Assembly (NCBI GenBank): GCA_044344255.1
Contig: JBIJDH010000020.1
Location: 85,758 to 149,757 of the forward strand
DNA length: 64,000 bases
Direction of reading: 5' to 3'
DNA from: Myxococcota bacterium
GTDB taxonomy: Bacteria; Myxococcota_A; UBA796; UBA2385
The position numbers and the translations under genes were made by a program. Within the stretch, counting starts at the first letter, position 1. Every line of letters starts with the position of its first letter. Below the pieces are notes generated by a model. The model was not told the DNA's origin. It did not search any database and saw only the letters and a list, made by a program, of their open reading frames with translations. Below are positions 1-64,000 of the stretch, in pieces.

Positions 1-1062
1 GGTCGACCAGCCCGGCCCGAGCTTCGGCTCGCTCGGGGGGATCCAGCCCGCCGTCGTGTACTCGACGTCGAAGAACTTGGCCGAATTGTAGAAGGTGCTC
101 CGTCGATACGTGATCGCATCGCCGAGCATCGCCCGGCCGGCCGCCCGCCCCTGGTCACGGGCGGTGTACCAGAGCTGCTCCGGCCGCCGACTGCCGTCGG
201 GCCAGGTGACCACCGCGCAGTCGCCCGCCGCATAGACGCCCTCGGCGCTGATCGAGGAGAGGTCGTCCTTCGTCTCGACGCCCCCGCTCTTGGGGTCGAG
301 CGCCACGCCGCTCCCGGCGAGGAAGCCCGTGTTCGGAACGACGCCGATCGCCGCCACGACGAGGTCGACCGTGAGCTCGCCGTTGATCTGCCACCCGCCC
401 CCCTGCCGCTCCAGCCGCTCGACCGGGTAGCCCGTCCGGCAGTCCACCCCGTGCCCGCGGATGTGCGCCGCCACCACGCCCGCCTCGCGGTCGTCGAGGG
501 CCACGGGGAAGTACCAGGGCTCGCGGATGAGGAAGTGGGTGCGGAGGCCGCGCAGGCGCAGCACCTCGGCGGCCTCCACCCCGATCAGCCCGCCGCCGAT
601 CACCGCCACCGACATCCCGGGGCGCGCCGCCCGATCGAGGGCCTCATAGTCGGCGAGGGTGACGAACTGGTGCACTCCGCCCTCACCGGGGACCCCGGCC
701 GCGACGCCCCCATCGAGACCCGGGTGGGGGAGCGGTCGGGCGCGGCTCCCGACGGCGAGCAGCAGCCGATCGTAGGAGAGGACCTCGCCCGAGCGGGTGT
801 GGAGCCGGCGCGCGCCGCTGTCGAGGCCGACGACGAGGTCTCGCACGCGGCGCAGGCGCAGGCGCGTGTACAGGTCCCGATCGTAGAACTCGGTGTCCTT
901 CAGGCGGAGCTGGCCCGCGAACAGGTACATCAAGGAGACGCGGGCGAAGGGGTGGTCGTGCTCGTAGGAGACCACCGTGATCTCGGCGCGGGCGTCGCGC
1001 TTCCGGATCGCGATCGCCGCCTCGATGCCCGCGACGCTGTTCCCGACGATGACGAAGTGCAT
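1..1062 (-). CDS. FAD-dependent pyridine nucleotide-disulfide oxidoreductase (NirB-N/rubredoxin reductase-like), 3' end runs off the window
   Basis: Not in the ORF track; manual translation from ATG at 1062 gives MHFVIVGNSVAGIEAA (FAD motif), YDRLLLAVGS, VAVIGGGLIGVEAA (NAD(P)H motif) and VYAAGD. No stop before position 1. Confidence 0.85.
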   Translation of the reverse strand, partial: MHFVIVGNSVAGIEAAIAIRKRDARAEITVVSYEHDHPFARVSLMYLFAGQLRLKDTEFYDRDLYTRLRLRRVRDLVVGLDSGARRLHTRSGEVLSYDRLLLAVGSRARPLPHPGLDGGVAAGVPGEGGVHQFVTLADYEALDRAARPGMSVAVIGGGLIGVEAAEVLRLRGLRTHFLIREPWYFPVALDDREAGVVAAHIRGHGVDCRTGYPVERLERQGGGWQINGELTVDLVVAAIGVVPNTGFLAGSGVALDPKSGGVETKDDLSSISAEGVYAAGDCAVVTWPDGSRRPEQLWYTARDQGRAAGRAMLGDAITYRRSTFYNSAKFFDVEYTTAGWIPPSEPKLGPGWST

Positions 1063-1191
1063 GGGGCCCGAGGGGGCTCGCCAGCGGGGGTGGGCGAGCG
1101 CTGCCTCCGCCCGTAACGGCGCGCGCGGGGCCAGGGCAGGCCAGGTCGGACGGGGGGCGCTTCGGGTCTCTGTCGCGGCGCCTCCCCTGTG

Positions 1192-1251
1192 GTCCCGCTG
1201 AAGGGAGTCCCGCTGACGGTTGTCCCGCGGAAGGGGGTCCCCCCGACCACC
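1192..1251. repeat. Four imperfect 15-bp tandem repeats (GTCCCGCTGAAGGGA-like) in the divergent intergenic region
   Basis: gtcccgctgaaggga / gtcccgctgacggtt / gtcccgcggaagggg / gtccccccgaccacc. Confidence 0.7.
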
Positions 1252-1262
1252 GTCAGCCTGGC

Positions 1263-1320
1263 ATCCATCAAAACTGCATGATATTGGCCTTGATTCGGGT
1301 AGAATCCATCAGAATTGAGG
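1263..1320 (+). promoter_or_regulatory. AT-rich promoter/operator region of the TA operon
   Basis: TAGAAT (-10-like) at 1300-1305 with ATGATA 16 bp upstream. Direct repeat ATCCATCA(A/G)AA(C/T)TG at 1263-1276 and 1304-1317. GAGG RBS at 1317-1320 before TTG 1326. Confidence 0.55.
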
Positions 1321-1325
1321 TACCC

Positions 1326-1622
1326 TTGGACGACCTCCTCCTCGCGCTCACCCCCGCCGACGTCGAGGCTGCGCTGGCGCGTCGCCTCCGCGACGCGAGG
1401 CGGGCCCGGGGGTGGACCCAGGCCGAGCTGGCGACGCGGAGCGGCCTGTCTGTGGCGACGGTCGCCCGGCTCGAGCAGTCGGGACAGGGGCAGCTCTCGT
1501 CGCTCATCCACCTGTGCGGGGCGCTCGGACGCCTCGATGACTTCGACGCCGTGCTGAAGTCCACAGCCCCGTCGTCGCTCGCCGAGCTCCGTCGTCGGCA
1601 GGGTCGCGGGGGGGCCCTGTGA
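1326..1622 (+). CDS. XRE/HTH antitoxin (HipB-like)
   Basis: LRDARRARGWTQAELATRSGLSVATVARLEQSG is a cro/C1 HTH; overlaps the hipA start (GTGA). TTG start chosen from the RBS (track start 1278). Confidence 0.85.
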   Translation: MDDLLLALTPADVEAALARRLRDARRARGWTQAELATRSGLSVATVARLEQSGQGQLSSLIHLCGALGRLDDFDAVLKSTAPSSLAELRRRQGRGGAL

Positions 1623-2878
1623 GGGAGCTCCGCGTCCACCTGCGCTTCTCGGAGGCAGAGGTCCACAGCGTCGGCACCCTGGCCGACGACGGCCACCGGG
1701 TCTGGTTCGAGTACGATCCTGCCTTCGCCGCGGGGCGGATGGAGATCTCCCCCCTGCGCCTCCCGCTCACGCGGTCTGGGCTGATCGAGCACCGGGTCAC
1801 CGCCGGGGCCCCCATCCCGGGCGTGTTCAACGATGCCCGCCCCGAGGGCTGGGGCCTCAAGCTGCTGCATCGCGCCTTCCAGCGGAAGGGCAGGCCCGCG
1901 TCGTCGGTCTCGCCGCTCGAGGAGCTCGCCTTCCTCGGCCAACACACCATGGGCGCGCTGGTGTTCGAGCCATGCACCGGCCCGTCGGGCGACCTCGACG
2001 AGGCCGTCGCGCTCGCGGCGCTCGCCGCGCACGCCCAGACCGTCTGGGACGACCGTGTTCAGGTGGTGTTGCCGCACCTTGTCCGCGCAGGCGGCCCGTC
2101 CGGCGGTGCGCGGCCGAAGGCGCTCGTCGGGCTGCGCGCCGATGGCGAGCCAGGCATCCGCTACGGTGAGGGTGAGCTCCCGGAAGGCTGGGACGCCTGG
2201 CTCGTGAAGTTCCCGACGAGCACCGACGATGCCGACGTCGGTCGCCGCGAGGCCGCCTGGATGGCGATGGCTCGCTCCGCGGGGATCGATGTACCTGAGT
2301 TTCGGGTGATCGCGCTCGAGGGGGTCGGCGACGCCTTCGCGGTGCGGAGGTTCGATCGCCCGGGTGGGGGTCGCCGGCGGCACATGCTCTCTGCGGCGGG
2401 CGCGCTCGACGCCGACTTTCGCACACCCGCTGCCGACTACGAGCACCTTCTCCGGATAACATCGCACCTCTGCGGGGGTGACCAATCGCAGATCCTGGCG
2501 ATGTTCCGTCTGGCCTCCTTCAACGTGCTGGCGCTGAACGACGACGACCACCTGAAGAACTTCGCCTGGCTCCTCGGACCCGACGGCGCGTGGCGGCTCG
2601 CGCCCGGCTTCGACCTCACCTACGCGCCCCGCCCCGACGGTGAGCGGTGGACCACCGTGGCGGGCGCGGGGCGGTCCATCGGCGGGGAGCACCTGCTCGC
2701 GCTCGCGGCCAGGGTCGGGATCAAGCCGCGCGCGGCACGACAGGCGCTGGAGGAGGTGAGCTCCGCGACGGCCGAGGTCCAGGCGCACCTCGGGCAGGCC
2801 GGTTGCCTCGGACCGGTCTCAGAGGCCGCCGCGGAGGCCGTACAACAAGCGACGGCGAGGGTTCGCGGCGCGGCCTGA
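1619..2878 (+). CDS. hipA: HipA family Ser/Thr kinase toxin
   Basis: N-terminal couple domain (VWFEYDPAF...ISPLRLPL), P-loop SGGARPK, WLVKFP, catalytic NDDDHLKNF, LAPGFDL. Confidence 0.9.
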   Translation: MRELRVHLRFSEAEVHSVGTLADDGHRVWFEYDPAFAAGRMEISPLRLPLTRSGLIEHRVTAGAPIPGVFNDARPEGWGLKLLHRAFQRKGRPASSVSPLEELAFLGQHTMGALVFEPCTGPSGDLDEAVALAALAAHAQTVWDDRVQVVLPHLVRAGGPSGGARPKALVGLRADGEPGIRYGEGELPEGWDAWLVKFPTSTDDADVGRREAAWMAMARSAGIDVPEFRVIALEGVGDAFAVRRFDRPGGGRRRHMLSAAGALDADFRTPAADYEHLLRITSHLCGGDQSQILAMFRLASFNVLALNDDDHLKNFAWLLGPDGAWRLAPGFDLTYAPRPDGERWTTVAGAGRSIGGEHLLALAARVGIKPRAARQALEEVSSATAEVQAHLGQAGCLGPVSEAAAEAVQQATARVRGAA

Positions 2879-2902
2879 CGAGGCGGGGCCGATCGGCCGG
2901 GC

Positions 2903-3781
2903 TCAATCGGGCGAGAGGAGGCCCTCCACCGCGCGCTGAACCGCCTCCACCTCGAGCCCGGCGAGGCAGGCGTGGTCCCCGATCGGACAGACCTCCCCCC
3001 CAAAGCGGCTGCAGGGGCGACAGGGCAGCGCGCGCTCGAGGGCCACCCCCGGATAGGCCCAGAAGCCGTCGGCGGAGGTCGTCGGCCCGAAGAGGCCGAC
3101 CACCGGCATCCCCGCGGCGGCGCAGAGGTGCAGGAGCCCGGTGTCTCCGGCCACCGCGAGGCGGCCGCGGCCGAGCGCCGCGAAGGTGGCCTGAAAGCCC
3201 GCCTCGGCGACCACCTCCGCCCGGGGGCCGATAGACCTCCCGAGCGCCTCGAGCAGCGGCCGCTCCGCCTCGCTGCCGAGCAGCAGGAGCGGCCCCGGCA
3301 GGCCCTGGGCCAGCGCCGCCCAGCGCTCGGCCGACCAGCGCTTGGTGGCCCAGGCGGCCCCCGGACAGAGGAGGATCGTGTCGCGCGGCCCCTTCACGTC
3401 GATCCAAGGCAGCGGCGCCACCGGCACCCCCGCCGCCGCCGCGTAACGGTCGACCACCCGCGGCGGCGGGGCCCCCACCTTGAGCCAGACGCGCAGACGG
3501 CGCCGCAGGTCCCAGCGGGCGACGGTGCGCCGAGGCAGGCCACGGCCCACAGCCCGGCTGCGGAGCGAGCCCGCGAGGTCGACCACCTGCGAGAGGCCCG
3601 CGGGCATCGGATCTCCCGGAGAGATCACCCCCACCACGCCGGGGAGGCGTAAGGCGAGCTCCCGGTAGCGGGCGTGGGTGTAAAAGACCACCTCACCGAG
3701 GCCGCCGGTCACGGCGCCGGCCAGCACCACGTCTCCGAGCGACGAGGGGCGGATGACCAGCGTCCGGCCTCCACCGCTCAT
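2903..3781 (-). CDS. Glycosyltransferase family 9 (heptosyltransferase-like)
   Basis: LVIRPSSLGDVVL, LCPGAAWATKRW, GDTGLLHLCAA, GLFGPT, CRPC...C...C tail. Confidence 0.9.
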   Translation of the reverse strand: MSGGGRTLVIRPSSLGDVVLAGAVTGGLGEVVFYTHARYRELALRLPGVVGVISPGDPMPAGLSQVVDLAGSLRSRAVGRGLPRRTVARWDLRRRLRVWLKVGAPPPRVVDRYAAAAGVPVAPLPWIDVKGPRDTILLCPGAAWATKRWSAERWAALAQGLPGPLLLLGSEAERPLLEALGRSIGPRAEVVAEAGFQATFAALGRGRLAVAGDTGLLHLCAAAGMPVVGLFGPTTSADGFWAYPGVALERALPCRPCSRFGGEVCPIGDHACLAGLEVEAVQRAVEGLLSPD

Positions 3782-3829
3782 GCACCCGTCGCCCTCCACC
3801 CGGCCCCCCTCACCATGTCCCGGCCTCCC

Positions 3830-5860
3830 TCACCATGTGGTGAGGAAGCGGTCCACCTCTTCACGCTCCAACATGCCGAGCGAGAACTGGAGACAGTTGG
3901 AGCAGATATCGACGTGCCCGAGGCGGAAGAGCCCGCTCACCTCGAAGGGGGAGCGCCCGCAGAGCTTGCAGGTGGCGTCGTCGGGGGCGGCCATCGAGGC
4001 GCGGCTGTGGCTGATCTTGAGGACACACTTGTCACAGATCACCACGTCGCCGCCCGCCATCATGTGGGTCACCTCCCCGGGCTGCCGGTTGCAGGTGCTG
4101 CACCGCGTCTCCTCGCCGTCCGAGACCCGCCGCGGCCGCGCCGGCCCCGAGGGCGGGGTGACCTGGTTGAGCAGGTGGTCGACGATCGCGGTGGCGCCGC
4201 GCAGCACGGCGCGGTCGTGGAGGCGGCGGGTGGCCTCGGGCTCGCCGTACATGGCGAGGGCGGCCCAGGCGGCCACCGAGAGCTCCGGGTCTGCCACCTC
4301 GGCCCAGCGGCGGAGCAGCTCCTTGCCGGCGGCGCTGCGGCGGAGGCCGATCGAGAGCAGGAGCAGGGCCTGATAGGCGCGGGCGCCGTTCCGCTCGGCG
4401 TCGAGGTTGCGGCGGTGCGCGGTGACGTCGTGGGCCGGCGGGTAGCGGTCGACGGCGGCCCGCTTGAGGTCGGACTCCTCGAGCTGCAGCCCGGAGATGA
4501 GCACGGGCTCGGGCACAGCGGGGGCCGCGGAGAGGGCGAGGCCGCCGAGGTTGACGCCGAAGTGGCGGCCGGGCTCGCGCAGGCGCACGCTGGCGGCGTC
4601 GGCCACCTGGCTGGTCGACAGGTTGCAGGCCGCCTCCCAGAGCTGGAAGCGCAGCGCCTCGTCCTGGCTGCGGTCGATGGTGGCGAGCATCGGCCCCACG
4701 GTGGAGGGGCCCACAGCCCGCAGCTCGTCGAGGATCACGCGCACCCGCTCCCGGGTGCGGCCGCGGGCGTCGTCGGCGCCGCCGGGGGGCAGCCGGTCGT
4801 AGCCGCCGACCTCGGACTCCAGCGCCATCACGAGCCAGCGCACGTCGCCGCCGATGCGCCGGGCGCGGGCGAGCTCGATGTAGCTCGGCAGGTGGCCCGG
4901 GTGGTCCTTCAGGGCCTCGCGGAAGACGCGCAGGGCCTCGTTCGGCTCACCCTCCTCGAGCAGCGTGCAGCCGAGGGCGTGGCGGGCCAACACATCGTCG
5001 GGATCGGCGAGCAGGGCCTGATGGCAGGCCTCGCGGGCCCGCGGATACTCCCCGAGCTGGAACCAGGCCATCGCCATCCGGGCGAGCACCTTCGGATCAT
5101 CCGGCTTCTCGCGCAGATACTGCCGAAAGTGCTGGATGGCGTTGTTGTACTTGCCGAGCTCGTACGCGACGAGGCCGAGGTGAAAGCGGGCCAAGGCGGC
5201 GTACTTCGGCTGCTCGCGCAGACGGAGGAAGAACTTCTCGGCCTCCTTGTGCCGCCCGGTGAGCATGCAGGTGATGCCGAGGTCGCGCAGCAGCAGCGGG
5301 AGCTGGTCGGGGGCGGGGTCGCGCTTGAGCGTCTGGACGAAGTGGTACTGGGCCCGCTCGACGAGCCGCTTCGGGTGCCCCTTCCGACGGGCGAGGTCGA
5401 GCAGGGCGTGGCCGAGCTCGAGGTGGGTCTCCCAGGAGTCGGCGGCGAGCCGGCAGGCGCTCTCGAGCTGGCGGACGGCCTGGCCCGCCTCGTCGCGGAG
5501 GAGGTCGAGGCGGCCGAGCGCGAGGCGGAGGTCGGCCCGCTCCCCGTCGATGCGCACCGCCTGGTCAAGGTAACGGGTGGCGGCCTTGGGGCGATCGATG
5601 CCGATCAGGGAGAGCCCGGCCAGCACCAGGGCCTCGGCGTTGGAGGGGTCGTCGTTGAGCGCCTTCCGCGCCAGCGCCAGCGCCCGATTGCAGTCCTGCT
5701 CCCCGCCGCTGTGGTACAGCCCGCGCGAGAGCACCGCCCGCGCGAGCTCGATGCGAGAGGCCGGGTCGTCGGGAGAGCCGTGGATACGGTCCTCCAGCCG
5801 GCTGATCGTCCAGTCGAGCTTGGTGTGCGGGAAGAGGGTGTGTAGCGGCGGGGTCGTCAT
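3830..5860 (-). CDS. TPR-repeat protein with two C-terminal ClpX-type C4 zinc fingers
   Basis: Multiple TPR helices (e.g. ARFHLGLVAYELGKYNNAIQHF); CSTC...ICDKC and CKLC...ICSNC. Confidence 0.8.
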   Translation of the reverse strand: MTTPPLHTLFPHTKLDWTISRLEDRIHGSPDDPASRIELARAVLSRGLYHSGGEQDCNRALALARKALNDDPSNAEALVLAGLSLIGIDRPKAATRYLDQAVRIDGERADLRLALGRLDLLRDEAGQAVRQLESACRLAADSWETHLELGHALLDLARRKGHPKRLVERAQYHFVQTLKRDPAPDQLPLLLRDLGITCMLTGRHKEAEKFFLRLREQPKYAALARFHLGLVAYELGKYNNAIQHFRQYLREKPDDPKVLARMAMAWFQLGEYPRAREACHQALLADPDDVLARHALGCTLLEEGEPNEALRVFREALKDHPGHLPSYIELARARRIGGDVRWLVMALESEVGGYDRLPPGGADDARGRTRERVRVILDELRAVGPSTVGPMLATIDRSQDEALRFQLWEAACNLSTSQVADAASVRLREPGRHFGVNLGGLALSAAPAVPEPVLISGLQLEESDLKRAAVDRYPPAHDVTAHRRNLDAERNGARAYQALLLLSIGLRRSAAGKELLRRWAEVADPELSVAAWAALAMYGEPEATRRLHDRAVLRGATAIVDHLLNQVTPPSGPARPRRVSDGEETRCSTCNRQPGEVTHMMAGGDVVICDKCVLKISHSRASMAAPDDATCKLCGRSPFEVSGLFRLGHVDICSNCLQFSLGMLEREEVDRFLTTW

Positions 5861-5940
5861 CCGCAGGCGCTCAGAGTTGACGGGTGATCGGCGAGGCTAT
5901 CTCACTTTCACCCGCGCGGCCCTCTGGCCTTCCGCCGCCG

Positions 5941-6306
5941 TCAATAGAAGAGCAGGCCCCACTCCTCGTTCACGACCCTCTGAAACTCTGCGTCGAAGGT
6001 TCCTTCCTGCTCGAAGATCACCTCGGCCGCCACCTTGCGCAGCTCTTGGATACCGATGCGACCGTTCGGAACGGCGAGGTCGAGCAGGCGATCATTGACG
6101 AGGTTGAGCAGCCGGTCGTCGAGGTGGCCGAGCTCCACGAGCAGATCGAGCATCGCGCTGGCGCCGGGATCGACCTCGAGCACGAGCGGGGGCGGCCGCG
6201 GCGGCGCGGCGGGGCCCTCGAGCCCCCGCGCCTCCGCGGACTTGCGGTCGTTCGGCCTGCGGTCTGCGGCGGCCCGGTCTCCCGGGCTCCGATCGGACGG
6301 TCTCAT
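5941..6306 (-). CDS. Hypothetical protein
   Basis: Ordered acidic helical C-terminal half with genome-like codon usage, in the prmC-dprA-TPR run; start uncertain. Confidence 0.6.
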   Translation of the reverse strand: MRPSDRSPGDRAAADRRPNDRKSAEARGLEGPAAPPRPPPLVLEVDPGASAMLDLLVELGHLDDRLLNLVNDRLLDLAVPNGRIGIQELRKVAAEVIFEQEGTFDAEFQRVVNEEWGLLFY

Positions 6307-6394
6307 CAGCACCTCTGGGGCGACGGCTAACCTCCGACGGGCGCCGAGGCCCCGCGGCGCCGCGCCTCCGGTCCTCCGCCCTCGCCCCTGCGCC

Positions 6395-7408
6395 TCAGGC
6401 CCGCAGGGCGAAGCGGTCACCGGGGAGCCGCTCCACCCGCCCGGCGAGCTCATGCGCGGAGAGCGCGCGCATCAGGGCCACAGCGTCGAGGGAGACGGCG
6501 GCCTGGAGGGCGTCGAAGGTGATGCCCGGGCGGATGGCGGCGAGCAGCGGATCGACCGGCCCGGCGGGCTTCGGCGGCTCGGGGGGGAGGCCGAGGTGGT
6601 CAAGCACGTCGGCGAGGGAGGTGGCCATCGGCGCCCCGTGGCGGAGGAGCGCGAGGCAGCCCGCCGCGTTCTCCATCAGGGGGTGGCCGGGCACGACGAG
6701 CAGCTCGCGACCGAACTCGAGGGCCTGCTTGGCGGTGATGAGGGCGCCGGAGCGCTCGCGGGCCTCGACCACCACGACCGCGCGGCTCATCCCGGCGATG
6801 ATGCGGTTGCGCTGCGGGAAGGTGACCCGCGAGGCCCCGGTGCCCGGCAGGAGCTCGCTCAAGATGAGGCCCCCCGCGTCGAGGATGTGGTTGGCCATGC
6901 GCTCCTGGACGTGCGGGAGCCGCAGGTCGACCGCCTGGCCGAGCACCGCCACCGTGCGGGGCATCGAGGCCTCGTGGGCCGCGGAGTCGATGCCATGGGC
7001 GAGGCCGGAGACGACCACCTGCCCGGCCCGATGGAGCCCCGCCGAGAGGAGGCGAGCGAAGCGCATGCCGAGGTCGGTCGCGGCGCGCGAGCCGACGATC
7101 GCGATCGAGGGCTCGGTGAGCAGGGCCCGCGAACCCCGGAAGAAGAGCACCGGGGGCGCGAAGGGCAAGGGCCGCAGCAGCGCCGGGTAGTCGGGATCGG
7201 AGAGGGTGACGAAGTCGCCCCCGTCGAGGAGGGGCGGGGCGTCGAGCAGGGCCGCCGCCCGATCGGGCCGGAGCCCGAGGGCGACGAGCTCGGCCTCGCG
7301 GAGGTGAGGCAGGCGCGGCGGGGCCACCCCCGCCGAGAGCAGGGGGGACAGATCCAAACGGCCCGTCATTCGCGCGGCCGCGTGCCAGAATCCAGGGAGA
7401 ACAGCCAT
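6395..7408 (-). CDS. dprA: DNA-processing protein DprA
   Basis: IAIVGSRAAT, VVSGLAHGID, FPQRNRIIAG, VVEARERSGALITA, C-terminal winged helix. Confidence 0.95.
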   Translation of the reverse strand: MAVLPGFWHAAARMTGRLDLSPLLSAGVAPPRLPHLREAELVALGLRPDRAAALLDAPPLLDGGDFVTLSDPDYPALLRPLPFAPPVLFFRGSRALLTEPSIAIVGSRAATDLGMRFARLLSAGLHRAGQVVVSGLAHGIDSAAHEASMPRTVAVLGQAVDLRLPHVQERMANHILDAGGLILSELLPGTGASRVTFPQRNRIIAGMSRAVVVVEARERSGALITAKQALEFGRELLVVPGHPLMENAAGCLALLRHGAPMATSLADVLDHLGLPPEPPKPAGPVDPLLAAIRPGITFDALQAAVSLDAVALMRALSAHELAGRVERLPGDRFALRA

Positions 7409-7485
7409 GGTGCCGAGTCCGGAGCGCGTCCCGTCAGGGGGTCGCGCAGAGGGGCACCGAGGGCAGACGACGGGGGTGCGCGCCC

Positions 7486-8388
7486 TTATCCCTCCGCCCC
7501 CGGCGCTGTCGAGGGGGCCGGCTTGCGCCCAGAGACCACCCGGTCGTGCCCGGCGAGGTCCTTCTTCACCGCGACGTCGACCAGGCCCGCCGCCCGGAAG
7601 AGCGCCGAGACAGCCGCGGCCTGGTCATGGCCGATCTCCACTGCCACCCCGAGCGTGGCCCGCGCCGCCGCCGCGGGGATCAGGGCCCGGTAGACGTCGA
7701 GGCCGTCCACCCCACCGTCGAGGGCCAGCCGGGGCTCGTGATCGCGCACCTCGGGCTGGAGCGTCGCCAGCACGGGCCGGGCGATGTAGGGCGGGTTCGA
7801 GACGACGAGGTCGATGCGCCGCGCGGGAGGGATGGGGTCGAGCAGGGAGCCCTGGAGCACCGCCACCCGAGCGCCGAGCGTGTGGGACGCCACGTTCTCG
7901 CGGGTGTTGGCCAGGGCCTCCGGCGAGAGGTCGACCGCGAAGACCTTGACCGCAGGCCGGGCCAGCGCCAGGGACAGCCCGACGCAGCCCGTCCCGGCGC
8001 CGACGTCGGCCACGAAGAGGGCCTCACCCTCGGGCAGGAAGCCGAGCGCCACCTCGACCAGCGCCTCGGTGTCGGGGCGGGGCACGAGCACGCCGGGCAG
8101 CACGGTGAAGTCGTGGAGGTAGAAGCCCACCGAGCCGAGGATCCAGCCCAGCGGCTCCCGTCGCCCCCGCCGCGCGATGAGGGGCCGCACCCGGTCAAGC
8201 TCGGCGGCGGTGAGCGGGCGGTCGAACTGGAGGTAGAGCTGCATCCGGCTCATCTCGAGCGCGTGGCCGATGAGCTGCTCCGCCTCGAAGCGCGGCGAAG
8301 GGACGCCCTTCTCCTTCAGGTAGGCCTCGGTCTTGCGCAAGATATCGACGACAGAAGGGAGGACGACAGAAGGCAAGTCGGCAGACAA
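7486..8388 (-). CDS. prmC: Release factor N5-glutamine methyltransferase PrmC/HemK
   Basis: RREPLGWILG, VLVPRPDTE, DVGAGTG, SNPPY, HEPRLALDGG. Confidence 0.95.
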   Translation of the reverse strand: MSADLPSVVLPSVVDILRKTEAYLKEKGVPSPRFEAEQLIGHALEMSRMQLYLQFDRPLTAAELDRVRPLIARRGRREPLGWILGSVGFYLHDFTVLPGVLVPRPDTEALVEVALGFLPEGEALFVADVGAGTGCVGLSLALARPAVKVFAVDLSPEALANTRENVASHTLGARVAVLQGSLLDPIPPARRIDLVVSNPPYIARPVLATLQPEVRDHEPRLALDGGVDGLDVYRALIPAAAARATLGVAVEIGHDQAAAVSALFRAAGLVDVAVKKDLAGHDRVVSGRKPAPSTAPGAEG

Positions 8389-8497
8389 GGGCGGCTCCGA
8401 AGCGCCCTGCTATCCCGGCGCCTCGCCGCGATCGCCCAGGCCCCGATCGCCCGGGATCGGTGGCCGCCTGTAAGGATCGACCCCGCCCTGGCGTAGG

Positions 8498-11400
8498 ATG
8501 CCCACCTGCGGGAGGTGTGGTGTGGCGGAAGGAAGCGAAAACTCGACCGAGCGGCTGAAGCGGAAGGGCAAGAAGGTCCTCGCCTGGACCCTCGGATCCA
8601 TGGGCCTGCTGGCCCTGCTCTGCGCCTCCCGCGTCACGTGCCTGTCCTCCTGGGCCCTCTACGGGGTGCGGATCCCCGAGTGCCCCTCCGGGGACCTTCG
8701 ACAGACCGCCGAGCTCGAAGCCTCCTCCCTCCGCCGGAACAGCGTCGGCTACGTCACGCTCCGCGCGTCGGCCCACTACACCACGGGCCAGGCAGACCAG
8801 GACCAGTCCGCCTATGTGCACCGCCTCGACGGGGAGCTCTCGCTGGTCGATGCGAGCGGCAAGGTCACCCCCCTCGAGCCCGAGGACGGCTGGGACGAGG
8901 ACGGTGTCACCCTCTCCGCGCAGATCAAGCTCCCCGAGGTGCCGGACGGCGACTACACGCTCCGCGGCGTCGTCTCCACCCCGATCGGCGAGAGCACGGT
9001 AGAGGCGCCCCTCCCCATCTACGCCCCCGCCCGGGTGCATGTCATCACCGACCGGCCCCTCTACGAGCCGGGCAACAGCATGGCCTTTCGTGCCGTCGTG
9101 CTGCGCGCGGCCGACCTCGCCCCCCTCGATGGGCGCCCCGGCAAGTGGATCGTGAAGGATCCTTCAGGCGAGGTGCTGCTCGAAGAGAAGGCCCCCGCCG
9201 GCGAGTGGGGCGTGGTCTCGGGCTCCTTCCCGATTGACCGCGAAGCCACGAGCGGCCCCTGGACGGTGAGCTGGGTCTCCGGAGATGCCTCGGCCGACGC
9301 CGTCGTCACCGTCGAGCCCTTCACCCTGCCGCGCTTCCGCGTCGAGGTCACCCCCAACCAGGGCTGGTATCGGCCGGGAGACCGCCCGGTCGTCACGGGG
9401 CGGGTGGTCTACAGCTCGGGCGCGCCGGTGGCCGGGGCCGCGGTGGAGCTCAATTGGAGCGTGTCCGGCGACTGGCCGCCCCCCACCGACTGGCTGGAGG
9501 GCGCGCTCCCGAAGGAGGCCATCACCGACAACGACGGGCGCTTCGTCCTCACGCTGCCTCAGATCCCCGCTGACCTCCAGGGCCGAAGCACCCTCTCCGC
9601 CAGCGTCGCCGCCACCGACCCCGCCGGAGACCGTGTGGGCGGCGGTCTGTCCCTGCTGCTGAGCGAAGATCCGCTCCAGGTCACGGCCGTCACCGAGCTC
9701 GGGGACGGGCTCGTCGAGGGCTTCAACAACCGCATGTACCTCCGGGCGACCACCCCCACGGGAGACCCCCTCGTCGGCACGACGCTGCGGCTCCGCCCCT
9801 CCTATGACCCCACCGCCAAGCCCCGCGAGGCCAAGACCGACGAGGACGGCGTCGCGGCCTTCCAGGTCGACCCCGGGCCCGCGATCAACGTGGTCATCCC
9901 CGCCAAACCCTATCGGCCCCCGGCCCGCGAGCCCGGGGTCAGTCGTTCGAACACCCAGGCCCTCCTCGGCAATGGGGAGGATGAGCTGCCGCTGGCCGAC
10001 CAGCTCGCCCTCGACCGCCTCGTGGGGGGACTCCAGGACTGCGCACGTTTCGTGAGCGGCAGCGAGAACGCCCATGTGGCGCTGGTCATCGAGGCCTCGG
10101 GCGCCATCCGCGACGCCGTGGCCCTCGGTCGGCCGGGTGAGTGTCTCGCCGCTGGCCTCCGCGGCCGCTCCCTGTCGGCGACCGGCACCACCCGGGTCTA
10201 CTCGGTCGATTATTCTATCACCGACCAGGACCTGCCGAAGGTCAGCTACAGCCAGGACGAGGCCACCGGCTCGAACGGAGAGGTCTCTGAGCTGCTCAAT
10301 CTCGCCGTGCTCGACGCCCGGAGCTGCCTCCCGGCCGACCTCTCCGACACCGACCTCGGTCAGGCCCTGCTCTGGCGGGTGCGCGCCGGCAGCACGGTGA
10401 TCGAGCCGAGCTGGGCCTCCAACGGCGAGGGCACCGCCCTCCGCCCGGACACCGTGGCCTGCTTGAAGGAGCGGCTGCCCCCCCGCCGCCTCCCCGAGCC
10501 GGCCGACGAAGATGCCCTCGCGGTCGTCACCTTCGCGGTCTCCCCCTCTCCCCGGGCCAGCGCCGAGCGCCCGCAGCCCACCACTCTGCTCGGCTACAGC
10601 TTCCGCGTGTCGGCGGGAGAGGGCGACGAGAAGATCGGTGAGACCACCCTCGTCCAGCGGCCGGGCACGGTGCCGAACCTCCGGATCCGCGCCACCCCGG
10701 TGCTCGCCAAGGCCGGAGACGCGGTGGAGATCGAGCTCCTCCGCGGGCCCGACTTCAACAGCGAGCTCCCCGAGAAGCTCCAGATGACGAGCCCCAAATT
10801 CAAGGCCCTCGAGGTCGAGCTGGACAAGGAGACCCGAAAGACCACCTTCACCCTCCCGCCCGACGCCGAGGGCTGGTTCCAGGTGAGCGTGATGGGGGCC
10901 CTCGCGCGGGTCTTCGTGGCGCCGAAGTCGCAGCTCCAGCTCGAGCTCTCCTCCGACAAGCGGGTCTATGCCCCCGGAGAGACCGCCACCCTCGGCCTGC
11001 TCACCACCGAGGGCGGACAGGGTGTACAGGCGGCGGTCACCCTGATCGGCGTCGATCAGAGCCTCGGTCAGCTCGCCCCCCTGCCCGGCGCCGACCACAT
11101 GGGCGGGCTCCGCCCCAAGGTCACCACAAACCAAGCGGCCTTCGACATCCTCGACGGCGAGGCCCTCTCGCTCGGGCGCGTGCGGGGAGCGAACGCCGCC
11201 GCCGCCGTGGTCTTGCGCGTGAGCGACGTCCCCCAACCCGAAGACCTCGACCGCTACACGAGCGCCAGCGGGCGGGGCCGCTTCGACGCCGTGGCCGACC
11301 TCACCGACCACTTCTACACCGTGCTCGGTGAGCTCCACAACGCGGTGCGGGCCTGGGAGAAGGCCGCGGGCAAGGATGAGAAGATGAAGCCGGAGAAGAT

Positions 11401-11605
11401 GGCCGAGCTCTGGGAGACGGCCCTCGAGGCCGCCGCCGGCAAGAAGCAGCCCGTGACCGACGCCTACGGCCGCCGCATCCGCCTCTCCCAGCTCCCGCCC
11501 GACCTCCTCGCCCTCACCGACCCGCGCGCCGTCGTCATCGACGGCACCCACCTCCCTGAAGACATCGAGAACTGGTCCGCCTGGGTCGCCCGGGAGCAGC
11601 CATGA
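8498..11605 (+). CDS. Alpha-2-macroglobulin-like protein, N-terminal (MG-domain) chain
   Basis: HVITDRPLYEPG, EPFTLPRFRVEV, LSSDKRVYAPGETATL and VTLIGVDQSL are MG2/A2M_N motifs; N-terminal TM segment; ends before the FPET motif. Confidence 0.8.
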   Translation: MPTCGRCGVAEGSENSTERLKRKGKKVLAWTLGSMGLLALLCASRVTCLSSWALYGVRIPECPSGDLRQTAELEASSLRRNSVGYVTLRASAHYTTGQADQDQSAYVHRLDGELSLVDASGKVTPLEPEDGWDEDGVTLSAQIKLPEVPDGDYTLRGVVSTPIGESTVEAPLPIYAPARVHVITDRPLYEPGNSMAFRAVVLRAADLAPLDGRPGKWIVKDPSGEVLLEEKAPAGEWGVVSGSFPIDREATSGPWTVSWVSGDASADAVVTVEPFTLPRFRVEVTPNQGWYRPGDRPVVTGRVVYSSGAPVAGAAVELNWSVSGDWPPPTDWLEGALPKEAITDNDGRFVLTLPQIPADLQGRSTLSASVAATDPAGDRVGGGLSLLLSEDPLQVTAVTELGDGLVEGFNNRMYLRATTPTGDPLVGTTLRLRPSYDPTAKPREAKTDEDGVAAFQVDPGPAINVVIPAKPYRPPAREPGVSRSNTQALLGNGEDELPLADQLALDRLVGGLQDCARFVSGSENAHVALVIEASGAIRDAVALGRPGECLAAGLRGRSLSATGTTRVYSVDYSITDQDLPKVSYSQDEATGSNGEVSELLNLAVLDARSCLPADLSDTDLGQALLWRVRAGSTVIEPSWASNGEGTALRPDTVACLKERLPPRRLPEPADEDALAVVTFAVSPSPRASAERPQPTTLLGYSFRVSAGEGDEKIGETTLVQRPGTVPNLRIRATPVLAKAGDAVEIELLRGPDFNSELPEKLQMTSPKFKALEVELDKETRKTTFTLPPDAEGWFQVSVMGALARVFVAPKSQLQLELSSDKRVYAPGETATLGLLTTEGGQGVQAAVTLIGVDQSLGQLAPLPGADHMGGLRPKVTTNQAAFDILDGEALSLGRVRGANAAAAVVLRVSDVPQPEDLDRYTSASGRGRFDAVADLTDHFYTVLGELHNAVRAWEKAAGKDEKMKPEKMAELWETALEAAAGKKQPVTDAYGRRIRLSQLPPDLLALTDPRAVVIDGTHLPEDIENWSAWVAREQP

Positions 11606-13986
11606 GCCTCACCGCCCCCCGCGCCCTCCTCCCCCTCGGCCTCTCTGCGGTCGCCCTCGCGGGCTGCGCCGACCGTGAAGCGTCGAAGTCGGCCCCCCCC
11701 GCGCCGATGGAGGAGAGCGTCGAGCAGGACCTCCGCGCGATCGGCTACGACGGCGCTGGCATCGCCACCGGCGGCGCCGCGGCCCCCGCCTCCGCCGCGC
11801 CGATGGCCAAGAAAGAGGTTGGCCGGGTCGGCCGAAAGATGAAGGCCGACAAGCCCGCCGACGAGGCCCCGATGGCGGAGGCAGCGCCGAGCGAGGCCGA
11901 CTCCGAGGGCGGCGAGGCGGCGCCCTCCCGCTCCTGGTTCCCCGAGACCTTCCTCTTCCAGCCCCGGGTGGTGACCGACCGCGACGGCCGGGCCTCCGTC
12001 CCCGTGCGCATCCCCGACCGGCTCACCACCTGGCGCGTCCTCGGCCTCGCCTGGTCCCGACAGGGCGGTCAGTCCGGCGACACCACCGAGCTGCTCGGCA
12101 CCCTGCCCGTCTATGTAGACCCTGTCCTCCCCGCCTTCCTCAAGGCCGGTGACCGCCTGCGCCTGCCCATCCAGGTCGTCAACACCACCGACGGCCCCCT
12201 CACCGTGCCCCTGCGGGTCAACGCCGGCGGCGCCGCGCACCTCGCGAGCGCTGGCACCGTCTCTCTCCCCGCCGGGGGGAGCCGCGTCTCCTATGTCGAG
12301 CTCTACGCCGAGCAGGCCGGCACCGTCTCCCTCGAGGCCTCTATCGGCAGCAAGGACGCCGTCGTGCGCACCTTCCCCGTCGAGCCCGTCGGCCGCAAGC
12401 TCGAGCAGACCCGCGGCGGCACCCTCGCCGCCCCCCGACAGGTCGAGCTCATCGGCGCGAGTGACCTGGACCCCGCCAGCGCCCGCGTGCGCCTCCTCGT
12501 CTATCCGGGCGCCAAGGCCATCCTCCAGAGCGAGCTCGCCACGGCGTTGGACCGCGGTGGGGTCGCCTCGACAGGCTATTCGCTGCTCCTATCGGGACAG
12601 GGCGCCGCCCTACTGCAGTCCCTCGGCGTCCCCGTCTCCGCCACCGGCGCCGACGATGACGCCCGCGCCGCCGCTTCCGCCCTCCACGACATGGGCCTCC
12701 TCGCCGGCCAGCGGGCCGTCCGCTTCGGCCGCGCGCCGGACACCGCCAGCGCCGCCCTCCTCGCCGAGGGCTGCCTCGCCCACCCCGAGAGCCCCGTCAT
12801 CGCGCGCCTGGGCGAGCGACTCCTCGGCCAGCTCGTCGCAGGGCAGCGCCCCGACGGCACCTTCGGCGGGGACAGCAGCGGCGCCTGGACGCTCCAGCGC
12901 CTCCTCCTCGCCACCGCAGACGCCGCCGCCACCGTCCGCCGCGCCGCCCAGTCGCCGACCGGGGACAGAGACCTCGACGCCAAACGAAAGCGCGACGCCG
13001 CCGCCGTCTCCCTCCGCGCCGGCGGCGCCTTCGAGCGCTACGCCGCCCAGGTCACCGACCCCTACACCGCCGCCGCCATCCTCCGCTCCGGCGCCATCTC
13101 CGGCGACCTCGCCGCCACGCTCCTCGAGCGGGTCGAGTCCGGCCTCGTCGAGAACCTCGACGGCTCCCGGTCCCTCCCCGTCCCCGAGGGCGTCGTCCGC
13201 GCCGACGGTGCGGTCCCCTCCGGCGTCGAGGCCACCGCGATGGCCGTCCTCGCCCTCGAGGGCCGCGGAAAGGACGACACGGTCGCCGATCTCGGCGCCT
13301 CCCTCCTCGGCGCCTGGCGCCCCGGCCGCGGCTGGAGCGACGGCCGGACAGACCTCCTCGCGCTGCAGGCCGTGCTCGCCCTCTTCAAAGACCCCATGCC
13401 GAACACGGTGACCGTCACCCTCTCGATGGACGGCGCCCCGGTCGGAAAGAAGGTGCTGGGCCTCGCCGAGCTCGATGAGGTCTCCCTCCTCGACCTCCCC
13501 GCCACCGCCGCCCGCGGCCTCCACACCTGGACCGTCTCCGCCGAGCCCGCCGTCCCCGGCCTCGGCTTCGCCCTCACCCTCGAGAGCTGGGTGCCCTTCG
13601 TCGCCACCCCCCAGAACGGCCTCGAGCTCCAGGTCACCACCGGAGAGGCGCCGGCGGTCGGTCGAAAGGTGCCCGTGATGGTGCAGGCCGCCGCACCCGC
13701 CGGGATGGCCCTCGTCTATCGACAGGAGCTCCCGGCTGGCGTCGTCCCCGATATGGACAGCCTCCAGGCTCTCGTGACGAGCGGCACGATCTCGAAATTC
13801 GACACCGAGGACGGCGCCCTGTCCTTCAACATCCCCGCCCTGTCACCCGGGCAGGTCTTCTCCGCCGGCTATGCGCTCGTACCCACCCTCGCAGGCACGC
13901 TCCACAGCGGGCCCGCCTCGCTCAGCCCCGCGGCGGACCTCGACGTGGCCGCGCTCTCTGTGCCGGGGGTGTGGACGGTGCGGTGA
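11602..13986 (+). CDS. Alpha-2-macroglobulin-like lipoprotein, C-terminal chain, copy 1 (no CxEQ thioester)
   Basis: Lipobox LAGC; RSWFPETFLFQPRVVTD...IPDRLTTWR; LPAFLKAGD; QRPDGTF helical domain; ATGA overlap with the upstream gene. Confidence 0.85.
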   Translation: MSLTAPRALLPLGLSAVALAGCADREASKSAPPAPMEESVEQDLRAIGYDGAGIATGGAAAPASAAPMAKKEVGRVGRKMKADKPADEAPMAEAAPSEADSEGGEAAPSRSWFPETFLFQPRVVTDRDGRASVPVRIPDRLTTWRVLGLAWSRQGGQSGDTTELLGTLPVYVDPVLPAFLKAGDRLRLPIQVVNTTDGPLTVPLRVNAGGAAHLASAGTVSLPAGGSRVSYVELYAEQAGTVSLEASIGSKDAVVRTFPVEPVGRKLEQTRGGTLAAPRQVELIGASDLDPASARVRLLVYPGAKAILQSELATALDRGGVASTGYSLLLSGQGAALLQSLGVPVSATGADDDARAAASALHDMGLLAGQRAVRFGRAPDTASAALLAEGCLAHPESPVIARLGERLLGQLVAGQRPDGTFGGDSSGAWTLQRLLLATADAAATVRRAAQSPTGDRDLDAKRKRDAAAVSLRAGGAFERYAAQVTDPYTAAAILRSGAISGDLAATLLERVESGLVENLDGSRSLPVPEGVVRADGAVPSGVEATAMAVLALEGRGKDDTVADLGASLLGAWRPGRGWSDGRTDLLALQAVLALFKDPMPNTVTVTLSMDGAPVGKKVLGLAELDEVSLLDLPATAARGLHTWTVSAEPAVPGLGFALTLESWVPFVATPQNGLELQVTTGEAPAVGRKVPVMVQAAAPAGMALVYRQELPAGVVPDMDSLQALVTSGTISKFDTEDGALSFNIPALSPGQVFSAGYALVPTLAGTLHSGPASLSPAADLDVAALSVPGVWTVR
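11896..13986 (+). repeat. ~2.1-kb direct repeat, copy 1 (copy 2 at 36716-38806)
   Basis: Near-identical nucleotide sequence at a constant offset of 24,820 bp; no indels seen. Confidence 0.97.
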
Positions 13987-14115
13987 GTCGACAAGCTGCG
14001 CAGGGTCATGGAGACGGGCGAAGGCCAACCAGAGAGCGCCTCCGCCATCGGGTTCGCGACTATTGCTCCGGTGAGCAGGCTGCCCCGAAGGACGCGGCCT
14101 GCCGAGGGCCCGACC

Positions 14116-16095
14116 ATGCTCCGCTTCCATCGTCTGCTGCATGTCCCATCCCGTGCGCCCTTCGTTGGGGCAACACTGCTGCTGTTCGGCTGCTTCGCGG
14201 AGCGCAGCAAGTGGAGCCCCGCGTGGGAGGGGTTCGAGGCTCAGCACCAGGAGACCCTGTACGTCGGGCACGCGCTCACCGCCGGGGCGCCGATCGTGGA
14301 CAAGGACGGCTCGGCGTACGTGACCGTCGCCCCCGAAGCCCGGTGTAAGGAGGCGAAGTACGGCCAGCGGATGCGGGTCGACCACCGGGCAAAGACCCCC
14401 GGCCAGGTGATCGCGTTGAACGCCACGATCGCAGGAACAATTATCGGAGCCGGGACGGCCATCTACGGAGCGACCCAGACCGACGTCGAGCTCGCCATCA
14501 TCGGCGGCAGCGTATGGGCTGTCGCGCTGCCGCTCCCCCTAATCTTCGACGGGGCGAAGGCCAGGGTACGCGTCCAGCCCCAGCTGACCCGAAGGGTGCC
14601 CATTCAAGACATGTCGACATGGGCGACCGACAAGTCCAGCCCCTGCGCCGACGAGATCGCTGTGCCGACCCTCTCGCCCCGAGCCGGTCTCGTGGTGGGG
14701 CTGCCCGATGCGGCCGCGAAGCTCGGCGGCGCCGTGCCCGTCTCCTGGGAGGCTCCCGGTACGGTGAAGCTCTCCGGCGAAGGCATGCGGCCGCTGAAGT
14801 CCTGGACCCATGAGTGCGCCCTCGAGGAAGAGGTCACCCTCTGGATCGGCCTGGGCGGACTGCCGGCGGGGATCGACCGCTCGTCAACGCCGCCGGACCT
14901 CACCTGGGTGAACGAGCACCGGGGGTCTCCATCCGCGGCGCAGTCCGGGGCGGCGACGGTGAAGCTCAACTTCGGGCCACCGACACGGGGAGAATTGGTG
15001 GGGGACGGGCCGCTGATGGACGCCGCTGATCGAGCCGCCTATGGGGCCCGCGCGGCCATCGCGAGGGCGGACCGAGCGGAACAAGAGCGTCAGGCGCTCG
15101 CCGCCGAGAAAGCCCAGCGGGAACAGCTGCAGGCGGAGCAGGAGGCCGAGGAGCGGCGCGCCCAACAGGTGGCGCAGCTCCAATGGGAAGCCGAGCAGCG
15201 GGAGGCCGCCGAGCGGGCGGAGCTCCGTCGGCAGGCCAACGTGAACGCGCTCATCACCGGCCTTCAGACCTTCACAGAGGAGGTGGGTGAGGTCGCGCGG
15301 ACGAATGACGAGAAGCTGCGCCAGCTCCAGGACGACGCGCGGGCCCAACAAGCCTCCAAGCAGGCGGCGCAAGACCGCGCCGCGATCGAGCGGGCGTAGG
15401 CCGACCAATCGGCCGCCACAGAGAGGATCATGGCCCAGGAAGCGCGGGCGGCACGCCTTCAAGAGGAGGCGCAAGCTCGACGCGCGCGAGCGGAGCTCCC
15501 GCCCACGATGAAGCCGTCGGGCCCCCAGCCCACACCAAGCAGCGATGGAAACACAGCCTCAAACCAACCAGCAGGACTCACCGTGTCCATCGTACGGGGC
15601 TCCACGCCTGAAGATCAACGAACGCGCGCCGCGGAGGCCGCCGCCCGCGCCGCAGCGCGGGCCCGGGCCGACGCGGAGGCCCAGGCGACTCGGGCCGCCA
15701 TCCCGACCGGCGCCGCCATCTGGGGCGTCCGTGCTCCCGCCGCCACCGCCCCGAGCGCAGCCTCCCCACCCACGCCTCGCGCGGGCTGCGGGGGTCCAGC
15801 CGACGAGCGGCGGGCTCCCTTGCCGAGCTGTGTTCGCGTCCTGTCCCAAGTCGCTGGTGAGGCCTGCGGCCAAAGGACGAGCCTCGCGGTGAGAGTGGTC
15901 AATCAGTGCGACCAACGCATCGTGGCCGAGATCTGCTTCCCTCGTGCCAATGGCACGCCGTCCTGCGGGATGCGCGGAATGTTGCCCGACGCGACGTGGT
16001 CCACCGACCTCTGCGCCGACTCGGATGGCACCTGGACCTACCGAGCGGCCTTCTCCGCCGAGGGTAAGCGGGACTGGGTGTGTTTCTACGAGTGA
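14116..16095 (+). pseudogene. Putative lipoprotein with coiled coil and Cys-rich C-terminal domain, interrupted by one in-frame TAG (15397-15399)
   Basis: Lipobox LFGC. ORFs 14008-15399 and 15430-16095 are in the same frame and the Ala/Glu/Gln/Arg coiled coil continues across the stop (IERA*ADQSAATERIMAQEARAARLQEE). Confidence 0.65.
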
Positions 16096-16134
16096 GCGCA
16101 GCTCTATGAAAGGCGGCATCCGCCCCGACCAGGG

Positions 16135-16169
16135 CCCTCACCCTGTCCCTCCCCCACGAGGGGAGGGGG
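16135..16169. repeat. REP-like palindromic element (CCCTCACCC-N-CCCTCCCC...GGGGAGGG type)
   Basis: ccctcaccctgtccctcccccacgaggggaggggg; single copy in this window. Confidence 0.5.
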
Positions 16170-16349
16170 CCGGGAAGGGCGTGGAAGCGGGCCCTCGGCC
16201 AGAGCGGGGCGAGGAGGAGGCGCTGCACTTCGTGGAGGGGCGCTTCAGCGTCGATCTGCACGGGAAGCGGGCGCTGTCGCTGGCCCACGGAACGCGGGGC
16301 CAGTACACTGGGTCCGGGGAAACCGGTTCGAGCCCAGCCAGGCGCACTC

Positions 16350-18041
16350 TTGATGGTCGATTCACCGAAGACCCCGCCGCCTGAGCACCCCCTCCCCTGG
16401 GGTGGGCGCCTGCTCGTCGACCGAGGCCCCGTCGCCCTGGTCGCCCTGCTGGTGGGCCTCCTGAACGGTCGGGCGGTCCTCCAGACCGGCGCCCTGCCCG
16501 GCTCCGCCGACATCCCCGTCGATGGTGCCCATGGGCTCTTCCTCTTCCAGGTGGTGGCGAACCGGCTCCGTGGGGAGGGGCCCCTCGGCCGGCTCGTCGA
16601 GGTCTGGCACCCCGTCGGCCGTCCCCTGGGCCTCGCCATCCAGAACGCAGTGGACGCTTCGCTCTCTGCCCCCCTGCTGTGGATCTTCGGCCCGGCCCGC
16701 GGCCTCTCGCTCTTCACCGCGCTGATGATGGCCAGCAATGCGCTGGCCGGGGGGTGGCTCGGTCGCCTGGTCGGGGGCAGCCCGGCCGCGGCCTTCGCCG
16801 GTGCTGTGACCCTCGGATTCTGCCCCTTCGCCTGGGATGAGGTGGAGTTCGGACGCACGACCCAGGCCTGGCTCGCCCCGATGGCCCTGGCGCTTGGGTA
16901 CGCCTGGAAGTGCGCTGAACCACAGGGGCTCCCCTCCCGATCTCGGTCCGGCGTGGCGGCGGGCCTCGCCCTCGCCCTCTCGGGCTACGCCTACTGGTTC
17001 TACGGGCTCTTTGTGGCCCCCCTGGTGCTCGCCGTGGTGCTCGGTCGGTCGGGGCTCCGGGAGGGCGGCGCGCGGTTGCTCCCCCTGGTGGGCACCGCAG
17101 CCGCCTGTGTCCTCCCCTTTGTCGCCTGGGTCAGCCTGGCCTGGAGCGAGGTGCCGGGCTCGGGCGAGGCGGCGGGGCGCTTCGCGGTGGGGGCCGAATA
17201 CCTCGCGGGGCTCCCTTGGTCCGCCTCCCGGGCCTCGGTCTATGTGCCCCATGGGCTGTGGATCCTGGCGCTGCTCGCCCTCCGAGTCCGACCGCGTCGG
17301 GCGGCGGTCGTCCTGTCTCTGGCCACGCTGTGCCTCGCGATCTTCTCCCTCGGTCGGTCCATCGAGCTCGCGGGCTACCGCTTCTGGCTGCCCTATGCTT
17401 GGCTCCAAGAGCTCCCCGGCCTGCGCCGCTTCTGGTGGCCAAACCGGGCCATCGCTGCGGTCACCGTGGGTCTCCTGCCGCTCGTGGCGTTACAACTTGG
17501 ACGCCTGCGCGGGAGGTATCTGGCCATCGGCGTCCTCGGACTGCTGATATCTGTGGCTCAGTGCATCCGAGCCCCAGGCCTGCCCGGTATCTGGACAGCT
17601 CCGGCGGCGGGGAGCTGGACGGCGGCGCTCCCTGAAGGGGCCGTGCTGGTGCTCCCCATGACCCAGCCCGAGGCCGGCAAACGCGCGCTGGCGATGCAAC
17701 CCTCGCATGGACGGTCGCTGGTGAACGGCATGAGCATGTGGGAGCGCTACCTCTGGCCTGCCGAGTGGACGGCCTGGCTGGCTGGTCAGCCCCTGGTGGA
17801 GGCCATCCTCGCGGTGGAGCATGGGAAGGACGGTGTGGCCACGACGGATGGGGTGCGACGCCTCGCAGGGGCGGGTGTGGTGGGCATCGTGGTGGAGTCG
17901 GCGTGGATTCAGAGCCGCGTGCCGGGCTGGGATCCAACGGCGCTGCCGCGGCTCCTGAACCCGGTGCTCGGGGAGCCCCGCTGCCCGGCGGGGGAGCCGC
18001 AGTGCTGGTGGGCGTTGCCGGCGGGGGCGGGTGGCCGCTGA
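16350..18041 (+). CDS. Polytopic membrane protein, GT-C/YfhO-like
   Basis: About 10-12 TM segments; VWHPVG loop; LPGLRRFWWPNR; C-terminal soluble domain AVLVLP...QPSHGRSLVNG. Confidence 0.65.
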   Translation: MMVDSPKTPPPEHPLPWGGRLLVDRGPVALVALLVGLLNGRAVLQTGALPGSADIPVDGAHGLFLFQVVANRLRGEGPLGRLVEVWHPVGRPLGLAIQNAVDASLSAPLLWIFGPARGLSLFTALMMASNALAGGWLGRLVGGSPAAAFAGAVTLGFCPFAWDEVEFGRTTQAWLAPMALALGYAWKCAEPQGLPSRSRSGVAAGLALALSGYAYWFYGLFVAPLVLAVVLGRSGLREGGARLLPLVGTAAACVLPFVAWVSLAWSEVPGSGEAAGRFAVGAEYLAGLPWSASRASVYVPHGLWILALLALRVRPRRAAVVLSLATLCLAIFSLGRSIELAGYRFWLPYAWLQELPGLRRFWWPNRAIAAVTVGLLPLVALQLGRLRGRYLAIGVLGLLISVAQCIRAPGLPGIWTAPAAGSWTAALPEGAVLVLPMTQPEAGKRALAMQPSHGRSLVNGMSMWERYLWPAEWTAWLAGQPLVEAILAVEHGKDGVATTDGVRRLAGAGVVGIVVESAWIQSRVPGWDPTALPRLLNPVLGEPRCPAGEPQCWWALPAGAGGR

Positions 18042-18068
18042 GAGACGGTGCGCGAGCTCGGTCGCGGC

Positions 18069-19766
18069 TCAAGGTCGAGGCGGCGGTGGCGGCGGTGGCA
18101 GCCGTGGCGGCGGCCCGGTCTGTGGAACGGCCGGCCCCGCGGCGCATCCCGGGGCGGGCTCCAGCAGCGGCGCGGGGTGCCCTCCGGGGTAACCGTCCCC
18201 AAGGGGATAGAGCGGGAGGCCGTACAGACACGCGGTGGAGACCCCCATCGCAGGGCCCCCCGAAGGCCTTGCCCGATAGACCTTCCAGTCCCCTGCCGCG
18301 AACACCTCGACCCAAGGCGCCTGCAGGATGACCCTCTCGCGGCTGACAATCCAGGTGCGCCAAGCGGGGTCGGGCCAGGTCTGCGGGACATCGGGCCGGC
18401 GCGGCGCCACCGGCGAGGGGAGCAGGCCGATGAGGGCTCCGGCACGGGTCTCTCCCGCGAAGAGACTGTCGGGCTCGGCATGCTCGCGCACCCAGGTGGC
18501 CACGAGGTCGATCTCACCCAGCGCCGCCTGGTCTGTCCGCGCCCGCTCCGCCATCGACTGGAGCTGCGCCCACGACCAGGGCAGACCCCCGAGGACCAGG
18601 AGCCCTAGGACGAGGGTGGGGAGCCTGTCTCCGGCGAGGACAGCGCGAAGCCGACCCCCGCCCGCCCCGGCGCGAAACCGCTGCCCCAGGGGGCCCTCCC
18701 ATGCCGCGAGGCCACCCCCGACCAGGGCCACCACGGCGGTGGGGCCGAGCACGAGGTAGTGCCGCCATTGGGTCCAGACGAGGGCCGCGGGGAGCAGGGT
18801 GGCCATCGGGACACCGAGGGCGAGGGCCTCCCTCCTTCGACCGCTGGCAAAGAGCGAGCCGAGGCCCACCAGACCGCCGAGCAGCAGCGGGCGCTCCGGC
18901 CCCGAGATCGAGAGGCCGCGCCAGATCATGCTGGGGATGAGGCCAATCCCCTGGGCATCGGCCCGAAAGTCGGCGGACATATCGGGGGGACCGGCGGAGG
19001 GGAGGAGACTGCCAGCGGCCAAAGCGAGGCTGTCCTTGAGGGCCGAGCCCGACTTGTCGAGGCTCCCGTTCCCGAAGAAGACGGGGCTCAACAGCTCGCC
19101 CGAGACGAGCCCGGAGGAGAGCTGCAGGCCAAGCAGCACCAGGAGAAGACGACCCAGCCGCTCCCGGATCGTGCCCGGCAGCAGCAGCGTCGCGACCGGG
19201 ACGAGCAGGGCCACGACGAGCCCATGCTCCCGGGCCGACAGGGCGAGCCCCGCCGCCCCACCCCAGCAGAGGAAACGGCCGGGGCTGGGCGACTGTGTGG
19301 CGCGGAGTCCGGCCCAGGCGGTGAGCACCAGCGCGGCCCCCGTGAGGCACTCGGGCTGGATGAACCAGGCATAGGTCCAGAGGTGGGCGCCCGAAGAGGC
19401 GAGGGCAGCCCCGCCGACCATCGCCAAGGCCCGGCTGCGGGGAGTGGCCAGCAGCCGGGCGCTGCAGATCCCTGCGAGCAGCGCCGCGAGGCCGACGGCG
19501 GCCGCGTTCAGGAGAATGGAGCCTGGCACGACGGGCTCCGGGCCGAGGGCCCCGAGGAGCGTGGGGAAGAGGGGCGGGCAGCTCACGCTCGCGCCCGTGG
19601 ACCGCACGAGGGCCGCGATGCTCCACAGGCCGGCGTCGGGGCCGAGGGGGAGGGTCACGACGCCGGCCCCACGGAGGCCCACCCCCAGGGCAAAGACGGA
19701 GGCGACGAGGGCGCCCAGTAGGAAGGGGCGCGTCGGAAGGGGGCTCGGGTTCGGGTCCGGCGACAC
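18069..19766 (-). CDS. Polytopic membrane protein, ArnT/PMT (GT-C)-like glycosyltransferase
   Basis: GPDAGLW first loop, PPLFPTLL, IQPECL, ALSAREHG, QWRHYL; start uncertain (the longer track ORF overlaps the divergent gene). Confidence 0.6.
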   Translation of the reverse strand: MSPDPNPSPLPTRPFLLGALVASVFALGVGLRGAGVVTLPLGPDAGLWSIAALVRSTGASVSCPPLFPTLLGALGPEPVVPGSILLNAAAVGLAALLAGICSARLLATPRSRALAMVGGAALASSGAHLWTYAWFIQPECLTGAALVLTAWAGLRATQSPSPGRFLCWGGAAGLALSAREHGLVVALLVPVATLLLPGTIRERLGRLLLVLLGLQLSSGLVSGELLSPVFFGNGSLDKSGSALKDSLALAAGSLLPSAGPPDMSADFRADAQGIGLIPSMIWRGLSISGPERPLLLGGLVGLGSLFASGRRREALALGVPMATLLPAALVWTQWRHYLVLGPTAVVALVGGGLAAWEGPLGQRFRAGAGGGRLRAVLAGDRLPTLVLGLLVLGGLPWSWAQLQSMAERARTDQAALGEIDLVATWVREHAEPDSLFAGETRAGALIGLLPSPVAPRRPDVPQTWPDPAWRTWIVSRERVILQAPWVEVFAAGDWKVYRARPSGGPAMGVSTACLYGLPLYPLGDGYPGGHPAPLLEPAPGCAAGPAVPQTGPPPRLPPPPPPPRP

Positions 19767-19880
19767 AGCAGATCCTAGGCTCGTGACTCGCCCGACCACT
19801 CTACCCGAGCGACGAGGTCGGGCGGCCCCCTGTGCTACCCTCCCAGGGTGCAGCCACCCCCGGAAGAGAGCGCGACCCTG

Positions 19881-21599
19881 ATGAGCCCCTCGCCCTCTCC
19901 GGGTGCCCTCTGGTCGCGGCGCATCCGGGTGGCTGTGGTCTACCACCTGTTCGCCCTGCTCGTGCTGATGCCCTCTCTCGCCTCCGGGGGCCTGATCGGC
20001 CACCCGGATGTGGATGTCTGGAACCACGCCTGGGGCTTCTGGTGGTTCTGGGACAGCATCCGCCACGGCGCTCTGCCCCTGCGCACCGCGCTGCTCGGGG
20101 CGCCGGCCGGGGGGGTGCTCTACTACATCGATCCCGTCGGTGCCTTCATTGGTCTCCCGCTGACCGCCCTCTTCGGGCCGGCGGTCTCCTGGAATGCGGT
20201 GATGGTGATGCGCGTGGCGATGGCCGGCTGGGCCACCCATGGGCTCTGTCGCGCGCTCAGCGGTCCGGGGCCCCAGCCCTGGGTGGCGGGTATCGCGATG
20301 GCCAGCGCCCCCTACCTGCTCGTGGAGGTCGCCAACGGCATCTCCGAGGTCACCGATGTGGGCTGGGTGCCGCTCAGCTTGTGGGCCGCCGCACAGCTCC
20401 AACGCCGGGGAGGGCGCCGAACAGCGGTCCTGCTCGGCCTCTCGGTCGGCATGTCCACCCTGGCCTGCTTCTATTATGGGCTGCTGGCCGCTCTACTCGT
20501 CGGCGGGCTCCTGATCGTGCCCCTGCTCCGGCGCCGCCTCCCGCTCCCCGACATCGCCCTGGCCGCCCTCCTGGCCCTGGTTGTGGGGCTACCGGGGCTG
20601 TTGCTGTTGCGCTGGTCCCTCCTTCAGCCCGACGCGCTCGTCACCCGCAGCGCAGAGCTCAATCAGGTGCTCTTGGAGCACAACGCCGTCGATCCACGAG
20701 ACCTCCTGCTGCCCTTTGGCTCCTTCCGGGTTGATTTTGCCGCCCGGTACGGCGAAGCCTTCCAGCACACCCTCTACCTCCGCTGGACGGTCCTCCTCCT
20801 CGCCGCCGCCGCGATATGGCGCTTTCGCCGTCCTACCCTGCCCTGGGCCCTGCTCGGCCTCGGCTCGGCGGTGCTCGGTCTCGGCGTGCTGCTCTACTGG
20901 GGGGGCGACTGGGTGCGCCTGGATGGCCGCCGGTTGCTCCTCCCCTTCGGCTGGTTGCAGAAGCTCGTCCCCGCCCTCGCGGTCACCCATCCGGCGCGCC
21001 TCGGGCTCGGGGCTGTGGTGATGAGCGCGGTGCTGGCCGGCTGGGGCCTCGCGGGCAAGGGGCGCTGGGCCTTGCTCGCCATACCCCTACTCCTCGGGGA
21101 GAGCCTGCTCGCGGGGGCGGTGCGCTGGCCCCTCCCGGCCTCACCCACGGCGGTGCCGGAGATCTATACGACCATCCGCGAGGAGGCTGACCCCCGCGCC
21201 ATCCTCGACCTCCCGGCCAACGTCGGGGGCACGATGGCCACGAGCCGCTACTTCTGGTTTCAAGCTGTGCATGGGCGGGCGATGCCATGGTTCCCGGACG
21301 CACATGCCGCCCATAACGGTGACATCGAGAGCATGCGCCTCTTCGAGCGCACCCCCGCCGGGGGGCCGCCTCCCGCCCTCCGACCGGCCTCGGTGGAGCG
21401 CCTCCGCAGAAACTACGGATGGATCCTGATCCACACGGAATTCTCAGACCGGGTGGGCACGACCGCCGAGCTCAGCTCCACCCTCGAGGCGGCCCTCGGG
21501 CCGCCCACCCACCAGGAGGGGGCCGGCCCGACGGAGCTCCGGATCTGGCGCCTCCCCACCGCCAGCCGGACCGCGCCCGGCCGAGAGGATCGTCGATAG
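19881..21599 (+). CDS. Polytopic membrane protein, GT-C/YfhO-like (paralog of 16350-18041)
   Basis: DVWNHAWGFWW loop, GAPAG, THPARL, AILDLP...FQAVHGRAM. Confidence 0.7.
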   Translation: MSPSPSPGALWSRRIRVAVVYHLFALLVLMPSLASGGLIGHPDVDVWNHAWGFWWFWDSIRHGALPLRTALLGAPAGGVLYYIDPVGAFIGLPLTALFGPAVSWNAVMVMRVAMAGWATHGLCRALSGPGPQPWVAGIAMASAPYLLVEVANGISEVTDVGWVPLSLWAAAQLQRRGGRRTAVLLGLSVGMSTLACFYYGLLAALLVGGLLIVPLLRRRLPLPDIALAALLALVVGLPGLLLLRWSLLQPDALVTRSAELNQVLLEHNAVDPRDLLLPFGSFRVDFAARYGEAFQHTLYLRWTVLLLAAAAIWRFRRPTLPWALLGLGSAVLGLGVLLYWGGDWVRLDGRRLLLPFGWLQKLVPALAVTHPARLGLGAVVMSAVLAGWGLAGKGRWALLAIPLLLGESLLAGAVRWPLPASPTAVPEIYTTIREEADPRAILDLPANVGGTMATSRYFWFQAVHGRAMPWFPDAHAAHNGDIESMRLFERTPAGGPPPALRPASVERLRRNYGWILIHTEFSDRVGTTAELSSTLEAALGPPTHQEGAGPTELRIWRLPTASRTAPGREDRR

Positions 21600-21648
21600 G
21601 ATCCAGGCGGGGCGGGCGGGCCCGAGGCTGAGCGGAGCGGCTCAGGCC

Positions 21649-22458
21649 CTATTTCGGTGGCGCCTCGGGGGCCTTCGTGTCCTTCCCCGCCTCACCCTCG
21701 ACGGGCGGCTTCGGCGCCTTGGCGGCCTCCGCGGCGGGGTTCGGGGGCGGCGGCACGTTCTCGCCGGCCTTGGGCGTGCCGCCCGTCGGCGCCTTCATGT
21801 CCCGGACCTCCCAGGGGATCTTGTCATTCGACTTGTTCCCCTTGGAGCAGTCGATATCCTTCAGCTCGATGTCTTTGCCCACGATCTTGTCCACGGAGAC
21901 CACGGCCACCACGTCGTCCGGGGAGGGGCCGTCTCCGCTCTGATCGACGTTGACGATGAGGTAGAGCGCCTCGCTGAGGGTGGCGGGCGCCTTGACGCTG
22001 AAGGTGCCATCGGTGGTCTTGGCGATCTCCATGGCCTCGGGGACGGTCTCTCCATCGCGCTTGCTCAGGCGCACGAAGTCGATCTGCGCGGCGGTGGCGT
22101 CTTTGAGGGTGCCCGAGAGGGTGATGAGCTTGCCGTCTTTGGCGAGCGAGGCGAGACCAGGGATGGTCACGTTCGGGTTACCCTCAGCAGGAGGCTGGGT
22201 CTCAGAGAGCGAGGGATCACCACCGGGGGGAGGTGCCGAGCCGTCTGCGGGAGCACCATCCGGCCCACCTGCGGCGGGGGGAGCGCCGCCCTCCCCACCC
22301 GGGGGCTGACCAGGGGCCCCGCCGGGCTGACCACCGGGCGCGCCAGGAGCGGCAGGCGGGGGACCCACGGGCTGGCCGGTCGAGGCCTCATCGGGGGGCT
22401 GGGGACATGCGGCCAGGAGGGCCAGCAGGGCGCAAGAGGCGAGCACATGAAGACGCAT
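21649..22458 (-). CDS. Hypothetical lipoprotein with Pro/Gly linker and small beta-rich domain
   Basis: Lipobox LAAC; DQSGDG Ca-loop-like motif; genome-like codon usage. Confidence 0.75.
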   Translation of the reverse strand: MRLHVLASCALLALLAACPQPPDEASTGQPVGPPPAAPGAPGGQPGGAPGQPPGGEGGAPPAAGGPDGAPADGSAPPPGGDPSLSETQPPAEGNPNVTIPGLASLAKDGKLITLSGTLKDATAAQIDFVRLSKRDGETVPEAMEIAKTTDGTFSVKAPATLSEALYLIVNVDQSGDGPSPDDVVAVVSVDKIVGKDIELKDIDCSKGNKSNDKIPWEVRDMKAPTGGTPKAGENVPPPPNPAAEAAKAPKPPVEGEAGKDTKAPEAPPK

Positions 22459-22665
22459 GCGGACTCCGTATTCCGATGGGTTTTACGCCCCCGGCCACCC
22501 GATGTCAACCGCCGGTCAGCGGCCTGGGTCCCGCGGGTCCCCTCGAAGCGGACGACCCGCTCCTTCGTCGGGATCGGCCCGAGCACCTTCACCGGCGCAG
22601 TCATCGCGCCGATCTCACAAGGCCCTGACCTCGATTCGAAGGGACCTGGATATCATGATCCGCGT

Positions 22666-24156
22666 ATGCCCAAGAGTCGCCTCGTCGCTACCCGTCGCCT
22701 CGCTCGCAGCCTCATCCGCTGCTCGTCCTCGCTGTTTTCGGCGACGCTCTTGTCTTGTCTCGTCGCCTGCGGCTCTTCTTCCGAAGAGGCCACCTCGGCT
22801 GTTCAGCCAGACCTCATCCTCTTTCTGGTGGACGGCCTGCGCGACGGCGCGGGCCCCCTCGGTAGGGCCGCCGATGCGCTTCGCGCAGAGCTCGACGATG
22901 AAGGCAGACATCGGTTTACGGCCGCTTATACGCAGTCGATTGAGCCCTATGTGGCGCTTGGCTCGCTCCTCAGCGGACGGTACCCCTCCGCCATTCCGCT
23001 CTGCGGACGCCCCCACTATACGGGGCGGGAGTCCGCCGATCCCTGGTGCCTCCCGCTGCCCGAGCCGGTGCATACCCTCCCAGAGGTGCTCGGCTACTAC
23101 GGATACGAGACCGCATTTTTCAGCACGGTGGCCCCGGATCACCCTAGCCTCATCCGCGGCTTCGGTACGAAGGGCGTACCCGATCCGGGAGCGGCGAACA
23201 CCGAGCTCACCGTGCTTCATCAGTCGGCGCAGGTCTGGTGGGAGGCCCACGCGGGGGCGCCTCGCCTCCTTGTGGTGCAGGCCCCCCTCGATCTCGGCTC
23301 TCTTCGCCCCTTGATCCTCGACATCGACCATGGCGCCTTCGCCACGGCCTGGGGCCAAGAGCGGGCCAATCCCCTGCCGAACACCGATCCCGACCGGTAC
23401 AAGCAGCCCTATGGCGGCGACGCGCCGGATTGGAGCCGAGTGGACCAGGCCTATGATGCCCTCGCTGCCGAAGCCGGTGCGGGTATCCAGAGCCTCCTCA
23501 GCTCCTTGTCCGATCTGGGCACCGAGGTCGAGCGGCCACGCTGGGTTGTCACCACATCCCTCCGCGGCGTATCGCTCGGCGAGCTCAGCGGAACCGAACA
23601 CGCCGAGCAGCTCGTCCCCGCAGAGGCCAGCCTCCTGCTGGAGCGGACCGTGCACGTCCCCTTGGATGTGTACCATGAGGGGGGCTCTGAGGACACGGTG
23701 GATTACCCGGTAGAGCTGGTCGATATCGCGCCCACCTTCTATGCCCTCGGCCAGGCTGTGCTCCCCGTGGAGGGAGCCGGCCAGGATCTCCTTGGCCCGG
23801 CACCCGCCTCACCCCGGGCCTACGCCGAATACGGCGACATGCTCCTCCTTCGAAGGGGGACCGATCTGGTCAACTTCCGCGCCGAGCGCCATGGCACGAG
23901 CAGCCTCAGCCCCACCCTGACCTTGGCCCTCGTCGATCCTCAGCACACCGAGCGGCCGGGCACCTTTCGTCTGAGCCGGGTGAGCACCGATCCCAACCAG
24001 GAGCATGACCTCTCCCGCTCCAACGAGGCGTCGGTCAAGATGTTTCAGGCCGAGCTCGTTGAGATTCGCCAGGGAGTCGGCGCGCCTCCGCCGGATGCGC
24101 TCACCCCGGAGCGGGTGAAGCAGCTCCAGGATCTCCGCGCCAATGGATACTGGTAG
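22666..24156 (+). CDS. Sulfatase/alkaline-phosphatase-superfamily lipoprotein with degenerate active site
   Basis: PDLILFLVDGLR, AAYTQS...SLLSGRYPS, TLPEVL...GYETA, HVPL, VELVDIAPT, TDPNQEHDL; no C/S-x-P-x-R. Confidence 0.75.
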   Translation: MPKSRLVATRRLARSLIRCSSSLFSATLLSCLVACGSSSEEATSAVQPDLILFLVDGLRDGAGPLGRAADALRAELDDEGRHRFTAAYTQSIEPYVALGSLLSGRYPSAIPLCGRPHYTGRESADPWCLPLPEPVHTLPEVLGYYGYETAFFSTVAPDHPSLIRGFGTKGVPDPGAANTELTVLHQSAQVWWEAHAGAPRLLVVQAPLDLGSLRPLILDIDHGAFATAWGQERANPLPNTDPDRYKQPYGGDAPDWSRVDQAYDALAAEAGAGIQSLLSSLSDLGTEVERPRWVVTTSLRGVSLGELSGTEHAEQLVPAEASLLLERTVHVPLDVYHEGGSEDTVDYPVELVDIAPTFYALGQAVLPVEGAGQDLLGPAPASPRAYAEYGDMLLLRRGTDLVNFRAERHGTSSLSPTLTLALVDPQHTERPGTFRLSRVSTDPNQEHDLSRSNEASVKMFQAELVEIRQGVGAPPPDALTPERVKQLQDLRANGYW

Positions 24157-25011
24157 GTGCGACCGCGCAGGAAGCACGTGCTGATCGGCCTCATCGTCGT
24201 GGCTTTGTTGGGCCTCGGGACCGTCGGGCTCCTGCGCCAGGCTGGTTGTTTGAACAGGGCTCGGGGAGCGCCCATCATCCGGCGCCCCTTCGCCCCGGGC
24301 TCTGTTCTCGACCTGGCCGGCTATAAGATGGTCCGTATCGAGGCTGGGGAATTCAAGATGGGGAGCCCGGAGGCCGAAGCGGGGCGATACACCGACGAGA
24401 GCCTCCACCCGGTGAGGCTCAGCCACCCCTTTCTGATCGGCAGCACCGAGGTCACCGCCGGGCTCTGGCGGCGGGCCGCCATGAACCCCCGGACGGAGCA
24501 GGCGGCGGTGGACCCTCGAATGGCGGTGCCTTACGTCGACTGGTTCGCGGCCATTCAGTTCTGTCAGGGGCTCTCCCAGCTCGAAGGGCTCGATCCCGCC
24601 TACAAGATCACCCCCCACGATGCCCAAAAGGGGGAGGTGAGCGACACCGTGATCCCCATTCCCGGCGCCACCGGTTACCGCCTCCCCACCGAGGCAGAGT
24701 GGGAATATGCAGCCAGGGCCGGCTCGCAGGGCCTGTATGGCGGCGACCGCTCCCGGGTGAACGCCTGGGGGCTCTACGATATGAGCGGCAACCTCTGGGA
24801 GTGGGTATGGGACCGGCCGGGCCCCTACCCCTCGAGCGCCACCGACCCCAGCGGGGCGGAGCACGGGCTCTTCCACATCCTCCGCGGTGGCTCCTGGCGC
24901 AGCCCGGCCCGACAGCTGCGGGCGGCGATGCGCGGTTGGAGCCCCCTCTTTGTCTCCGATGAGACCACGGGCTTTCGCATTGCGCGCAGCCTGCCGGAGC
25001 AGTCGGCTTAG
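24157..25011 (+). CDS. FGE-sulfatase (SUMF1/EgtB/PvdO) domain protein, membrane-anchored
   Basis: FKMGS, TEVT, YRLPTEAEWEYAARAG, NAWGLYDMSGNLWEW, RGGSW, GFRIAR. Confidence 0.9.
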   Translation: MRPRRKHVLIGLIVVALLGLGTVGLLRQAGCLNRARGAPIIRRPFAPGSVLDLAGYKMVRIEAGEFKMGSPEAEAGRYTDESLHPVRLSHPFLIGSTEVTAGLWRRAAMNPRTEQAAVDPRMAVPYVDWFAAIQFCQGLSQLEGLDPAYKITPHDAQKGEVSDTVIPIPGATGYRLPTEAEWEYAARAGSQGLYGGDRSRVNAWGLYDMSGNLWEWVWDRPGPYPSSATDPSGAEHGLFHILRGGSWRSPARQLRAAMRGWSPLFVSDETTGFRIARSLPEQSA

Positions 25012-25051
25012 GTCCCTTGCCCAGGACGGGACACCGAGCGGGTGGCCCAGT

Positions 25052-26167
25052 TCACCTTCTGGGTCCGGGGTCGTCCTGAATTAGTCCCCCAGGGGGCCCC
25101 CTGGGAGGCTCACCGGGGCGGGAGGCCATATCCGCCTCGATCGCGGCGGCCACCACGGCCGCGGCCCTCCTGGAGCCCGGCTCTCGAAAATGAGTGGAAT
25201 CTCCCCAGTTCTCGGGCTCTGGCCCCACCGCGGCCCGCACGTCCGCGAGGGGGAGACCTCGATTCCGGGAGAATTCGACCAAGATATCATTGTACTGGGC
25301 GAAGGCGTCGATCGCCCCTTCGGGGGAGAGGTCGAGCATCCCCGCGGTCTCAGCCACCGACCGTCGCGCGGCCTCTCCGGTCTCTCCGGGGGCGGCGCGC
25401 AGCGCGTGGGTCGCCAGCACCGGGCGCGCGCCGAAGCGCAGGATGAGGTTCACCGCCTCGTCGATTCGCCGTCGCAGCTCCCCTCGCTGAGGCTCGCTCA
25501 ATCGGCGCGGCGAGCCCATGAGGCCGGGGGGCGCCCGTTGCGGGATGATCCGCTCGAGGAAGCGCGGAAGAGGCCAGCCAGCGAAGAAGGCTGGAACATA
25601 GCTGCTCTTCGGTGGGCCCGGGATGGTGAGCACGCTCCGGAGCTCATTCGGACCCTGATAGAATACGACATATCGTGGACGAACGGTTGGACTCCATGCC
25701 TCGAGATCAACGAGGTTGTTTAGCAGGAGCTCCCCCGGGATGCCCGCGTTGACGACCTCGGTGGCGCCGATTCGCCCCTGGAGCTCCTGTCCCATCAGGG
25801 CAGGCCAGGCCTCGTCGTCGTTTCGGGCATAGATATCGAAGGTGGTCGACCCACCGAAACACCAGACTCGGGTGACCGGGTCTGTACGGTCAAGCTGGGG
25901 GTTCGGCTCTCGAAAGCCCATCGGACCGATATGAATTCGATAGAGCCACCCATCCAACTTTGCCCCAGGCTGGAGCTGATTTCGCCCTGCCTTTCGCATA
26001 TACAGGCCAAGCGGCTTTCCATCGATCGACACCGCGCCATAGGCCAGATATTCACCCACCGCCACGAGCCCGTTCAGGCCGAGGAGGAGGATGACCAGGG
26101 AGACCGTGGCAAAGATGAACCGTCGGGAGAGACTGGGAGAGGAGATGTCGAGGGGTCGCTTGGACAA
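25052..26167 (-). CDS. SGNH/GDSL-family protein, membrane-anchored
   Basis: WCFGGSTTF, VVNAGIPG, YQGPNE, DSTH. Confidence 0.85.
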   Translation of the reverse strand: MSKRPLDISSPSLSRRFIFATVSLVILLLGLNGLVAVGEYLAYGAVSIDGKPLGLYMRKAGRNQLQPGAKLDGWLYRIHIGPMGFREPNPQLDRTDPVTRVWCFGGSTTFDIYARNDDEAWPALMGQELQGRIGATEVVNAGIPGELLLNNLVDLEAWSPTVRPRYVVFYQGPNELRSVLTIPGPPKSSYVPAFFAGWPLPRFLERIIPQRAPPGLMGSPRRLSEPQRGELRRRIDEAVNLILRFGARPVLATHALRAAPGETGEAARRSVAETAGMLDLSPEGAIDAFAQYNDILVEFSRNRGLPLADVRAAVGPEPENWGDSTHFREPGSRRAAAVVAAAIEADMASRPGEPPRGPPGGLIQDDPGPRR

Positions 26168-26196
26168 GCGGGGCCTCTGTCGAAGGGTCGGATGGG

Positions 26197-26232
26197 GTTA
26201 GAGACCACAGATGAGTTAGAGACCACAGATGA
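26197..26232. repeat. Perfect 18-bp tandem duplication covering the cytochrome gene stop codon
   Basis: gttagagaccacagatga x2. Confidence 0.9.
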
Positions 26233-26644
26233 GATAGATATTGAGCAGATATTTCTCATCGTCGGTGAGCCCACCGGCGGGAGGCATGTCCTCCTGCTCC
26301 AACATGCGCACGATGATCCGTTCCTTCCAGGTACGGATGTCGGCCTCTGTGTCAAAGGTCACCGCTTCTGGGGCCCCGTATCGTTTCGGTGTATCGGTCG
26401 CATGGCAGCCCTCACAATGGGCCAGAAATTTCCCTTGTGCGTACCCCTCCCAGGTGACCGCCGGCGCGCTCTCGCAGTTGTTGGTGGCGGTGTCATCGGC
26501 GCCCGCGCTGTCACCCCGGGTGGAGGCGCTGTCCTCGGGCGTCGCGGTGCCCGCCCCGGCAGCGCAGCCAACCAGACCGGCGCCCAACAAGACCGCGCAC
26601 AAGGAGGGCGCTCCCGGTCGCTGCGGCTCAGGCGATGGCGGCAT
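26216..26644 (-). CDS. Small c-type cytochrome lipoprotein
   Basis: Lipobox LVGC; CEGCH heme motif; distal MPP. Confidence 0.8.
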   Translation of the reverse strand: MPPSPEPQRPGAPSLCAVLLGAGLVGCAAGAGTATPEDSASTRGDSAGADDTATNNCESAPAVTWEGYAQGKFLAHCEGCHATDTPKRYGAPEAVTFDTEADIRTWKERIIVRMLEQEDMPPAGGLTDDEKYLLNIYLICGL

Positions 26645-27914
26645 GAACAGGCTCCACGCCGGGCAGGAGCTCCTCAGAGTCTACGCCAGCGAGGGTCAGG
26701 AGGGTGGCGCCGATATGGTCGGGGAGCAGGGAGACGCCGCTCTCGGTCGTCTCGCCGGAGAGCAGATCCACCCTCTCGCCCCCACAGCTCTCGTCATAGG
26801 CCCCGATGGCCCGGCCACCCGCCACCCCGGCGCCGACCAACATACAGGAGGTGTATGTCCAGTGGTCCTTCCCGCCTCGATAATTATACTGCGGATATCG
26901 GCCCATCTCGGACATCACGACGATGGTGACCTCTTCGGCGAGCGTTCGTTCCACCTTTCCGGGCAGGGAGTCGAGGGTCTCCATGGTGGAGACGATCGCA
27001 TCGAAGAGCTCCTCGAAATTGAGGGCCTGTTGGAAGTCATTCGAGTGGGTGTCCCACCCGAGGCCCTTCCAGCCGAGATGCCGCACCATGCCACACCGGG
27101 CGAGGTCATTGGCGAAGGCATTGACGAGGAGGTCCATCCCCTCGGTGAGGGTGTTGGAGGAGCCGAAGCGCAGGCTGTCGGCCAGGCCGCCGATACGGTC
27201 CATCCGCTCCTGTACACCTATGGAACGATCCAGCAGGAGCTTCTCGCGCCCCCGACCCGCCGCAGCGGCGAGCCGGTTCACCCGGGCCGTCACGAAGGCA
27301 TCTTCGAGGGCCTCCTGAGAGGCCGGGGGCAGGCTCAGCGCCTGGTCGGCCCGGAGAAAGGCATCGCCGCTGATGAGATCGGGGAGCTGCCCCGAGCTGC
27401 CCACCCGGACCACCGCCGAGCCGCGATCATAGGTGAAGCTCGGCCCCGACAGGTGGATGAGGGGCAGCAGCAGGTCGGCGCCTGTGGAGGCGGCGATGAG
27501 CGAGGGCCAGTCATCGGAGGAGGGGAGCGAGGTGCCGGTCATCGCCAGCCGCACACAGGCGTCATGGGCGACCGAGCGCACCTCGAAGCCGTTGATGAAG
27601 CAGGTGCGGTCACCATATTGCTCCATGAAGGTGGTGACGCTGGGCCGACCCTCACTCTGAACATAGGGGATCCCATGGGCATTCGCCTCCACCGCATCGA
27701 CCTCCATATCGATGCCGGCGGCGCCGAAGAGCGGGGCAAAGAGGCAGGTCTGGTCCCAGCCTCCCTGCGCGAAGACGAAGAGAAAGCGCCGCGCCGAGGG
27801 CTCCACCGCTCGACCGACCCCGGGCATCCACAACATCGCGGTCGGGAGGAGGGCCGAGGAGGCCGCGAGCAGCCCTCGACGAGACAGCGCGGAGGGTGGG
27901 GGCCGTTTGAGCAT
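26628..27914 (-). CDS. DUF1501-family protein with Tat signal
   Basis: SRRGLL; FLFVFAQGGWD; GWDTH; VVMSEMGR; KDHW; LVGAGVAGG. Confidence 0.85.
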   Translation of the reverse strand: MLKRPPPSALSRRGLLAASSALLPTAMLWMPGVGRAVEPSARRFLFVFAQGGWDQTCLFAPLFGAAGIDMEVDAVEANAHGIPYVQSEGRPSVTTFMEQYGDRTCFINGFEVRSVAHDACVRLAMTGTSLPSSDDWPSLIAASTGADLLLPLIHLSGPSFTYDRGSAVVRVGSSGQLPDLISGDAFLRADQALSLPPASQEALEDAFVTARVNRLAAAAGRGREKLLLDRSIGVQERMDRIGGLADSLRFGSSNTLTEGMDLLVNAFANDLARCGMVRHLGWKGLGWDTHSNDFQQALNFEELFDAIVSTMETLDSLPGKVERTLAEEVTIVVMSEMGRYPQYNYRGGKDHWTYTSCMLVGAGVAGGRAIGAYDESCGGERVDLLSGETTESGVSLLPDHIGATLLTLAGVDSEELLPGVEPVHAAIA

Positions 27915-27968
27915 CGCTACCTCGACCGGAACAGGAGACCGAAAGACAGGTTTCAATACGCCCAGAAT

Positions 27969-29675
27969 TCAGTACGTCCAGAAGGCGGGATCTCGGATCC
28001 AGACGGTGAGGAGGCTCGTCCAGGCCGCGAGCGGACCCTGCTCGGACTCCACGGCGGTCCACAGGGCCTCGTCCCGCACCAGCTCCACGGCATCCGGCCT
28101 CTGGCCATGGATGCGTCGATGCAGCGCGGTGAGCTCCGCGGTGAAGGCCTCGTCGCCGGGCCGGTCATCGAGGGTGATGGCCCCGAAGAGGGAGCGCGCC
28201 GCCCCCTCCGTGCCGAGCTCCTTCGCCACCACGGTCTCCGCGGCGGCCTCGGCGAGGCGCTTCATCACGAGGGCCCGGGTGAGCGTGGGCTCGCGCTCCG
28301 GCTGGGTGGTGTCATGGCCATCCATGCCGCCGGCCAAGACCCGGAAGCCGTAGACATCGTTCGTCAGCTCGTCGTAGCCGGTCCAGGTCCACTTGAAGCC
28401 GGTGAGATCGGCGACCGCCGACTCGAGCACCTCCGGGGCGAGGAGACGGCGGGTGGAGAGGCGGTTCTCCTCCTCCGCAGGGGCGCCGTCGAGCAGGCTC
28501 CCCACCCGATAATCCTCCCCCTTCACGAGCGCCTGGATCAGCACCTTGTGTCGCAGCCCCCCCGCCTCGAAGGTTGCCTGCACCGACTGGAGCGTTGAAA
28601 AATCACCGAGGTCTATCGGGCGCCGCCAGAGCGCCTTGGCCATGGTCTGCACGGCGCAGCTCTTGAAGCGCGGGTCAGCGGCCAGCATGGGGCCCAGATC
28701 CGCGGCGTCCGCCATCGGCTGACCGAACCAGGCCATATCCTCATCGAGGTAGTATTTTCCAAGCCCCTCCCTCTCGGGGTGGTACCGCACCACATCCTCC
28801 GGAGAGTACATATCGAACCACCAGAAGCCGAACATGGAGGCGGCGAGGGGATCGAGGGTGCTATGGCAGGTGACACAGGCAGGGTTGGTCTCGATGGCCT
28901 CATCGACGCTGCCTCCGTCGAGGATCTCAACCGCGTCGAACTGGATGGGGCGCGTGAGATAGTCTTCGCAGAGGAAGAGGCGGGACAGGGCCGCGGCCCG
29001 GCTGCGATTGAAATTGCTCGGGGTGGTGAAGTACCGCCACCACAGGCCGTTCGTGGTCACGACACCGCCGGCCGGGCGATCATCGGTGTATCGGGCCACC
29101 CGCCACTCCTCCCCGACATCGGTCTCGTCCAGGGGCTCCAGGGGATAGAGCCAGAAGAGCATGTCATTCGCCATCGTGTAATCGGCGGTGGCCACGTCGG
29201 TCCAGGGCAGATCGCGCGTGGCGATATGGGCCATGAGACGGGGGGGCTCGTTGCCAATGGCGCGCAGGTAGGCGAAGTCCTGGTCGGGCGGCAGCCCCCA
29301 CTCCCAGGAGCGGATGTTGAATTCCTCATTTCTTGTGAGGAGCTGCTCCGCGAAGAGATCGACCAGCCGCCCCTCGTAGCGGGGGTCGTCCAGAAAGCCC
29401 TCGATCATGCTGTCCACGAGAGCGGGATCGGCCGCTACCGCATCGAGCTCGGCGAGGGTGGGCACCACGCCGCGGAGGTCGAGGCTGGCCCGGCGGAGCA
29501 GCGCAGGAGCGGGGAGCGAGGCCCCATAAAAGGTCGCCGCCGGGCGTGAGTCCGGTGGGGAGTCCGGTGGGGAGCCCTCCCCTCCTTCATCGGGGACCGT
29601 CGAGGGGGGGGTGGGACCGCTCTCGCACGCGACCATCAGGAGGGGCAGCCAGACAAGGTGTAACCGGCGAGTCAT
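27969..29675 (-). CDS. PSD/DUF1549-DUF1588-like heme-binding lipoprotein
   Basis: Lipobox-like MVAC; LLRRASLDLRGVVPT; CVTCHSTLDPLA; immediately upstream of the DUF1501 gene. Confidence 0.75.
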   Translation of the reverse strand: MTRRLHLVWLPLLMVACESGPTPPSTVPDEGGEGSPPDSPPDSRPAATFYGASLPAPALLRRASLDLRGVVPTLAELDAVAADPALVDSMIEGFLDDPRYEGRLVDLFAEQLLTRNEEFNIRSWEWGLPPDQDFAYLRAIGNEPPRLMAHIATRDLPWTDVATADYTMANDMLFWLYPLEPLDETDVGEEWRVARYTDDRPAGGVVTTNGLWWRYFTTPSNFNRSRAAALSRLFLCEDYLTRPIQFDAVEILDGGSVDEAIETNPACVTCHSTLDPLAASMFGFWWFDMYSPEDVVRYHPEREGLGKYYLDEDMAWFGQPMADAADLGPMLAADPRFKSCAVQTMAKALWRRPIDLGDFSTLQSVQATFEAGGLRHKVLIQALVKGEDYRVGSLLDGAPAEEENRLSTRRLLAPEVLESAVADLTGFKWTWTGYDELTNDVYGFRVLAGGMDGHDTTQPEREPTLTRALVMKRLAEAAAETVVAKELGTEGAARSLFGAITLDDRPGDEAFTAELTALHRRIHGQRPDAVELVRDEALWTAVESEQGPLAAWTSLLTVWIRDPAFWTY

Positions 29676-30706
29676 GGTCGCCCCTGCGCAGCCACGAGGG
29701 TGGCGAGCGCGTCGAGCAGCGCCGGCCCCGGACAGAGCTCCCCCTGGTCCTGCCCATGCCAGGTGAAGGGCCCACAACCGCCGCATTCGGACAGGGTGAC
29801 CGAGAACCAATGGCCCCCTGGATCTCGAACACCGATGAGCCCCATCGGATCTCCACTGCAGACCGTCGTGTCGGTGACGAGCCCGGTGAACATGATATCC
29901 GCGGCCGGATTTCCAATCCCACCATCCAGCTGGAAGCGGGAGGTGTCCTCCCCATCCGAGGCGATCACAAAGAGGCCGACCTCCGCCTCGGCGCCGAGCC
30001 AGGTGGGATCGTCGTCCCGATGAAAGACCCCACCGGTGGCCGAGGTCCACTGATAGGTGCCGGTCTCATCAACGCTCCCGTCGAGCTCCAGCGTGCCGGC
30101 CCCCATGAGCTCCCGTCCGTCGACCTCGGTGATGGTGTAGTTGGTGAGCGCGTGAATGACCCAGGACATATCCGTATGTTCTTCAAAGTATTGGCTGAGC
30201 CCATGATACCGCACACCGGCGATCGAGGTACAATCCCCCTGCCACTCCCCCTGGGCGCCGATGTCGTCCTCATCGTCCTTGAGAGGGCAGGAGGAGTCAG
30301 ACCAGGTCATCAGCTCCTCATACGCATCCCGAATGGGGATGGCGTTGGGGATGCCGCCCTCCAGCGCCGCCTCAAGGGCCGCTCCGGCCTCCTCCGCCGT
30401 CCAGACGGGGCTCCCGGGATCGATCCACGCTCCGCCCTCGGAGGCGCTGTCGGTGCCACCCCCATCCCCCGCGTCACCGCCATCGCCACCGTCCCCGCCG
30501 TCGGCCGGCTCTCCTTCGTCCTCGGTGAGGTGACACAGGCCGTCCGACTCGAACCGCGTGGAGCCCGCGGGGCAGGGGGCCGGGCCACAGCCCCCCATCG
30601 CGACGATCAGGAAGCCGGACGCAGCGCCCCAAGTCAGCCGGAAGCCGTCCCACCAGCCGGGGCGGGGGCCCAGCAAGCGCCTGGGGTGTTGAAGGGGGCT
30701 CGACAT
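29672..30706 (-). CDS. Hypothetical acidic Cys-containing exported protein or lipoprotein
   Basis: Hydrophobic segment then GGC, DGGDGG linker, several Cys pairs; ATGA overlap with the downstream gene. Confidence 0.7.
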   Translation of the reverse strand: MSSPLQHPRRLLGPRPGWWDGFRLTWGAASGFLIVAMGGCGPAPCPAGSTRFESDGLCHLTEDEGEPADGGDGGDGGDAGDGGGTDSASEGGAWIDPGSPVWTAEEAGAALEAALEGGIPNAIPIRDAYEELMTWSDSSCPLKDDEDDIGAQGEWQGDCTSIAGVRYHGLSQYFEEHTDMSWVIHALTNYTITEVDGRELMGAGTLELDGSVDETGTYQWTSATGGVFHRDDDPTWLGAEAEVGLFVIASDGEDTSRFQLDGGIGNPAADIMFTGLVTDTTVCSGDPMGLIGVRDPGGHWFSVTLSECGGCGPFTWHGQDQGELCPGPALLDALATLVAAQGRP

Positions 30707-31077
30707 TCATTGACTCTACCACGGGTCCCGGGGAGCTGCCCCGCGCAGGCCAGCGCCCCATGGAGGGCCGAGCTCAGCCGCCTGGAGGTTGGGTCCAGGT
30801 CTCTCCCTCGCTCCGACCCGGATGGTGGATCTCCTCTCCTCTTCGGGGTAGCCCTCCACGTCCTCTTGAGGAGGTGGCAGGTGGACGGCGCGCGACTCCG
30901 GGCGATGTTGAACGGGATGCTCAAACAGGGCGTGGGCGGCTGGACGACCCTGCACGTCCGCCGCTCCCTCGCCGACGCCGTCGCCGAGGCGGCCGACAAG
31001 GACAGGACGGCCGGCCACGCCCAGGTGGCCGCCCTGCTGGGCGCGCCCTTCCAAGCTCTGCCGCCCGCGAGCCCTCC

Positions 31078-31197
31078 ATGAAACAAGCGCTCCCCTGGCT
31101 CCTCGGGGCCGCCCTCGTCGTGGTCGCGGTGGCCGCCTACCTGCTGTGGTCGGCCCCGGCGGAGAACACCCTGCCAACCGTCTACGGGGTCTTCTGA
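31078..31197 (+). CDS. 39-aa single-TM peptide, DltX-like (C-terminal TVYGVF)
   Basis: MKQALPWLLGAALVVVAVAAYLLWSAPAENTLPTVYGVF; stop overlaps the SGNH start (TGATG). Confidence 0.7.
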   Translation: MKQALPWLLGAALVVVAVAAYLLWSAPAENTLPTVYGVF

Positions 31198-32198
31198 TGC
31201 ACCCCGACCAGCTCCGCCGGGCGGCCGTCGCCGTCATCGTCCTCGCCCTCCTCGTCGCCGGGGGGGTCACCCTCCAGCGCCACCGCAACCGCATCATCAG
31301 CGATCCGATCACCCGGGAGGCGCCGGAATTAGGCGGGCGGGCCCAGGTGCTCATCCCTAACCTCCAGGGGGCCACCGTCTGGGTGCCCGATCGCCCCCAT
31401 GACCCCTCCGAGCTGCGCGGCGACGACCGCTTCGAGCGCATCCGCCGCCTGCGCAGCTTCCAGGTGTGGACCAACAGCATCGGCCTCCGGGGCCCCGAGC
31501 TGGCCAACCCCCGCACCGGCCCGCGCATCCTCTGCCTCGGCGACTCGGTCACCTTCGGCTGGGGCGTGCCCTACGAGGAGAGCTACCCCGCCCGCCTCGC
31601 CGCCAAGCTCGGCCTGGAGGTGGTCGACGCCGGCGTGCCCGCCATGAGGCCGCACAGCATCGCCAACTGGGCCCAAGGCCACGCCGCCGCCCTGCAGCCC
31701 GACCTCGTGATCTTCACGAGCCGGCCGGACTGGTCAGAGCCCGAGGCCGTGCTCGGCTACCAGCGGGCCGTCCGCCAGGTGCAGCAGAGCATCGGCCGGG
31801 CCCGGCTCGTCATCGTGATGCCGGCCGTCAGCACCTTCGACCCCAAGGGCTCCCAGGTCTACGCCCAGGAGGCCGCCGAGGTGCGCGCCGCCCTGCCCGA
31901 CGTGCCCCTCATCGACCTCACCGGCGCCTTTCGCGCGGCCCTGCCCCTGCCCGGTGTGATCATGGAGCAGTCCGACGGGCACCAGCGGGTCTACGATCTG
32001 CCCGGACACAGCCTGCGCATCGACGCGATCGCACCCCAGGTGGGCCTCGCCCCCGAGATCGTCGCGATGTTTGAGGATGACCCCAACGTCGCCGAGCCGC
32101 TCTTCTACGACGGCGGCCACCCCGACACGGCCGGCTACGCCCTCTTCGCCGACACCCTCGCCGCCTGGTTGGGCGAGCAGGGCCTCGTCCCTCGCTGA
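31197..32198 (+). CDS. SGNH/GDSL-family protein, membrane-anchored
   Basis: ILCLGDSVTFGWG, DAGVPA, DGGHP. Confidence 0.9.
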   Translation: MHPDQLRRAAVAVIVLALLVAGGVTLQRHRNRIISDPITREAPELGGRAQVLIPNLQGATVWVPDRPHDPSELRGDDRFERIRRLRSFQVWTNSIGLRGPELANPRTGPRILCLGDSVTFGWGVPYEESYPARLAAKLGLEVVDAGVPAMRPHSIANWAQGHAAALQPDLVIFTSRPDWSEPEAVLGYQRAVRQVQQSIGRARLVIVMPAVSTFDPKGSQVYAQEAAEVRAALPDVPLIDLTGAFRAALPLPGVIMEQSDGHQRVYDLPGHSLRIDAIAPQVGLAPEIVAMFEDDPNVAEPLFYDGGHPDTAGYALFADTLAAWLGEQGLVPR

Positions 32199-32210
32199 GT
32201 CAGCGCCCCC

Positions 32211-33062
32211 TTAGGGAAGCGGCGCCCAACGTCCATCGGACAGGGCCGCGGCCGCGGTCTGGGCCAGCGCGGCATGACCCGCCGCCGTCAGGTGGATGGG
32301 ATCGGTCGTAAAGAAGGCGCTGGCCGGCATCTCCGGGGCAAAGGTGGGCCCCACCGACCGCGCCGCTTCGATGTAGGCGGTGAGCGGGGTCGGCTGGGGA
32401 AAGACCATCAGATACACCGCCGCCGGCCGGGCCGCGACCGCGAGGGCGCGCAGGTTCTCGGCGAACTGGGCCGGGCTCACCCGCGCCACCACCCCCGCCG
32501 CCGCGGGGGGCGCCGGCCGCGAGCCGCGCAGCAGGCGGATCAGCGACAATTGCGCGCCCGGCGGCGTCGGCTGAGCGACGGCGTCCTCCTGGGGCGCCAT
32601 TTGGGCGTCACGCACCCCAAAGGCGAGGATCAACCGAGTTGGATGCAGGGCCAGCAGCGTCGCCCCCGCCCGCCGCGCCTGGGCGGTGGACCAGCCCGGC
32701 ACCCCACCATTGACCACCGCCGCGCCGCTCTCCGCTGCGAGGCGGGCCGGCCAGGCCTCGGTCGCCGCCACCCCCCAGCCAAAGCTCGTGCTGCAGCCCA
32801 TCACCAGGGTGAAGGGCCCGTCGGCCGGCGGCGGATCGCCGCGCAGGCCAAGGGAATTGGTGACCACCCGAAAGGAGCCCTCCCCGCCCGGCACAGGCCG
32901 ATCGAGGCCGGGCCGCAGGGTCCAGGCCCAGACGAGGTCGCCATCGTAGAGGCCCCGGTCCGGCAGCCCCGCCAGCCGCAGCCCCCCCTCCACCAGGCCG
33001 AGGAGGCCGATGGTCACGATCCCGCCGAGGATCGGCTTCATCCAGGTGGGGATCCCAGCCAT
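32211..33062 (-). CDS. SGNH/GDSL-family protein
   Basis: TNSLGLRG, VMGCSTSFGWG, NGGVPGWST, DPIHL. Confidence 0.88.
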   Translation of the reverse strand: MAGIPTWMKPILGGIVTIGLLGLVEGGLRLAGLPDRGLYDGDLVWAWTLRPGLDRPVPGGEGSFRVVTNSLGLRGDPPPADGPFTLVMGCSTSFGWGVAATEAWPARLAAESGAAVVNGGVPGWSTAQARRAGATLLALHPTRLILAFGVRDAQMAPQEDAVAQPTPPGAQLSLIRLLRGSRPAPPAAAGVVARVSPAQFAENLRALAVAARPAAVYLMVFPQPTPLTAYIEAARSVGPTFAPEMPASAFFTTDPIHLTAAGHAALAQTAAAALSDGRWAPLP

Positions 33063-33081
33063 GCGCGCCTCCCGGGCAGCC

Positions 33082-34182
33082 TCAACCACCGCCGTCGAGC
33101 AGGTCCATCTGTACGCTCGGACCGCCGAGCGTACCCATGCCATCGAAGGGATCGGAGGGGGCGATCACCGGGGCGGTCTCGCTTGCCACAGGGGCACGGG
33201 CGGGCCAGCCCGCCTGGACCAGGGCATCGGCCACCCCCTCTGCGAGGAGGCGACAGGCGTCGGCGGTGGGGTGCAGCTCATCCTGAAAGAGCGCGCGGCT
33301 CGGGAGGCCACTCGACCGATAGATCGACAGGGCCTCCACCCGCGGCACATGGTGCGCCTCGGCGACCGCGGACTGTACTGCGAAATAAGGAGCCCACTCC
33401 TGGCTCGACTGGAGCCCGTCCTGCAACATCGGCGCGTTGGCGAGCGTGAGCACCACGACCCCCACACCCCGCTCCCGCGCCCCATCGAACATGGCACTCA
33501 GGTTGCGAGCATAATCAGCGAGGGGCACCCGACGGACGCCCCGCTGGCCGGGGGTGGGCCAAGCGATCTTTCGAGCGGCCGGTCGACCGAGGGCCCGATT
33601 GACCCCCATCCGGGTCTGTCGGAAGAGGGCGCTGTGGACGAGCAGCCGCTCCACTCGCGCCATCGGGCTCCCCGCCGCGCGTAAGAGGTCGGCATCCCGA
33701 AAGGCGTCGAGGTTCGAGTCGCTCCACAGATTCCCGACGATGAGCGTGTGGGGCTGCATCTCCCACCCGACCTCCTGGAGCGCCGCGAGGGTCTGCACCG
33801 TGGAGTAGCCGGGGACCGCGAGGGTCCCGACCCGGGCGGAGATGGACCTCGCGTTCAGCACAACCTGGAGCTGATCGTGCAAGGTCTTGCCGTCGGGGAG
33901 GCCGTCGCCGAAGATGCTGGAGTCACCGGTGCTGAGGAGGAGGGGGGCCCCCGCCGGGCCGGGTGCGTGGACAGCCCGGTTTCCTTCACGGCTCAGCCGA
34001 TAAAACGGAGGCCCACGGTCATCAGGGGGGGGCTCCCCCAGGGCCCAGATTCGGGTGGGATCGGGGTTGAGCACGATGCCACGGGCCGGCGGGGTGGGAT
34101 CGGGCAGCACCCGCGCGATGAGCTCGGCCAGGAGCACCAGGAGGAGGCCGATCCCGAGCGCGCCCAGCCGACGACGGTTCAT
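33082..34182 (-). CDS. SGNH/GDSL-family protein
   Basis: TGDSSIFG, AVPGYST, DELHP; N-terminal TM segment. Confidence 0.88.
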   Translation of the reverse strand: MNRRRLGALGIGLLLVLLAELIARVLPDPTPPARGIVLNPDPTRIWALGEPPPDDRGPPFYRLSREGNRAVHAPGPAGAPLLLSTGDSSIFGDGLPDGKTLHDQLQVVLNARSISARVGTLAVPGYSTVQTLAALQEVGWEMQPHTLIVGNLWSDSNLDAFRDADLLRAAGSPMARVERLLVHSALFRQTRMGVNRALGRPAARKIAWPTPGQRGVRRVPLADYARNLSAMFDGARERGVGVVVLTLANAPMLQDGLQSSQEWAPYFAVQSAVAEAHHVPRVEALSIYRSSGLPSRALFQDELHPTADACRLLAEGVADALVQAGWPARAPVASETAPVIAPSDPFDGMGTLGGPSVQMDLLDGGG

Positions 34183-34250
34183 TCCTGCTCCCTCCCAGGC
34201 GGCGAAGCGTAGCCCAACCCAGGCAGGGGGGCACATGCTAGGATGCCGCG

Positions 34251-35837
34251 ATGAACTCCTCGCCGCTGCTGCTCCTCACCCTCTGCCTGTCCTGTGGCGG
34301 GGAGACCCGCCCTACCCCACCCGCACCGGTCGGACCGCCGCCGGGCAAGCCCGCGGGTTCAGGTGGCCCCGGAACGCCGGGGGGGAGGGCATCTTTCGAC
34401 CCCGGGCCGGAGAACCTCACCGACGCCTGGACCGCCGAGCTCGGCGCCGCCGTCGATCCCATACCCCAACCGCCAACCTGCCCGGACGCCGATCAAGACG
34501 GCTTCTTCGCCGCCACCGCCTGCCCGGGTGCCGATGCCGCCACCCTGGACTGCGATGACCAGGACCCCACGGTCACCCCCGCGACCGAGCGCTGGGTCCG
34601 GCCCGGGCCCTTCCTCATGGGCAGCAGCTCCACTCAGGCCGGGGCCGACGAAAAGCCCGTCCACGTCGTGCAGATGTCGGGCTACTGCCTCGAGCGAACC
34701 GAGGCTTCGGTGGCCGATCTCGCCGCCTGGTTCCTCTCTACCGGCCGGAAGCCCGAAGGCGCCGATGTGCGCAGCCTCGACACCGACGGCCGGGCCGAGC
34801 TTGGCCGGGAGGCCCAGCCCGCCGAAGGGCTCACCTGGGCCGAAGCAGACGCCTTCTGTCGCAGCCGCGGCAAGGCCCTCCCCACGGAGGCCCAGTGGGA
34901 GAAGGCAGCCCGCGGCGGCTGCGAGCTCGGAAGCAGCCCCACAGCCTGTGACCCGGCCGACCTCCGGCCCTATCCCTGGGGGGACGCGGCCCCCACCTGC
35001 GCCCTCGCCAATCACCAGCACACCGGGGGGGGAGTGCCTACGCTCTGTGTCTCCGATACGAGTCCGGCGAATGATCCCGCCGCCAACCTGGGCCCGTATG
35101 GGCATCAGAACCTGGCCGGCAATGTGTGGGAATATACGGCCGACCTCTGGCACCCCCATGTGTATGGCCCCGGCCGGAGAGACCCCGGTGGCCCGACCCC
35201 GGGCGCCTCTGCGCTGCCCCATGTGTTACGCGGCGGCGGCTGGAACACCTTCTCCACCAATATGCGGGTGGCCAATCGATTCACCGACCTCGTCATGGGC
35301 TCCGCGGTGGGTGTCCGCTGTGCGCGCCCCACGGTGGAGCCGGTTCCTGACCAGCCGGTTCCGCTTCAAATGGTCAAGGTGTCGGGCACCCTGAAGCGGG
35401 ATGAGGGCAGCTTCACGGGCCGCGCCGTCTATGTTGTCGCCTTCGACAATGAGGACGCTGACCCCCAAAGCGGAATGGTACCGCCGGGGCGCTCACCGGT
35501 CGCGGAGCGGCGCTTCCCGCCGAGCGGCGCGACGGAGCAGGAATTCAGCATCGACGTCCCGGCCGGGGCCAGCTATCGAATTTTCGCCTCCTTCGACGAC
35601 GGCACAGGGAATGACAAAGACGCCTATCGCTCCTCCTCGGGGAGCGGCGGCATCGGGATGGTGCAAGAGAGCATCTCAACCGTCTCCGGCCCGGTCGAAG
35701 GGATCTCCATCACCATCGCAAAGATGCCCAAGCCGCCTCCCGGAGGTCGTCCGCCGGGGCCACCGCCCGATGGACAGGGTCCGCCGGGGCCACCGCCCAA
35801 TGGACAAGGTCCGCCGAATGGGAGCCCGCCTCGGTGA
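34251..35837 (+). CDS. FGE-sulfatase-domain lipoprotein with MopE-like Cys/Asp motif
   Basis: Lipobox-like CLSC; CPDADQDGF...DCDDQDP; LPTEAQWEKAARG; LAGNVWEY; RGGGW; GVRCAR. Confidence 0.88.
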   Translation: MNSSPLLLLTLCLSCGGETRPTPPAPVGPPPGKPAGSGGPGTPGGRASFDPGPENLTDAWTAELGAAVDPIPQPPTCPDADQDGFFAATACPGADAATLDCDDQDPTVTPATERWVRPGPFLMGSSSTQAGADEKPVHVVQMSGYCLERTEASVADLAAWFLSTGRKPEGADVRSLDTDGRAELGREAQPAEGLTWAEADAFCRSRGKALPTEAQWEKAARGGCELGSSPTACDPADLRPYPWGDAAPTCALANHQHTGGGVPTLCVSDTSPANDPAANLGPYGHQNLAGNVWEYTADLWHPHVYGPGRRDPGGPTPGASALPHVLRGGGWNTFSTNMRVANRFTDLVMGSAVGVRCARPTVEPVPDQPVPLQMVKVSGTLKRDEGSFTGRAVYVVAFDNEDADPQSGMVPPGRSPVAERRFPPSGATEQEFSIDVPAGASYRIFASFDDGTGNDKDAYRSSSGSGGIGMVQESISTVSGPVEGISITIAKMPKPPPGGRPPGPPPDGQGPPGPPPNGQGPPNGSPPR

Positions 35838-36324
35838 GCGCCGAGCGACTGCTCCTGACCCTCAGCCTCCTTGGGGCCTGCGGGGGCGCCTCGCAGGAGG
35901 CCCCGGTCGCCCGTGCGCCCTCCACCCCCCGGCGGGGCTACATCTCGGGCGGAGACGGCAGCGCCGCTGGGCGCGTGGTGACCTTCCGCGGCCGGACGAG
36001 GTGCAGGACGACACCTGGCGCGCGGCGGCCCACTACACCCCCGAGCTCCGCCTCATCGGCGCCGAGCCCGCCTTCGACCTGGGTAGCTACCACCTCGGAG
36101 AGGCCGCCCGCGGGCTGCTCGCCCTCCGCGCCCGCCCCGAGGACGACGCCCTCGTCGCCCCCCTCCGCCACCCGCCGGTGACGCCCGTGCGCGCCCCGAC
36201 GGCAGAGGCCCTCTGCGCGCCCTGGCAGCGCGCCTGGGCCGGCTCACAGGAGCGCCCCGTCGAGGAGCTCCCCGACCTGGCACAGCGCGTACTGAGCGTG
36301 GGTCGGTATCCGTCCCCGGCGTAA
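35834..36324 (+). pseudogene. Frameshifted or deleted lipoprotein remnant sharing its signal peptide with the downstream A2M copy 2
   Basis: Starts SAERLLLTLSLLGACGGASQEAPV (35834 frame); the coding-like tail DEVQDDTWRAAAHY...YPSPA* is in a different frame. Confidence 0.55.
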
Positions 36325-36373
36325 GGGCCGCCCCCGCTGAGCGTTAGGCTCGGGTCACCGCCCCGAGGTCCCG

Positions 36374-38806
36374 ATGCGCCCCCGCAGCTCCCGCCCCTGC
36401 AGCTCCCGTCCCTGCAGTCCCGGCCCCCGCAGCCCTCGCCCCGAGCGCCTGCTGCTGACCCTCAGCCTGCTCGCGGCCTGCGGGGGGGTCTCGCAGGAGG
36501 CCCCCGTCCCCACCTCGGCGCGCGACGAGGGCAAACAGATGGCCCAGGAGCTCGGCTACGCCGAAGAGGAGGCGCAGGCGGAGGCCCCGTCGCCCAAGGG
36601 GGCCGGCGGGCCGAGGCGGAGCCAGAACCGAGCGGCGCCCGCCCGGGGCGGCGGGACGAAGAAGGAGTCGAAGGACGCCGAGAAGGCAGACCCCGCCGTC
36701 CAGGGGGACTCTCCTGCCGACCCCGAGGGCGGCGAGGCGGCCCCCACCCGCTCCTGGTTCCCCGAGACCTTCCTCTTCCAGCCCCGCGTGGTGACCGACC
36801 GCGACGGCCGGGCCTCCGTCCCCGTGCGCATCCCCGACCGGCTCACCACCTGGCGGGTGCTCGGCCTCGCCTGGTCCCGACAGGGCGGTCAGTCCGGCGA
36901 CACCACCGAGCTGCTCGGCACCCTGCCCGTCTATGTAGACCCTGTCCTCCCCGCCTTCCTCAAGGCCGGTGACCGCCTGCGCCTGCCCATCCAGGTCGTC
37001 AACACCACCGACGGCCCCCTCACCGTGCCCCTGCGGGTCAACGCCGGCGGCGCCGCGCACCTCGCGAGCGCTGGCACCGTCTCTCTCCCCGCCGGGGGGA
37101 GCCGCGTCTCCTATGTCGAGCTCTACGCCGAGCAGGCCGGCACCGTCTCCCTCGAGGCCTCTATCGGCAGCAAGGACGCCGTCGTGCGCACCTTCCCCGT
37201 CGAGCCCGTCGGCCGCAAGCTCGAGCAGACCCGCGGCGGCACCCTCGCCGCCCCCCGACAGGTCGAGCTCATCGGCGCGAGTGACCTGGACCCCGCCAGC
37301 GCCCGCGTGCGCCTCCTCGTCTATCCGGGCGCCAAGGCCATCCTCCAGAGCGAGCTCGCCACGGCGCTGGACCGCGGTGGGGTCGCCTCGACAGGCTATT
37401 CACTGCTCCTGTCGGGACAGGGCGCGGCCCTCCTCCAGTCCCTCGGCGTCCCTGTCTCTGCCGCTGGCGCAGACGACGACGCCCGCGCCGCCGCCGCCGC
37501 CCTCCACGACATGGGCCTCCTCGCCGGCCAGCGGGCCGTCCGCCTCGGGCGCGCGCCGGACACCGCCGCCGCTGCCCTCCTCGCCGAGGGCTGCCTCGCC
37601 CACCCCGAGAGCCCCGTCATCGCCCGCTTGGGCGAGCGACTCCTCGGCCAGCTCGTCGCAGGGCAGCGCCCCGACGGCACCTTCGGCGGTGACAGCAGCG
37701 GCGCTTGGACGCTCCAGCGCCTCCTCGTCGCCACCGCCGACGCCGCCGCCACTGTCCGCCGCGCCGCCCAGTCGCCGACCGGGGACAGGGACCTCGACGC
37801 CAAACGCAAGCGCGACGCCGCCGCCGTCTCCCTCCGCGCCGGCGGCGCCTTCGAGCGGTACGCCGCCCAGGTCACCGACCCCTACACCGCCGCCGCCATC
37901 CTCCGCTCCGGCGCCGTCTCCGGCGACCTCGCCGCCACGCTCCTCGAGCGGGTCGAGTCCGGCCTCGTCGAGAACCTGGATGGCTCCAAGTCCCTCCCCG
38001 TCCCCGAGGGCGTCGTCCGCGCCGACGGTGCGGTCCCCTCCGGCGTCGAGGCCACCGCGATGGCCGTCCTCGCCCTCGAGGGCCGCGGAAAGGACGACAC
38101 GGTCGCCGATCTCGGCGCCTCCCTCCTCGGCGCCTGGCGCCCCGGCCGCGGCTGGAGCGACGGCCGGACAGACCTCCTCGCGCTGCAGGCCGTGCTCGCC
38201 CTCTTCAAAGACCCCATGCCGAACACGGTGACCGTCACCCTCTCGATGGACGGCGCCCCGGTCGGAAAGAAGGTGCTGGGCCTCGCCGAGCTCGATGAGG
38301 TCTCCCTCCTCGACCTCCCCGCCACCGCCGCCCGCGGCCTCCACACCTGGACCGTCTCCGCCGAGCCCGCCGTCCCCGGCCTCGGCTTCGCCCTCACCCT
38401 CGAGAGCTGGGTGCCCTTCGTCGCCACCCCCCAGAACGGCCTCGAGCTCCAGGTCACCACCGGAGAGGCGCCGGCGGTCGGCCGAAAGGTGCCCGTGATG
38501 GTCCAGGCCGCCGCACCCGCCGGGATGGCCCTCGTCTATCGACAGGAGCTCCCGGCTGGCGTCGTCCCCGATATGGACAGCCTCCAGGCCCTCGTGACGA
38601 GCGGCACGATCTCGAAATTCGACACCGAGGACGGCGCCCTGTCCTTTAACATCCCCGCCCTGTCACCCGGGCAGGTCTTCTCCGCCGGCTATGCGCTCGT
38701 ACCCACCCTCGCAGGCACGCTCCACAGCGGGCCCGCCTCGCTCAGCCCCGCTCAAGATCTCGAGGTGGCGGCACTGTCCGTCCCAGCAGTGTGGACGGTG
38801 CGCTGA
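36374..38806 (+). CDS. Alpha-2-macroglobulin-like lipoprotein, C-terminal chain, copy 2
   Basis: Lipobox LAAC; from EGGEAAP onward about 10 aa differences from copy 1; different N-terminus. Confidence 0.85.
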   Translation: MRPRSSRPCSSRPCSPGPRSPRPERLLLTLSLLAACGGVSQEAPVPTSARDEGKQMAQELGYAEEEAQAEAPSPKGAGGPRRSQNRAAPARGGGTKKESKDAEKADPAVQGDSPADPEGGEAAPTRSWFPETFLFQPRVVTDRDGRASVPVRIPDRLTTWRVLGLAWSRQGGQSGDTTELLGTLPVYVDPVLPAFLKAGDRLRLPIQVVNTTDGPLTVPLRVNAGGAAHLASAGTVSLPAGGSRVSYVELYAEQAGTVSLEASIGSKDAVVRTFPVEPVGRKLEQTRGGTLAAPRQVELIGASDLDPASARVRLLVYPGAKAILQSELATALDRGGVASTGYSLLLSGQGAALLQSLGVPVSAAGADDDARAAAAALHDMGLLAGQRAVRLGRAPDTAAAALLAEGCLAHPESPVIARLGERLLGQLVAGQRPDGTFGGDSSGAWTLQRLLVATADAAATVRRAAQSPTGDRDLDAKRKRDAAAVSLRAGGAFERYAAQVTDPYTAAAILRSGAVSGDLAATLLERVESGLVENLDGSKSLPVPEGVVRADGAVPSGVEATAMAVLALEGRGKDDTVADLGASLLGAWRPGRGWSDGRTDLLALQAVLALFKDPMPNTVTVTLSMDGAPVGKKVLGLAELDEVSLLDLPATAARGLHTWTVSAEPAVPGLGFALTLESWVPFVATPQNGLELQVTTGEAPAVGRKVPVMVQAAAPAGMALVYRQELPAGVVPDMDSLQALVTSGTISKFDTEDGALSFNIPALSPGQVFSAGYALVPTLAGTLHSGPASLSPAQDLEVAALSVPAVWTVR
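36716..38806 (+). repeat. ~2.1-kb direct repeat, copy 2
   Basis: Matches 11896-13986. Confidence 0.97.
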
Positions 38807-38813
38807 GCGCGCC

Positions 38814-39689
38814 TCACTCGCTGAGGACGTTCAACCCATAGGGCGGAGCGGCGTTGGTCAGCCACCCGCCGTCACAGGCGAGCGTGAGGGGGGCGAAGGT
38901 GACGCCCTCCTTGTGGGCGGTCCAGGTGTAGACCCCGGGGTCCGCGCCGGCGACGACCACGCCGCCGTCCGTGGTGGTGGCGAGGAGGGAGTGGTCGGGG
39001 ATGACGGAGGTGTTGAAGTAGACCGGCCCTTGCTCCGGGGGCACGGCGGGGTCGATCGTGACGGTGGCGTCGGGCTCGCCGACGGCCCAGACATCGACGG
39101 CGCCGGCGGCGGTCACCGTGGTCGACATCTGGCAGCGGGTCGGGTCGTCGGCGTCGGCGCCGAGCAGGCCAGCGGCGAGGCCCGCGATCACCCGCGTCAC
39201 CCCCTGAAAGGCCACCCCCTCGATGTCCTCGCCCCCCACCGGCAGCGTGGCGGTGAGCATGGGGAAGTAGTCGGGGTGGACGAGGGCCAGGGTGACGCTC
39301 GCGCCTTCGGGGATGCCCTCGATGCGGAAGCGGTGACCGTCGGCGGGATCCAGCGCCACGCGGAGCTCGGGGGCCTCGCGGACATAGACCTCCGCCCCCT
39401 CCACGTCCATCACCTGCACGATCGTCGGCGGGCTCGGCATGTCGAAGAAGAGGGCCTCCCCGGAGATCGCGCGCGCGCCCTCTCCCCAGGGGAGCGCATC
39501 GCCGCCGTCGCCGCCGTCGCCGCCGTCGCCGCCGTCGCCGCCGTCGCCGCCGTCGCCGCCGTCGCCGCCACCGTCACCGCCGGTCTCCGCGCCGCCCGCC
39601 TTCGCGCGGCCGCCGCCCGCCTCCTCACCCGAGCAGGCGAGCAGCAGCGCGACCGCGAGGGTCCAGCCCGTCCAACATCTCGTGCCCAT
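38814..39689 (-). CDS. Hypothetical lipoprotein with (GGD)n linker and beta-sandwich domains
   Basis: Lipobox LLAC; 9-bp gccgccgtc tandem at about 39501-39565. Confidence 0.8.
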   Translation of the reverse strand: MGTRCWTGWTLAVALLLACSGEEAGGGRAKAGGAETGGDGGGDGGDGGDGGDGGDGGDGGDGGDALPWGEGARAISGEALFFDMPSPPTIVQVMDVEGAEVYVREAPELRVALDPADGHRFRIEGIPEGASVTLALVHPDYFPMLTATLPVGGEDIEGVAFQGVTRVIAGLAAGLLGADADDPTRCQMSTTVTAAGAVDVWAVGEPDATVTIDPAVPPEQGPVYFNTSVIPDHSLLATTTDGGVVVAGADPGVYTWTAHKEGVTFAPLTLACDGGWLTNAAPPYGLNVLSE

Positions 39690-39745
39690 TCGTCTGTCCT
39701 CGATGTCGGGCGAGGGTAGCACGCCCCCGCGGCTCCGCCCGCCCC

Positions 39746-40444
39746 TCACTTGGGGAGCCGCGCCCGCCCTTCGGTGTCGGAGAGGACCCGGAGCTCGACG
39801 GGCCCCCGCTCGCGCCGCGCCTTCACCCGACGAACGAGCTCGCCCGACCGCAGGACGGCCACCACCGCCTCCCCGGGACAAGCGGTAGTGGCGAGGTCTC
39901 GGTGCGCCTCCACTCGTTCGGGATCGATCCCATATCGGTCGGAGGCCCAGGCCAGGACCTCGACGAGCGCGTCCATCTGCTCGGGGCTGGGCGCCTGCTC
40001 CTCGAAATTCCCATCGAGCAAGGGGAGAAAGTGACCAGACGGATCGTATCGAGTGAAGGTGCTCCCCGCGAAGTCGAGCGAGCGCCCCTCATAGACATTT
40101 CCGGCTCGGTCGATGATGAAGTGATAGGCGATGTCGGGGAAACCCCGCGACTGGTGATAGGCCTGATAGCCGCGGATGCGCGCCGGGGCCGAGCGGGCGT
40201 CCGGGGCGAGGGTGGCGCTGTGATGGACGGTCAGGTGAGAGATCACGTGCCGCTGGAGCCCGGCGCGGGCGACGCGGGCGCCCCAGGCCGACCGCGGGAT
40301 GACCTCGACTCCCGAGGCCACCCGCACCTCGCCGGTCGCCTGGCTGAGGGGGATGACCTCGGTGAGCTCAGCGGCCCGGGAGGGGGCGAACAGGGCGAGC
40401 CCCGCGCAGCCGAGGCCGAGCGAGAACCACCTCCTGGCGCTCAT
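39746..40444 (-). CDS. N-acetylmuramoyl-L-alanine amidase (Amidase_2/PGRP-like)
   Basis: IPRSAWGA, TVHHSA, DIAYHFIID...VYEGR, AHRD...TACPG. Confidence 0.92.
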   Translation of the reverse strand: MSARRWFSLGLGCAGLALFAPSRAAELTEVIPLSQATGEVRVASGVEVIPRSAWGARVARAGLQRHVISHLTVHHSATLAPDARSAPARIRGYQAYHQSRGFPDIAYHFIIDRAGNVYEGRSLDFAGSTFTRYDPSGHFLPLLDGNFEEQAPSPEQMDALVEVLAWASDRYGIDPERVEAHRDLATTACPGEAVVAVLRSGELVRRVKARRERGPVELRVLSDTEGRARLPK

Positions 40445-41040
40445 ACCCGGGGGATCGTGAGCGCGCCGGCGGGGGTCTCGTCCATCCGGTCGGCCCAGGC
40501 CGCGAGGCGCGGGTGCTCGGCCCGCCAGCCCGGCCCGAGGCGGAGCGTGGTGTACCCGAGGGCGCTGTGGACCGCGCCGTCCGCCCAGGTCCACCGCCCG
40601 AGCAGGGGCTCACCCGCCGCCTCCGGGACGCAGTGCTCCAAGGCCTCGAGGAGGCGCTGCGCCCGCCGAAGGGCGCGCTCGGCGGCCGCCTCGTCGCCGG
40701 CCTGACGCGCGAAGAAGGCCGCGATCGCCTGATCGGAGAGGCTGTCCCCGAGCTCGTCGAGCTCCCGCACGGCGAGGCGGCCCTGCCAGCCGGGGAGGCT
40801 GGTGGGCGGGTCTGGGTAGCGGTCCTCGAGGTACTCGCAGATCACCGTCGAGTCACAGACGGTGGTGCCATCGTCATCGACGAGGACGGGCACCTTGCCG
40901 ATCGGAGAGGCGGCGACGAAGCCCGCGCTGCGAGCCCCGAGGTCTTCCACACAGAGCTCGACGGGCAGGCCCTTGTGGAGGAGGGTGAGCCAGACCTTGC
41001 GGGCATAGGGCGAGCGGGTGGTGAGGTACAGGTGGCGCAT
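40441..41040 (-). CDS. Glutathione S-transferase family protein
   Basis: SPYARKV, SPIGKVPVL, DSTVICEYLE, WTWAD. Confidence 0.92.
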   Translation of the reverse strand: MRHLYLTTRSPYARKVWLTLLHKGLPVELCVEDLGARSAGFVAASPIGKVPVLVDDDGTTVCDSTVICEYLEDRYPDPPTSLPGWQGRLAVRELDELGDSLSDQAIAAFFARQAGDEAAAERALRRAQRLLEALEHCVPEAAGEPLLGRWTWADGAVHSALGYTTLRLGPGWRAEHPRLAAWADRMDETPAGALTIPRV

Positions 41041-41056
41041 CGTCCGCTGTTAACTG

Positions 41057-41398
41057 TCAAGGAGGGACGGTGGCCAGGGACTCTGCGGGCGGGCACCAGC
41101 GGAGCCGCGCCAGCCCCCGGGCGGCCTTCACGGCGCGCTCGGCGCGGGAGACCGCCGCCCGGTCGGGGAAGGGGCCGAAGCAGGCCACGAGGCACCAGGG
41201 CCGGCCGGCGCGGGTGGCGCTCGCCCCGCCCGGCGCCTCGCCGTCGTGCTGTCGGAGGCGGCGAGCGACGTCGAGGCTGATGCCCACGTAGCTGCGCCCG
41301 CGGCTGAGAGACCAGAGCACGTAGACGTACCAGGCCCCCGCGGGGGGCGCCGGCACCGGCGCCGGCACCGGCTCCGGGGCCAGCAGCGCGACCACCAC
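41057..41398 (-). CDS. GIY-YIG nuclease (Slx1/UPF0213-like)
   Basis: WYVYVL...SYVGIS...RRLRQH...GGASATRAGRPW...AE. Confidence 0.88.
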   Translation of the reverse strand: MVVALLAPEPVPAPVPAPPAGAWYVYVLWSLSRGRSYVGISLDVARRLRQHDGEAPGGASATRAGRPWCLVACFGPFPDRAAVSRAERAVKAARGLARLRWCPPAESLATVPP

Positions 41399-41406
41399 CC
41401 CGGCGC

Positions 41407-42297
41407 TCAGGCGGGGCCGAGGCGGCGAGACAGGGCCTCGGCGAGGCGATCTGCGCGCTCCGGTCGCCCCCGAAAGAAGAGGGAGGGCTCGACCAGCTCC
41501 ACCTCCGTCAAGCAGGGATCCCCGGCCTCATCGAAGAGGAAGTCCACGCGCGCATAGAGGAGGGGGAGGCCGGAGGGATCGGGCCACTCGGCGTGGACCG
41601 CCGCCAGCACCCCGTCGGTGAAGGCCCGGAGCGTTGGGGTGAGGGCCTCGTCGTGGTCAAGGGCGCCGTGCTCATCTTGCACCCGAAAGTCACCCTTCAC
41701 CGGGATCTTCCGGACGGAGTGGGAGAAGACGCCGTCAAAGTAGAGGGCGGAGACCTCCCCCTCCGTCTCCACCTTCGGGAGGTAAGGCTGGAGGAGGTAG
41801 GTCTGATCGGCACCTTCGAGGAGGCGCCGGGCGGCCGCGAAGCCCTCCGGGGAGGGGTCGAAGCGCAGCGTCCCCGAGGCGCCGGCGCCGACGACGGGCT
41901 TGAGGAAGCCGCGCGACCACCCGCGGGCGGCGAAGAGCGCAGGGAGGTCATGCCGCTCACCGGGCTCCAGCCACTCGGTCGGAGCGAGGCGAACCCCGCG
42001 GGCCGACAGGGCGCGGAGATAGCCCTTGTGCGTGTTCCAGCGGATCACGGCGCCGGGGTTGAAGAGGCGGGACACGGCCCCCACCCGCTCCGTCCAGGCG
42101 AGGAAGGTGTCCCGCTGGTGCCAGTAGTTCCAGGTGGTGCGGATCAAGACGGCGTCGAAGGCGGCCCAGTCGACGCCCGGATCATCCCAGGCCGGGCTGC
42201 TCACCTGGGCCCCGCGCGCGCGCAGGGCGGCCTCCAGCGGGAGGTCATCCACCTCCGAGGACCAGAGCTCCGAGAAGGTAGCGAGGGCGATGTGCAC
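41407..42297 (-). CDS. ATP-grasp ligase (RimK/glutathione synthetase-like)
   Basis: IRTTWNY, WNTHKGYL, KPVVGAG, LLQPYL, DFRVQ, YARVD, EVELVEP. Confidence 0.88.
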   Translation of the reverse strand: MHIALATFSELWSSEVDDLPLEAALRARGAQVSSPAWDDPGVDWAAFDAVLIRTTWNYWHQRDTFLAWTERVGAVSRLFNPGAVIRWNTHKGYLRALSARGVRLAPTEWLEPGERHDLPALFAARGWSRGFLKPVVGAGASGTLRFDPSPEGFAAARRLLEGADQTYLLQPYLPKVETEGEVSALYFDGVFSHSVRKIPVKGDFRVQDEHGALDHDEALTPTLRAFTDGVLAAVHAEWPDPSGLPLLYARVDFLFDEAGDPCLTEVELVEPSLFFRGRPERADRLAEALSRRLGPA

Positions 42298-42309
42298 GGG
42301 AGCTCCAGC

Positions 42310-43092
42310 TCAGGCGGCGGGGCGGAGGCCGACCCGCTCGAGCTCGGGGAGGACCACGAGGGAGAGGGTGTCCTGGAAGATCTGTCGGGCGAGGCCGCCG
42401 TCGCAGACCCCTGCGAGCGCCAGCTCGGGCCGCAAGCCGAGGTGAACGGGGAGGCGCGGCAGCTCGTAGTCCTCGAGGTGCTGCAGCGCGGTCACGAGGT
42501 AGCGCCGCGTGCGCGCGCGGGCCGCCTCATCGAGGAGGGGGGCGAGGGTGCCGAGGAGGGTCCAGCCGAAGCGGGCGTGCTGCACCTCATCGGCGAGGAT
42601 GCGTGAGAGCACGCCGCCGAGCGCGGTCCCCTCGAGCTCGGCCTGCTCGGCCCGGATCACCGCCACCGCCACCGTCTCGGAGAGGCAGCAGACAGAGAGG
42701 AGGTTGCGCAGCGCCGCCTCGAGCGGCCCGACCTCCGGGTGGTCGGGCATCCGCGCCAGGGCCGGGAGCGGGGCCACCGGCGCGTGGCCGAGGGCCAACA
42801 CCACCCCGGCACACAGCTCGGCGTGGCGCAGCTCATCGGCGATCATCCCCGGCAAGGCGGCGATGGCCACCGGCGGGAAGGCCGCCCCCATGAGCTGCGG
42901 CACGAGGCCAGCGAAGACCTGCGCGCTGACGTGCTCGTTGACCATTCGCCCCCGCCAGGTGCGCGCCGCCATCGCCCGCTCCTCCTCGGTGAGCGCCGGG
43001 AGGTCAGAGAGGTCAGGCTGGTGAAGTGCCCCCTCCCGACGGAGGTCGAGCAGGGCCTGACCTTGGCCGTCGGCGCTGAAGCTCGCCCTCAC
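42310..43092 (-). CDS. Ferritin-like di-iron domain protein
   Basis: NEHVS, DELRH, SETVA, DEVQH (two E...ExxH pairs). Confidence 0.88.
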   Translation of the reverse strand: MRASFSADGQGQALLDLRREGALHQPDLSDLPALTEEERAMAARTWRGRMVNEHVSAQVFAGLVPQLMGAAFPPVAIAALPGMIADELRHAELCAGVVLALGHAPVAPLPALARMPDHPEVGPLEAALRNLLSVCCLSETVAVAVIRAEQAELEGTALGGVLSRILADEVQHARFGWTLLGTLAPLLDEAARARTRRYLVTALQHLEDYELPRLPVHLGLRPELALAGVCDGGLARQIFQDTLSLVVLPELERVGLRPAA

Positions 43093-43601
43093 GCCAGGGC
43101 CGCGAGGTCAGCCGCCGGGGGGACGGGAGGGCCCCAGGGGATGCAGCCGGTCGACCCGTCATAGCCGGGGCCATAGACACACTCATCGTACTCGGGGGTG
43201 CCGGCGCTGACCGCTTCACTGCACCAGGCGGCGAGCGCCTCGCAGCAAGCGGTCACGTCGAGGCCGAGGGCCACGCAGTCTGGCTTGGCCCCGCCGCTGG
43301 CGGTGTCTCCGCCGCCACCGCCGGTGGAGGAGCCGGAGTCAGCGGCCCCGCCCGTCCCGCCATCCGAGGCCCCGTCACTGCCGCCGCCGGTCGCCCCGTC
43401 GCCGCCGGTCGCCCCATCGCTGCCGGTCGCACCGCCGCCCCCGTCCGCGCCGGAGTCGGTCGGCTGAACCGCGCTGTCCTGGCCCGACCGCCCGTCCCGA
43501 TCCTCGGACTTCCCATCGGTCTGACAGGCGGGGAGGGCCAGGGCGAGGACAACCGAGGCCGCCGACGCGAGGGCCTTCCGACGAAGCTCTGAACGATCCA
43601 C
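43089..43601 (-). CDS. Lipoprotein with Gly-rich linker and 6-Cys C-terminal domain ending CIPWGPPVPP
   Basis: RR-containing signal, lipobox LPAC; GTGA overlap with the ferritin-like gene. Confidence 0.75.
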   Translation of the reverse strand: MDRSELRRKALASAASVVLALALPACQTDGKSEDRDGRSGQDSAVQPTDSGADGGGGATGSDGATGGDGATGGGSDGASDGGTGGAADSGSSTGGGGGDTASGGAKPDCVALGLDVTACCEALAAWCSEAVSAGTPEYDECVYGPGYDGSTGCIPWGPPVPPAADLAALA

Positions 43602-43612
43602 GGGGCACCTCT

Positions 43613-43645
43613 GTGGGTAGATCAGTGGGTAGATCAGTGGGTAGA
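43613..43645. repeat. 12-bp tandem repeat GTGGGTAGATCA (~2.7 copies) between ssb and the lipoprotein operon
   Basis: gtgggtagatca gtgggtagatca gtgggtaga. Confidence 0.85.
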
Positions 43646-43673
43646 AACGGGCAGGGCGGCCAGTATAGGCGGC

Positions 43674-44273
<600 letters not shown>

Positions 44274-44503
44274 CGGAGGGTCTCCATGGTGAGGGGGTGA
44301 ACCCATCTACGGGGTCCGCCGCCTTTCGACAAGCGATCTCCGAGAGGCCGGACGGAAAATGCCCGGCTTTCAGCGGAGCCCCTGTTTGCGCCGGGATCGG
44401 GCCCACTCGAGGGGGGCCCCAATTCGCCGCTCAGCGGGGGCATAGACCGGCGAAGTGAGGGGCTCCGGTCGTGGATCTCGACCCCGACCGGGCCTCCGCC
44501 CGA

Positions 44504-45064
44504 TCAGCCCCCGACCGGCGCCCCGCGCACGCTCTCCTGTGGCCTGTCCTGTGGCCTGCCCTGTAGCCCCTGCTGAGGCGCCTTCGGTGCCGGCACGCTC
44601 TCCGCGGGGGGCGGGCGGACGTCGGGCTGGCCGCCGATCGGCAGGTCATCGGGGGACCACTCGACGAACCAGCCCGCTTCGGTGCGGTACCAGCGCTGCA
44701 CCACCCGGTCGTTCTTCAAGATCTGCTCAGGCATCGTGTAGCCCTCGGTGCGCACCCACACGGTGCCGACGCGGCGCCGCCCATCCGGGGGGTGCTCGAT
44801 CTCGGGGCTCATCACCACCTGGAGCACATCCACGTCGACCAGCCGCCGCTTCTTGGCCTCCTCCTGGAGGTCATCCTTGAAGAGGATGCGCTGATCGAGC
44901 TTCTCGATGAACACGGCCGAGCGGTCTGCATCTGACCAGCGCACCGCCTCCCAGTAGAGGCCCGCCGAGTCGAGCAGGAGCTCTTGCTCCTTGGACTCCG
45001 ACCTGCGTTGTTGGGCCTTGGAGCCGGCCTGGACGGAGAGGCAGAGGAGGAGGAGGGCGATCAT
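44504..45064 (-). CDS. Hypothetical exported protein
   Basis: Signal peptide; YWEAVRW and VVQRWYR motifs; genome-like codon usage. Confidence 0.7.
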   Translation of the reverse strand: MIALLLLCLSVQAGSKAQQRRSESKEQELLLDSAGLYWEAVRWSDADRSAVFIEKLDQRILFKDDLQEEAKKRRLVDVDVLQVVMSPEIEHPPDGRRRVGTVWVRTEGYTMPEQILKNDRVVQRWYRTEAGWFVEWSPDDLPIGGQPDVRPPPAESVPAPKAPQQGLQGRPQDRPQESVRGAPVGG

Positions 45065-45114
45065 CCCCCGATACTAGCCCCGTGCGCGCCGGGTGACCAT
45101 GCTAAGCGGCCGAG

Positions 45115-46722
45115 ATGGACGAGCCGCCGCACACCCCCTTCGGACCGGTGCCCGTGGACGGGCGCAGCCTCGATCTCCCGCTCCTCGTGGAGGTCTCGCG
45201 CGAGGGGCGCCCGGCGGCGCTCACGGAGGCCGCCCGCGCGCGAATGGTACGGTCGTACGCCTGGGTGACGGAGGCCGGTCGCGGAGACCGGCCGGTCTAC
45301 GGCGTGAACACGGGCTTCGGCTCGCTCGCGCGGATGTCGATCCCCGCCGCAGACCGCGCCCGCCTCTCGCTCAACCTGATCCGCTCGCACGCGGCCGGGG
45401 TGGGGCCGGAGCTCCCGGTCGAGGTGGTGCGGGCGATGATGCTGCTCCGCGCCAACGCCCTCGCCAAGGGGGTGAGCGGCTGCCGGCCGCTGCTCGTCGA
45501 GACCATCCTCCTCATGCTCGAGCGCGGCGTCACCCCGGTGGTGCCCTCGCAAGGGAGCTGCGGCTCCTCGGGCGACCTCGCCCCGCTGGCCCACCTCGGC
45601 ATGGTGATCGCCGCCGAGGCCGAGGGCGGCCGGGCCCGCTACCGGGGCGCCATCCTCGACGCCGGCGCCGCGATGGCCGCCGCCGGCATCCCGCGCATCG
45701 GGCTCGAGGCCAAGGACGGCCTCGCGCTCACCAACGGGGCCCAGCTCACCACCGCGATCGCCGCCCTCGCCTGCGTCGACGCCTGCCGCCTCGTGCGCGC
45801 CGCCGAGGTGGCCGCGGCGATGAGCATCGAGGCGCTGCTCGGGGCCAGCCGGGCCTTCCACCCCGCCGTCCACGCCATGCGCCCGCACCCCGGCGCCCGG
45901 GCCACCGCGGCCGACCTCTGCGCCCTGCTCTCGGGTAGTGAGCTGATGGACAGCCTCCCCGGGAAGGTGCAGGACGCCTACTCCCTCCGCTGCACCCCGC
46001 CGGTGCTCGGGGCCGCGCGCGACGCCATCGCCTACGCCACCGAGGCGGTGCGCATCGAGCTGAACTCGGCCACGGACAACCCCCTGATCCTGCTCGACGC
46101 CGAGCCCGTCGAGGGCGCCCGCTGGGACCCCACCGATCACGCCTTCTCAGCCGGCCTCTTCCATGGCGAGCCCGTGGGCATCCCGATGGACGTCCTCAAG
46201 CTGGCCCTCGCCGAGGTGGGCTCCCTCTCCGAGCGCCGCCTCTACCGGCTCACCACCGGCAGCCTCTCGCAGCGCCTCCCCCCGGGCCTCGCCGCCGAAG
46301 ATCGGCCAGAGCTCGGCATGCTGCTCCCGCAGACCACCGCCGCCGCCCTCGTGAGCGAGAACAAGGCGCTGTGCTGGCCGGCGAGCGCCGACTCGATCCC
46401 CACCTGCGAAGACCAGGAAGACCACGTCGCCATGAGCACCACCGCCGCCCGCCGCGCGGCCGAGGTGCTGGACAACGTGCGCCGCATCATCGCGATCGAG
46501 CTCTACGGGGCCGCCGCCGCCCTGTCCTTCCGCCGCGCCGCTCAGCCGCAGCTCCGCCTGGGGGCGGGCACGGGGCCCGCGCTCCGCACCGTCGAGGCCA
46601 CCCTGGCCGGGCTGCAGGATCCCGTCCCCTCCGAGGCCATCGCCGCCCTGGAGGCCCTGCTCCGCGGCGATGGGCTGTTCACCGATCTCCCGGCCCTCCT
46701 CCCCATCGGGGCGACCCCATGA
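45115..46722 (+). CDS. hutH: Aromatic amino acid (histidine-type) ammonia-lyase, MIO motif Ser-Ser-Gly
   Basis: YGVNTGFG, LIRSHAAG, GSCGSSGDLAPL, TNG, QDAYSLRC, DNP, QEDHV. Confidence 0.8.
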   Translation: MDEPPHTPFGPVPVDGRSLDLPLLVEVSREGRPAALTEAARARMVRSYAWVTEAGRGDRPVYGVNTGFGSLARMSIPAADRARLSLNLIRSHAAGVGPELPVEVVRAMMLLRANALAKGVSGCRPLLVETILLMLERGVTPVVPSQGSCGSSGDLAPLAHLGMVIAAEAEGGRARYRGAILDAGAAMAAAGIPRIGLEAKDGLALTNGAQLTTAIAALACVDACRLVRAAEVAAAMSIEALLGASRAFHPAVHAMRPHPGARATAADLCALLSGSELMDSLPGKVQDAYSLRCTPPVLGAARDAIAYATEAVRIELNSATDNPLILLDAEPVEGARWDPTDHAFSAGLFHGEPVGIPMDVLKLALAEVGSLSERRLYRLTTGSLSQRLPPGLAAEDRPELGMLLPQTTAAALVSENKALCWPASADSIPTCEDQEDHVAMSTTAARRAAEVLDNVRRIIAIELYGAAAALSFRRAAQPQLRLGAGTGPALRTVEATLAGLQDPVPSEAIAALEALLRGDGLFTDLPALLPIGATP

Positions 46723-48239
46723 TCTGCCTGGACGGGATCTGCCTGGACGGCCGCAGCCTCCGCCCGGAAGACCTCGAGCGCATCGCGCAGGGGGCACGGG
46801 TCGAGGCCGCCCCCGCCGCGCTCGCCGCGATGTCGGCCAACGTCGCTCGCCAGCCCGCGGAGGCCGCCTCCGTGCTCGAGCGAAAGCGCCGCTGGCTGGT
46901 CGGCCCGGCGCGGCCGAGCGGCGACGACGCCGGCCTCGTGCGCGCCTTCATCCTCGGCCACTGCGCCGGGGTCGGTGAGCCGCTCCTCCCCGAGCTCGTG
47001 CGGGCCGCGATGGCCGCCCGGGCCAACGTGCTGCTGCAGGCGGTGAGCGGCTGCCGCCCCGAGGCCGCGCTCGTCCTCATCGAGATGCTGAACCAGGGTG
47101 TCACCCCCGTCGTGCCCTCCCAGGGCAGCGTGGGCGCGGCCGGCGACCTCGCGCCGATGGCCCACATCGCGCGGGTGGCCTGCGGCTACCTCCCCGGCGG
47201 CTCCGGGGCGGGCGCCTCGCTCACCCCCTTCACGCCGACGCCCAAGGAGGCGCTGGCGCTGATCAACGGCGTCTCGCTCACCGCCAGCCTCGCCGCCCTC
47301 GCGGTGGTTCGGGCCCGCCGAGTCCTCGACGCCGCGATCGTCGCCTGCGCGATGACGATGGAGGCCACCGGCGCTGACTCCGGCTGTATCGATCCCCGCC
47401 CCGCGGCCCTCCGCGGACACGCGGGCGGGGTCGAGATCGCGGCCCGCCTCCGCGCCCTCCTCCAGGGCAGCGTGGCCGTGCGCCGGGGCCGCGAGGTCGA
47501 CGCCTTCTCGATCCGCTGCGCCCCCGCGGTGCTCGGCGCCGCCAAGGACGCCCTCGACCACGTCAGCCACACCGTCGACGTGGAGCTGAACGGCGCCTCC
47601 GACAACCCGCTGCTGCTCGACCTCCCCGACGAGGGAGGCCTGAGCGGTCAGGCGGAGTGGGTGGAGGCCGGCAACTTTCACGGGGCCTCGGTGGCCCTGG
47701 CGATGGACCACCTCCGCCTCGCGCTCGCGCAGATCTGCACGCTGTCCGAGCGGCGCACCTTCCGCCTCACCTACGGCCAGCTCACCCCCGGGCTCCCGAG
47801 CTTCCTCGTCCCCGGCACCGGGCTGAACTCGGGCTTCATGCTGGCCCAATACACCGCCGCCTCCCTCACGAGCGAGGTCAAGGGCCTCGCGCACCCCGCC
47901 TCGGTCGACAGCATCCCCACGGTGCAGCACCACGAGGACCACAACAGCATGGGCCCGATCGCCGCCCGCCTCGCGCTGCGATCGATCGACTGCGCCGCCG
48001 ACGTCGTGGGCATCGAGGCCCTGCTCGCCGCCCAGGCCCTCGATCTCCGCCGCCTCGGCCGGGCCTGGGACCCCGACGGTCAGCCCCGCTCGGCCCCTCC
48101 GCAGCCCCTCGCCCCCGCCGTAGAGCGGGCGCGGGCCGCCGTCCGGGCGGTGGTGCCCTTCTGGGAGGACGACGGCTACCTGCACCCCGCCCTCGTCGCC
48201 ACCGGCACCCTCGTGCGGAGCGGGGCCCTCCTCGGCTGA
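46719..48239 (+). CDS. Ammonia-lyase paralog lacking the MIO serine (Ala-Ala-Gly); probable pseudoenzyme
   Basis: GSVGAAGDLAPM, no YG.TGFG loop, DAFSIRC, GNFHG, GLNSGFMLAQYTAA, HEDHNSMG; ATGA-coupled. Confidence 0.85.
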   Translation: MICLDGICLDGRSLRPEDLERIAQGARVEAAPAALAAMSANVARQPAEAASVLERKRRWLVGPARPSGDDAGLVRAFILGHCAGVGEPLLPELVRAAMAARANVLLQAVSGCRPEAALVLIEMLNQGVTPVVPSQGSVGAAGDLAPMAHIARVACGYLPGGSGAGASLTPFTPTPKEALALINGVSLTASLAALAVVRARRVLDAAIVACAMTMEATGADSGCIDPRPAALRGHAGGVEIAARLRALLQGSVAVRRGREVDAFSIRCAPAVLGAAKDALDHVSHTVDVELNGASDNPLLLDLPDEGGLSGQAEWVEAGNFHGASVALAMDHLRLALAQICTLSERRTFRLTYGQLTPGLPSFLVPGTGLNSGFMLAQYTAASLTSEVKGLAHPASVDSIPTVQHHEDHNSMGPIAARLALRSIDCAADVVGIEALLAAQALDLRRLGRAWDPDGQPRSAPPQPLAPAVERARAAVRAVVPFWEDDGYLHPALVATGTLVRSGALLG

Positions 48240-48295
48240 GCCCCTCTTCGCTGTCTACGGGCCTGCGGGCGGCGCGGCGGCGCTATGCTGGGCCG

Positions 48296-48859
48296 ATGTC
48301 GCCCCTCTGGTTCGCCGCCCTCGCCGCCGCCCTGCTCTACCTGGGCCTCCTGTCCACCGGCCGAAAGGGCTGGTGGAAGGTCCTGCCCGCGGTGCTGCTC
48401 TCCCTCGCGGTGCCGCCCGCCTTCGCCCCGGCCTTCCTGCTCTGCGCGGTGGGGGACGGCTGCTTGCTCCGCCCGCGGCTCTTCCTGCCCGGCCTCGGCG
48501 CCTTCCTGCTCGGCCACGTCGCCTTCATGGTGGCCTTCAGCCGCCTGCCGGACGCCGCGCTGCTGCCCCCGCTGCCGCTCGCCCTCGGCCTCGGCGCGCT
48601 GGCGGTGGGGATGGTCGTGGGGCTCTGGGCGGGGCTCAAGGGGCCGCTCAAGGTCGCCGTGCCTCTCTACGCCGTCGCCCTGGCGGGCATGGCCTTCATG
48701 AGCGCGCGCGCCGGCCTGCGCCCGGCCTTCGGCGGCCTGCTGTTCCTGATCTCCGACGCCGTCCTCGCCTGGAACCGCTTCCGTCGGCCCTTCGAGGGGG
48801 CCGACGGGGTGGTGATGGTCACCTACTTCGGAGCGCTCTTGCTGCTCGCCCGGCTCTGA
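48296..48859 (+). CDS. YhhN/TMEM86 lysoplasmalogenase-family membrane protein
   Basis: GDGCL, GLGAFLLGH, LFLISDAVLAWNRF, VMVTY. Confidence 0.88.
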   Translation: MSPLWFAALAAALLYLGLLSTGRKGWWKVLPAVLLSLAVPPAFAPAFLLCAVGDGCLLRPRLFLPGLGAFLLGHVAFMVAFSRLPDAALLPPLPLALGLGALAVGMVVGLWAGLKGPLKVAVPLYAVALAGMAFMSARAGLRPAFGGLLFLISDAVLAWNRFRRPFEGADGVVMVTYFGALLLLARL

Positions 48860-49456
48860 TCAAGCGGCGCGGGGCCCATCCACCCGGTGCGCCCGGAGGT
48901 CGGGCGGACCGCTCGGCGGCGGACAGAGCTCAAGGGAGGGGTCGTCCGGATCGGGCGGCGAGGGGTTGACGAAGAGGATGCGCGCAGGGTCCATCAAGAG
49001 GACACGGTCGGCCACCTCGCGGGGGAGCACGAGGTACTGCGGATCTTCGGGGCCCTCGCCCGACCAGGCCACCGCGAGGCGGCCCCGCCGCAGGTCCCAG
49101 GCCCAGGACTCGGGGAGGCTCAGCCGGTGGATGTGGGTCCGGTCGGCGGCCCAATGATAAAATGGCTGGGGACCTGCCTTTTCTGGGAGGCGATAGGCGC
49201 GCAGGAGGTTGCCCACGCTGCGCTGCCGCTCCGCCGCCTCCCGCGCCGCCTCGCGGGCCGCCTTCTCCGCCTGACGCCGCTCCCGCTCCGCCTGCGCAGC
49301 CGCCTGCCGCTCCGCTGCCTCGCGGGCCTCGACGACCGCGCGGGCCTCCCGTTGGGCCTGGGTCTCCTTCCGCTCCTTCTTCAGGTCGCGGTTGACCTCT
49401 TGGACCTTCTTCTTGTCGACCACACCGGCCTTGAGGAGCTGGTCGCGGAGGGACAT
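48860..49456 (-). CDS. DUF2058 family protein
   Basis: MSLRDQLLKAGVVDKKK N-terminus, coiled coil, GRLAV...YLVLPREVA. Confidence 0.8.
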   Translation of the reverse strand: MSLRDQLLKAGVVDKKKVQEVNRDLKKERKETQAQREARAVVEAREAAERQAAAQAERERRQAEKAAREAAREAAERQRSVGNLLRAYRLPEKAGPQPFYHWAADRTHIHRLSLPESWAWDLRRGRLAVAWSGEGPEDPQYLVLPREVADRVLLMDPARILFVNPSPPDPDDPSLELCPPPSGPPDLRAHRVDGPRAA

Positions 49457-49478
49457 CGGGGCTCCCAGGCCGGGGGTT

Positions 49479-50621
49479 TCAGCTCGTGAGGCGTCCGAAG
49501 AGGTCTTGGAAGAAGCTCTTCTCCGTCACCTTGCCCTCCTGGAGCTCGGCCAGCTGACGGATCAGCTCCTCTTCCTTGGCGCTGAGCTTCGTCGGGACTG
49601 AGACCACGACCTGGACGTGCTGATCGCCGCGGCCACCCCGGCGGGTGAGGCGGGGCGCCCCCTTCCCGTCGAGCTTGAAGACCTTGCCAGAGGCCGTGCC
49701 GCGCGGGATCTCGAGGTCGGTCTCGCCGTCGATCGTCGGGATCTTGATCGAGGCGCCGAGCGCGGCCTGGGGGAAGGTGACCGGGATCTGGCAGAGGATG
49801 TCGTCGCCGTCCCGCTTGAATGTCTCGTGCTCGTCCACCTGGATGAGGACGTAGAGATCGCCGGCGGGGGCGCCGGGATCTCCCTCGTCGCCCTTGCCGG
49901 TGAGGCGGAGCTGGAGCCCATTGTTGACGCCGGCCGGCACCTGGACGGTGAGGTTGCCGGTCTGGCGGGTCTGCCCCTGCCCCTTACACTCGGTGCAGGG
50001 GTTGCGGACCACCTGCCCGCGGCCGCGGCAGGTGGGGCAGGTGGTGCGGATGCGCACGAAGAGCTGGGCCTGGATGACCTCGCCGTGCCCGCCACAGGTG
50101 TTGCAGGTCTCGGGCTTGCTGCCCGGCTCCACGCCCGTCGCGCTGCAGCGACCGCAGCGACCGTGCCGCGGGACCTCGATCTCCTTGGAGCAGCCGTGCA
50201 CGGCCTCCATGAAGCTGATGTCGAGCGGGAACTGGAGGTCGGCGCCCGGCCGCGCGCGGGACTGGCCACCACCACCGCCCCCGCGACCCCGACCGCCGGA
50301 GAAGCCGAAGAGGTCACCGAACATGTCGGCGAAGTTGCTGAAGACCTCGTCGGCGTTCTGGAAGCCCGGGCCAGGACCGCCCCCCGCTCCGCGGAGGCCG
50401 GCGTGGCCGAAGCGGTCATAGGTGGCCCGCTTCTCCGCGTCGGAGAGCACCTGGTAGGCCTCCGCGGCCTCCTTGAACTTGCCCTCGGCCTCCGGGTTGT
50501 CCGGGTTCCGATCGGGGTGGTACTGCATCGCGAGCTTGCGGTAGGCCTTCTTCAGCGTGCTGTCGTCAGCGTCCTTGGGGACGCCGAGCACCTCGTAGTA
50601 GTCGCGGGGCTGAGCGGACAT
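49479..50621 (-). CDS. dnaJ: Chaperone DnaJ
   Basis: J domain with HPD, G/F region, four CxxCxGxG-type repeats. Confidence 0.98.
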
Positions 50622-50700
50622 GGGGGCTTCCGAAGCGGTGGCGGCGCGGCGGCAGAGAGAGAGCGGAGGGAGGGTCTATGAGGGCGAGCGGTCCAACGGC

Positions 50701-50729
50701 AAACGCCGCCCCCCGGGGAGGGGGCGGCG
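50701..50729 (-). terminator. GC hairpin after dnaK (intrinsic terminator or stabiliser)
   Basis: cgccgccccc / gggggcggcg stem followed by TTT on the minus strand. Confidence 0.65.
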
Positions 50730-50747
50730 CGTGGCGGTGAGAGCGGC

Positions 50748-52646
50748 TCAGGCCTCTTCGTACTCGGCGTCGATCACGTCGCCGTTCTTGCCGGTCTTGG
50801 CCTGGGGACCCGCGTCGGCCCCGGGCGTGGGCCCGGCTCCGGCGGCGCCGCCGCCCTGGTAGGCGGCCTGGGCGAGGGCATGGCTCGCGGTGGTGAGGCT
50901 GTCGAAGGCCGCCTTGAGCTTGGCCACGTCGTCGGTGTCGAGGGCCACGCGGGCCTCCTTGACCTGGGCCTCGACGGCCTCGACCTGGCTCGCCGGCAGC
51001 TTGGCCTTGTGCTCACCGAGCAGCTTCTCGGTCTGGTAGACGAGGTTGTCGAGGTTGTTGCGGGCCTCGATGAGCTCGCGCTTGCGGGAGTCTTCGGCCT
51101 CGTGGTCGGAGGCCTCGCGCACGAGGCGCTCGACGTCGCCCTTAGAGAGGCCCGAGGAGCTGGTGATGGTGATCTTCTGCTCCTTGCTGGTGGCCTTGTC
51201 CTTGGCGAGCACGTTCAGGATGCCGTTGGCGTCGATGTCGAAGGTGACCTCGATCTGCGGCATGCCGCGGGGGGCCGAGGGGATGCCGTCGAGGCGGAAG
51301 GTGCCGAGCAGGCGGTTGTCCTTCGCCATCGGGCGCTCGCCCTGGTAGACCTGCACGTCCACCGCGGTCTGGTTGTCGGCGGCCGTCGAGAAGGTCTCCG
51401 ACTTGCGCGTGGGGATCGTGGTGTTGCGCGCGATGAGCACGGTGTGCACGCCGCCGAGCGTCTCGATGCCGAGGCTGAGCGGGGTCACGTCGAGGAGGAG
51501 GAGGTCCTTCACGTCGCCGGAGAGCACGCCGCCCTGGACGGCGGCGCCGATGGCCACCACCTCATCGGGGTTCACGGAGCGGTTGGGCTCGCGACCGAAG
51601 AGGTCCTTGACCTTCTTCTGAACGAGCGGGATGCGGGTGGAACCACCGACCAGCAGGACCTCGTCGATGCCCGAGGCGCTGAGGCCGGCGTCCTTCAAGG
51701 CGAGGCGGCAGGGTTGGAGGGTGCGCTCGACGACCGGCTCGATCATCCGCTCGAACTGCGCGCGGGTGAGGGTGCGCTGGAGGTGCTTGGGGCCGCTGGC
51801 GTCGGCGGTGAGGTACGGGAGGTTGACCTCGGACTGCATCGCGCTCGAGAGCTCGATCTTGGCCTTCTCGGCGGCGTCCTTCAGGCGCTGGAGCACCATC
51901 TTGTCGCCGGTGAGGTCGATGCCGCTGTCCTTCTTGAACTCGGCCACCAGCCAGTCGATCAGCACCTGGTCGATGTCATCGCCGCCGAGGTGCGTGTCGC
52001 CGTTGGTGGACTTGACCTCGACCACGTTGTCGCCCACCTCGAGGATGGAGATGTCGAAGGTGCCGCCGCCGAAGTCATAGACCGCGACCACCTCGTCCTT
52101 CTTCTTGTCGAGGCCGTATGCGAGGGCCGCCGCGGTGGGCTCGTTGATGATGCGCTTGACGTCGAGCCCGGCGATCTTGCCGGCGTCCTTCGTGGCCTGG
52201 CGCTGAGCGTCGTTGAAGTAGGCGGGGACGGTGATGACCGCCTCGGTGACCTCGGTGCCGAGGTAACGCTCGGCGTCACGCTTGAGCTTCTGGAGGATCA
52301 TCGCCGAGACTTCGGGAGGCGAGAACTGCTTGTCGTCGACCTTGACGCGGGGGAGGCCATCCGACCCGCGGACGACGTCGTAGGAGACCCGCTTGGTCTC
52401 CTCCTGGCTCTCCTCGAAGCGGCGGCCCATGAAGCGCTTGATCGAGGAGACGGTGCGCTTGGGGTTGGTGATGGCCTGTCGCTTGGCCACCGCGCCCACG
52501 AGACGCTCACCGTCTTTGGCGAAGCCGACCACCGAAGGGGTGGTGCGGGCGCCCTCCTCATTGACGATGACGACCGGCTTGTCGCCCTCCATCACGGAGA
52601 CAACGGAGTTGGTGGTGCCGAGGTCAATCCCGATGATCTTGCCCAT
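50748..52646 (-). CDS. dnaK: Chaperone DnaK
   Basis: [49 protein letters not shown] upstream. Confidence 0.99.
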
Positions 52647-53169
52647 GGAATTCTCCTTCGCAGTCCGGAGCGCTGGCGCCCGGCGGTGGCGTAAATCGGC
52701 TCCGACTCCCCGAAGATGGCAATCCATCCACGGGTATCTGTCGTTGCCATGGGTGGATCCCCTACCGGCCCACCCCTTCGACCGGGAAGGTAATCCCGGT
52801 CGCTCGCCCGGCAACACCCTCCTCCCCCTCCACGCGGACAAATCCACAGCACCCGGGAAGCTCGATCGGCAGCCCCTGGCGTCGATGTCGCAGGTGGACG
52901 CGGAGGTGGTGGGGGCCTCCCCGGCAAGCGCTTGAAATTACTCAGACCGAGGGAGCTGGCATGGGACTTGCTTCCCTTGACCCCGTCGAGCCGAGCCCCC
53001 CTCTTCACCCACATCACCCGACGTCCGTGCCCAGTCCCAGGGGGGCCCGAGGAGACCAGGAGCCGGCGGGGCAATCTCGCCCCGGCCGGCTCCCATTCTT
53101 TTCCGTGCGGGACGCCCCGCGTCCGGGCCCGCAGCGCCCAAAACGCGAACAAAACGGGGCCCCCCAAAC

Positions 53170-53201
53170 GAAAGAGGCCGCCCCGAATGGAGCGGCCTCT
53201 C
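53170..53201 (-). terminator. Intrinsic terminator of the Ig-domain lipoprotein gene
   Basis: agaggccgc...gcggcctct stem followed on the minus strand by TTCGTTT. Confidence 0.7.
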
Positions 53202-53235
53202 CGAAGCGGAGCGCCAGAGGCGGCCCGCGCGGCCC

Positions 53236-53841
53236 CTACTTGGGGGGAGCGGCGGCGGCGGCGTCGGCGGCCACAGCGGCGGCGGGGACGACCTTCAGCT
53301 TGAGGTCCTTGGCGAGCTCGCCGGACTTGGCCGAGATGGTGACCTCACCCTCCTTGACGGGGGTGACGACGCCGTCGGCGACGGTGGCGATGGTGTCGTC
53401 GCTGCTCTTCCACTCGACCTTGAGGTCAGCGATGGCGTTGCCGCGATCGTTGACGGCGCCGGTCAGGGCGGCGGTGGTGCCGAGGGGGAGCTCCTGGCCC
53501 TCGGTGGCGCCGGAGATCGCGACCTCGTCGGGGAGCCCGACGGAGACCTTGAACTCGGCCTTGACCTTGTCGCCGATCTTGGCGGTGGCGACAGCGTCAC
53601 CTTCGCCGACCAGCTCGATGGTCTTGCCATCGGCCTTGAGCTTGGCGACTTCGGGGGGAGCCACGGTCCAGGTGACCTTGGCATCCTTGATCGCCGCGTT
53701 CTTGGCGTCGAGGACCTTCACCCCGGGGAGGGCGACGTCCTTGAGCTCGTGGGTGGAGACAGTGGCCTCGCCGTCGATGGTGATCTTGGCGGGGACGGGC
53801 GCGCAGCCCATCGCGAGGGCGAGAATGAGCCCAACAACCAT
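53236..53841 (-). CDS. Bacterial Ig-like (Big_2) domain lipoprotein
   Basis: Lipobox-like AMGC; VTWTV...EVA and WKSSDDTIATV..GVVT repeats. Confidence 0.85.
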   Translation of the reverse strand: MVVGLILALAMGCAPVPAKITIDGEATVSTHELKDVALPGVKVLDAKNAAIKDAKVTWTVAPPEVAKLKADGKTIELVGEGDAVATAKIGDKVKAEFKVSVGLPDEVAISGATEGQELPLGTTAALTGAVNDRGNAIADLKVEWKSSDDTIATVADGVVTPVKEGEVTISAKSGELAKDLKLKVVPAAAVAADAAAAAPPK

Positions 53842-53973
53842 GGTATTTCCGGACGGGGATTTGCACCCCGAATGAGGCAGGATCCGCCTGCCTCTGGCAC
53901 GCGCAACCTCCATAAGGGAGGCGCGAAGCGCCGACCGGCTATCCCGCTGACGGGAGTCGTCAATAGTCCAGCC

Positions 53974-56328
53974 TCAGCGCCAGCTCAGCTCACCCCGTCC
54001 TGCGGTCGCTCGGAGCCAGGGGCCATCCTTGGAAGTATCGATGGCCACGCCATCTTCGAGGATCGTCGACGCCTCCGGAGCCCAGATTGTGACGATCGTG
54101 TCTCGGTAGATCCCGGGCTCGCCGATCGTCAGGTGGTCCGAACCCCCGACGATCGTGGGGCCATCCACGACCGTGAAGCGCCCCTCGCCGGGCACGAAGC
54201 GGATCGTGAGGTCTCCCTTGTCGTTCGCCCAGGAGTCCACGCCCTCCTCGGTGGCCGGGGAGAGCGTGCGCACGCTCGACCGCAGCATCGGCACGATGCC
54301 CCCCTCGGCGATGAAGAGCGGCCCCTCGCCGAGGGGCGCCGCGACCTCGGCCTCACCTTCGTAGCGGTCGCCGGTCCACCAGTGCACCCAGCCCCCCGGC
54401 GGGAAGTTGACGGTGCGGCTCGTGGCCCCCGCGACCTCAACCGGGGCCACGAAGAGGGCCTCCCCCACGAGGAAGCTGTCGTCGGAGCGGGGCCCGCCCA
54501 CGAGCTCGGGAGGCCGCAGGATCGGCGTCCCCACGGTAGAGGCCGCCACCTGGAGGGCGCGGAGGTAGGGGAAGAGCTGGATGTGGAGCTGGGTGTAGCG
54601 CTGGCCGACCTCGAGCACGCGCTCCGTCCAGTCCCCCTCGAGCAGCCAGTAGTGATGGTTCTCCCCGCCGCCCACCTGCATCACCGGCAGCAGGGCGCTG
54701 TACTCGGTCCAGCGGATGATCGTCTCCTCGTTCGCCCGCCCGTGCCGGTAGCCGCCGGTGTCGCTCGCGAAGCAGGGGAAGCCGCTCATCGACAGCGAGG
54801 TGCCGCCGCGGATGGCGGAGGGGAGACCGCCCACATGGCCCTCTTCACCGTGTCGGCGGAGGTCATTGTCGAGGTCGCCGGGCCAGATGCAGTCCACCTC
54901 GTACTGTGTCCCCCACGCTCCGCCGCGGCCGAGGAGGAAACGATCCCGCCCGAGCGTGTCATAGGGCGCGGCATAGGCGGTGTCGTAATACTCGGCGAAG
55001 CGGTGGTGCATCGTCCGCTCGTCCTGGCCATTGGCGAACTCGGTCGGGAGGCGGCCGCCGTAGCCTACCTGAACGTCCTCCCCATAATCGAGCTTCCAGC
55101 CCTCGATCCCTCGGTCTCGCGCCGCCGCCACCCGCCCCTGCCAGCGCTCCATCGCCGCTGGGAGCGTGAGGTCGACCAGCGGGCCGAACTGGTTGAACTC
55201 GATGGGAAGATCGACCAGCAGGCCCTCATCGCGGTAGGTCGCGAATTCAGGGTCCGCCTCTTCCACATAGGGGGTGCTCCAGGCCATCCATCGGAAGCCG
55301 AGGGCGTGGAGCTGGCTCACAAGGGTGTCCCACTCCGGGAACTGCTCGGGGTCGGGCTGCATCGAGTTGTAGGAGGTCTGCCAGGGGTTGTCGACCCAGA
55401 GCACCCCGAAGGCGAGGTCGTTGTCCCGGATGGCGAGCGCGTCGTCCAGGACCTCCTGTCCATCCACGTTCTCATTCCGCCAGATGAAGGGCGCGCCGGC
55501 CCAGGTGGGGGGCAGGCGCGGCAAGCCGGAGGCGCGGGTCCAGGCGGCGACGACCTCGACGGGATCGGCCACCTCACCGGGGACGTCCGCGCCGAAGAGC
55601 CGGAAGTCGAGGGCCTGCTCCGTCGCGACGACGACCTCGACGAGGTCCGGATCTGCGACCCCGACGTCGAAGACCATCGGCCAGTCGCTCTCGACGCCCA
55701 CGCCAAAGCCGAGGGTGGCGTCGACGAAGAAGGGCACCGGCACGTGGGCCTCGTTGTAGGAGCTCTCGAGCTCGGAGTCGAGCTCGATCTGCATGGCCCG
55801 GACCTGGCCGCGCTGCTCGACGGCGTCGAAGGTCTCGCCGAGGCCGTAGATGCCGTCCGCCTCGGGCGAGGTGAAGGACAGGGAGATGTAGGGCGAGATG
55901 TGGTCGAGCGAGAGGCGCAGCGGCAGGCCCTGGTCGTCGGCCGCCCCCTGCCCGGGGCGGAGGGAGAGCATGCCCTGGCCGCCGTCGTCGAATTCCAGGC
56001 GCAGGGCCTCGCCCTCCCAGGCGGCGGTCTCAACGGCGCTCCACGAGACCGACGGAGCGAAGGCCGCGAGATCAGGGTCCTTCAGGTTGATCGGGTCATA
56101 ACCCTCAGCCGGATCGTAGACGGGGACGGAGCCCACCCGGAGGGCCCCCGGCGCGAGCTCCGCGGTGCCGTAGCGGAGGCTGAAGGGATCGAGGGAGACC
56201 TCGACGTCGGCCCAGGGGTCTCGCGCGCCCCCGTCGCCGCCCACGGCCTCCCCGTCACCCGAGCAGGCGGGGCTGAGGGCCGCCGAGAGCAGCAGGGCGG
56301 GAGGCAAGAGCGCGCGGGAATGCCGCAT
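53974..56328 (-). CDS. Glycoside hydrolase family 31 lipoprotein
   Basis: YGLGE, VPFF, WVDNPW, GWKLDYGE (nucleophile), WPGD (acid/base), SDTGGY, FLVGEALFVAPV. Confidence 0.92.
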   Translation of the reverse strand: MRHSRALLPPALLLSAALSPACSGDGEAVGGDGGARDPWADVEVSLDPFSLRYGTAELAPGALRVGSVPVYDPAEGYDPINLKDPDLAAFAPSVSWSAVETAAWEGEALRLEFDDGGQGMLSLRPGQGAADDQGLPLRLSLDHISPYISLSFTSPEADGIYGLGETFDAVEQRGQVRAMQIELDSELESSYNEAHVPVPFFVDATLGFGVGVESDWPMVFDVGVADPDLVEVVVATEQALDFRLFGADVPGEVADPVEVVAAWTRASGLPRLPPTWAGAPFIWRNENVDGQEVLDDALAIRDNDLAFGVLWVDNPWQTSYNSMQPDPEQFPEWDTLVSQLHALGFRWMAWSTPYVEEADPEFATYRDEGLLVDLPIEFNQFGPLVDLTLPAAMERWQGRVAAARDRGIEGWKLDYGEDVQVGYGGRLPTEFANGQDERTMHHRFAEYYDTAYAAPYDTLGRDRFLLGRGGAWGTQYEVDCIWPGDLDNDLRRHGEEGHVGGLPSAIRGGTSLSMSGFPCFASDTGGYRHGRANEETIIRWTEYSALLPVMQVGGGENHHYWLLEGDWTERVLEVGQRYTQLHIQLFPYLRALQVAASTVGTPILRPPELVGGPRSDDSFLVGEALFVAPVEVAGATSRTVNFPPGGWVHWWTGDRYEGEAEVAAPLGEGPLFIAEGGIVPMLRSSVRTLSPATEEGVDSWANDKGDLTIRFVPGEGRFTVVDGPTIVGGSDHLTIGEPGIYRDTIVTIWAPEASTILEDGVAIDTSKDGPWLRATAGRGELSWR

Positions 56329-56413
56329 GGTGGGGCCCCAATGGATGAGCAGGAGAGGGAGCGTTGTACGACGGCGCGGCCCGCCGCTCAACACCCTCCG
56401 GCTCGCCGCCAGG

Positions 56414-59401
56414 TCAACGGCGGAGCTCGGGGAGCACGGTCTGACCCACGACCGTCGCGGCGCGCTGCGGCCAGCCGGGGGCGGCCCCCGGGGTCGCGGC
56501 GAGGTTGCCGAGGGCCGACTGACCGAGGACGGAGCCACCGCCGATCCAGCCGCCCTCGCCGTCCGAGAGCAGCAGCGCCGCGCTCTCGCTGCCATCGGCA
56601 GAGGAGAAGCGCACGGTGAGGTCATCGAGCCCGTCGCCGTTCCAGTCCGCCCCCGAGACCCGGATGGCGGCGCCCTCGGCGAGGGGAGGGGGCGTGTAGA
56701 GGGGGACCAGCCGGAGCGCACTGGAGAACACGGTCCCCGCGGAGACGAAGGTCGGGTTGTTGACCGCGACGAGCAGCACGGAGGGCTGACCGAGGCCGAA
56801 GAGGTCTGCGGCGCCGATCGGCACGAGCAGATCGCCGCAGTCCGCCTCCTCCGAGGTGGAGATCGCGGTGACGTCCTCCGCGGTCAGCACCCCCGGCGCC
56901 CCCAGCACTGCCACGGTCGCCACCGGGCAGGCGGTGCCGGTCCACGGCATGACCACGAAGGTGAGCTGGTCGCCGAGCTCGCCGGGGGGGAGGTCGAAGA
57001 TGGTGCCCTCTCGGTCGGCCAGCCAGGCGAGGGGGTCGCTGTCCTCGATGGTCCAGGCGGTGGGCACCGAGGTCGAGGCCCAGGGGGGGGTGTCGAGGCC
57101 GCCGGTGAACAGCTCGCCGGCGCCGAAGTCGTCGCCCTCCACCGCCGACCAGGCCGAGGCCCCGACCAGGGTCGCGACGTCCTCGGCGAGCCCGAGGTCG
57201 AGCACGGCCACACCGTCGCCGCGGTGGGCGACCACCTGCCAGCCGCCTTCGGCGGTGGGGGCGGTGGAGAGGCTGTCGAGCTCGACGGTGTAGTCCGCGT
57301 CGGTGATCGAGCCGCTCGAGTCGATGACGAGCACCACCCCCTTCGCGGTTGCGTCGTGGTGCACATGCAGGGTCCGGTCGCCGATCTTCCGCGAGCCCAC
57401 GGGCCGGAAGTGAGGGATCCCGAAGGACACGGGCGCGCCCTCGACCCCGCCGGTCACGGTGCGCAGCCAGCCTCCAGAGAGGAATTCGACCCGATCCTCG
57501 CCGTCGGCGACCACCGCCAGCACCCCGGCGGCCTCGCCGTAGGTGGCGTCGGGGTGGGTGGCCCGGGTGACGACGAAGGGGCCGCCCTCCACCGTCACCC
57601 CAAACAGGAGCTCATCGCCGAGGGAGAGGATGGGGTCCGCGGGATCGGCGAGCCCGCTGGCCCCGGGCGCCGGCCCTACCGCGTAGAGGACCGGCGTGGA
57701 CTTGTCGATCTGCTTGCGGATCGTGCGGGGAGATCCCCCGGTGGCGAGCAGCGCGGGCTCGAGGCCGTCGTCCTGCCAAGCCGCGAGCGCCACCTCCAGG
57801 TTGACCGGTGAGGGCGCACCGGTCCGATCGTACTCGAGGCCGTCCGAGGTGAGCACCTTCCCCTTGAGCCCGTTCTTCTGGGCGGAGGGGGCGAGCCCGG
57901 TGTCTGGCGCGCCGGGCTGCTGGCTCCAGTGGCCCGCGATCCAGGTGTTGCCCACCGCTGGCATCGGCAGCGCGGACAGCGAGGCCGAGCCCTCCGGTCC
58001 GACGAAGATCGTGTCACCATCCGCGGTCCCGACGACGACCGCCTCCCAGAACACCCCGTCGGCGTCGGTGTACCGGTCCACCGCGAAGAGCCCATCCGGG
58101 GCGGCGTCCAGGCCCTCGATCGTGCGGCCATCCACCTTCTCGAGGCCGGAGGCGCCGTCTTCGGCGTAGACGGTGTAGGGCAGCCGGCCGCTGCTGGAGT
58201 CGAGGTCGGCGAAGCGCACCGCCACCACCTCGAAGGCGCTCGCGACCTCGCTGCGCACATCGACCTCCGCGACGAGGCTGAGCGCGCCCTCGCCCGCCTC
58301 GACCTCCGCGGGCGTCAGGCCGCCGAGGCTGCTCTCCCACTGGAGGCTGCCGTTGACCGAGAGGACGAAGACATCGCCGCTCTTGGTGGCCACGGTCGCC
58401 AGCACGGCGAGGCCCGGGGTGCCGGTGGGGTCACCGGTCACGCCGTCGGTGAAGGCGACACGGTGCAGCGCCTTGATCGTGCCCATCTTGGCGAAGGCGT
58501 CGGAGACGCGGGTGGCGGCGGTCCAGCCCGACACGGCCTTCATCACGACCGAGGGCTCGCCGACCGAGAGGAGGCCGCCGAAGAAGGCGTCGCCGGTCGC
58601 GCCGCCGCTCGGGCTGTAGACCACCAGGTGCTCGGTCTCCGGGCTGAGCAGGGGGTAGGCCTCGCCCAAGGCATAGGCGCTGAGGTCGGAGAGCGGGAGC
58701 TCCTCCTCGAGACAGGCGCCGCTGTCGAGGGCGCAGCGGGAGGCGGCCACCGCCGTCGCCGTGGTCTGGGTGAGGAGGAGGTCGGCGACGCCGTCCTCGT
58801 CGGCGTCCAGGAGGGTAGCGGCGATGGGCTCCGCCGGATCGGTCTTCGTGGTGTTGAGCGGCAGCGGCGCGGGCAGGGGCGAGGCGACGTCGGCGAGATC
58901 GGCGTAGAGCCGCATGCGCAGGTCGATCGGATCGCCCACCTCGGGCAAGAGGCGGACGGGGAGGTCGTCGGTCGGCTCCCCGCAGCCCTCCGGCAGGGTG
59001 ATCGTGAGGTCGACGCCCGTCTCGGACTCGATCACCTCCACCGCGAGCGCCGCCTCTCCCGCGGAGGCGGTCCAGCGCAGGGAGCGGGCGCTCAGCACGT
59101 TCTCGCAGTCGAGGTTGGCGCGGACGAGCCCGCAGGTCGCGGCGGGGAGGGTGACCGGGCTGTGGCTGCGGAGCCGGCAGAGGGCGTCGGTGGGGCCGCC
59201 GCCGTCGGTCCCGTCGGTGCCGTCGGTGCCGTCGGTGCCGTCGGTGCCATCGGCCCCATCCGCGCCGTCCGACCCATCGGCGCCCTCATCGCCGCCCTTG
59301 GGGTCCCCCGTACTCTCCTTGTCTCCGCAGCCGACCAGGAGGGCCAGCCAGAGCGAAGGCAAGAGGACGTGAGAGCGGGAAGCGAGGGAGTTTCGGTTCA
59401 T
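56414..59401 (-). CDS. Large acidic surface lipoprotein with FG-GAP-like Ca-binding motifs
   Basis: Lipobox LVGC; (DGT)n linker; DADEDGVADL, DLFGLGQPSV, DWNGDGLDDL. Confidence 0.8.
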   Translation of the reverse strand: MNRNSLASRSHVLLPSLWLALLVGCGDKESTGDPKGGDEGADGSDGADGADGTDGTDGTDGTDGTDGGGPTDALCRLRSHSPVTLPAATCGLVRANLDCENVLSARSLRWTASAGEAALAVEVIESETGVDLTITLPEGCGEPTDDLPVRLLPEVGDPIDLRMRLYADLADVASPLPAPLPLNTTKTDPAEPIAATLLDADEDGVADLLLTQTTATAVAASRCALDSGACLEEELPLSDLSAYALGEAYPLLSPETEHLVVYSPSGGATGDAFFGGLLSVGEPSVVMKAVSGWTAATRVSDAFAKMGTIKALHRVAFTDGVTGDPTGTPGLAVLATVATKSGDVFVLSVNGSLQWESSLGGLTPAEVEAGEGALSLVAEVDVRSEVASAFEVVAVRFADLDSSSGRLPYTVYAEDGASGLEKVDGRTIEGLDAAPDGLFAVDRYTDADGVFWEAVVVGTADGDTIFVGPEGSASLSALPMPAVGNTWIAGHWSQQPGAPDTGLAPSAQKNGLKGKVLTSDGLEYDRTGAPSPVNLEVALAAWQDDGLEPALLATGGSPRTIRKQIDKSTPVLYAVGPAPGASGLADPADPILSLGDELLFGVTVEGGPFVVTRATHPDATYGEAAGVLAVVADGEDRVEFLSGGWLRTVTGGVEGAPVSFGIPHFRPVGSRKIGDRTLHVHHDATAKGVVLVIDSSGSITDADYTVELDSLSTAPTAEGGWQVVAHRGDGVAVLDLGLAEDVATLVGASAWSAVEGDDFGAGELFTGGLDTPPWASTSVPTAWTIEDSDPLAWLADREGTIFDLPPGELGDQLTFVVMPWTGTACPVATVAVLGAPGVLTAEDVTAISTSEEADCGDLLVPIGAADLFGLGQPSVLLVAVNNPTFVSAGTVFSSALRLVPLYTPPPLAEGAAIRVSGADWNGDGLDDLTVRFSSADGSESAALLLSDGEGGWIGGGSVLGQSALGNLAATPGAAPGWPQRAATVVGQTVLPELRR

Positions 59402-59503
59402 GGGGAGCCCCGTGCAGAGGCGCCCATGGTACCCGCATCGCGGCGCAGGGTGATCCTGCATGAACCCTACAACCGCGGCCCGCTCTACGCCCCGCCGCGC
59501 CGG

Positions 59504-60064
59504 TCAGCGTCCGGGGGGCTTGCGGGGGTGATGGATCACGGAGCCCGACCCCGGCTTGCCGCCGATGCCGTCGCCGCCGAAGACGAGGCCCACCGAGAGG
59601 CCGGTGCGGAGGCGGCCGCCGTCTACCTGGCTCCACTCAGGGCCGACGGTGGCGTGGAGGTCGAGCCAGGCGAGCGGGCGCGCGCCGAAGCCGACGTCGA
59701 GGCCGGTCCAGGGCCCATTGTCGCCGTCTCGGCTCGCGAAGCCAGCCTGGACGCGGCCGAGGCCGTAGAGGCCCTCCCCGGGGCTGCCGGTGAAGTACCA
59801 GCGGCCCGTGAGGCCGAGGCCCCCGTGCCAGTCTCCGCTGGCGGGATCGACGTCCCCCACGAGCTCCACCGCCGCCGCCGGGGTGGGCTCGACGCCGAGC
59901 CGGAGCCCGGGGAGGAGCGCGCGGCCCTCCCCGCCCACCATCGACACGCCGGGCGACACCGTCAGCGAGGCCGCCTGCGCAGGCCCCGAGGCCACGGCGA
60001 GGAGGCAGAGGGCGGCCAGAGGTCGATTCACCAGTCGATTCACCACGGGGCGTCGTTTCACCAT
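59504..60064 (-). CDS. Putative outer-membrane beta-barrel protein
   Basis: Signal peptide; alternating amphipathic beta-strands (GLGLTGRWYF, GLDVGFG, GLSVGLVF). Confidence 0.7.
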   Translation of the reverse strand: MVKRRPVVNRLVNRPLAALCLLAVASGPAQAASLTVSPGVSMVGGEGRALLPGLRLGVEPTPAAAVELVGDVDPASGDWHGGLGLTGRWYFTGSPGEGLYGLGRVQAGFASRDGDNGPWTGLDVGFGARPLAWLDLHATVGPEWSQVDGGRLRTGLSVGLVFGGDGIGGKPGSGSVIHHPRKPPGR

Positions 60065-60612
60065 TGGTAGATGGCCTCGAGGCTGGCTTGGGGACGCATC
60101 AGGGACACGTCGTCCGAGATGATGTCGATGTAGGGCTGATAGAAGAACGCCTTGCCGCTGGCCCGGAGTCCCACCTTCTTGTAGCGGACGAGCCCGTCGA
60201 GCCCGGCGAGGATCGCCGGGTTGGCGACGAAGGCCACCTCGTTCGAGCGGTCCTCCGACCAGACGGCCGCGAAGCCGCCCCGCCCGATGAGGTCCCAGCT
60301 GAAGTCGCCCTTGACCCGGTGGGGGACGCGGAGCCCGGGCGCCACGAAGATGCCGTGCCGGAGCGCGATGGCCTCCTCGGGCGCGTCCCGCGAGAACTCA
60401 GCCTCACCGGCCTCGGTGGCGCTCATGAAGCCGCCGACGTCGACGAAGACGAAGCGGGTGAGCCGAGAGTCGAAGCCGCCGGAGAGGCCGAGGGCGAGGC
60501 CGGTGTCGGCGACCGAGAGCCCGATGTGAGCGCGGTTCTGTGGATCGAGGACGGGCGCGGCCTCGGCGTCGGGCAGCGAGGCGGTCAAGATCAGGGCGAA
60601 GATAGCGGTCAC
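60058..60612 (-). CDS. Putative outer-membrane beta-barrel protein
   Basis: Signal peptide; amphipathic strands; terminal EAIYQW beta-signal. Confidence 0.75.
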   Translation of the reverse strand: MTAIFALILTASLPDAEAAPVLDPQNRAHIGLSVADTGLALGLSGGFDSRLTRFVFVDVGGFMSATEAGEAEFSRDAPEEAIALRHGIFVAPGLRVPHRVKGDFSWDLIGRGGFAAVWSEDRSNEVAFVANPAILAGLDGLVRYKKVGLRASGKAFFYQPYIDIISDDVSLMRPQASLEAIYQW

Positions 60613-60677
60613 GGGCGCTCCGTCCGAGGCGGTCTCCGGGCCGGGCCGGAGCGGGGCCCCTACCATATCCCCGGCCC

Positions 60678-60720
60678 CGCCAACCTCCCACGCCAACCTC
60701 CCACGCCAACCTCCCACGCC
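60678..60720. repeat. 13-bp tandem repeat CGCCAACCTCCCA x3 in a divergent promoter region
   Basis: Three perfect copies at 60678, 60691 and 60704. Confidence 0.9.
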
Positions 60721-60768
60721 TACCCACGGCCTCGGAGGTTATGCACGCAGCCCCCCCCGGGAGGCCCG

Positions 60769-62265
60769 ATGACCCCTGCACCGACCGAGCCCTCGCGCCC
60801 GGCTTCGCCCTCGACCCGCGGCACCGCCGAAGAGGCCGTCCGCCGTCACTTTCAGGCCGCCCTGCCCGCAGGCCTGCACTTCTGCTCGATCCGCTTCGTC
60901 GAAGAGCGCAGCGAGTCCATCTCGGTCCGGCAAGACCTGCTGCAGCCGGTGACCGAGAGCACCGACCAGGGCGTGATGGTCACCGTGATCCACCAGGGCG
61001 GGCTCGGCTACGCCGCGACGAGCGACCTCTCCTTGTCGGGCTTGAGCCGCGCGATCTCCCGCGCCCGCGAGTGGGCCGAGCGCTCGGCAACACGCGCGGT
61101 CTTCGACTACAACCGAGTGGAGATGCCCCACCCCGTCGGGAGCTACAACAGCCCCGTCGAGCGGCCCTGGTCGAGCGTCCCGCTGAGCGAGAAGATCGAG
61201 CTCCTGCAGCAGATCAGCAAGACCCTGCACCCCTCGGACCGCGTGGTGGACTGGGACTGTACGCTCAACCACACCCAGGTCGAGTCGCTGTACCTGACGA
61301 GCGGCGGCGGTGAGGTGCGGCAGTCGCTGAGCCTGCTCGGCCCCGACATGCAGGTGGTGGCCCACAAGGACGGCAAGACCCAGCGGCGCACCCTCGGCGG
61401 CCTCCGCGGCCTCTCCCAGCAGGGCGGCTGGGAGCTGCTGGCCCGCACCGGCTTCGCGCAGCTCGGCAGCACGATGGCCGCCGAAGCGCTGGAGCTGCTC
61501 GACGCGCCCGACTGCCCCACCGGCAAGATGGACCTCCTGCTCGCCCCCGACCAGATGATGCTGCAGATCCACGAGTCGATCGGGCACCCCCTCGAGCTCG
61601 ACCGCATCCTCGGCGATGAGCGGAACTACGCCGGCACGAGCTTCGTCACCCTCGACATGTTCGGTCGGTACGCCTACGGCAGCCCGCTGCTCAACGTCAC
61701 CTTCGACCCCACCGAGGCCCACGAATTCGCCTCCTACGGCTGGGACGACGAGGGCAACAAGGCCGAGCGCGTGACCCTGATCGAAGATGGCGTCCTCCGG
61801 CGGCCCCTCGGCGGCGTCACGTCTCAGGCCCGCTCCGGCCTGCCCGGCGTCGCGAACGCCCGCGCCTCGAGCTGGAACCGCCCGCCGATTGACCGCATGG
61901 CCAACTTGAACGTCGAGCCGGGTGACCAGAGCTTCGACGAGCTCGTGGGCCAGGTCGAGCGCGGCGTGTACATGCGCACGAACGTGTCCTGGTCGATCGA
62001 CGACTCTCGCAACAAGTTCCAGTTCGGCTGCGAGTACGGTCGCCTCATCGAAGACGGTCAGCTCAAGGGCGTGGTCAAGAACAACAACTACCGGGGTATC
62101 TCCGCCACCTTCTGGCGCAACCTGAAGGCGGTGGGAGACCGGAGCACCCGCGAGGTGCTCGGCACCCCCTTCTGCGGGAAGGGCGAGCCCAACCAGATCA
62201 TCCGGGTCGGCCACGCCAGCCCGGCCTGCCTGTTCAGCGACGTCGACGTCTTCGGGGGTGTTTGA
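60769..62265 (+). CDS. tldD: TldD metalloprotease subunit
   Basis: HESIGH zinc motif, WDDEG, PIDRMANL, FQFGCE, CGKGEP...VGHASP. Confidence 0.93.
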   Translation: MTPAPTEPSRPASPSTRGTAEEAVRRHFQAALPAGLHFCSIRFVEERSESISVRQDLLQPVTESTDQGVMVTVIHQGGLGYAATSDLSLSGLSRAISRAREWAERSATRAVFDYNRVEMPHPVGSYNSPVERPWSSVPLSEKIELLQQISKTLHPSDRVVDWDCTLNHTQVESLYLTSGGGEVRQSLSLLGPDMQVVAHKDGKTQRRTLGGLRGLSQQGGWELLARTGFAQLGSTMAAEALELLDAPDCPTGKMDLLLAPDQMMLQIHESIGHPLELDRILGDERNYAGTSFVTLDMFGRYAYGSPLLNVTFDPTEAHEFASYGWDDEGNKAERVTLIEDGVLRRPLGGVTSQARSGLPGVANARASSWNRPPIDRMANLNVEPGDQSFDELVGQVERGVYMRTNVSWSIDDSRNKFQFGCEYGRLIEDGQLKGVVKNNNYRGISATFWRNLKAVGDRSTREVLGTPFCGKGEPNQIIRVGHASPACLFSDVDVFGGV

Positions 62266-63590
62266 TGCAGACGGCGTTTCGGGCCCTGGCCGACCACATC
62301 CAGGCCTCCCTGCACGCGGGGGAGGAGTTCACCTGCTCCCTCGTCGGCGAGGCCTCCGACTTCGTCCGCTTGAACCGAGGGAAGGTGCGTCAGCCTGGAG
62401 AGGTGCGACAGCAGTCCCTGTCGCTGCGCCTCATCCGCGGGACGCGCTCGGCCACCGCCGACACGACCCTGAGCGGCATCCCGGCGGGGGACCGCGCCCA
62501 GGTGGACGCCCTCCTCGGCCGCCTCCGCGAGCGCATCCCGTTCATCCCCGAAGATCCGCACCTGCTCTACGCCACCGAGGCGCACTCCACCGAGCGGGAG
62601 GGCCCGAACACCCTGATCTCCGCCCCCGACGCGGTGGACGAGCTGCTCGGTGAGCTCGGCCCCGATGAAGACCTCGTCGGCATCTTCGGCCAGGGCACCG
62701 TCTACCGCGGCTTCGCCGCCTCGAGCGGGCAGCGCAACTGGTTCAGCTCTTCGAGCTTCAACCTCGATTGGGCGATGGTGCACCAAGGCGACAAGGGGGC
62801 CAAGTCCGGCTACGCCGGCTTCCACTGGGACCGCGCCGCCCTGCGCGCCCGCCTCGAGGCCACCCGCCGCGACACCCTGGTGCTGGCCCGACCGATCCAC
62901 CCCGTCTCTCCCGGGAAGTATCGGGTCTACCTGACACCGACGGCGCTCGGGGAGATCGTGAGCCTGCTCGGCTGGTCCTCCTTCTCCGGCCGCGCCGTGC
63001 AGACCCGCACGAGCACGCTGATGGAGCTGGTGACCGGTGAGCGCCGCCTGCACCCCTCCGTCTCCCTCGCCGAAGACACCGCCCATGGCGTCGCCCCCGA
63101 CTTTCAGGAGGACGGCTTCGTCAAGCCCGACCGCGTGCCGCTGATCGAGGGGGGCGCCTGGGCGGGGGCCCTCGTCTCTCCGCGCACGGCCCGCGAGTAC
63201 GGCGTCCCGGCGAACGGCGCCTCCGCCTCCGAGAACCCCGTCTCCCTCGACATGGCCGGCGGCGACATCCCCTCAGCCGAGGTCCTCCGTCGCCTCGGCA
63301 CGGGCGTCTACGTGGGCAACCTCTGGTACCTGAACTACTCGGACCGCAACGCCTGCCGTATGACCGGCATGACCCGCTTCGCCACCTTCTGGGTGGAGGA
63401 CGGCGAGGTGGTCGCCCCGATCCCGGTGATGCGCTTCGACGAGACGGCCTACAACGTGCTCGGTGACAAGCTCATCGGCCTCACCGCCGAGCGCGACTTC
63501 CGGCTGAGCGCGGACACCTACTTCCAGCGCTCGACCGACAGCGCGCGGCTGCCGGGCGCCCTGGTCGAAGACTTCACCTTCACGCTCTGA
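62265..63590 (+). CDS. TldE/PmbA subunit
   Basis: TGATG-coupled to tldD; GMTRFATFWVEDGE, MRFDE; no HExxxH. Confidence 0.9.
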   Translation: MQTAFRALADHIQASLHAGEEFTCSLVGEASDFVRLNRGKVRQPGEVRQQSLSLRLIRGTRSATADTTLSGIPAGDRAQVDALLGRLRERIPFIPEDPHLLYATEAHSTEREGPNTLISAPDAVDELLGELGPDEDLVGIFGQGTVYRGFAASSGQRNWFSSSSFNLDWAMVHQGDKGAKSGYAGFHWDRAALRARLEATRRDTLVLARPIHPVSPGKYRVYLTPTALGEIVSLLGWSSFSGRAVQTRTSTLMELVTGERRLHPSVSLAEDTAHGVAPDFQEDGFVKPDRVPLIEGGAWAGALVSPRTAREYGVPANGASASENPVSLDMAGGDIPSAEVLRRLGTGVYVGNLWYLNYSDRNACRMTGMTRFATFWVEDGEVVAPIPVMRFDETAYNVLGDKLIGLTAERDFRLSADTYFQRSTDSARLPGALVEDFTFTL

Positions 63591-63601
63591 GCCGGCGGGA
63601 G

Positions 63602-63644
63602 GCCAAGAAAAAACCCTCCAACTTACGTTGGAGGGTCTCTTGGC
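63602..63644. terminator. Strong hairpin with a U-tract on the minus strand (possibly bidirectional terminator)
   Basis: accctccaac-ttac-gttggagggt, preceded on the + strand by A6. Confidence 0.85.
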
Positions 63645-64000
63645 GTCGGGTGGCGGTGGGTTCCCCTGCAGAGGTGTGCGCGGGGACTCGGGGAGACGGC
63701 GGGCGCGGCTCAGGTTGCCCTTCGCGTTGTCGCCTGTCTTGCCTCTCGTGGGGTCAGCGGGGTCTTCAAGGTCCTGGGTTCACTCAGCCTGCGTTGCGGC
63801 GCAGCCTGGGCTTCCCACTCGTTCCGGGTCGCTGGTCGTTGGTCTTTCCAGCCGTCCTCCTTGACCTTGCAGAGTTTTATGCTGCGGGTCTACGAGGTTC
63901 CTCCCTTCTCGAGCACCAGGGGTGTCGGGTCGTCCTTTCGTTCGACCTTCCTGGCCTTCGCTCCTCCTTCAGAGACATCGGTTCGTTCGGCTCACTCCTC
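63605..64000 (-). ncRNA. Candidate structured non-coding RNA (5' end beyond the window)
   Basis: No long ORF on the minus strand; purine-rich; GNRA-like loops; ends in an intrinsic terminator. Confidence 0.4.

Follow-up and report, generated by a model that had tools for sequence, protein, structure and literature searches.

The window analysed here, a stretch of 64,000 nucleotides from a freshwater bacterium, encodes what we read as a two-gene, thioester-less alpha-2-macroglobulin (A2M) in which, on an explanation we favour with moderate confidence, a single N-chain pairs with either of two C-chains. Two predicted protease-responsive particles would result, distinguished only by a lipid-anchored, disordered segment at the bait position. 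The bacterial alpha-2-macroglobulins known so far each consist of one chain whose bait is fixed. The host genome (8.18 Mb, 95%-complete, in 83 contigs, an assembly of the type found in lake metagenomes) carries the following genes and shared regions.

8498..11605, + strand: N-chain gene, 1035 aa, single copy in the genome
11602..13986, + strand: C-chain gene, copy 1, 794 aa, Pfam A2M, model matching C3/C5 alpha chains, A2ML1 and TEP1
11896..13987, + strand: shared body of copy 1, with the RSWFPET motif, post-bait half of MG6, MG7, CUB, helical TED-like domain and MG8
11929-11949, + strand: RSWFPET motif of copy 1, within the shared body
12562..12573, + strand: lost thioester site, VAST (residues 321-324), aligning to CFEQ of the single-chain relative P0255
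36374..38806, + strand: C-chain gene, copy 2, 810 aa, from Pfam match search and ORF translation
36716..38807, + strand: shared body of copy 2, from self-BLAST against copy 1

Copy 1 overlaps the stop of the N-chain gene by 4 nt, and copy 2 lies 24.8 kb away from it with no N-chain gene beside it. Self-BLAST of the window returned one long repeat (11896-13987 against 36716-38807) of 2092 bp at 97.18% identity, with 59 mismatches and 0 gaps, in agreement with the near-identical bodies claimed in an earlier note on this DNA. The C-chain bodies are 98.5% identical; over the 697 codons compared they show 41 silent and 12 residue-changing differences (dN/dS 0.11), which are clustered and leave identical tracts of 507 and 492 bp (0/10,000 permutations). 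The same note had quoted an N-terminal peptide for each copy, both of which occur in the ORF translations, and had called the segments unrelated. The mature segments (77 aa in copy 1, 80 aa in copy 2) share 25% identity, and their local alignment scores no better than shuffles (z -1.0; 89% of 1000 shuffles as high). Variation is confined to the N-terminus. The single N-chain gene noticed in the window also proved to be the only one in the genome, where tblastn found one N-chain gene (8498-11605) and two C-chain genes, copies 1 and 2; the remaining three A2M-domain matches are single-chain proteins with open frames of 1911-2119 aa.

The pair is a member of a Myxococcota family of alpha-2-macroglobulins that are encoded by two genes and lack the thioester. 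All 138 assessable loci are split into N-chain and C-chain genes, the N-chain ending just upstream; 127 of them show the 4-nt overlap and none is fused. Among 35 longer matches a single one was full-body, with an internal signal peptide after off-frame sequence, and P0254 was rejected as an ancestral fused form, its junction being an off-frame N-chain tail followed by an intact signal peptide. The CxEQ thioester motif was found in none of 120 C-chains, so that any trapping would be non-covalent.

The N-chain (Pfam MG2) comprises an N-terminal hydrophobic anchor or signal, MG domains, the pre-bait half of MG6 (residues about 803-860) and a helical tail. Its profile matches A2M, A2ML1, the C3/C4/C5 beta chains and YfhM (MG2-MG3 in A2M, C3, C5 and YfhM), and the tail profile matches the pre-bait stretch of single-chain A2Ms; it is the counterpart of the complement beta chain. 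Residues 112-793 of the C-chain model align to A2ML1, TEP1 and C3 at Z 26-29 and rmsd about 9-10 over 617-638 residues (A2ML1 731-1454: Z 28.2, rmsd 8.9, 635 aligned; C3 alpha chain: Z 26.7, rmsd 9.7, 632 aligned). The MG, CUB, TED-like and MG8 core of the alpha-2-macroglobulin superfamily (A2MF) is present in order, with the N-chain mapped outside its middle (about 460-800), and a cleavable-moiety position in MG6 is followed, as judged by position, by an alpha'NT with the conserved R and F. Complement-like ANA and C345C domains and a single precursor gene are absent: the segment is disordered, the chain ends at MG8 and there are two genes. No transglycosylase or transpeptidase family, as expected of a pbpC-type neighbour, was found among the 52 window ORFs scanned; the flanking ORFs 14008-15399 and 15430-16095 had no Pfam match, and the former had no NCBIfam match either.

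The signals and segments that distinguish the two C-chains are these.

11602..11667, + strand: copy-1 lipoprotein-type signal, ending in Cys22, predicted from sequence
11668..11895, + strand: bait-position segment 1, disordered by prediction, containing KK and RK pairs
36374..36481, + strand: copy-2 signal of lipoprotein type up to Cys36, made longer by four repeat units of 15 nt
36482..36715, + strand: bait-position segment 2, not related to segment 1, containing RR and KK pairs

The earlier proposal depended on the variable segment coinciding with the bait position, and profile and model bear this out. The C-chain profile aligns to VRKYFPETW of A2M and to the C3/C5 alpha'NT; RSWFPET falls on RKYFPET of A2M and is preceded by the disordered segment (a match of position only), where residues 9-102 of the copy-1 model have pLDDT <50. 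R110 and F113 are invariant in 108 aligned sequences and correspond to the conserved channel-plug residues singled out in the available text of PMC9352918. The segment, predicted to be lipid-anchored and disordered, occupies the bait position, ahead of the invariant RxxF motif. A lipobox pattern was found in 73 of 138 family segments, and a Cys lies within positions 11-45 in 106 of 138. Both segments in the window share the common family anatomy of lipobox, short 'L..IGY/ELGY' stretch, basic patch and acidic Ala/Pro tail, with sequences that cannot be aligned. Given their dibasic sites and similar composition, differing specificity is not evident. Baits of orthologues share 33% identity at 90% body identity, a divergence fast enough that unlike baits need no selection for diversity.

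These data allow us to propose how such a pair might work. From the structures of A2M and C3, the two chains would complete the MG6 domain between them, and the RxxF stretch would thread a channel in the N-chain. As bait and front half are separate chains from the outset, the restraint is predicted to be the membrane anchor, which would hold the plug in the way that an ANA domain or LNK link holds it in known members. Cutting the segment would free the plug and trigger a conformational change, and would also release the C-chain body from its own anchor; trapping would be non-covalent, as in MagD. Gene conversion would keep the two bodies alike and stop at the non-homologous bait, so that both C-chains stay compatible with one N-chain, and copy 2 would be an accessory part, switched off or lost in some strains. 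In the accessible parts of the respective papers, bait sequence sets the specificity of human A2M (PMC8267569), and thioester-less MagD has its bait cut and traps the protease (PMC5764988).

An excess of C-chains recurs among relatives, and this recurrence is new here. One N-chain with 2-3 C-chains occurs in 8 of the 93 C-chain-bearing genomes of the order (the host and seven related genomes), among them G173 (one contig). No N-chain surplus was found among the order's genomes, so the paralogue count suggested in the earlier note gives a one-sided C-chain surplus; it omits G019 and G306 (pieces of one gene each) and G323, whose second match is a frame of 726 aa with similarity to parts of both chains. 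The N-without-C loci that were fetched (6/6) end at contig edges. A FastTree tree of 54 locus bodies and 12 proteins indicates at least five separate C-chain duplications. The host's pattern of near-identical bodies with unrelated baits is seen again in one other genome, G304, which speaks for our explanation. In genus g36 the second C-chains are orthologous across three genomes, with dN/dS of 0.34-0.38 beside 0.27-0.36 for the first C-chains; older surplus C-chains are, by these ratios, under purifying selection. In the genome-contig search a single-protein query matched nothing and an alignment query retrieved loci. A JGI scan gave relatives at 38-54% identity, none from the host species. 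A phylum sample gave matches in 18 of 251 genomes, all in the host's order, and was not used for absence claims because only 4 candidates were scored per genome.

Gene conversion is suggested by the way the bodies group, and the long identical tracts point the same way. The window copies are sisters (support 1.0) with respect to P0001, of bait-2 type, and P0133, which is bait-1-like; the bodies of these two are 7 residues apart and differ from the window bodies by 23-30 residues. Bodies thus group by strain and not by bait type. Of the 14 alleles listed for the single body contig of a second strain, 13 match neither copy in the window. In short-read assemblies the alleles of two such bodies can become mixed or collapsed, and the phasing on which this reading rests is weaker for it. 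In tandem one-N pairs, identity in the MG6 half exceeds expectation (85th-100th percentile, 6 pairs); it is not raised in two-N pairs (4th-69th percentile, 5 pairs) or in two non-tandem one-N pairs (55th and 5th percentile).

Several observations count against our explanation. Copy 2 is uncoupled from the N-chain gene and sits behind a broken gene; in a second strain its frame is shifted by +1 directly behind the lipobox (3 of the 6 runs that cover it, from 2 studies); 85 of the 93 C-chain-bearing genomes have no C-chain surplus, and at none of 160 best-hit loci do the flanks contain a second C-chain; and the host also encodes two thioester-bearing single-chain A2Ms, so that protease breadth may already be covered. 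The surroundings of copy 2 contain the following.

34251..35837, + strand: FGE-sulfatase-domain lipoprotein gene, upstream of copy 2 on the same strand
35834..36324, + strand: small lipoprotein gene, apparently frameshifted, upstream of copy 2
36482..36488, + strand: G7 run directly after the lipobox Cys of copy 2, one base longer in runs X18, X19 and X20

The main rival treats copy 2 as redundant, a duplicate or xenologue in decay, either an old paralogue or a chimera with a signal borrowed from the neighbouring lipoprotein; its body would have been overwritten by recombination with copy 1, leaving the N-terminus as the unconvertible part with no distinct purpose. We regard this as a real possibility, though not the probable one. 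It would account for the frameshift in one strain and for the broken upstream gene, which over its first 74 bp (35838-35911) shares 86% identity with the signal region of copy 2 (36438-36511), as well as for the repeat expansion in the copy-2 signal (five 15-nt units in runs X18 and X19). For the distal part of the broken gene, a search of 153 other genomes in the order found nothing, and the atlas gave no usable hit. The rival also draws on G304, where two bodies are 98.9% identical with baits at shuffle level and the near-identical extra copy has a frame break after the lipobox (which may be an assembly error), and on the rapid default divergence of the segment; the dN/dS of 0.11 could reflect selection on donor alleles only. 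Decay is harder to reconcile with segment 2 being intact and 95% identical to the corresponding segment of P0001 despite 23 residue differences between the bodies, intact in P0131 and P0132, and in frame in runs X3, X5 and X15. Nor does it sit easily with surplus C-chains elsewhere that are old, intact and apparently under purifying selection, or with at least five C-chain origins against none for N-chains (one-sided p about 0.03 at equal odds, a weak result).

A GAGG lies upstream of the copy-2 ATG; a promoter scan found no sigma-70-like site around copy 2 and is uninformative at 72% GC. Phase variation was not adopted as the main reading because run length follows strain: G7 or G8 tracks strain type across contigs of the 6 runs, with no flipping seen inside one strain. 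The host genome contains about 1,590 runs of at least 7 G/C.

The modular system proposed in the earlier note, one N-chain with alternative C-chains, is upheld in part. It gains from the bait position, the N-terminus-only variation, a real second copy, the one-sided surplus and the purifying selection on older copies, and loses from the frameshift in the second strain, the broken G304 copy and the speed at which baits diverge by default. A modular system of alternative baits, comparable to bait splicing in invertebrates, remains likely. A stronger version, which we find rather doubtful, is that the split at the bait made this segment a swappable gene cassette, with a small lipid-anchored repertoire serving one N-chain, bodies kept compatible by gene conversion, baits exchanged between strains and extra copies switched on or off by slippage after the lipobox. 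If true, this would be a bacterial, DNA-level counterpart of invertebrate bait splicing, tuned against the proteases of rivals, prey or predators.

It is unlikely, in our judgement, that the chains pair and both C-chains are used with the segment acting as a tether or spacer instead of a protease bait, so that alternative C-chains alter the anchoring, sorting, expression timing or dosage of a non-inhibitor surface complex (sensing, scaffold or cargo). Lipoprotein tethers are rich in Ala, Gly, Pro and Glu with few aromatic residues, and so are the family's segments; the thioester is missing, lipobox and longer hydrophobic anchors alternate between family members, even inside one array, and copy 2 has a different gene context. 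A mere tether would not explain the exact bait position and the invariant plug residues, and a median of 122 aa with basic patches exceeds what tethering needs. Nor does lack of a thioester preclude activation by cleavage, as C5 illustrates. The same holds for MagD in the available text of PMC5764988.

An assembly artefact, that is a single gene duplicated or mis-joined to a foreign N-terminus, might be suspected from the 83-contig, lake-metagenome type of assembly and from mosaic allele combinations among cluster members, and is hardly credible: it is already largely refuted by independent runs, in which body depth is doubled and both flanks lead into one body, and both N-terminal types are present in other assemblies. 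In run X3 a 22,875-bp contig (depth 31.5) spans the copy-2 flank into the body with no differences, and body contigs have depth 49-60. In run X18 a contig from copy 2 (depth 26.2) and one from the copy-1 side (25.4) terminate at the same body contig (40.7). The single-copy outcome that would have undone the earlier proposal is thus not what these runs give.

The pair resembles several known systems and differs from each. Complement C3/C4/C5 likewise have two chains, a break just before the cleavable moiety and the conserved alpha'NT R and F, but are furin-cut from one gene, with a folded ANA domain and C345C, where the system here has two genes, a disordered, lipid-anchored segment and no C345C; it is the alpha chains of this group that the C-chain model fits best. 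Type I A2Ms (E. coli YfhM/ECAM, Salmonella SaA2M) share the MG/CUB/TED/MG8 architecture and a lipoprotein anchor; they are single chains with a thioester and a pbpC neighbour, whereas this one is split, lacks the thioester and has its anchor directly before the bait. MagD of Pseudomonas aeruginosa (type II), as described in the accessible part of PMC5764988, has the A2M fold, a bait region, no CxEQ thioester and an envelope location, so trapping here would likewise be non-covalent. It is, however, one polypeptide in the six-gene mag operon, in contrast to two exported chains split at the bait, with the bait at a lipoprotein N-terminus and in alternative copies; the pair's neighbours have no Pfam or NCBIfam match (general profiles, not Mag profiles).

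A further parallel is with invertebrate A2M/TEP splice variants (tick IrAM and TAM, Drosophila TEP2, snail BgA2M/BgTEP2), which combine a constant scaffold with several baits, proposed in the available text of PMC5438962 and PMC7016707 to widen protease range. Those arise by alternative splicing of one gene; here the baits come with duplicate C-chain genes that share one N-chain gene and whose bodies recombination has likely homogenised. The literature covered (titles and abstract openings, mostly outside subscription journals) yielded no description of a split bacterial A2M or of surplus C-chains. If our explanation is true, bacteria diversify a protease sensor or trap by subunit mixing, as ticks and flies do by splicing. 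The two-gene pair would offer a natural test of the plug-in-channel trigger model, and natural bait swaps could guide the engineering of selective protease inhibitors. A Myxococcus xanthus genome is among the two-gene loci; the pair is thus present in culturable myxobacteria, where the base mechanism is testable now.

The back half of a two-gene alpha-2-macroglobulin (A2M)-like protein, the C-chain, is encoded twice in the window, and its front half, the N-chain, once:

8498-11605, N-chain gene
11602-13986, C-chain copy 1, 794 aa, one Pfam A2M domain
36374-38806, C-chain copy 2, 810 aa, one Pfam A2M domain

The N-chain stop and copy-1 start overlap by 4 nt. Self-comparison of the window (72% GC) gave a single long repeat, 11896-13987 versus 36716-38807 (2092 bp, 97.18% identity, 59 mismatches, no gaps), which is the body of both C-chain ORFs; between the copies, 41 of 697 body codons differ silently and 12 of 697 change a residue. 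The mature N-terminal segments (segment 1, 77 aa; segment 2, 80 aa) share 25% identity, at the level of shuffled sequence (z -1.0). The near-identical bodies and unrelated N-termini described in the earlier note are thus confirmed, and its single N-chain gene proves to be the sole copy in the whole genome, G000 (8.18 Mb, 83 contigs, 95% complete). G000 also has three single-chain A2M genes, two bearing CxEQ and one lacking it. A single-chain thioester-bearing A2M (2119-aa frame, CAEQ) lies on contig C42 at ~73,000-76,000, about 20 kb upstream of the split pair, which shares this contig. Behind copy 1, two unannotated ORFs (14008-16095) match adjacent stretches of contig C52 (33% and 41%), consistent with either a pair of paralogues or a single gene that has been split.

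We surveyed 154 genomes of the order (E 1e-25; five to seven candidates were scored in each, which leaves room for misses), finding a C-chain in 93 and an N-chain match in 98; all six N-without-C loci fetched run into contig edges. At least two C-chain genes occur in 17 genomes. An N-chain gene precedes every C-chain in nine (G001, G002, G282, G294, G298, G320, G321, G322, G324), and the paralog count proposed in the earlier note gave surplus C-chains with a single N-chain in the other eight:

Genomes with one N-chain gene and surplus C-chains
G000: two C-chains (genome of the window)
G010: distant second C-chain; bodies 45%
G125: tandem C-chains; bodies 72%
G173 (single contig), G201, G303: tandem C-chains; bodies 50-53%
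G304: three C-chains in tandem; bodies 98.9% and 64%
G293: distant C-chain; bodies 60%; genome fragmented, 80% complete

The one-N, surplus-C architecture is real and recurrent, and the tree implies at least five separate C-chain duplications. G019 and G306 were dropped from the surplus set as pieces of one gene, and G323 because its second match is ambiguous. The second C-chains of three genus g36 genomes group in a clade of their own; their dN/dS (0.34-0.38) is similar to that of the first C-chains (0.27-0.36), with both sets of values inflated by high GC. Baits stand at shuffle level in all 10 within-genome surplus pairs (z -1.4 to 1.9). The MG6 half that would have to contact the N-chain was ranked by similarity against cross-genome pairs of equal divergence. 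Likeness was raised in six tandem one-N pairs (85th-100th percentile) and not in two distant one-N pairs (55th and 5th) or five pairs with an N-chain gene before each C-chain (4th-69th), a pattern that is suggestive only, five of the six tandem pairs coming from one genus. Locus L164 (G323:C537, 185-2173) has a 726-aa frame joining an N-chain front to an overlapping C-chain back, possibly an internal-deletion fusion or a misassembly. Broken single C-chain copies with internal stops (pieces, or one TAG) lie at G019:C195 922-2978 and G299:C21 8754-10715.

Among 8000 candidates scored, 588 were C-chain relatives at ~50% identity, those with an organism name coming from myxobacteria or unclassified Deltaproteobacteria; the host thus probably belongs to Myxococcota. 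The 160 best-hit loci came equally from metagenomes and genomes (80 each), and 138 could be assessed; in all 138 an N-chain ends within 900 bp upstream, with the 4-nt overlap in 127, and none of the 138 has a fused N+C gene or a second C-chain in its flanks. Just one of 35 longer matches, P0254, spans the body; we rejected it as a fused ancestor, since its junction consists of N-chain tail sequence out of frame and then a complete signal peptide, which makes it a read-through.

The C-chain profile aligns with human A2M from EEPHTETVRKYFPETW onward, and also with C3/C5 alpha chains. In the C-chain model (pLDDT 85.6) residues 9-102 are disordered, and what follows resembles, with domain names by analogy, the post-bait MG6 half, MG7, a split CUB, a helical TED-like domain and MG8. 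Structure comparison matched it to C5, C3, A2ML1 and TEP1, nearer native forms (TM 0.41-0.47) than C3b (TM 0.25-0.28). For the N-chain, matches fall in MG2-MG3 of A2M, of complement beta chains and of YfhM; N-chain residues 803-860 correspond to the pre-bait MG6 half of single-chain A2Ms. These matches of both chains place the break at the furin site of complement, directly before the cleavable moiety. Profile and model alike set the variable segment just before the A2M post-bait MG6 half, the bait position claimed for it. None of 120 C-chains has a CxEQ thioester motif; the CFEQ motif in P0255, a single-chain relative, lines up with C-chain VAST (residues 321-324). R110 and F113 are invariant across 108 sequences; their equivalents R732 and F735 are described in PMC9352918 as conserved alpha'NT residues running through the MG2/MG3/LNK channel, and the paper reasons, from the absence of the LNK-ANA link in complement, that triggering proceeds in the C-terminal direction.

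By fold and motif the split pair belongs to the A2M superfamily. It is not Type I bacterial A2M, having neither thioester nor pbpC, and as two genes it falls outside the strict definition of Type II. It is built like C3/C5 and, by analogy, likely works like MagD, for which non-covalent trapping is reported (PMC5764988). Alternative baits are paralleled most closely by splicing of A2M/TEPs in tick, fly and snail (PMC5438962, PMC7016707). Split bacterial A2M goes unmentioned in the available part of a 2026 review (PMC12939704), and we found no published account of it or of surplus C-chains in a literature search of incomplete coverage.

We infer, with confidence slightly better than even, that both C-chains complete one N-chain, that a cut in the anchored bait is the trigger and that the bait sets specificity. 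Both C-chains would be exported as lipoproteins, and either would complete MG6 with the single N-chain, the alpha'NT plug being kept seated by the membrane anchor. Cleavage of the segment by a protease would then bring about a conformational change and free the body from its own anchor; protease trapping, if any, would be non-covalent. Bait sequence would decide which proteases trigger, as has been shown for human A2M (PMC8267569).

The strongest rival, although unlikely, is that copy 2 is a decaying duplicate. A second strain (sequencing runs X18, X19 and X20) has its copy 2 frameshifted by one extra G in the G7 run that follows the lipobox; X3, X5 and X15 lack the extra base (X16 and X17 have no coverage there). 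Because run length tracks strain and similar runs are common in G000, loss of copy 2 and switching are equally likely. In G304, too, the near-identical extra copy shows an apparent frame break after the lipobox. Orthologous baits diverge so fast (33% identity at 90% body identity) that unlike baits are the default outcome; segments 1 and 2 are alike in make-up, with dibasic sites in both. Copy 2 sits behind a frameshifted lipoprotein gene with which it has 74 bp of signal region in common, and may thus have a chimeric 5' end. This small lipoprotein gene (35834-36324), coupled to an FGE gene, is apparently frameshifted near 35990, with a further 1-nt deletion at 35925 in the second strain; a search found no relatives. 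Four 15-nt repeat units (36383-36442) extend the copy-2 signal in frame, five in X18 and X19. In copy 1, a C8 run soon after the lipobox Cys (11693-11700) is a possible slippage site.

More doubtful is that the segment is a non-bait tether in a protein with another role. A lipobox starts both window C-chains (Cys22 in copy 1, Cys36 in copy 2); the pattern recurs in 73 of 138 family segments, many others having a longer hydrophobic anchor, and the segment itself occupies the bait position.

That copy 2 is an artefact is barely credible, since the two-copy arrangement is genuine in independent short-read runs, where two flanks converge on a deeper body; this answers the single-copy possibility raised in the earlier note. 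The copy-2 junction is present in twenty listed DNA runs from lakes or rivers, of which two may be sources of the assembly; eight of the other 18 were compared. In X3, a 22,875-bp contig (depth 31.5) runs from the upstream genes across segment 2 and on into the body with zero differences, and body contigs reach depth 49-60. In X18, two contigs stop at the same body contig (depth 40.7): the segment-2 contig (26.2) and one of 10,750 bp (25.4), whose loose letters, compared by eye with the window translation, read as N-chain codons. The 90% protein cluster has 14 members, four of them from the window's own contig; of 13 with an N-terminus, six carry segment 1 and six segment 2, the remaining one, P0133, having a segment that is 62% identical to segment 1.

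On the tree the two window copies pair with each other (support 1.0), leaving P0001 (segment 2) and P0133 (segment-1-like) outside. The bodies of these two proteins, which are not necessarily from one organism, differ at 7 residues, and each differs from the window bodies at 23-30. The second strain gives a single body contig with identical alleles in all three runs, and 13 of its 14 listed alleles at 36856-37414 occur in neither window copy. True copy-1/copy-2 sites resolve at random among X3, X5, X15, X16 and X17. The 59 body differences fall in clusters, and tracts of 507 and 492 bp have none (0 of 10,000 permutations). This is the pattern that gene conversion would give, part of which assembler collapsing can mimic. 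Segment 1 is 62% identical between P0133 and window copy 1 at ~96% body identity, and segment 2 is 95% identical between P0001 and the window; segment 1 may be evolving faster, or may have been swapped.

Elsewhere in the window, GC drops to 65-68% upstream of copy 2 (22000-31000) over sulfatase, FGE, GDSL and DUF1549/DUF1585 genes, a possible acquired island. A HipA-like kinase gene lies at 1619-2878, and a tandem pair of genes for aromatic amino acid lyases (63.5% identity over ~1 kb) at 45115-48239. Short imperfect direct repeats at 43735-43959 have an inverted match near 53211-53286.
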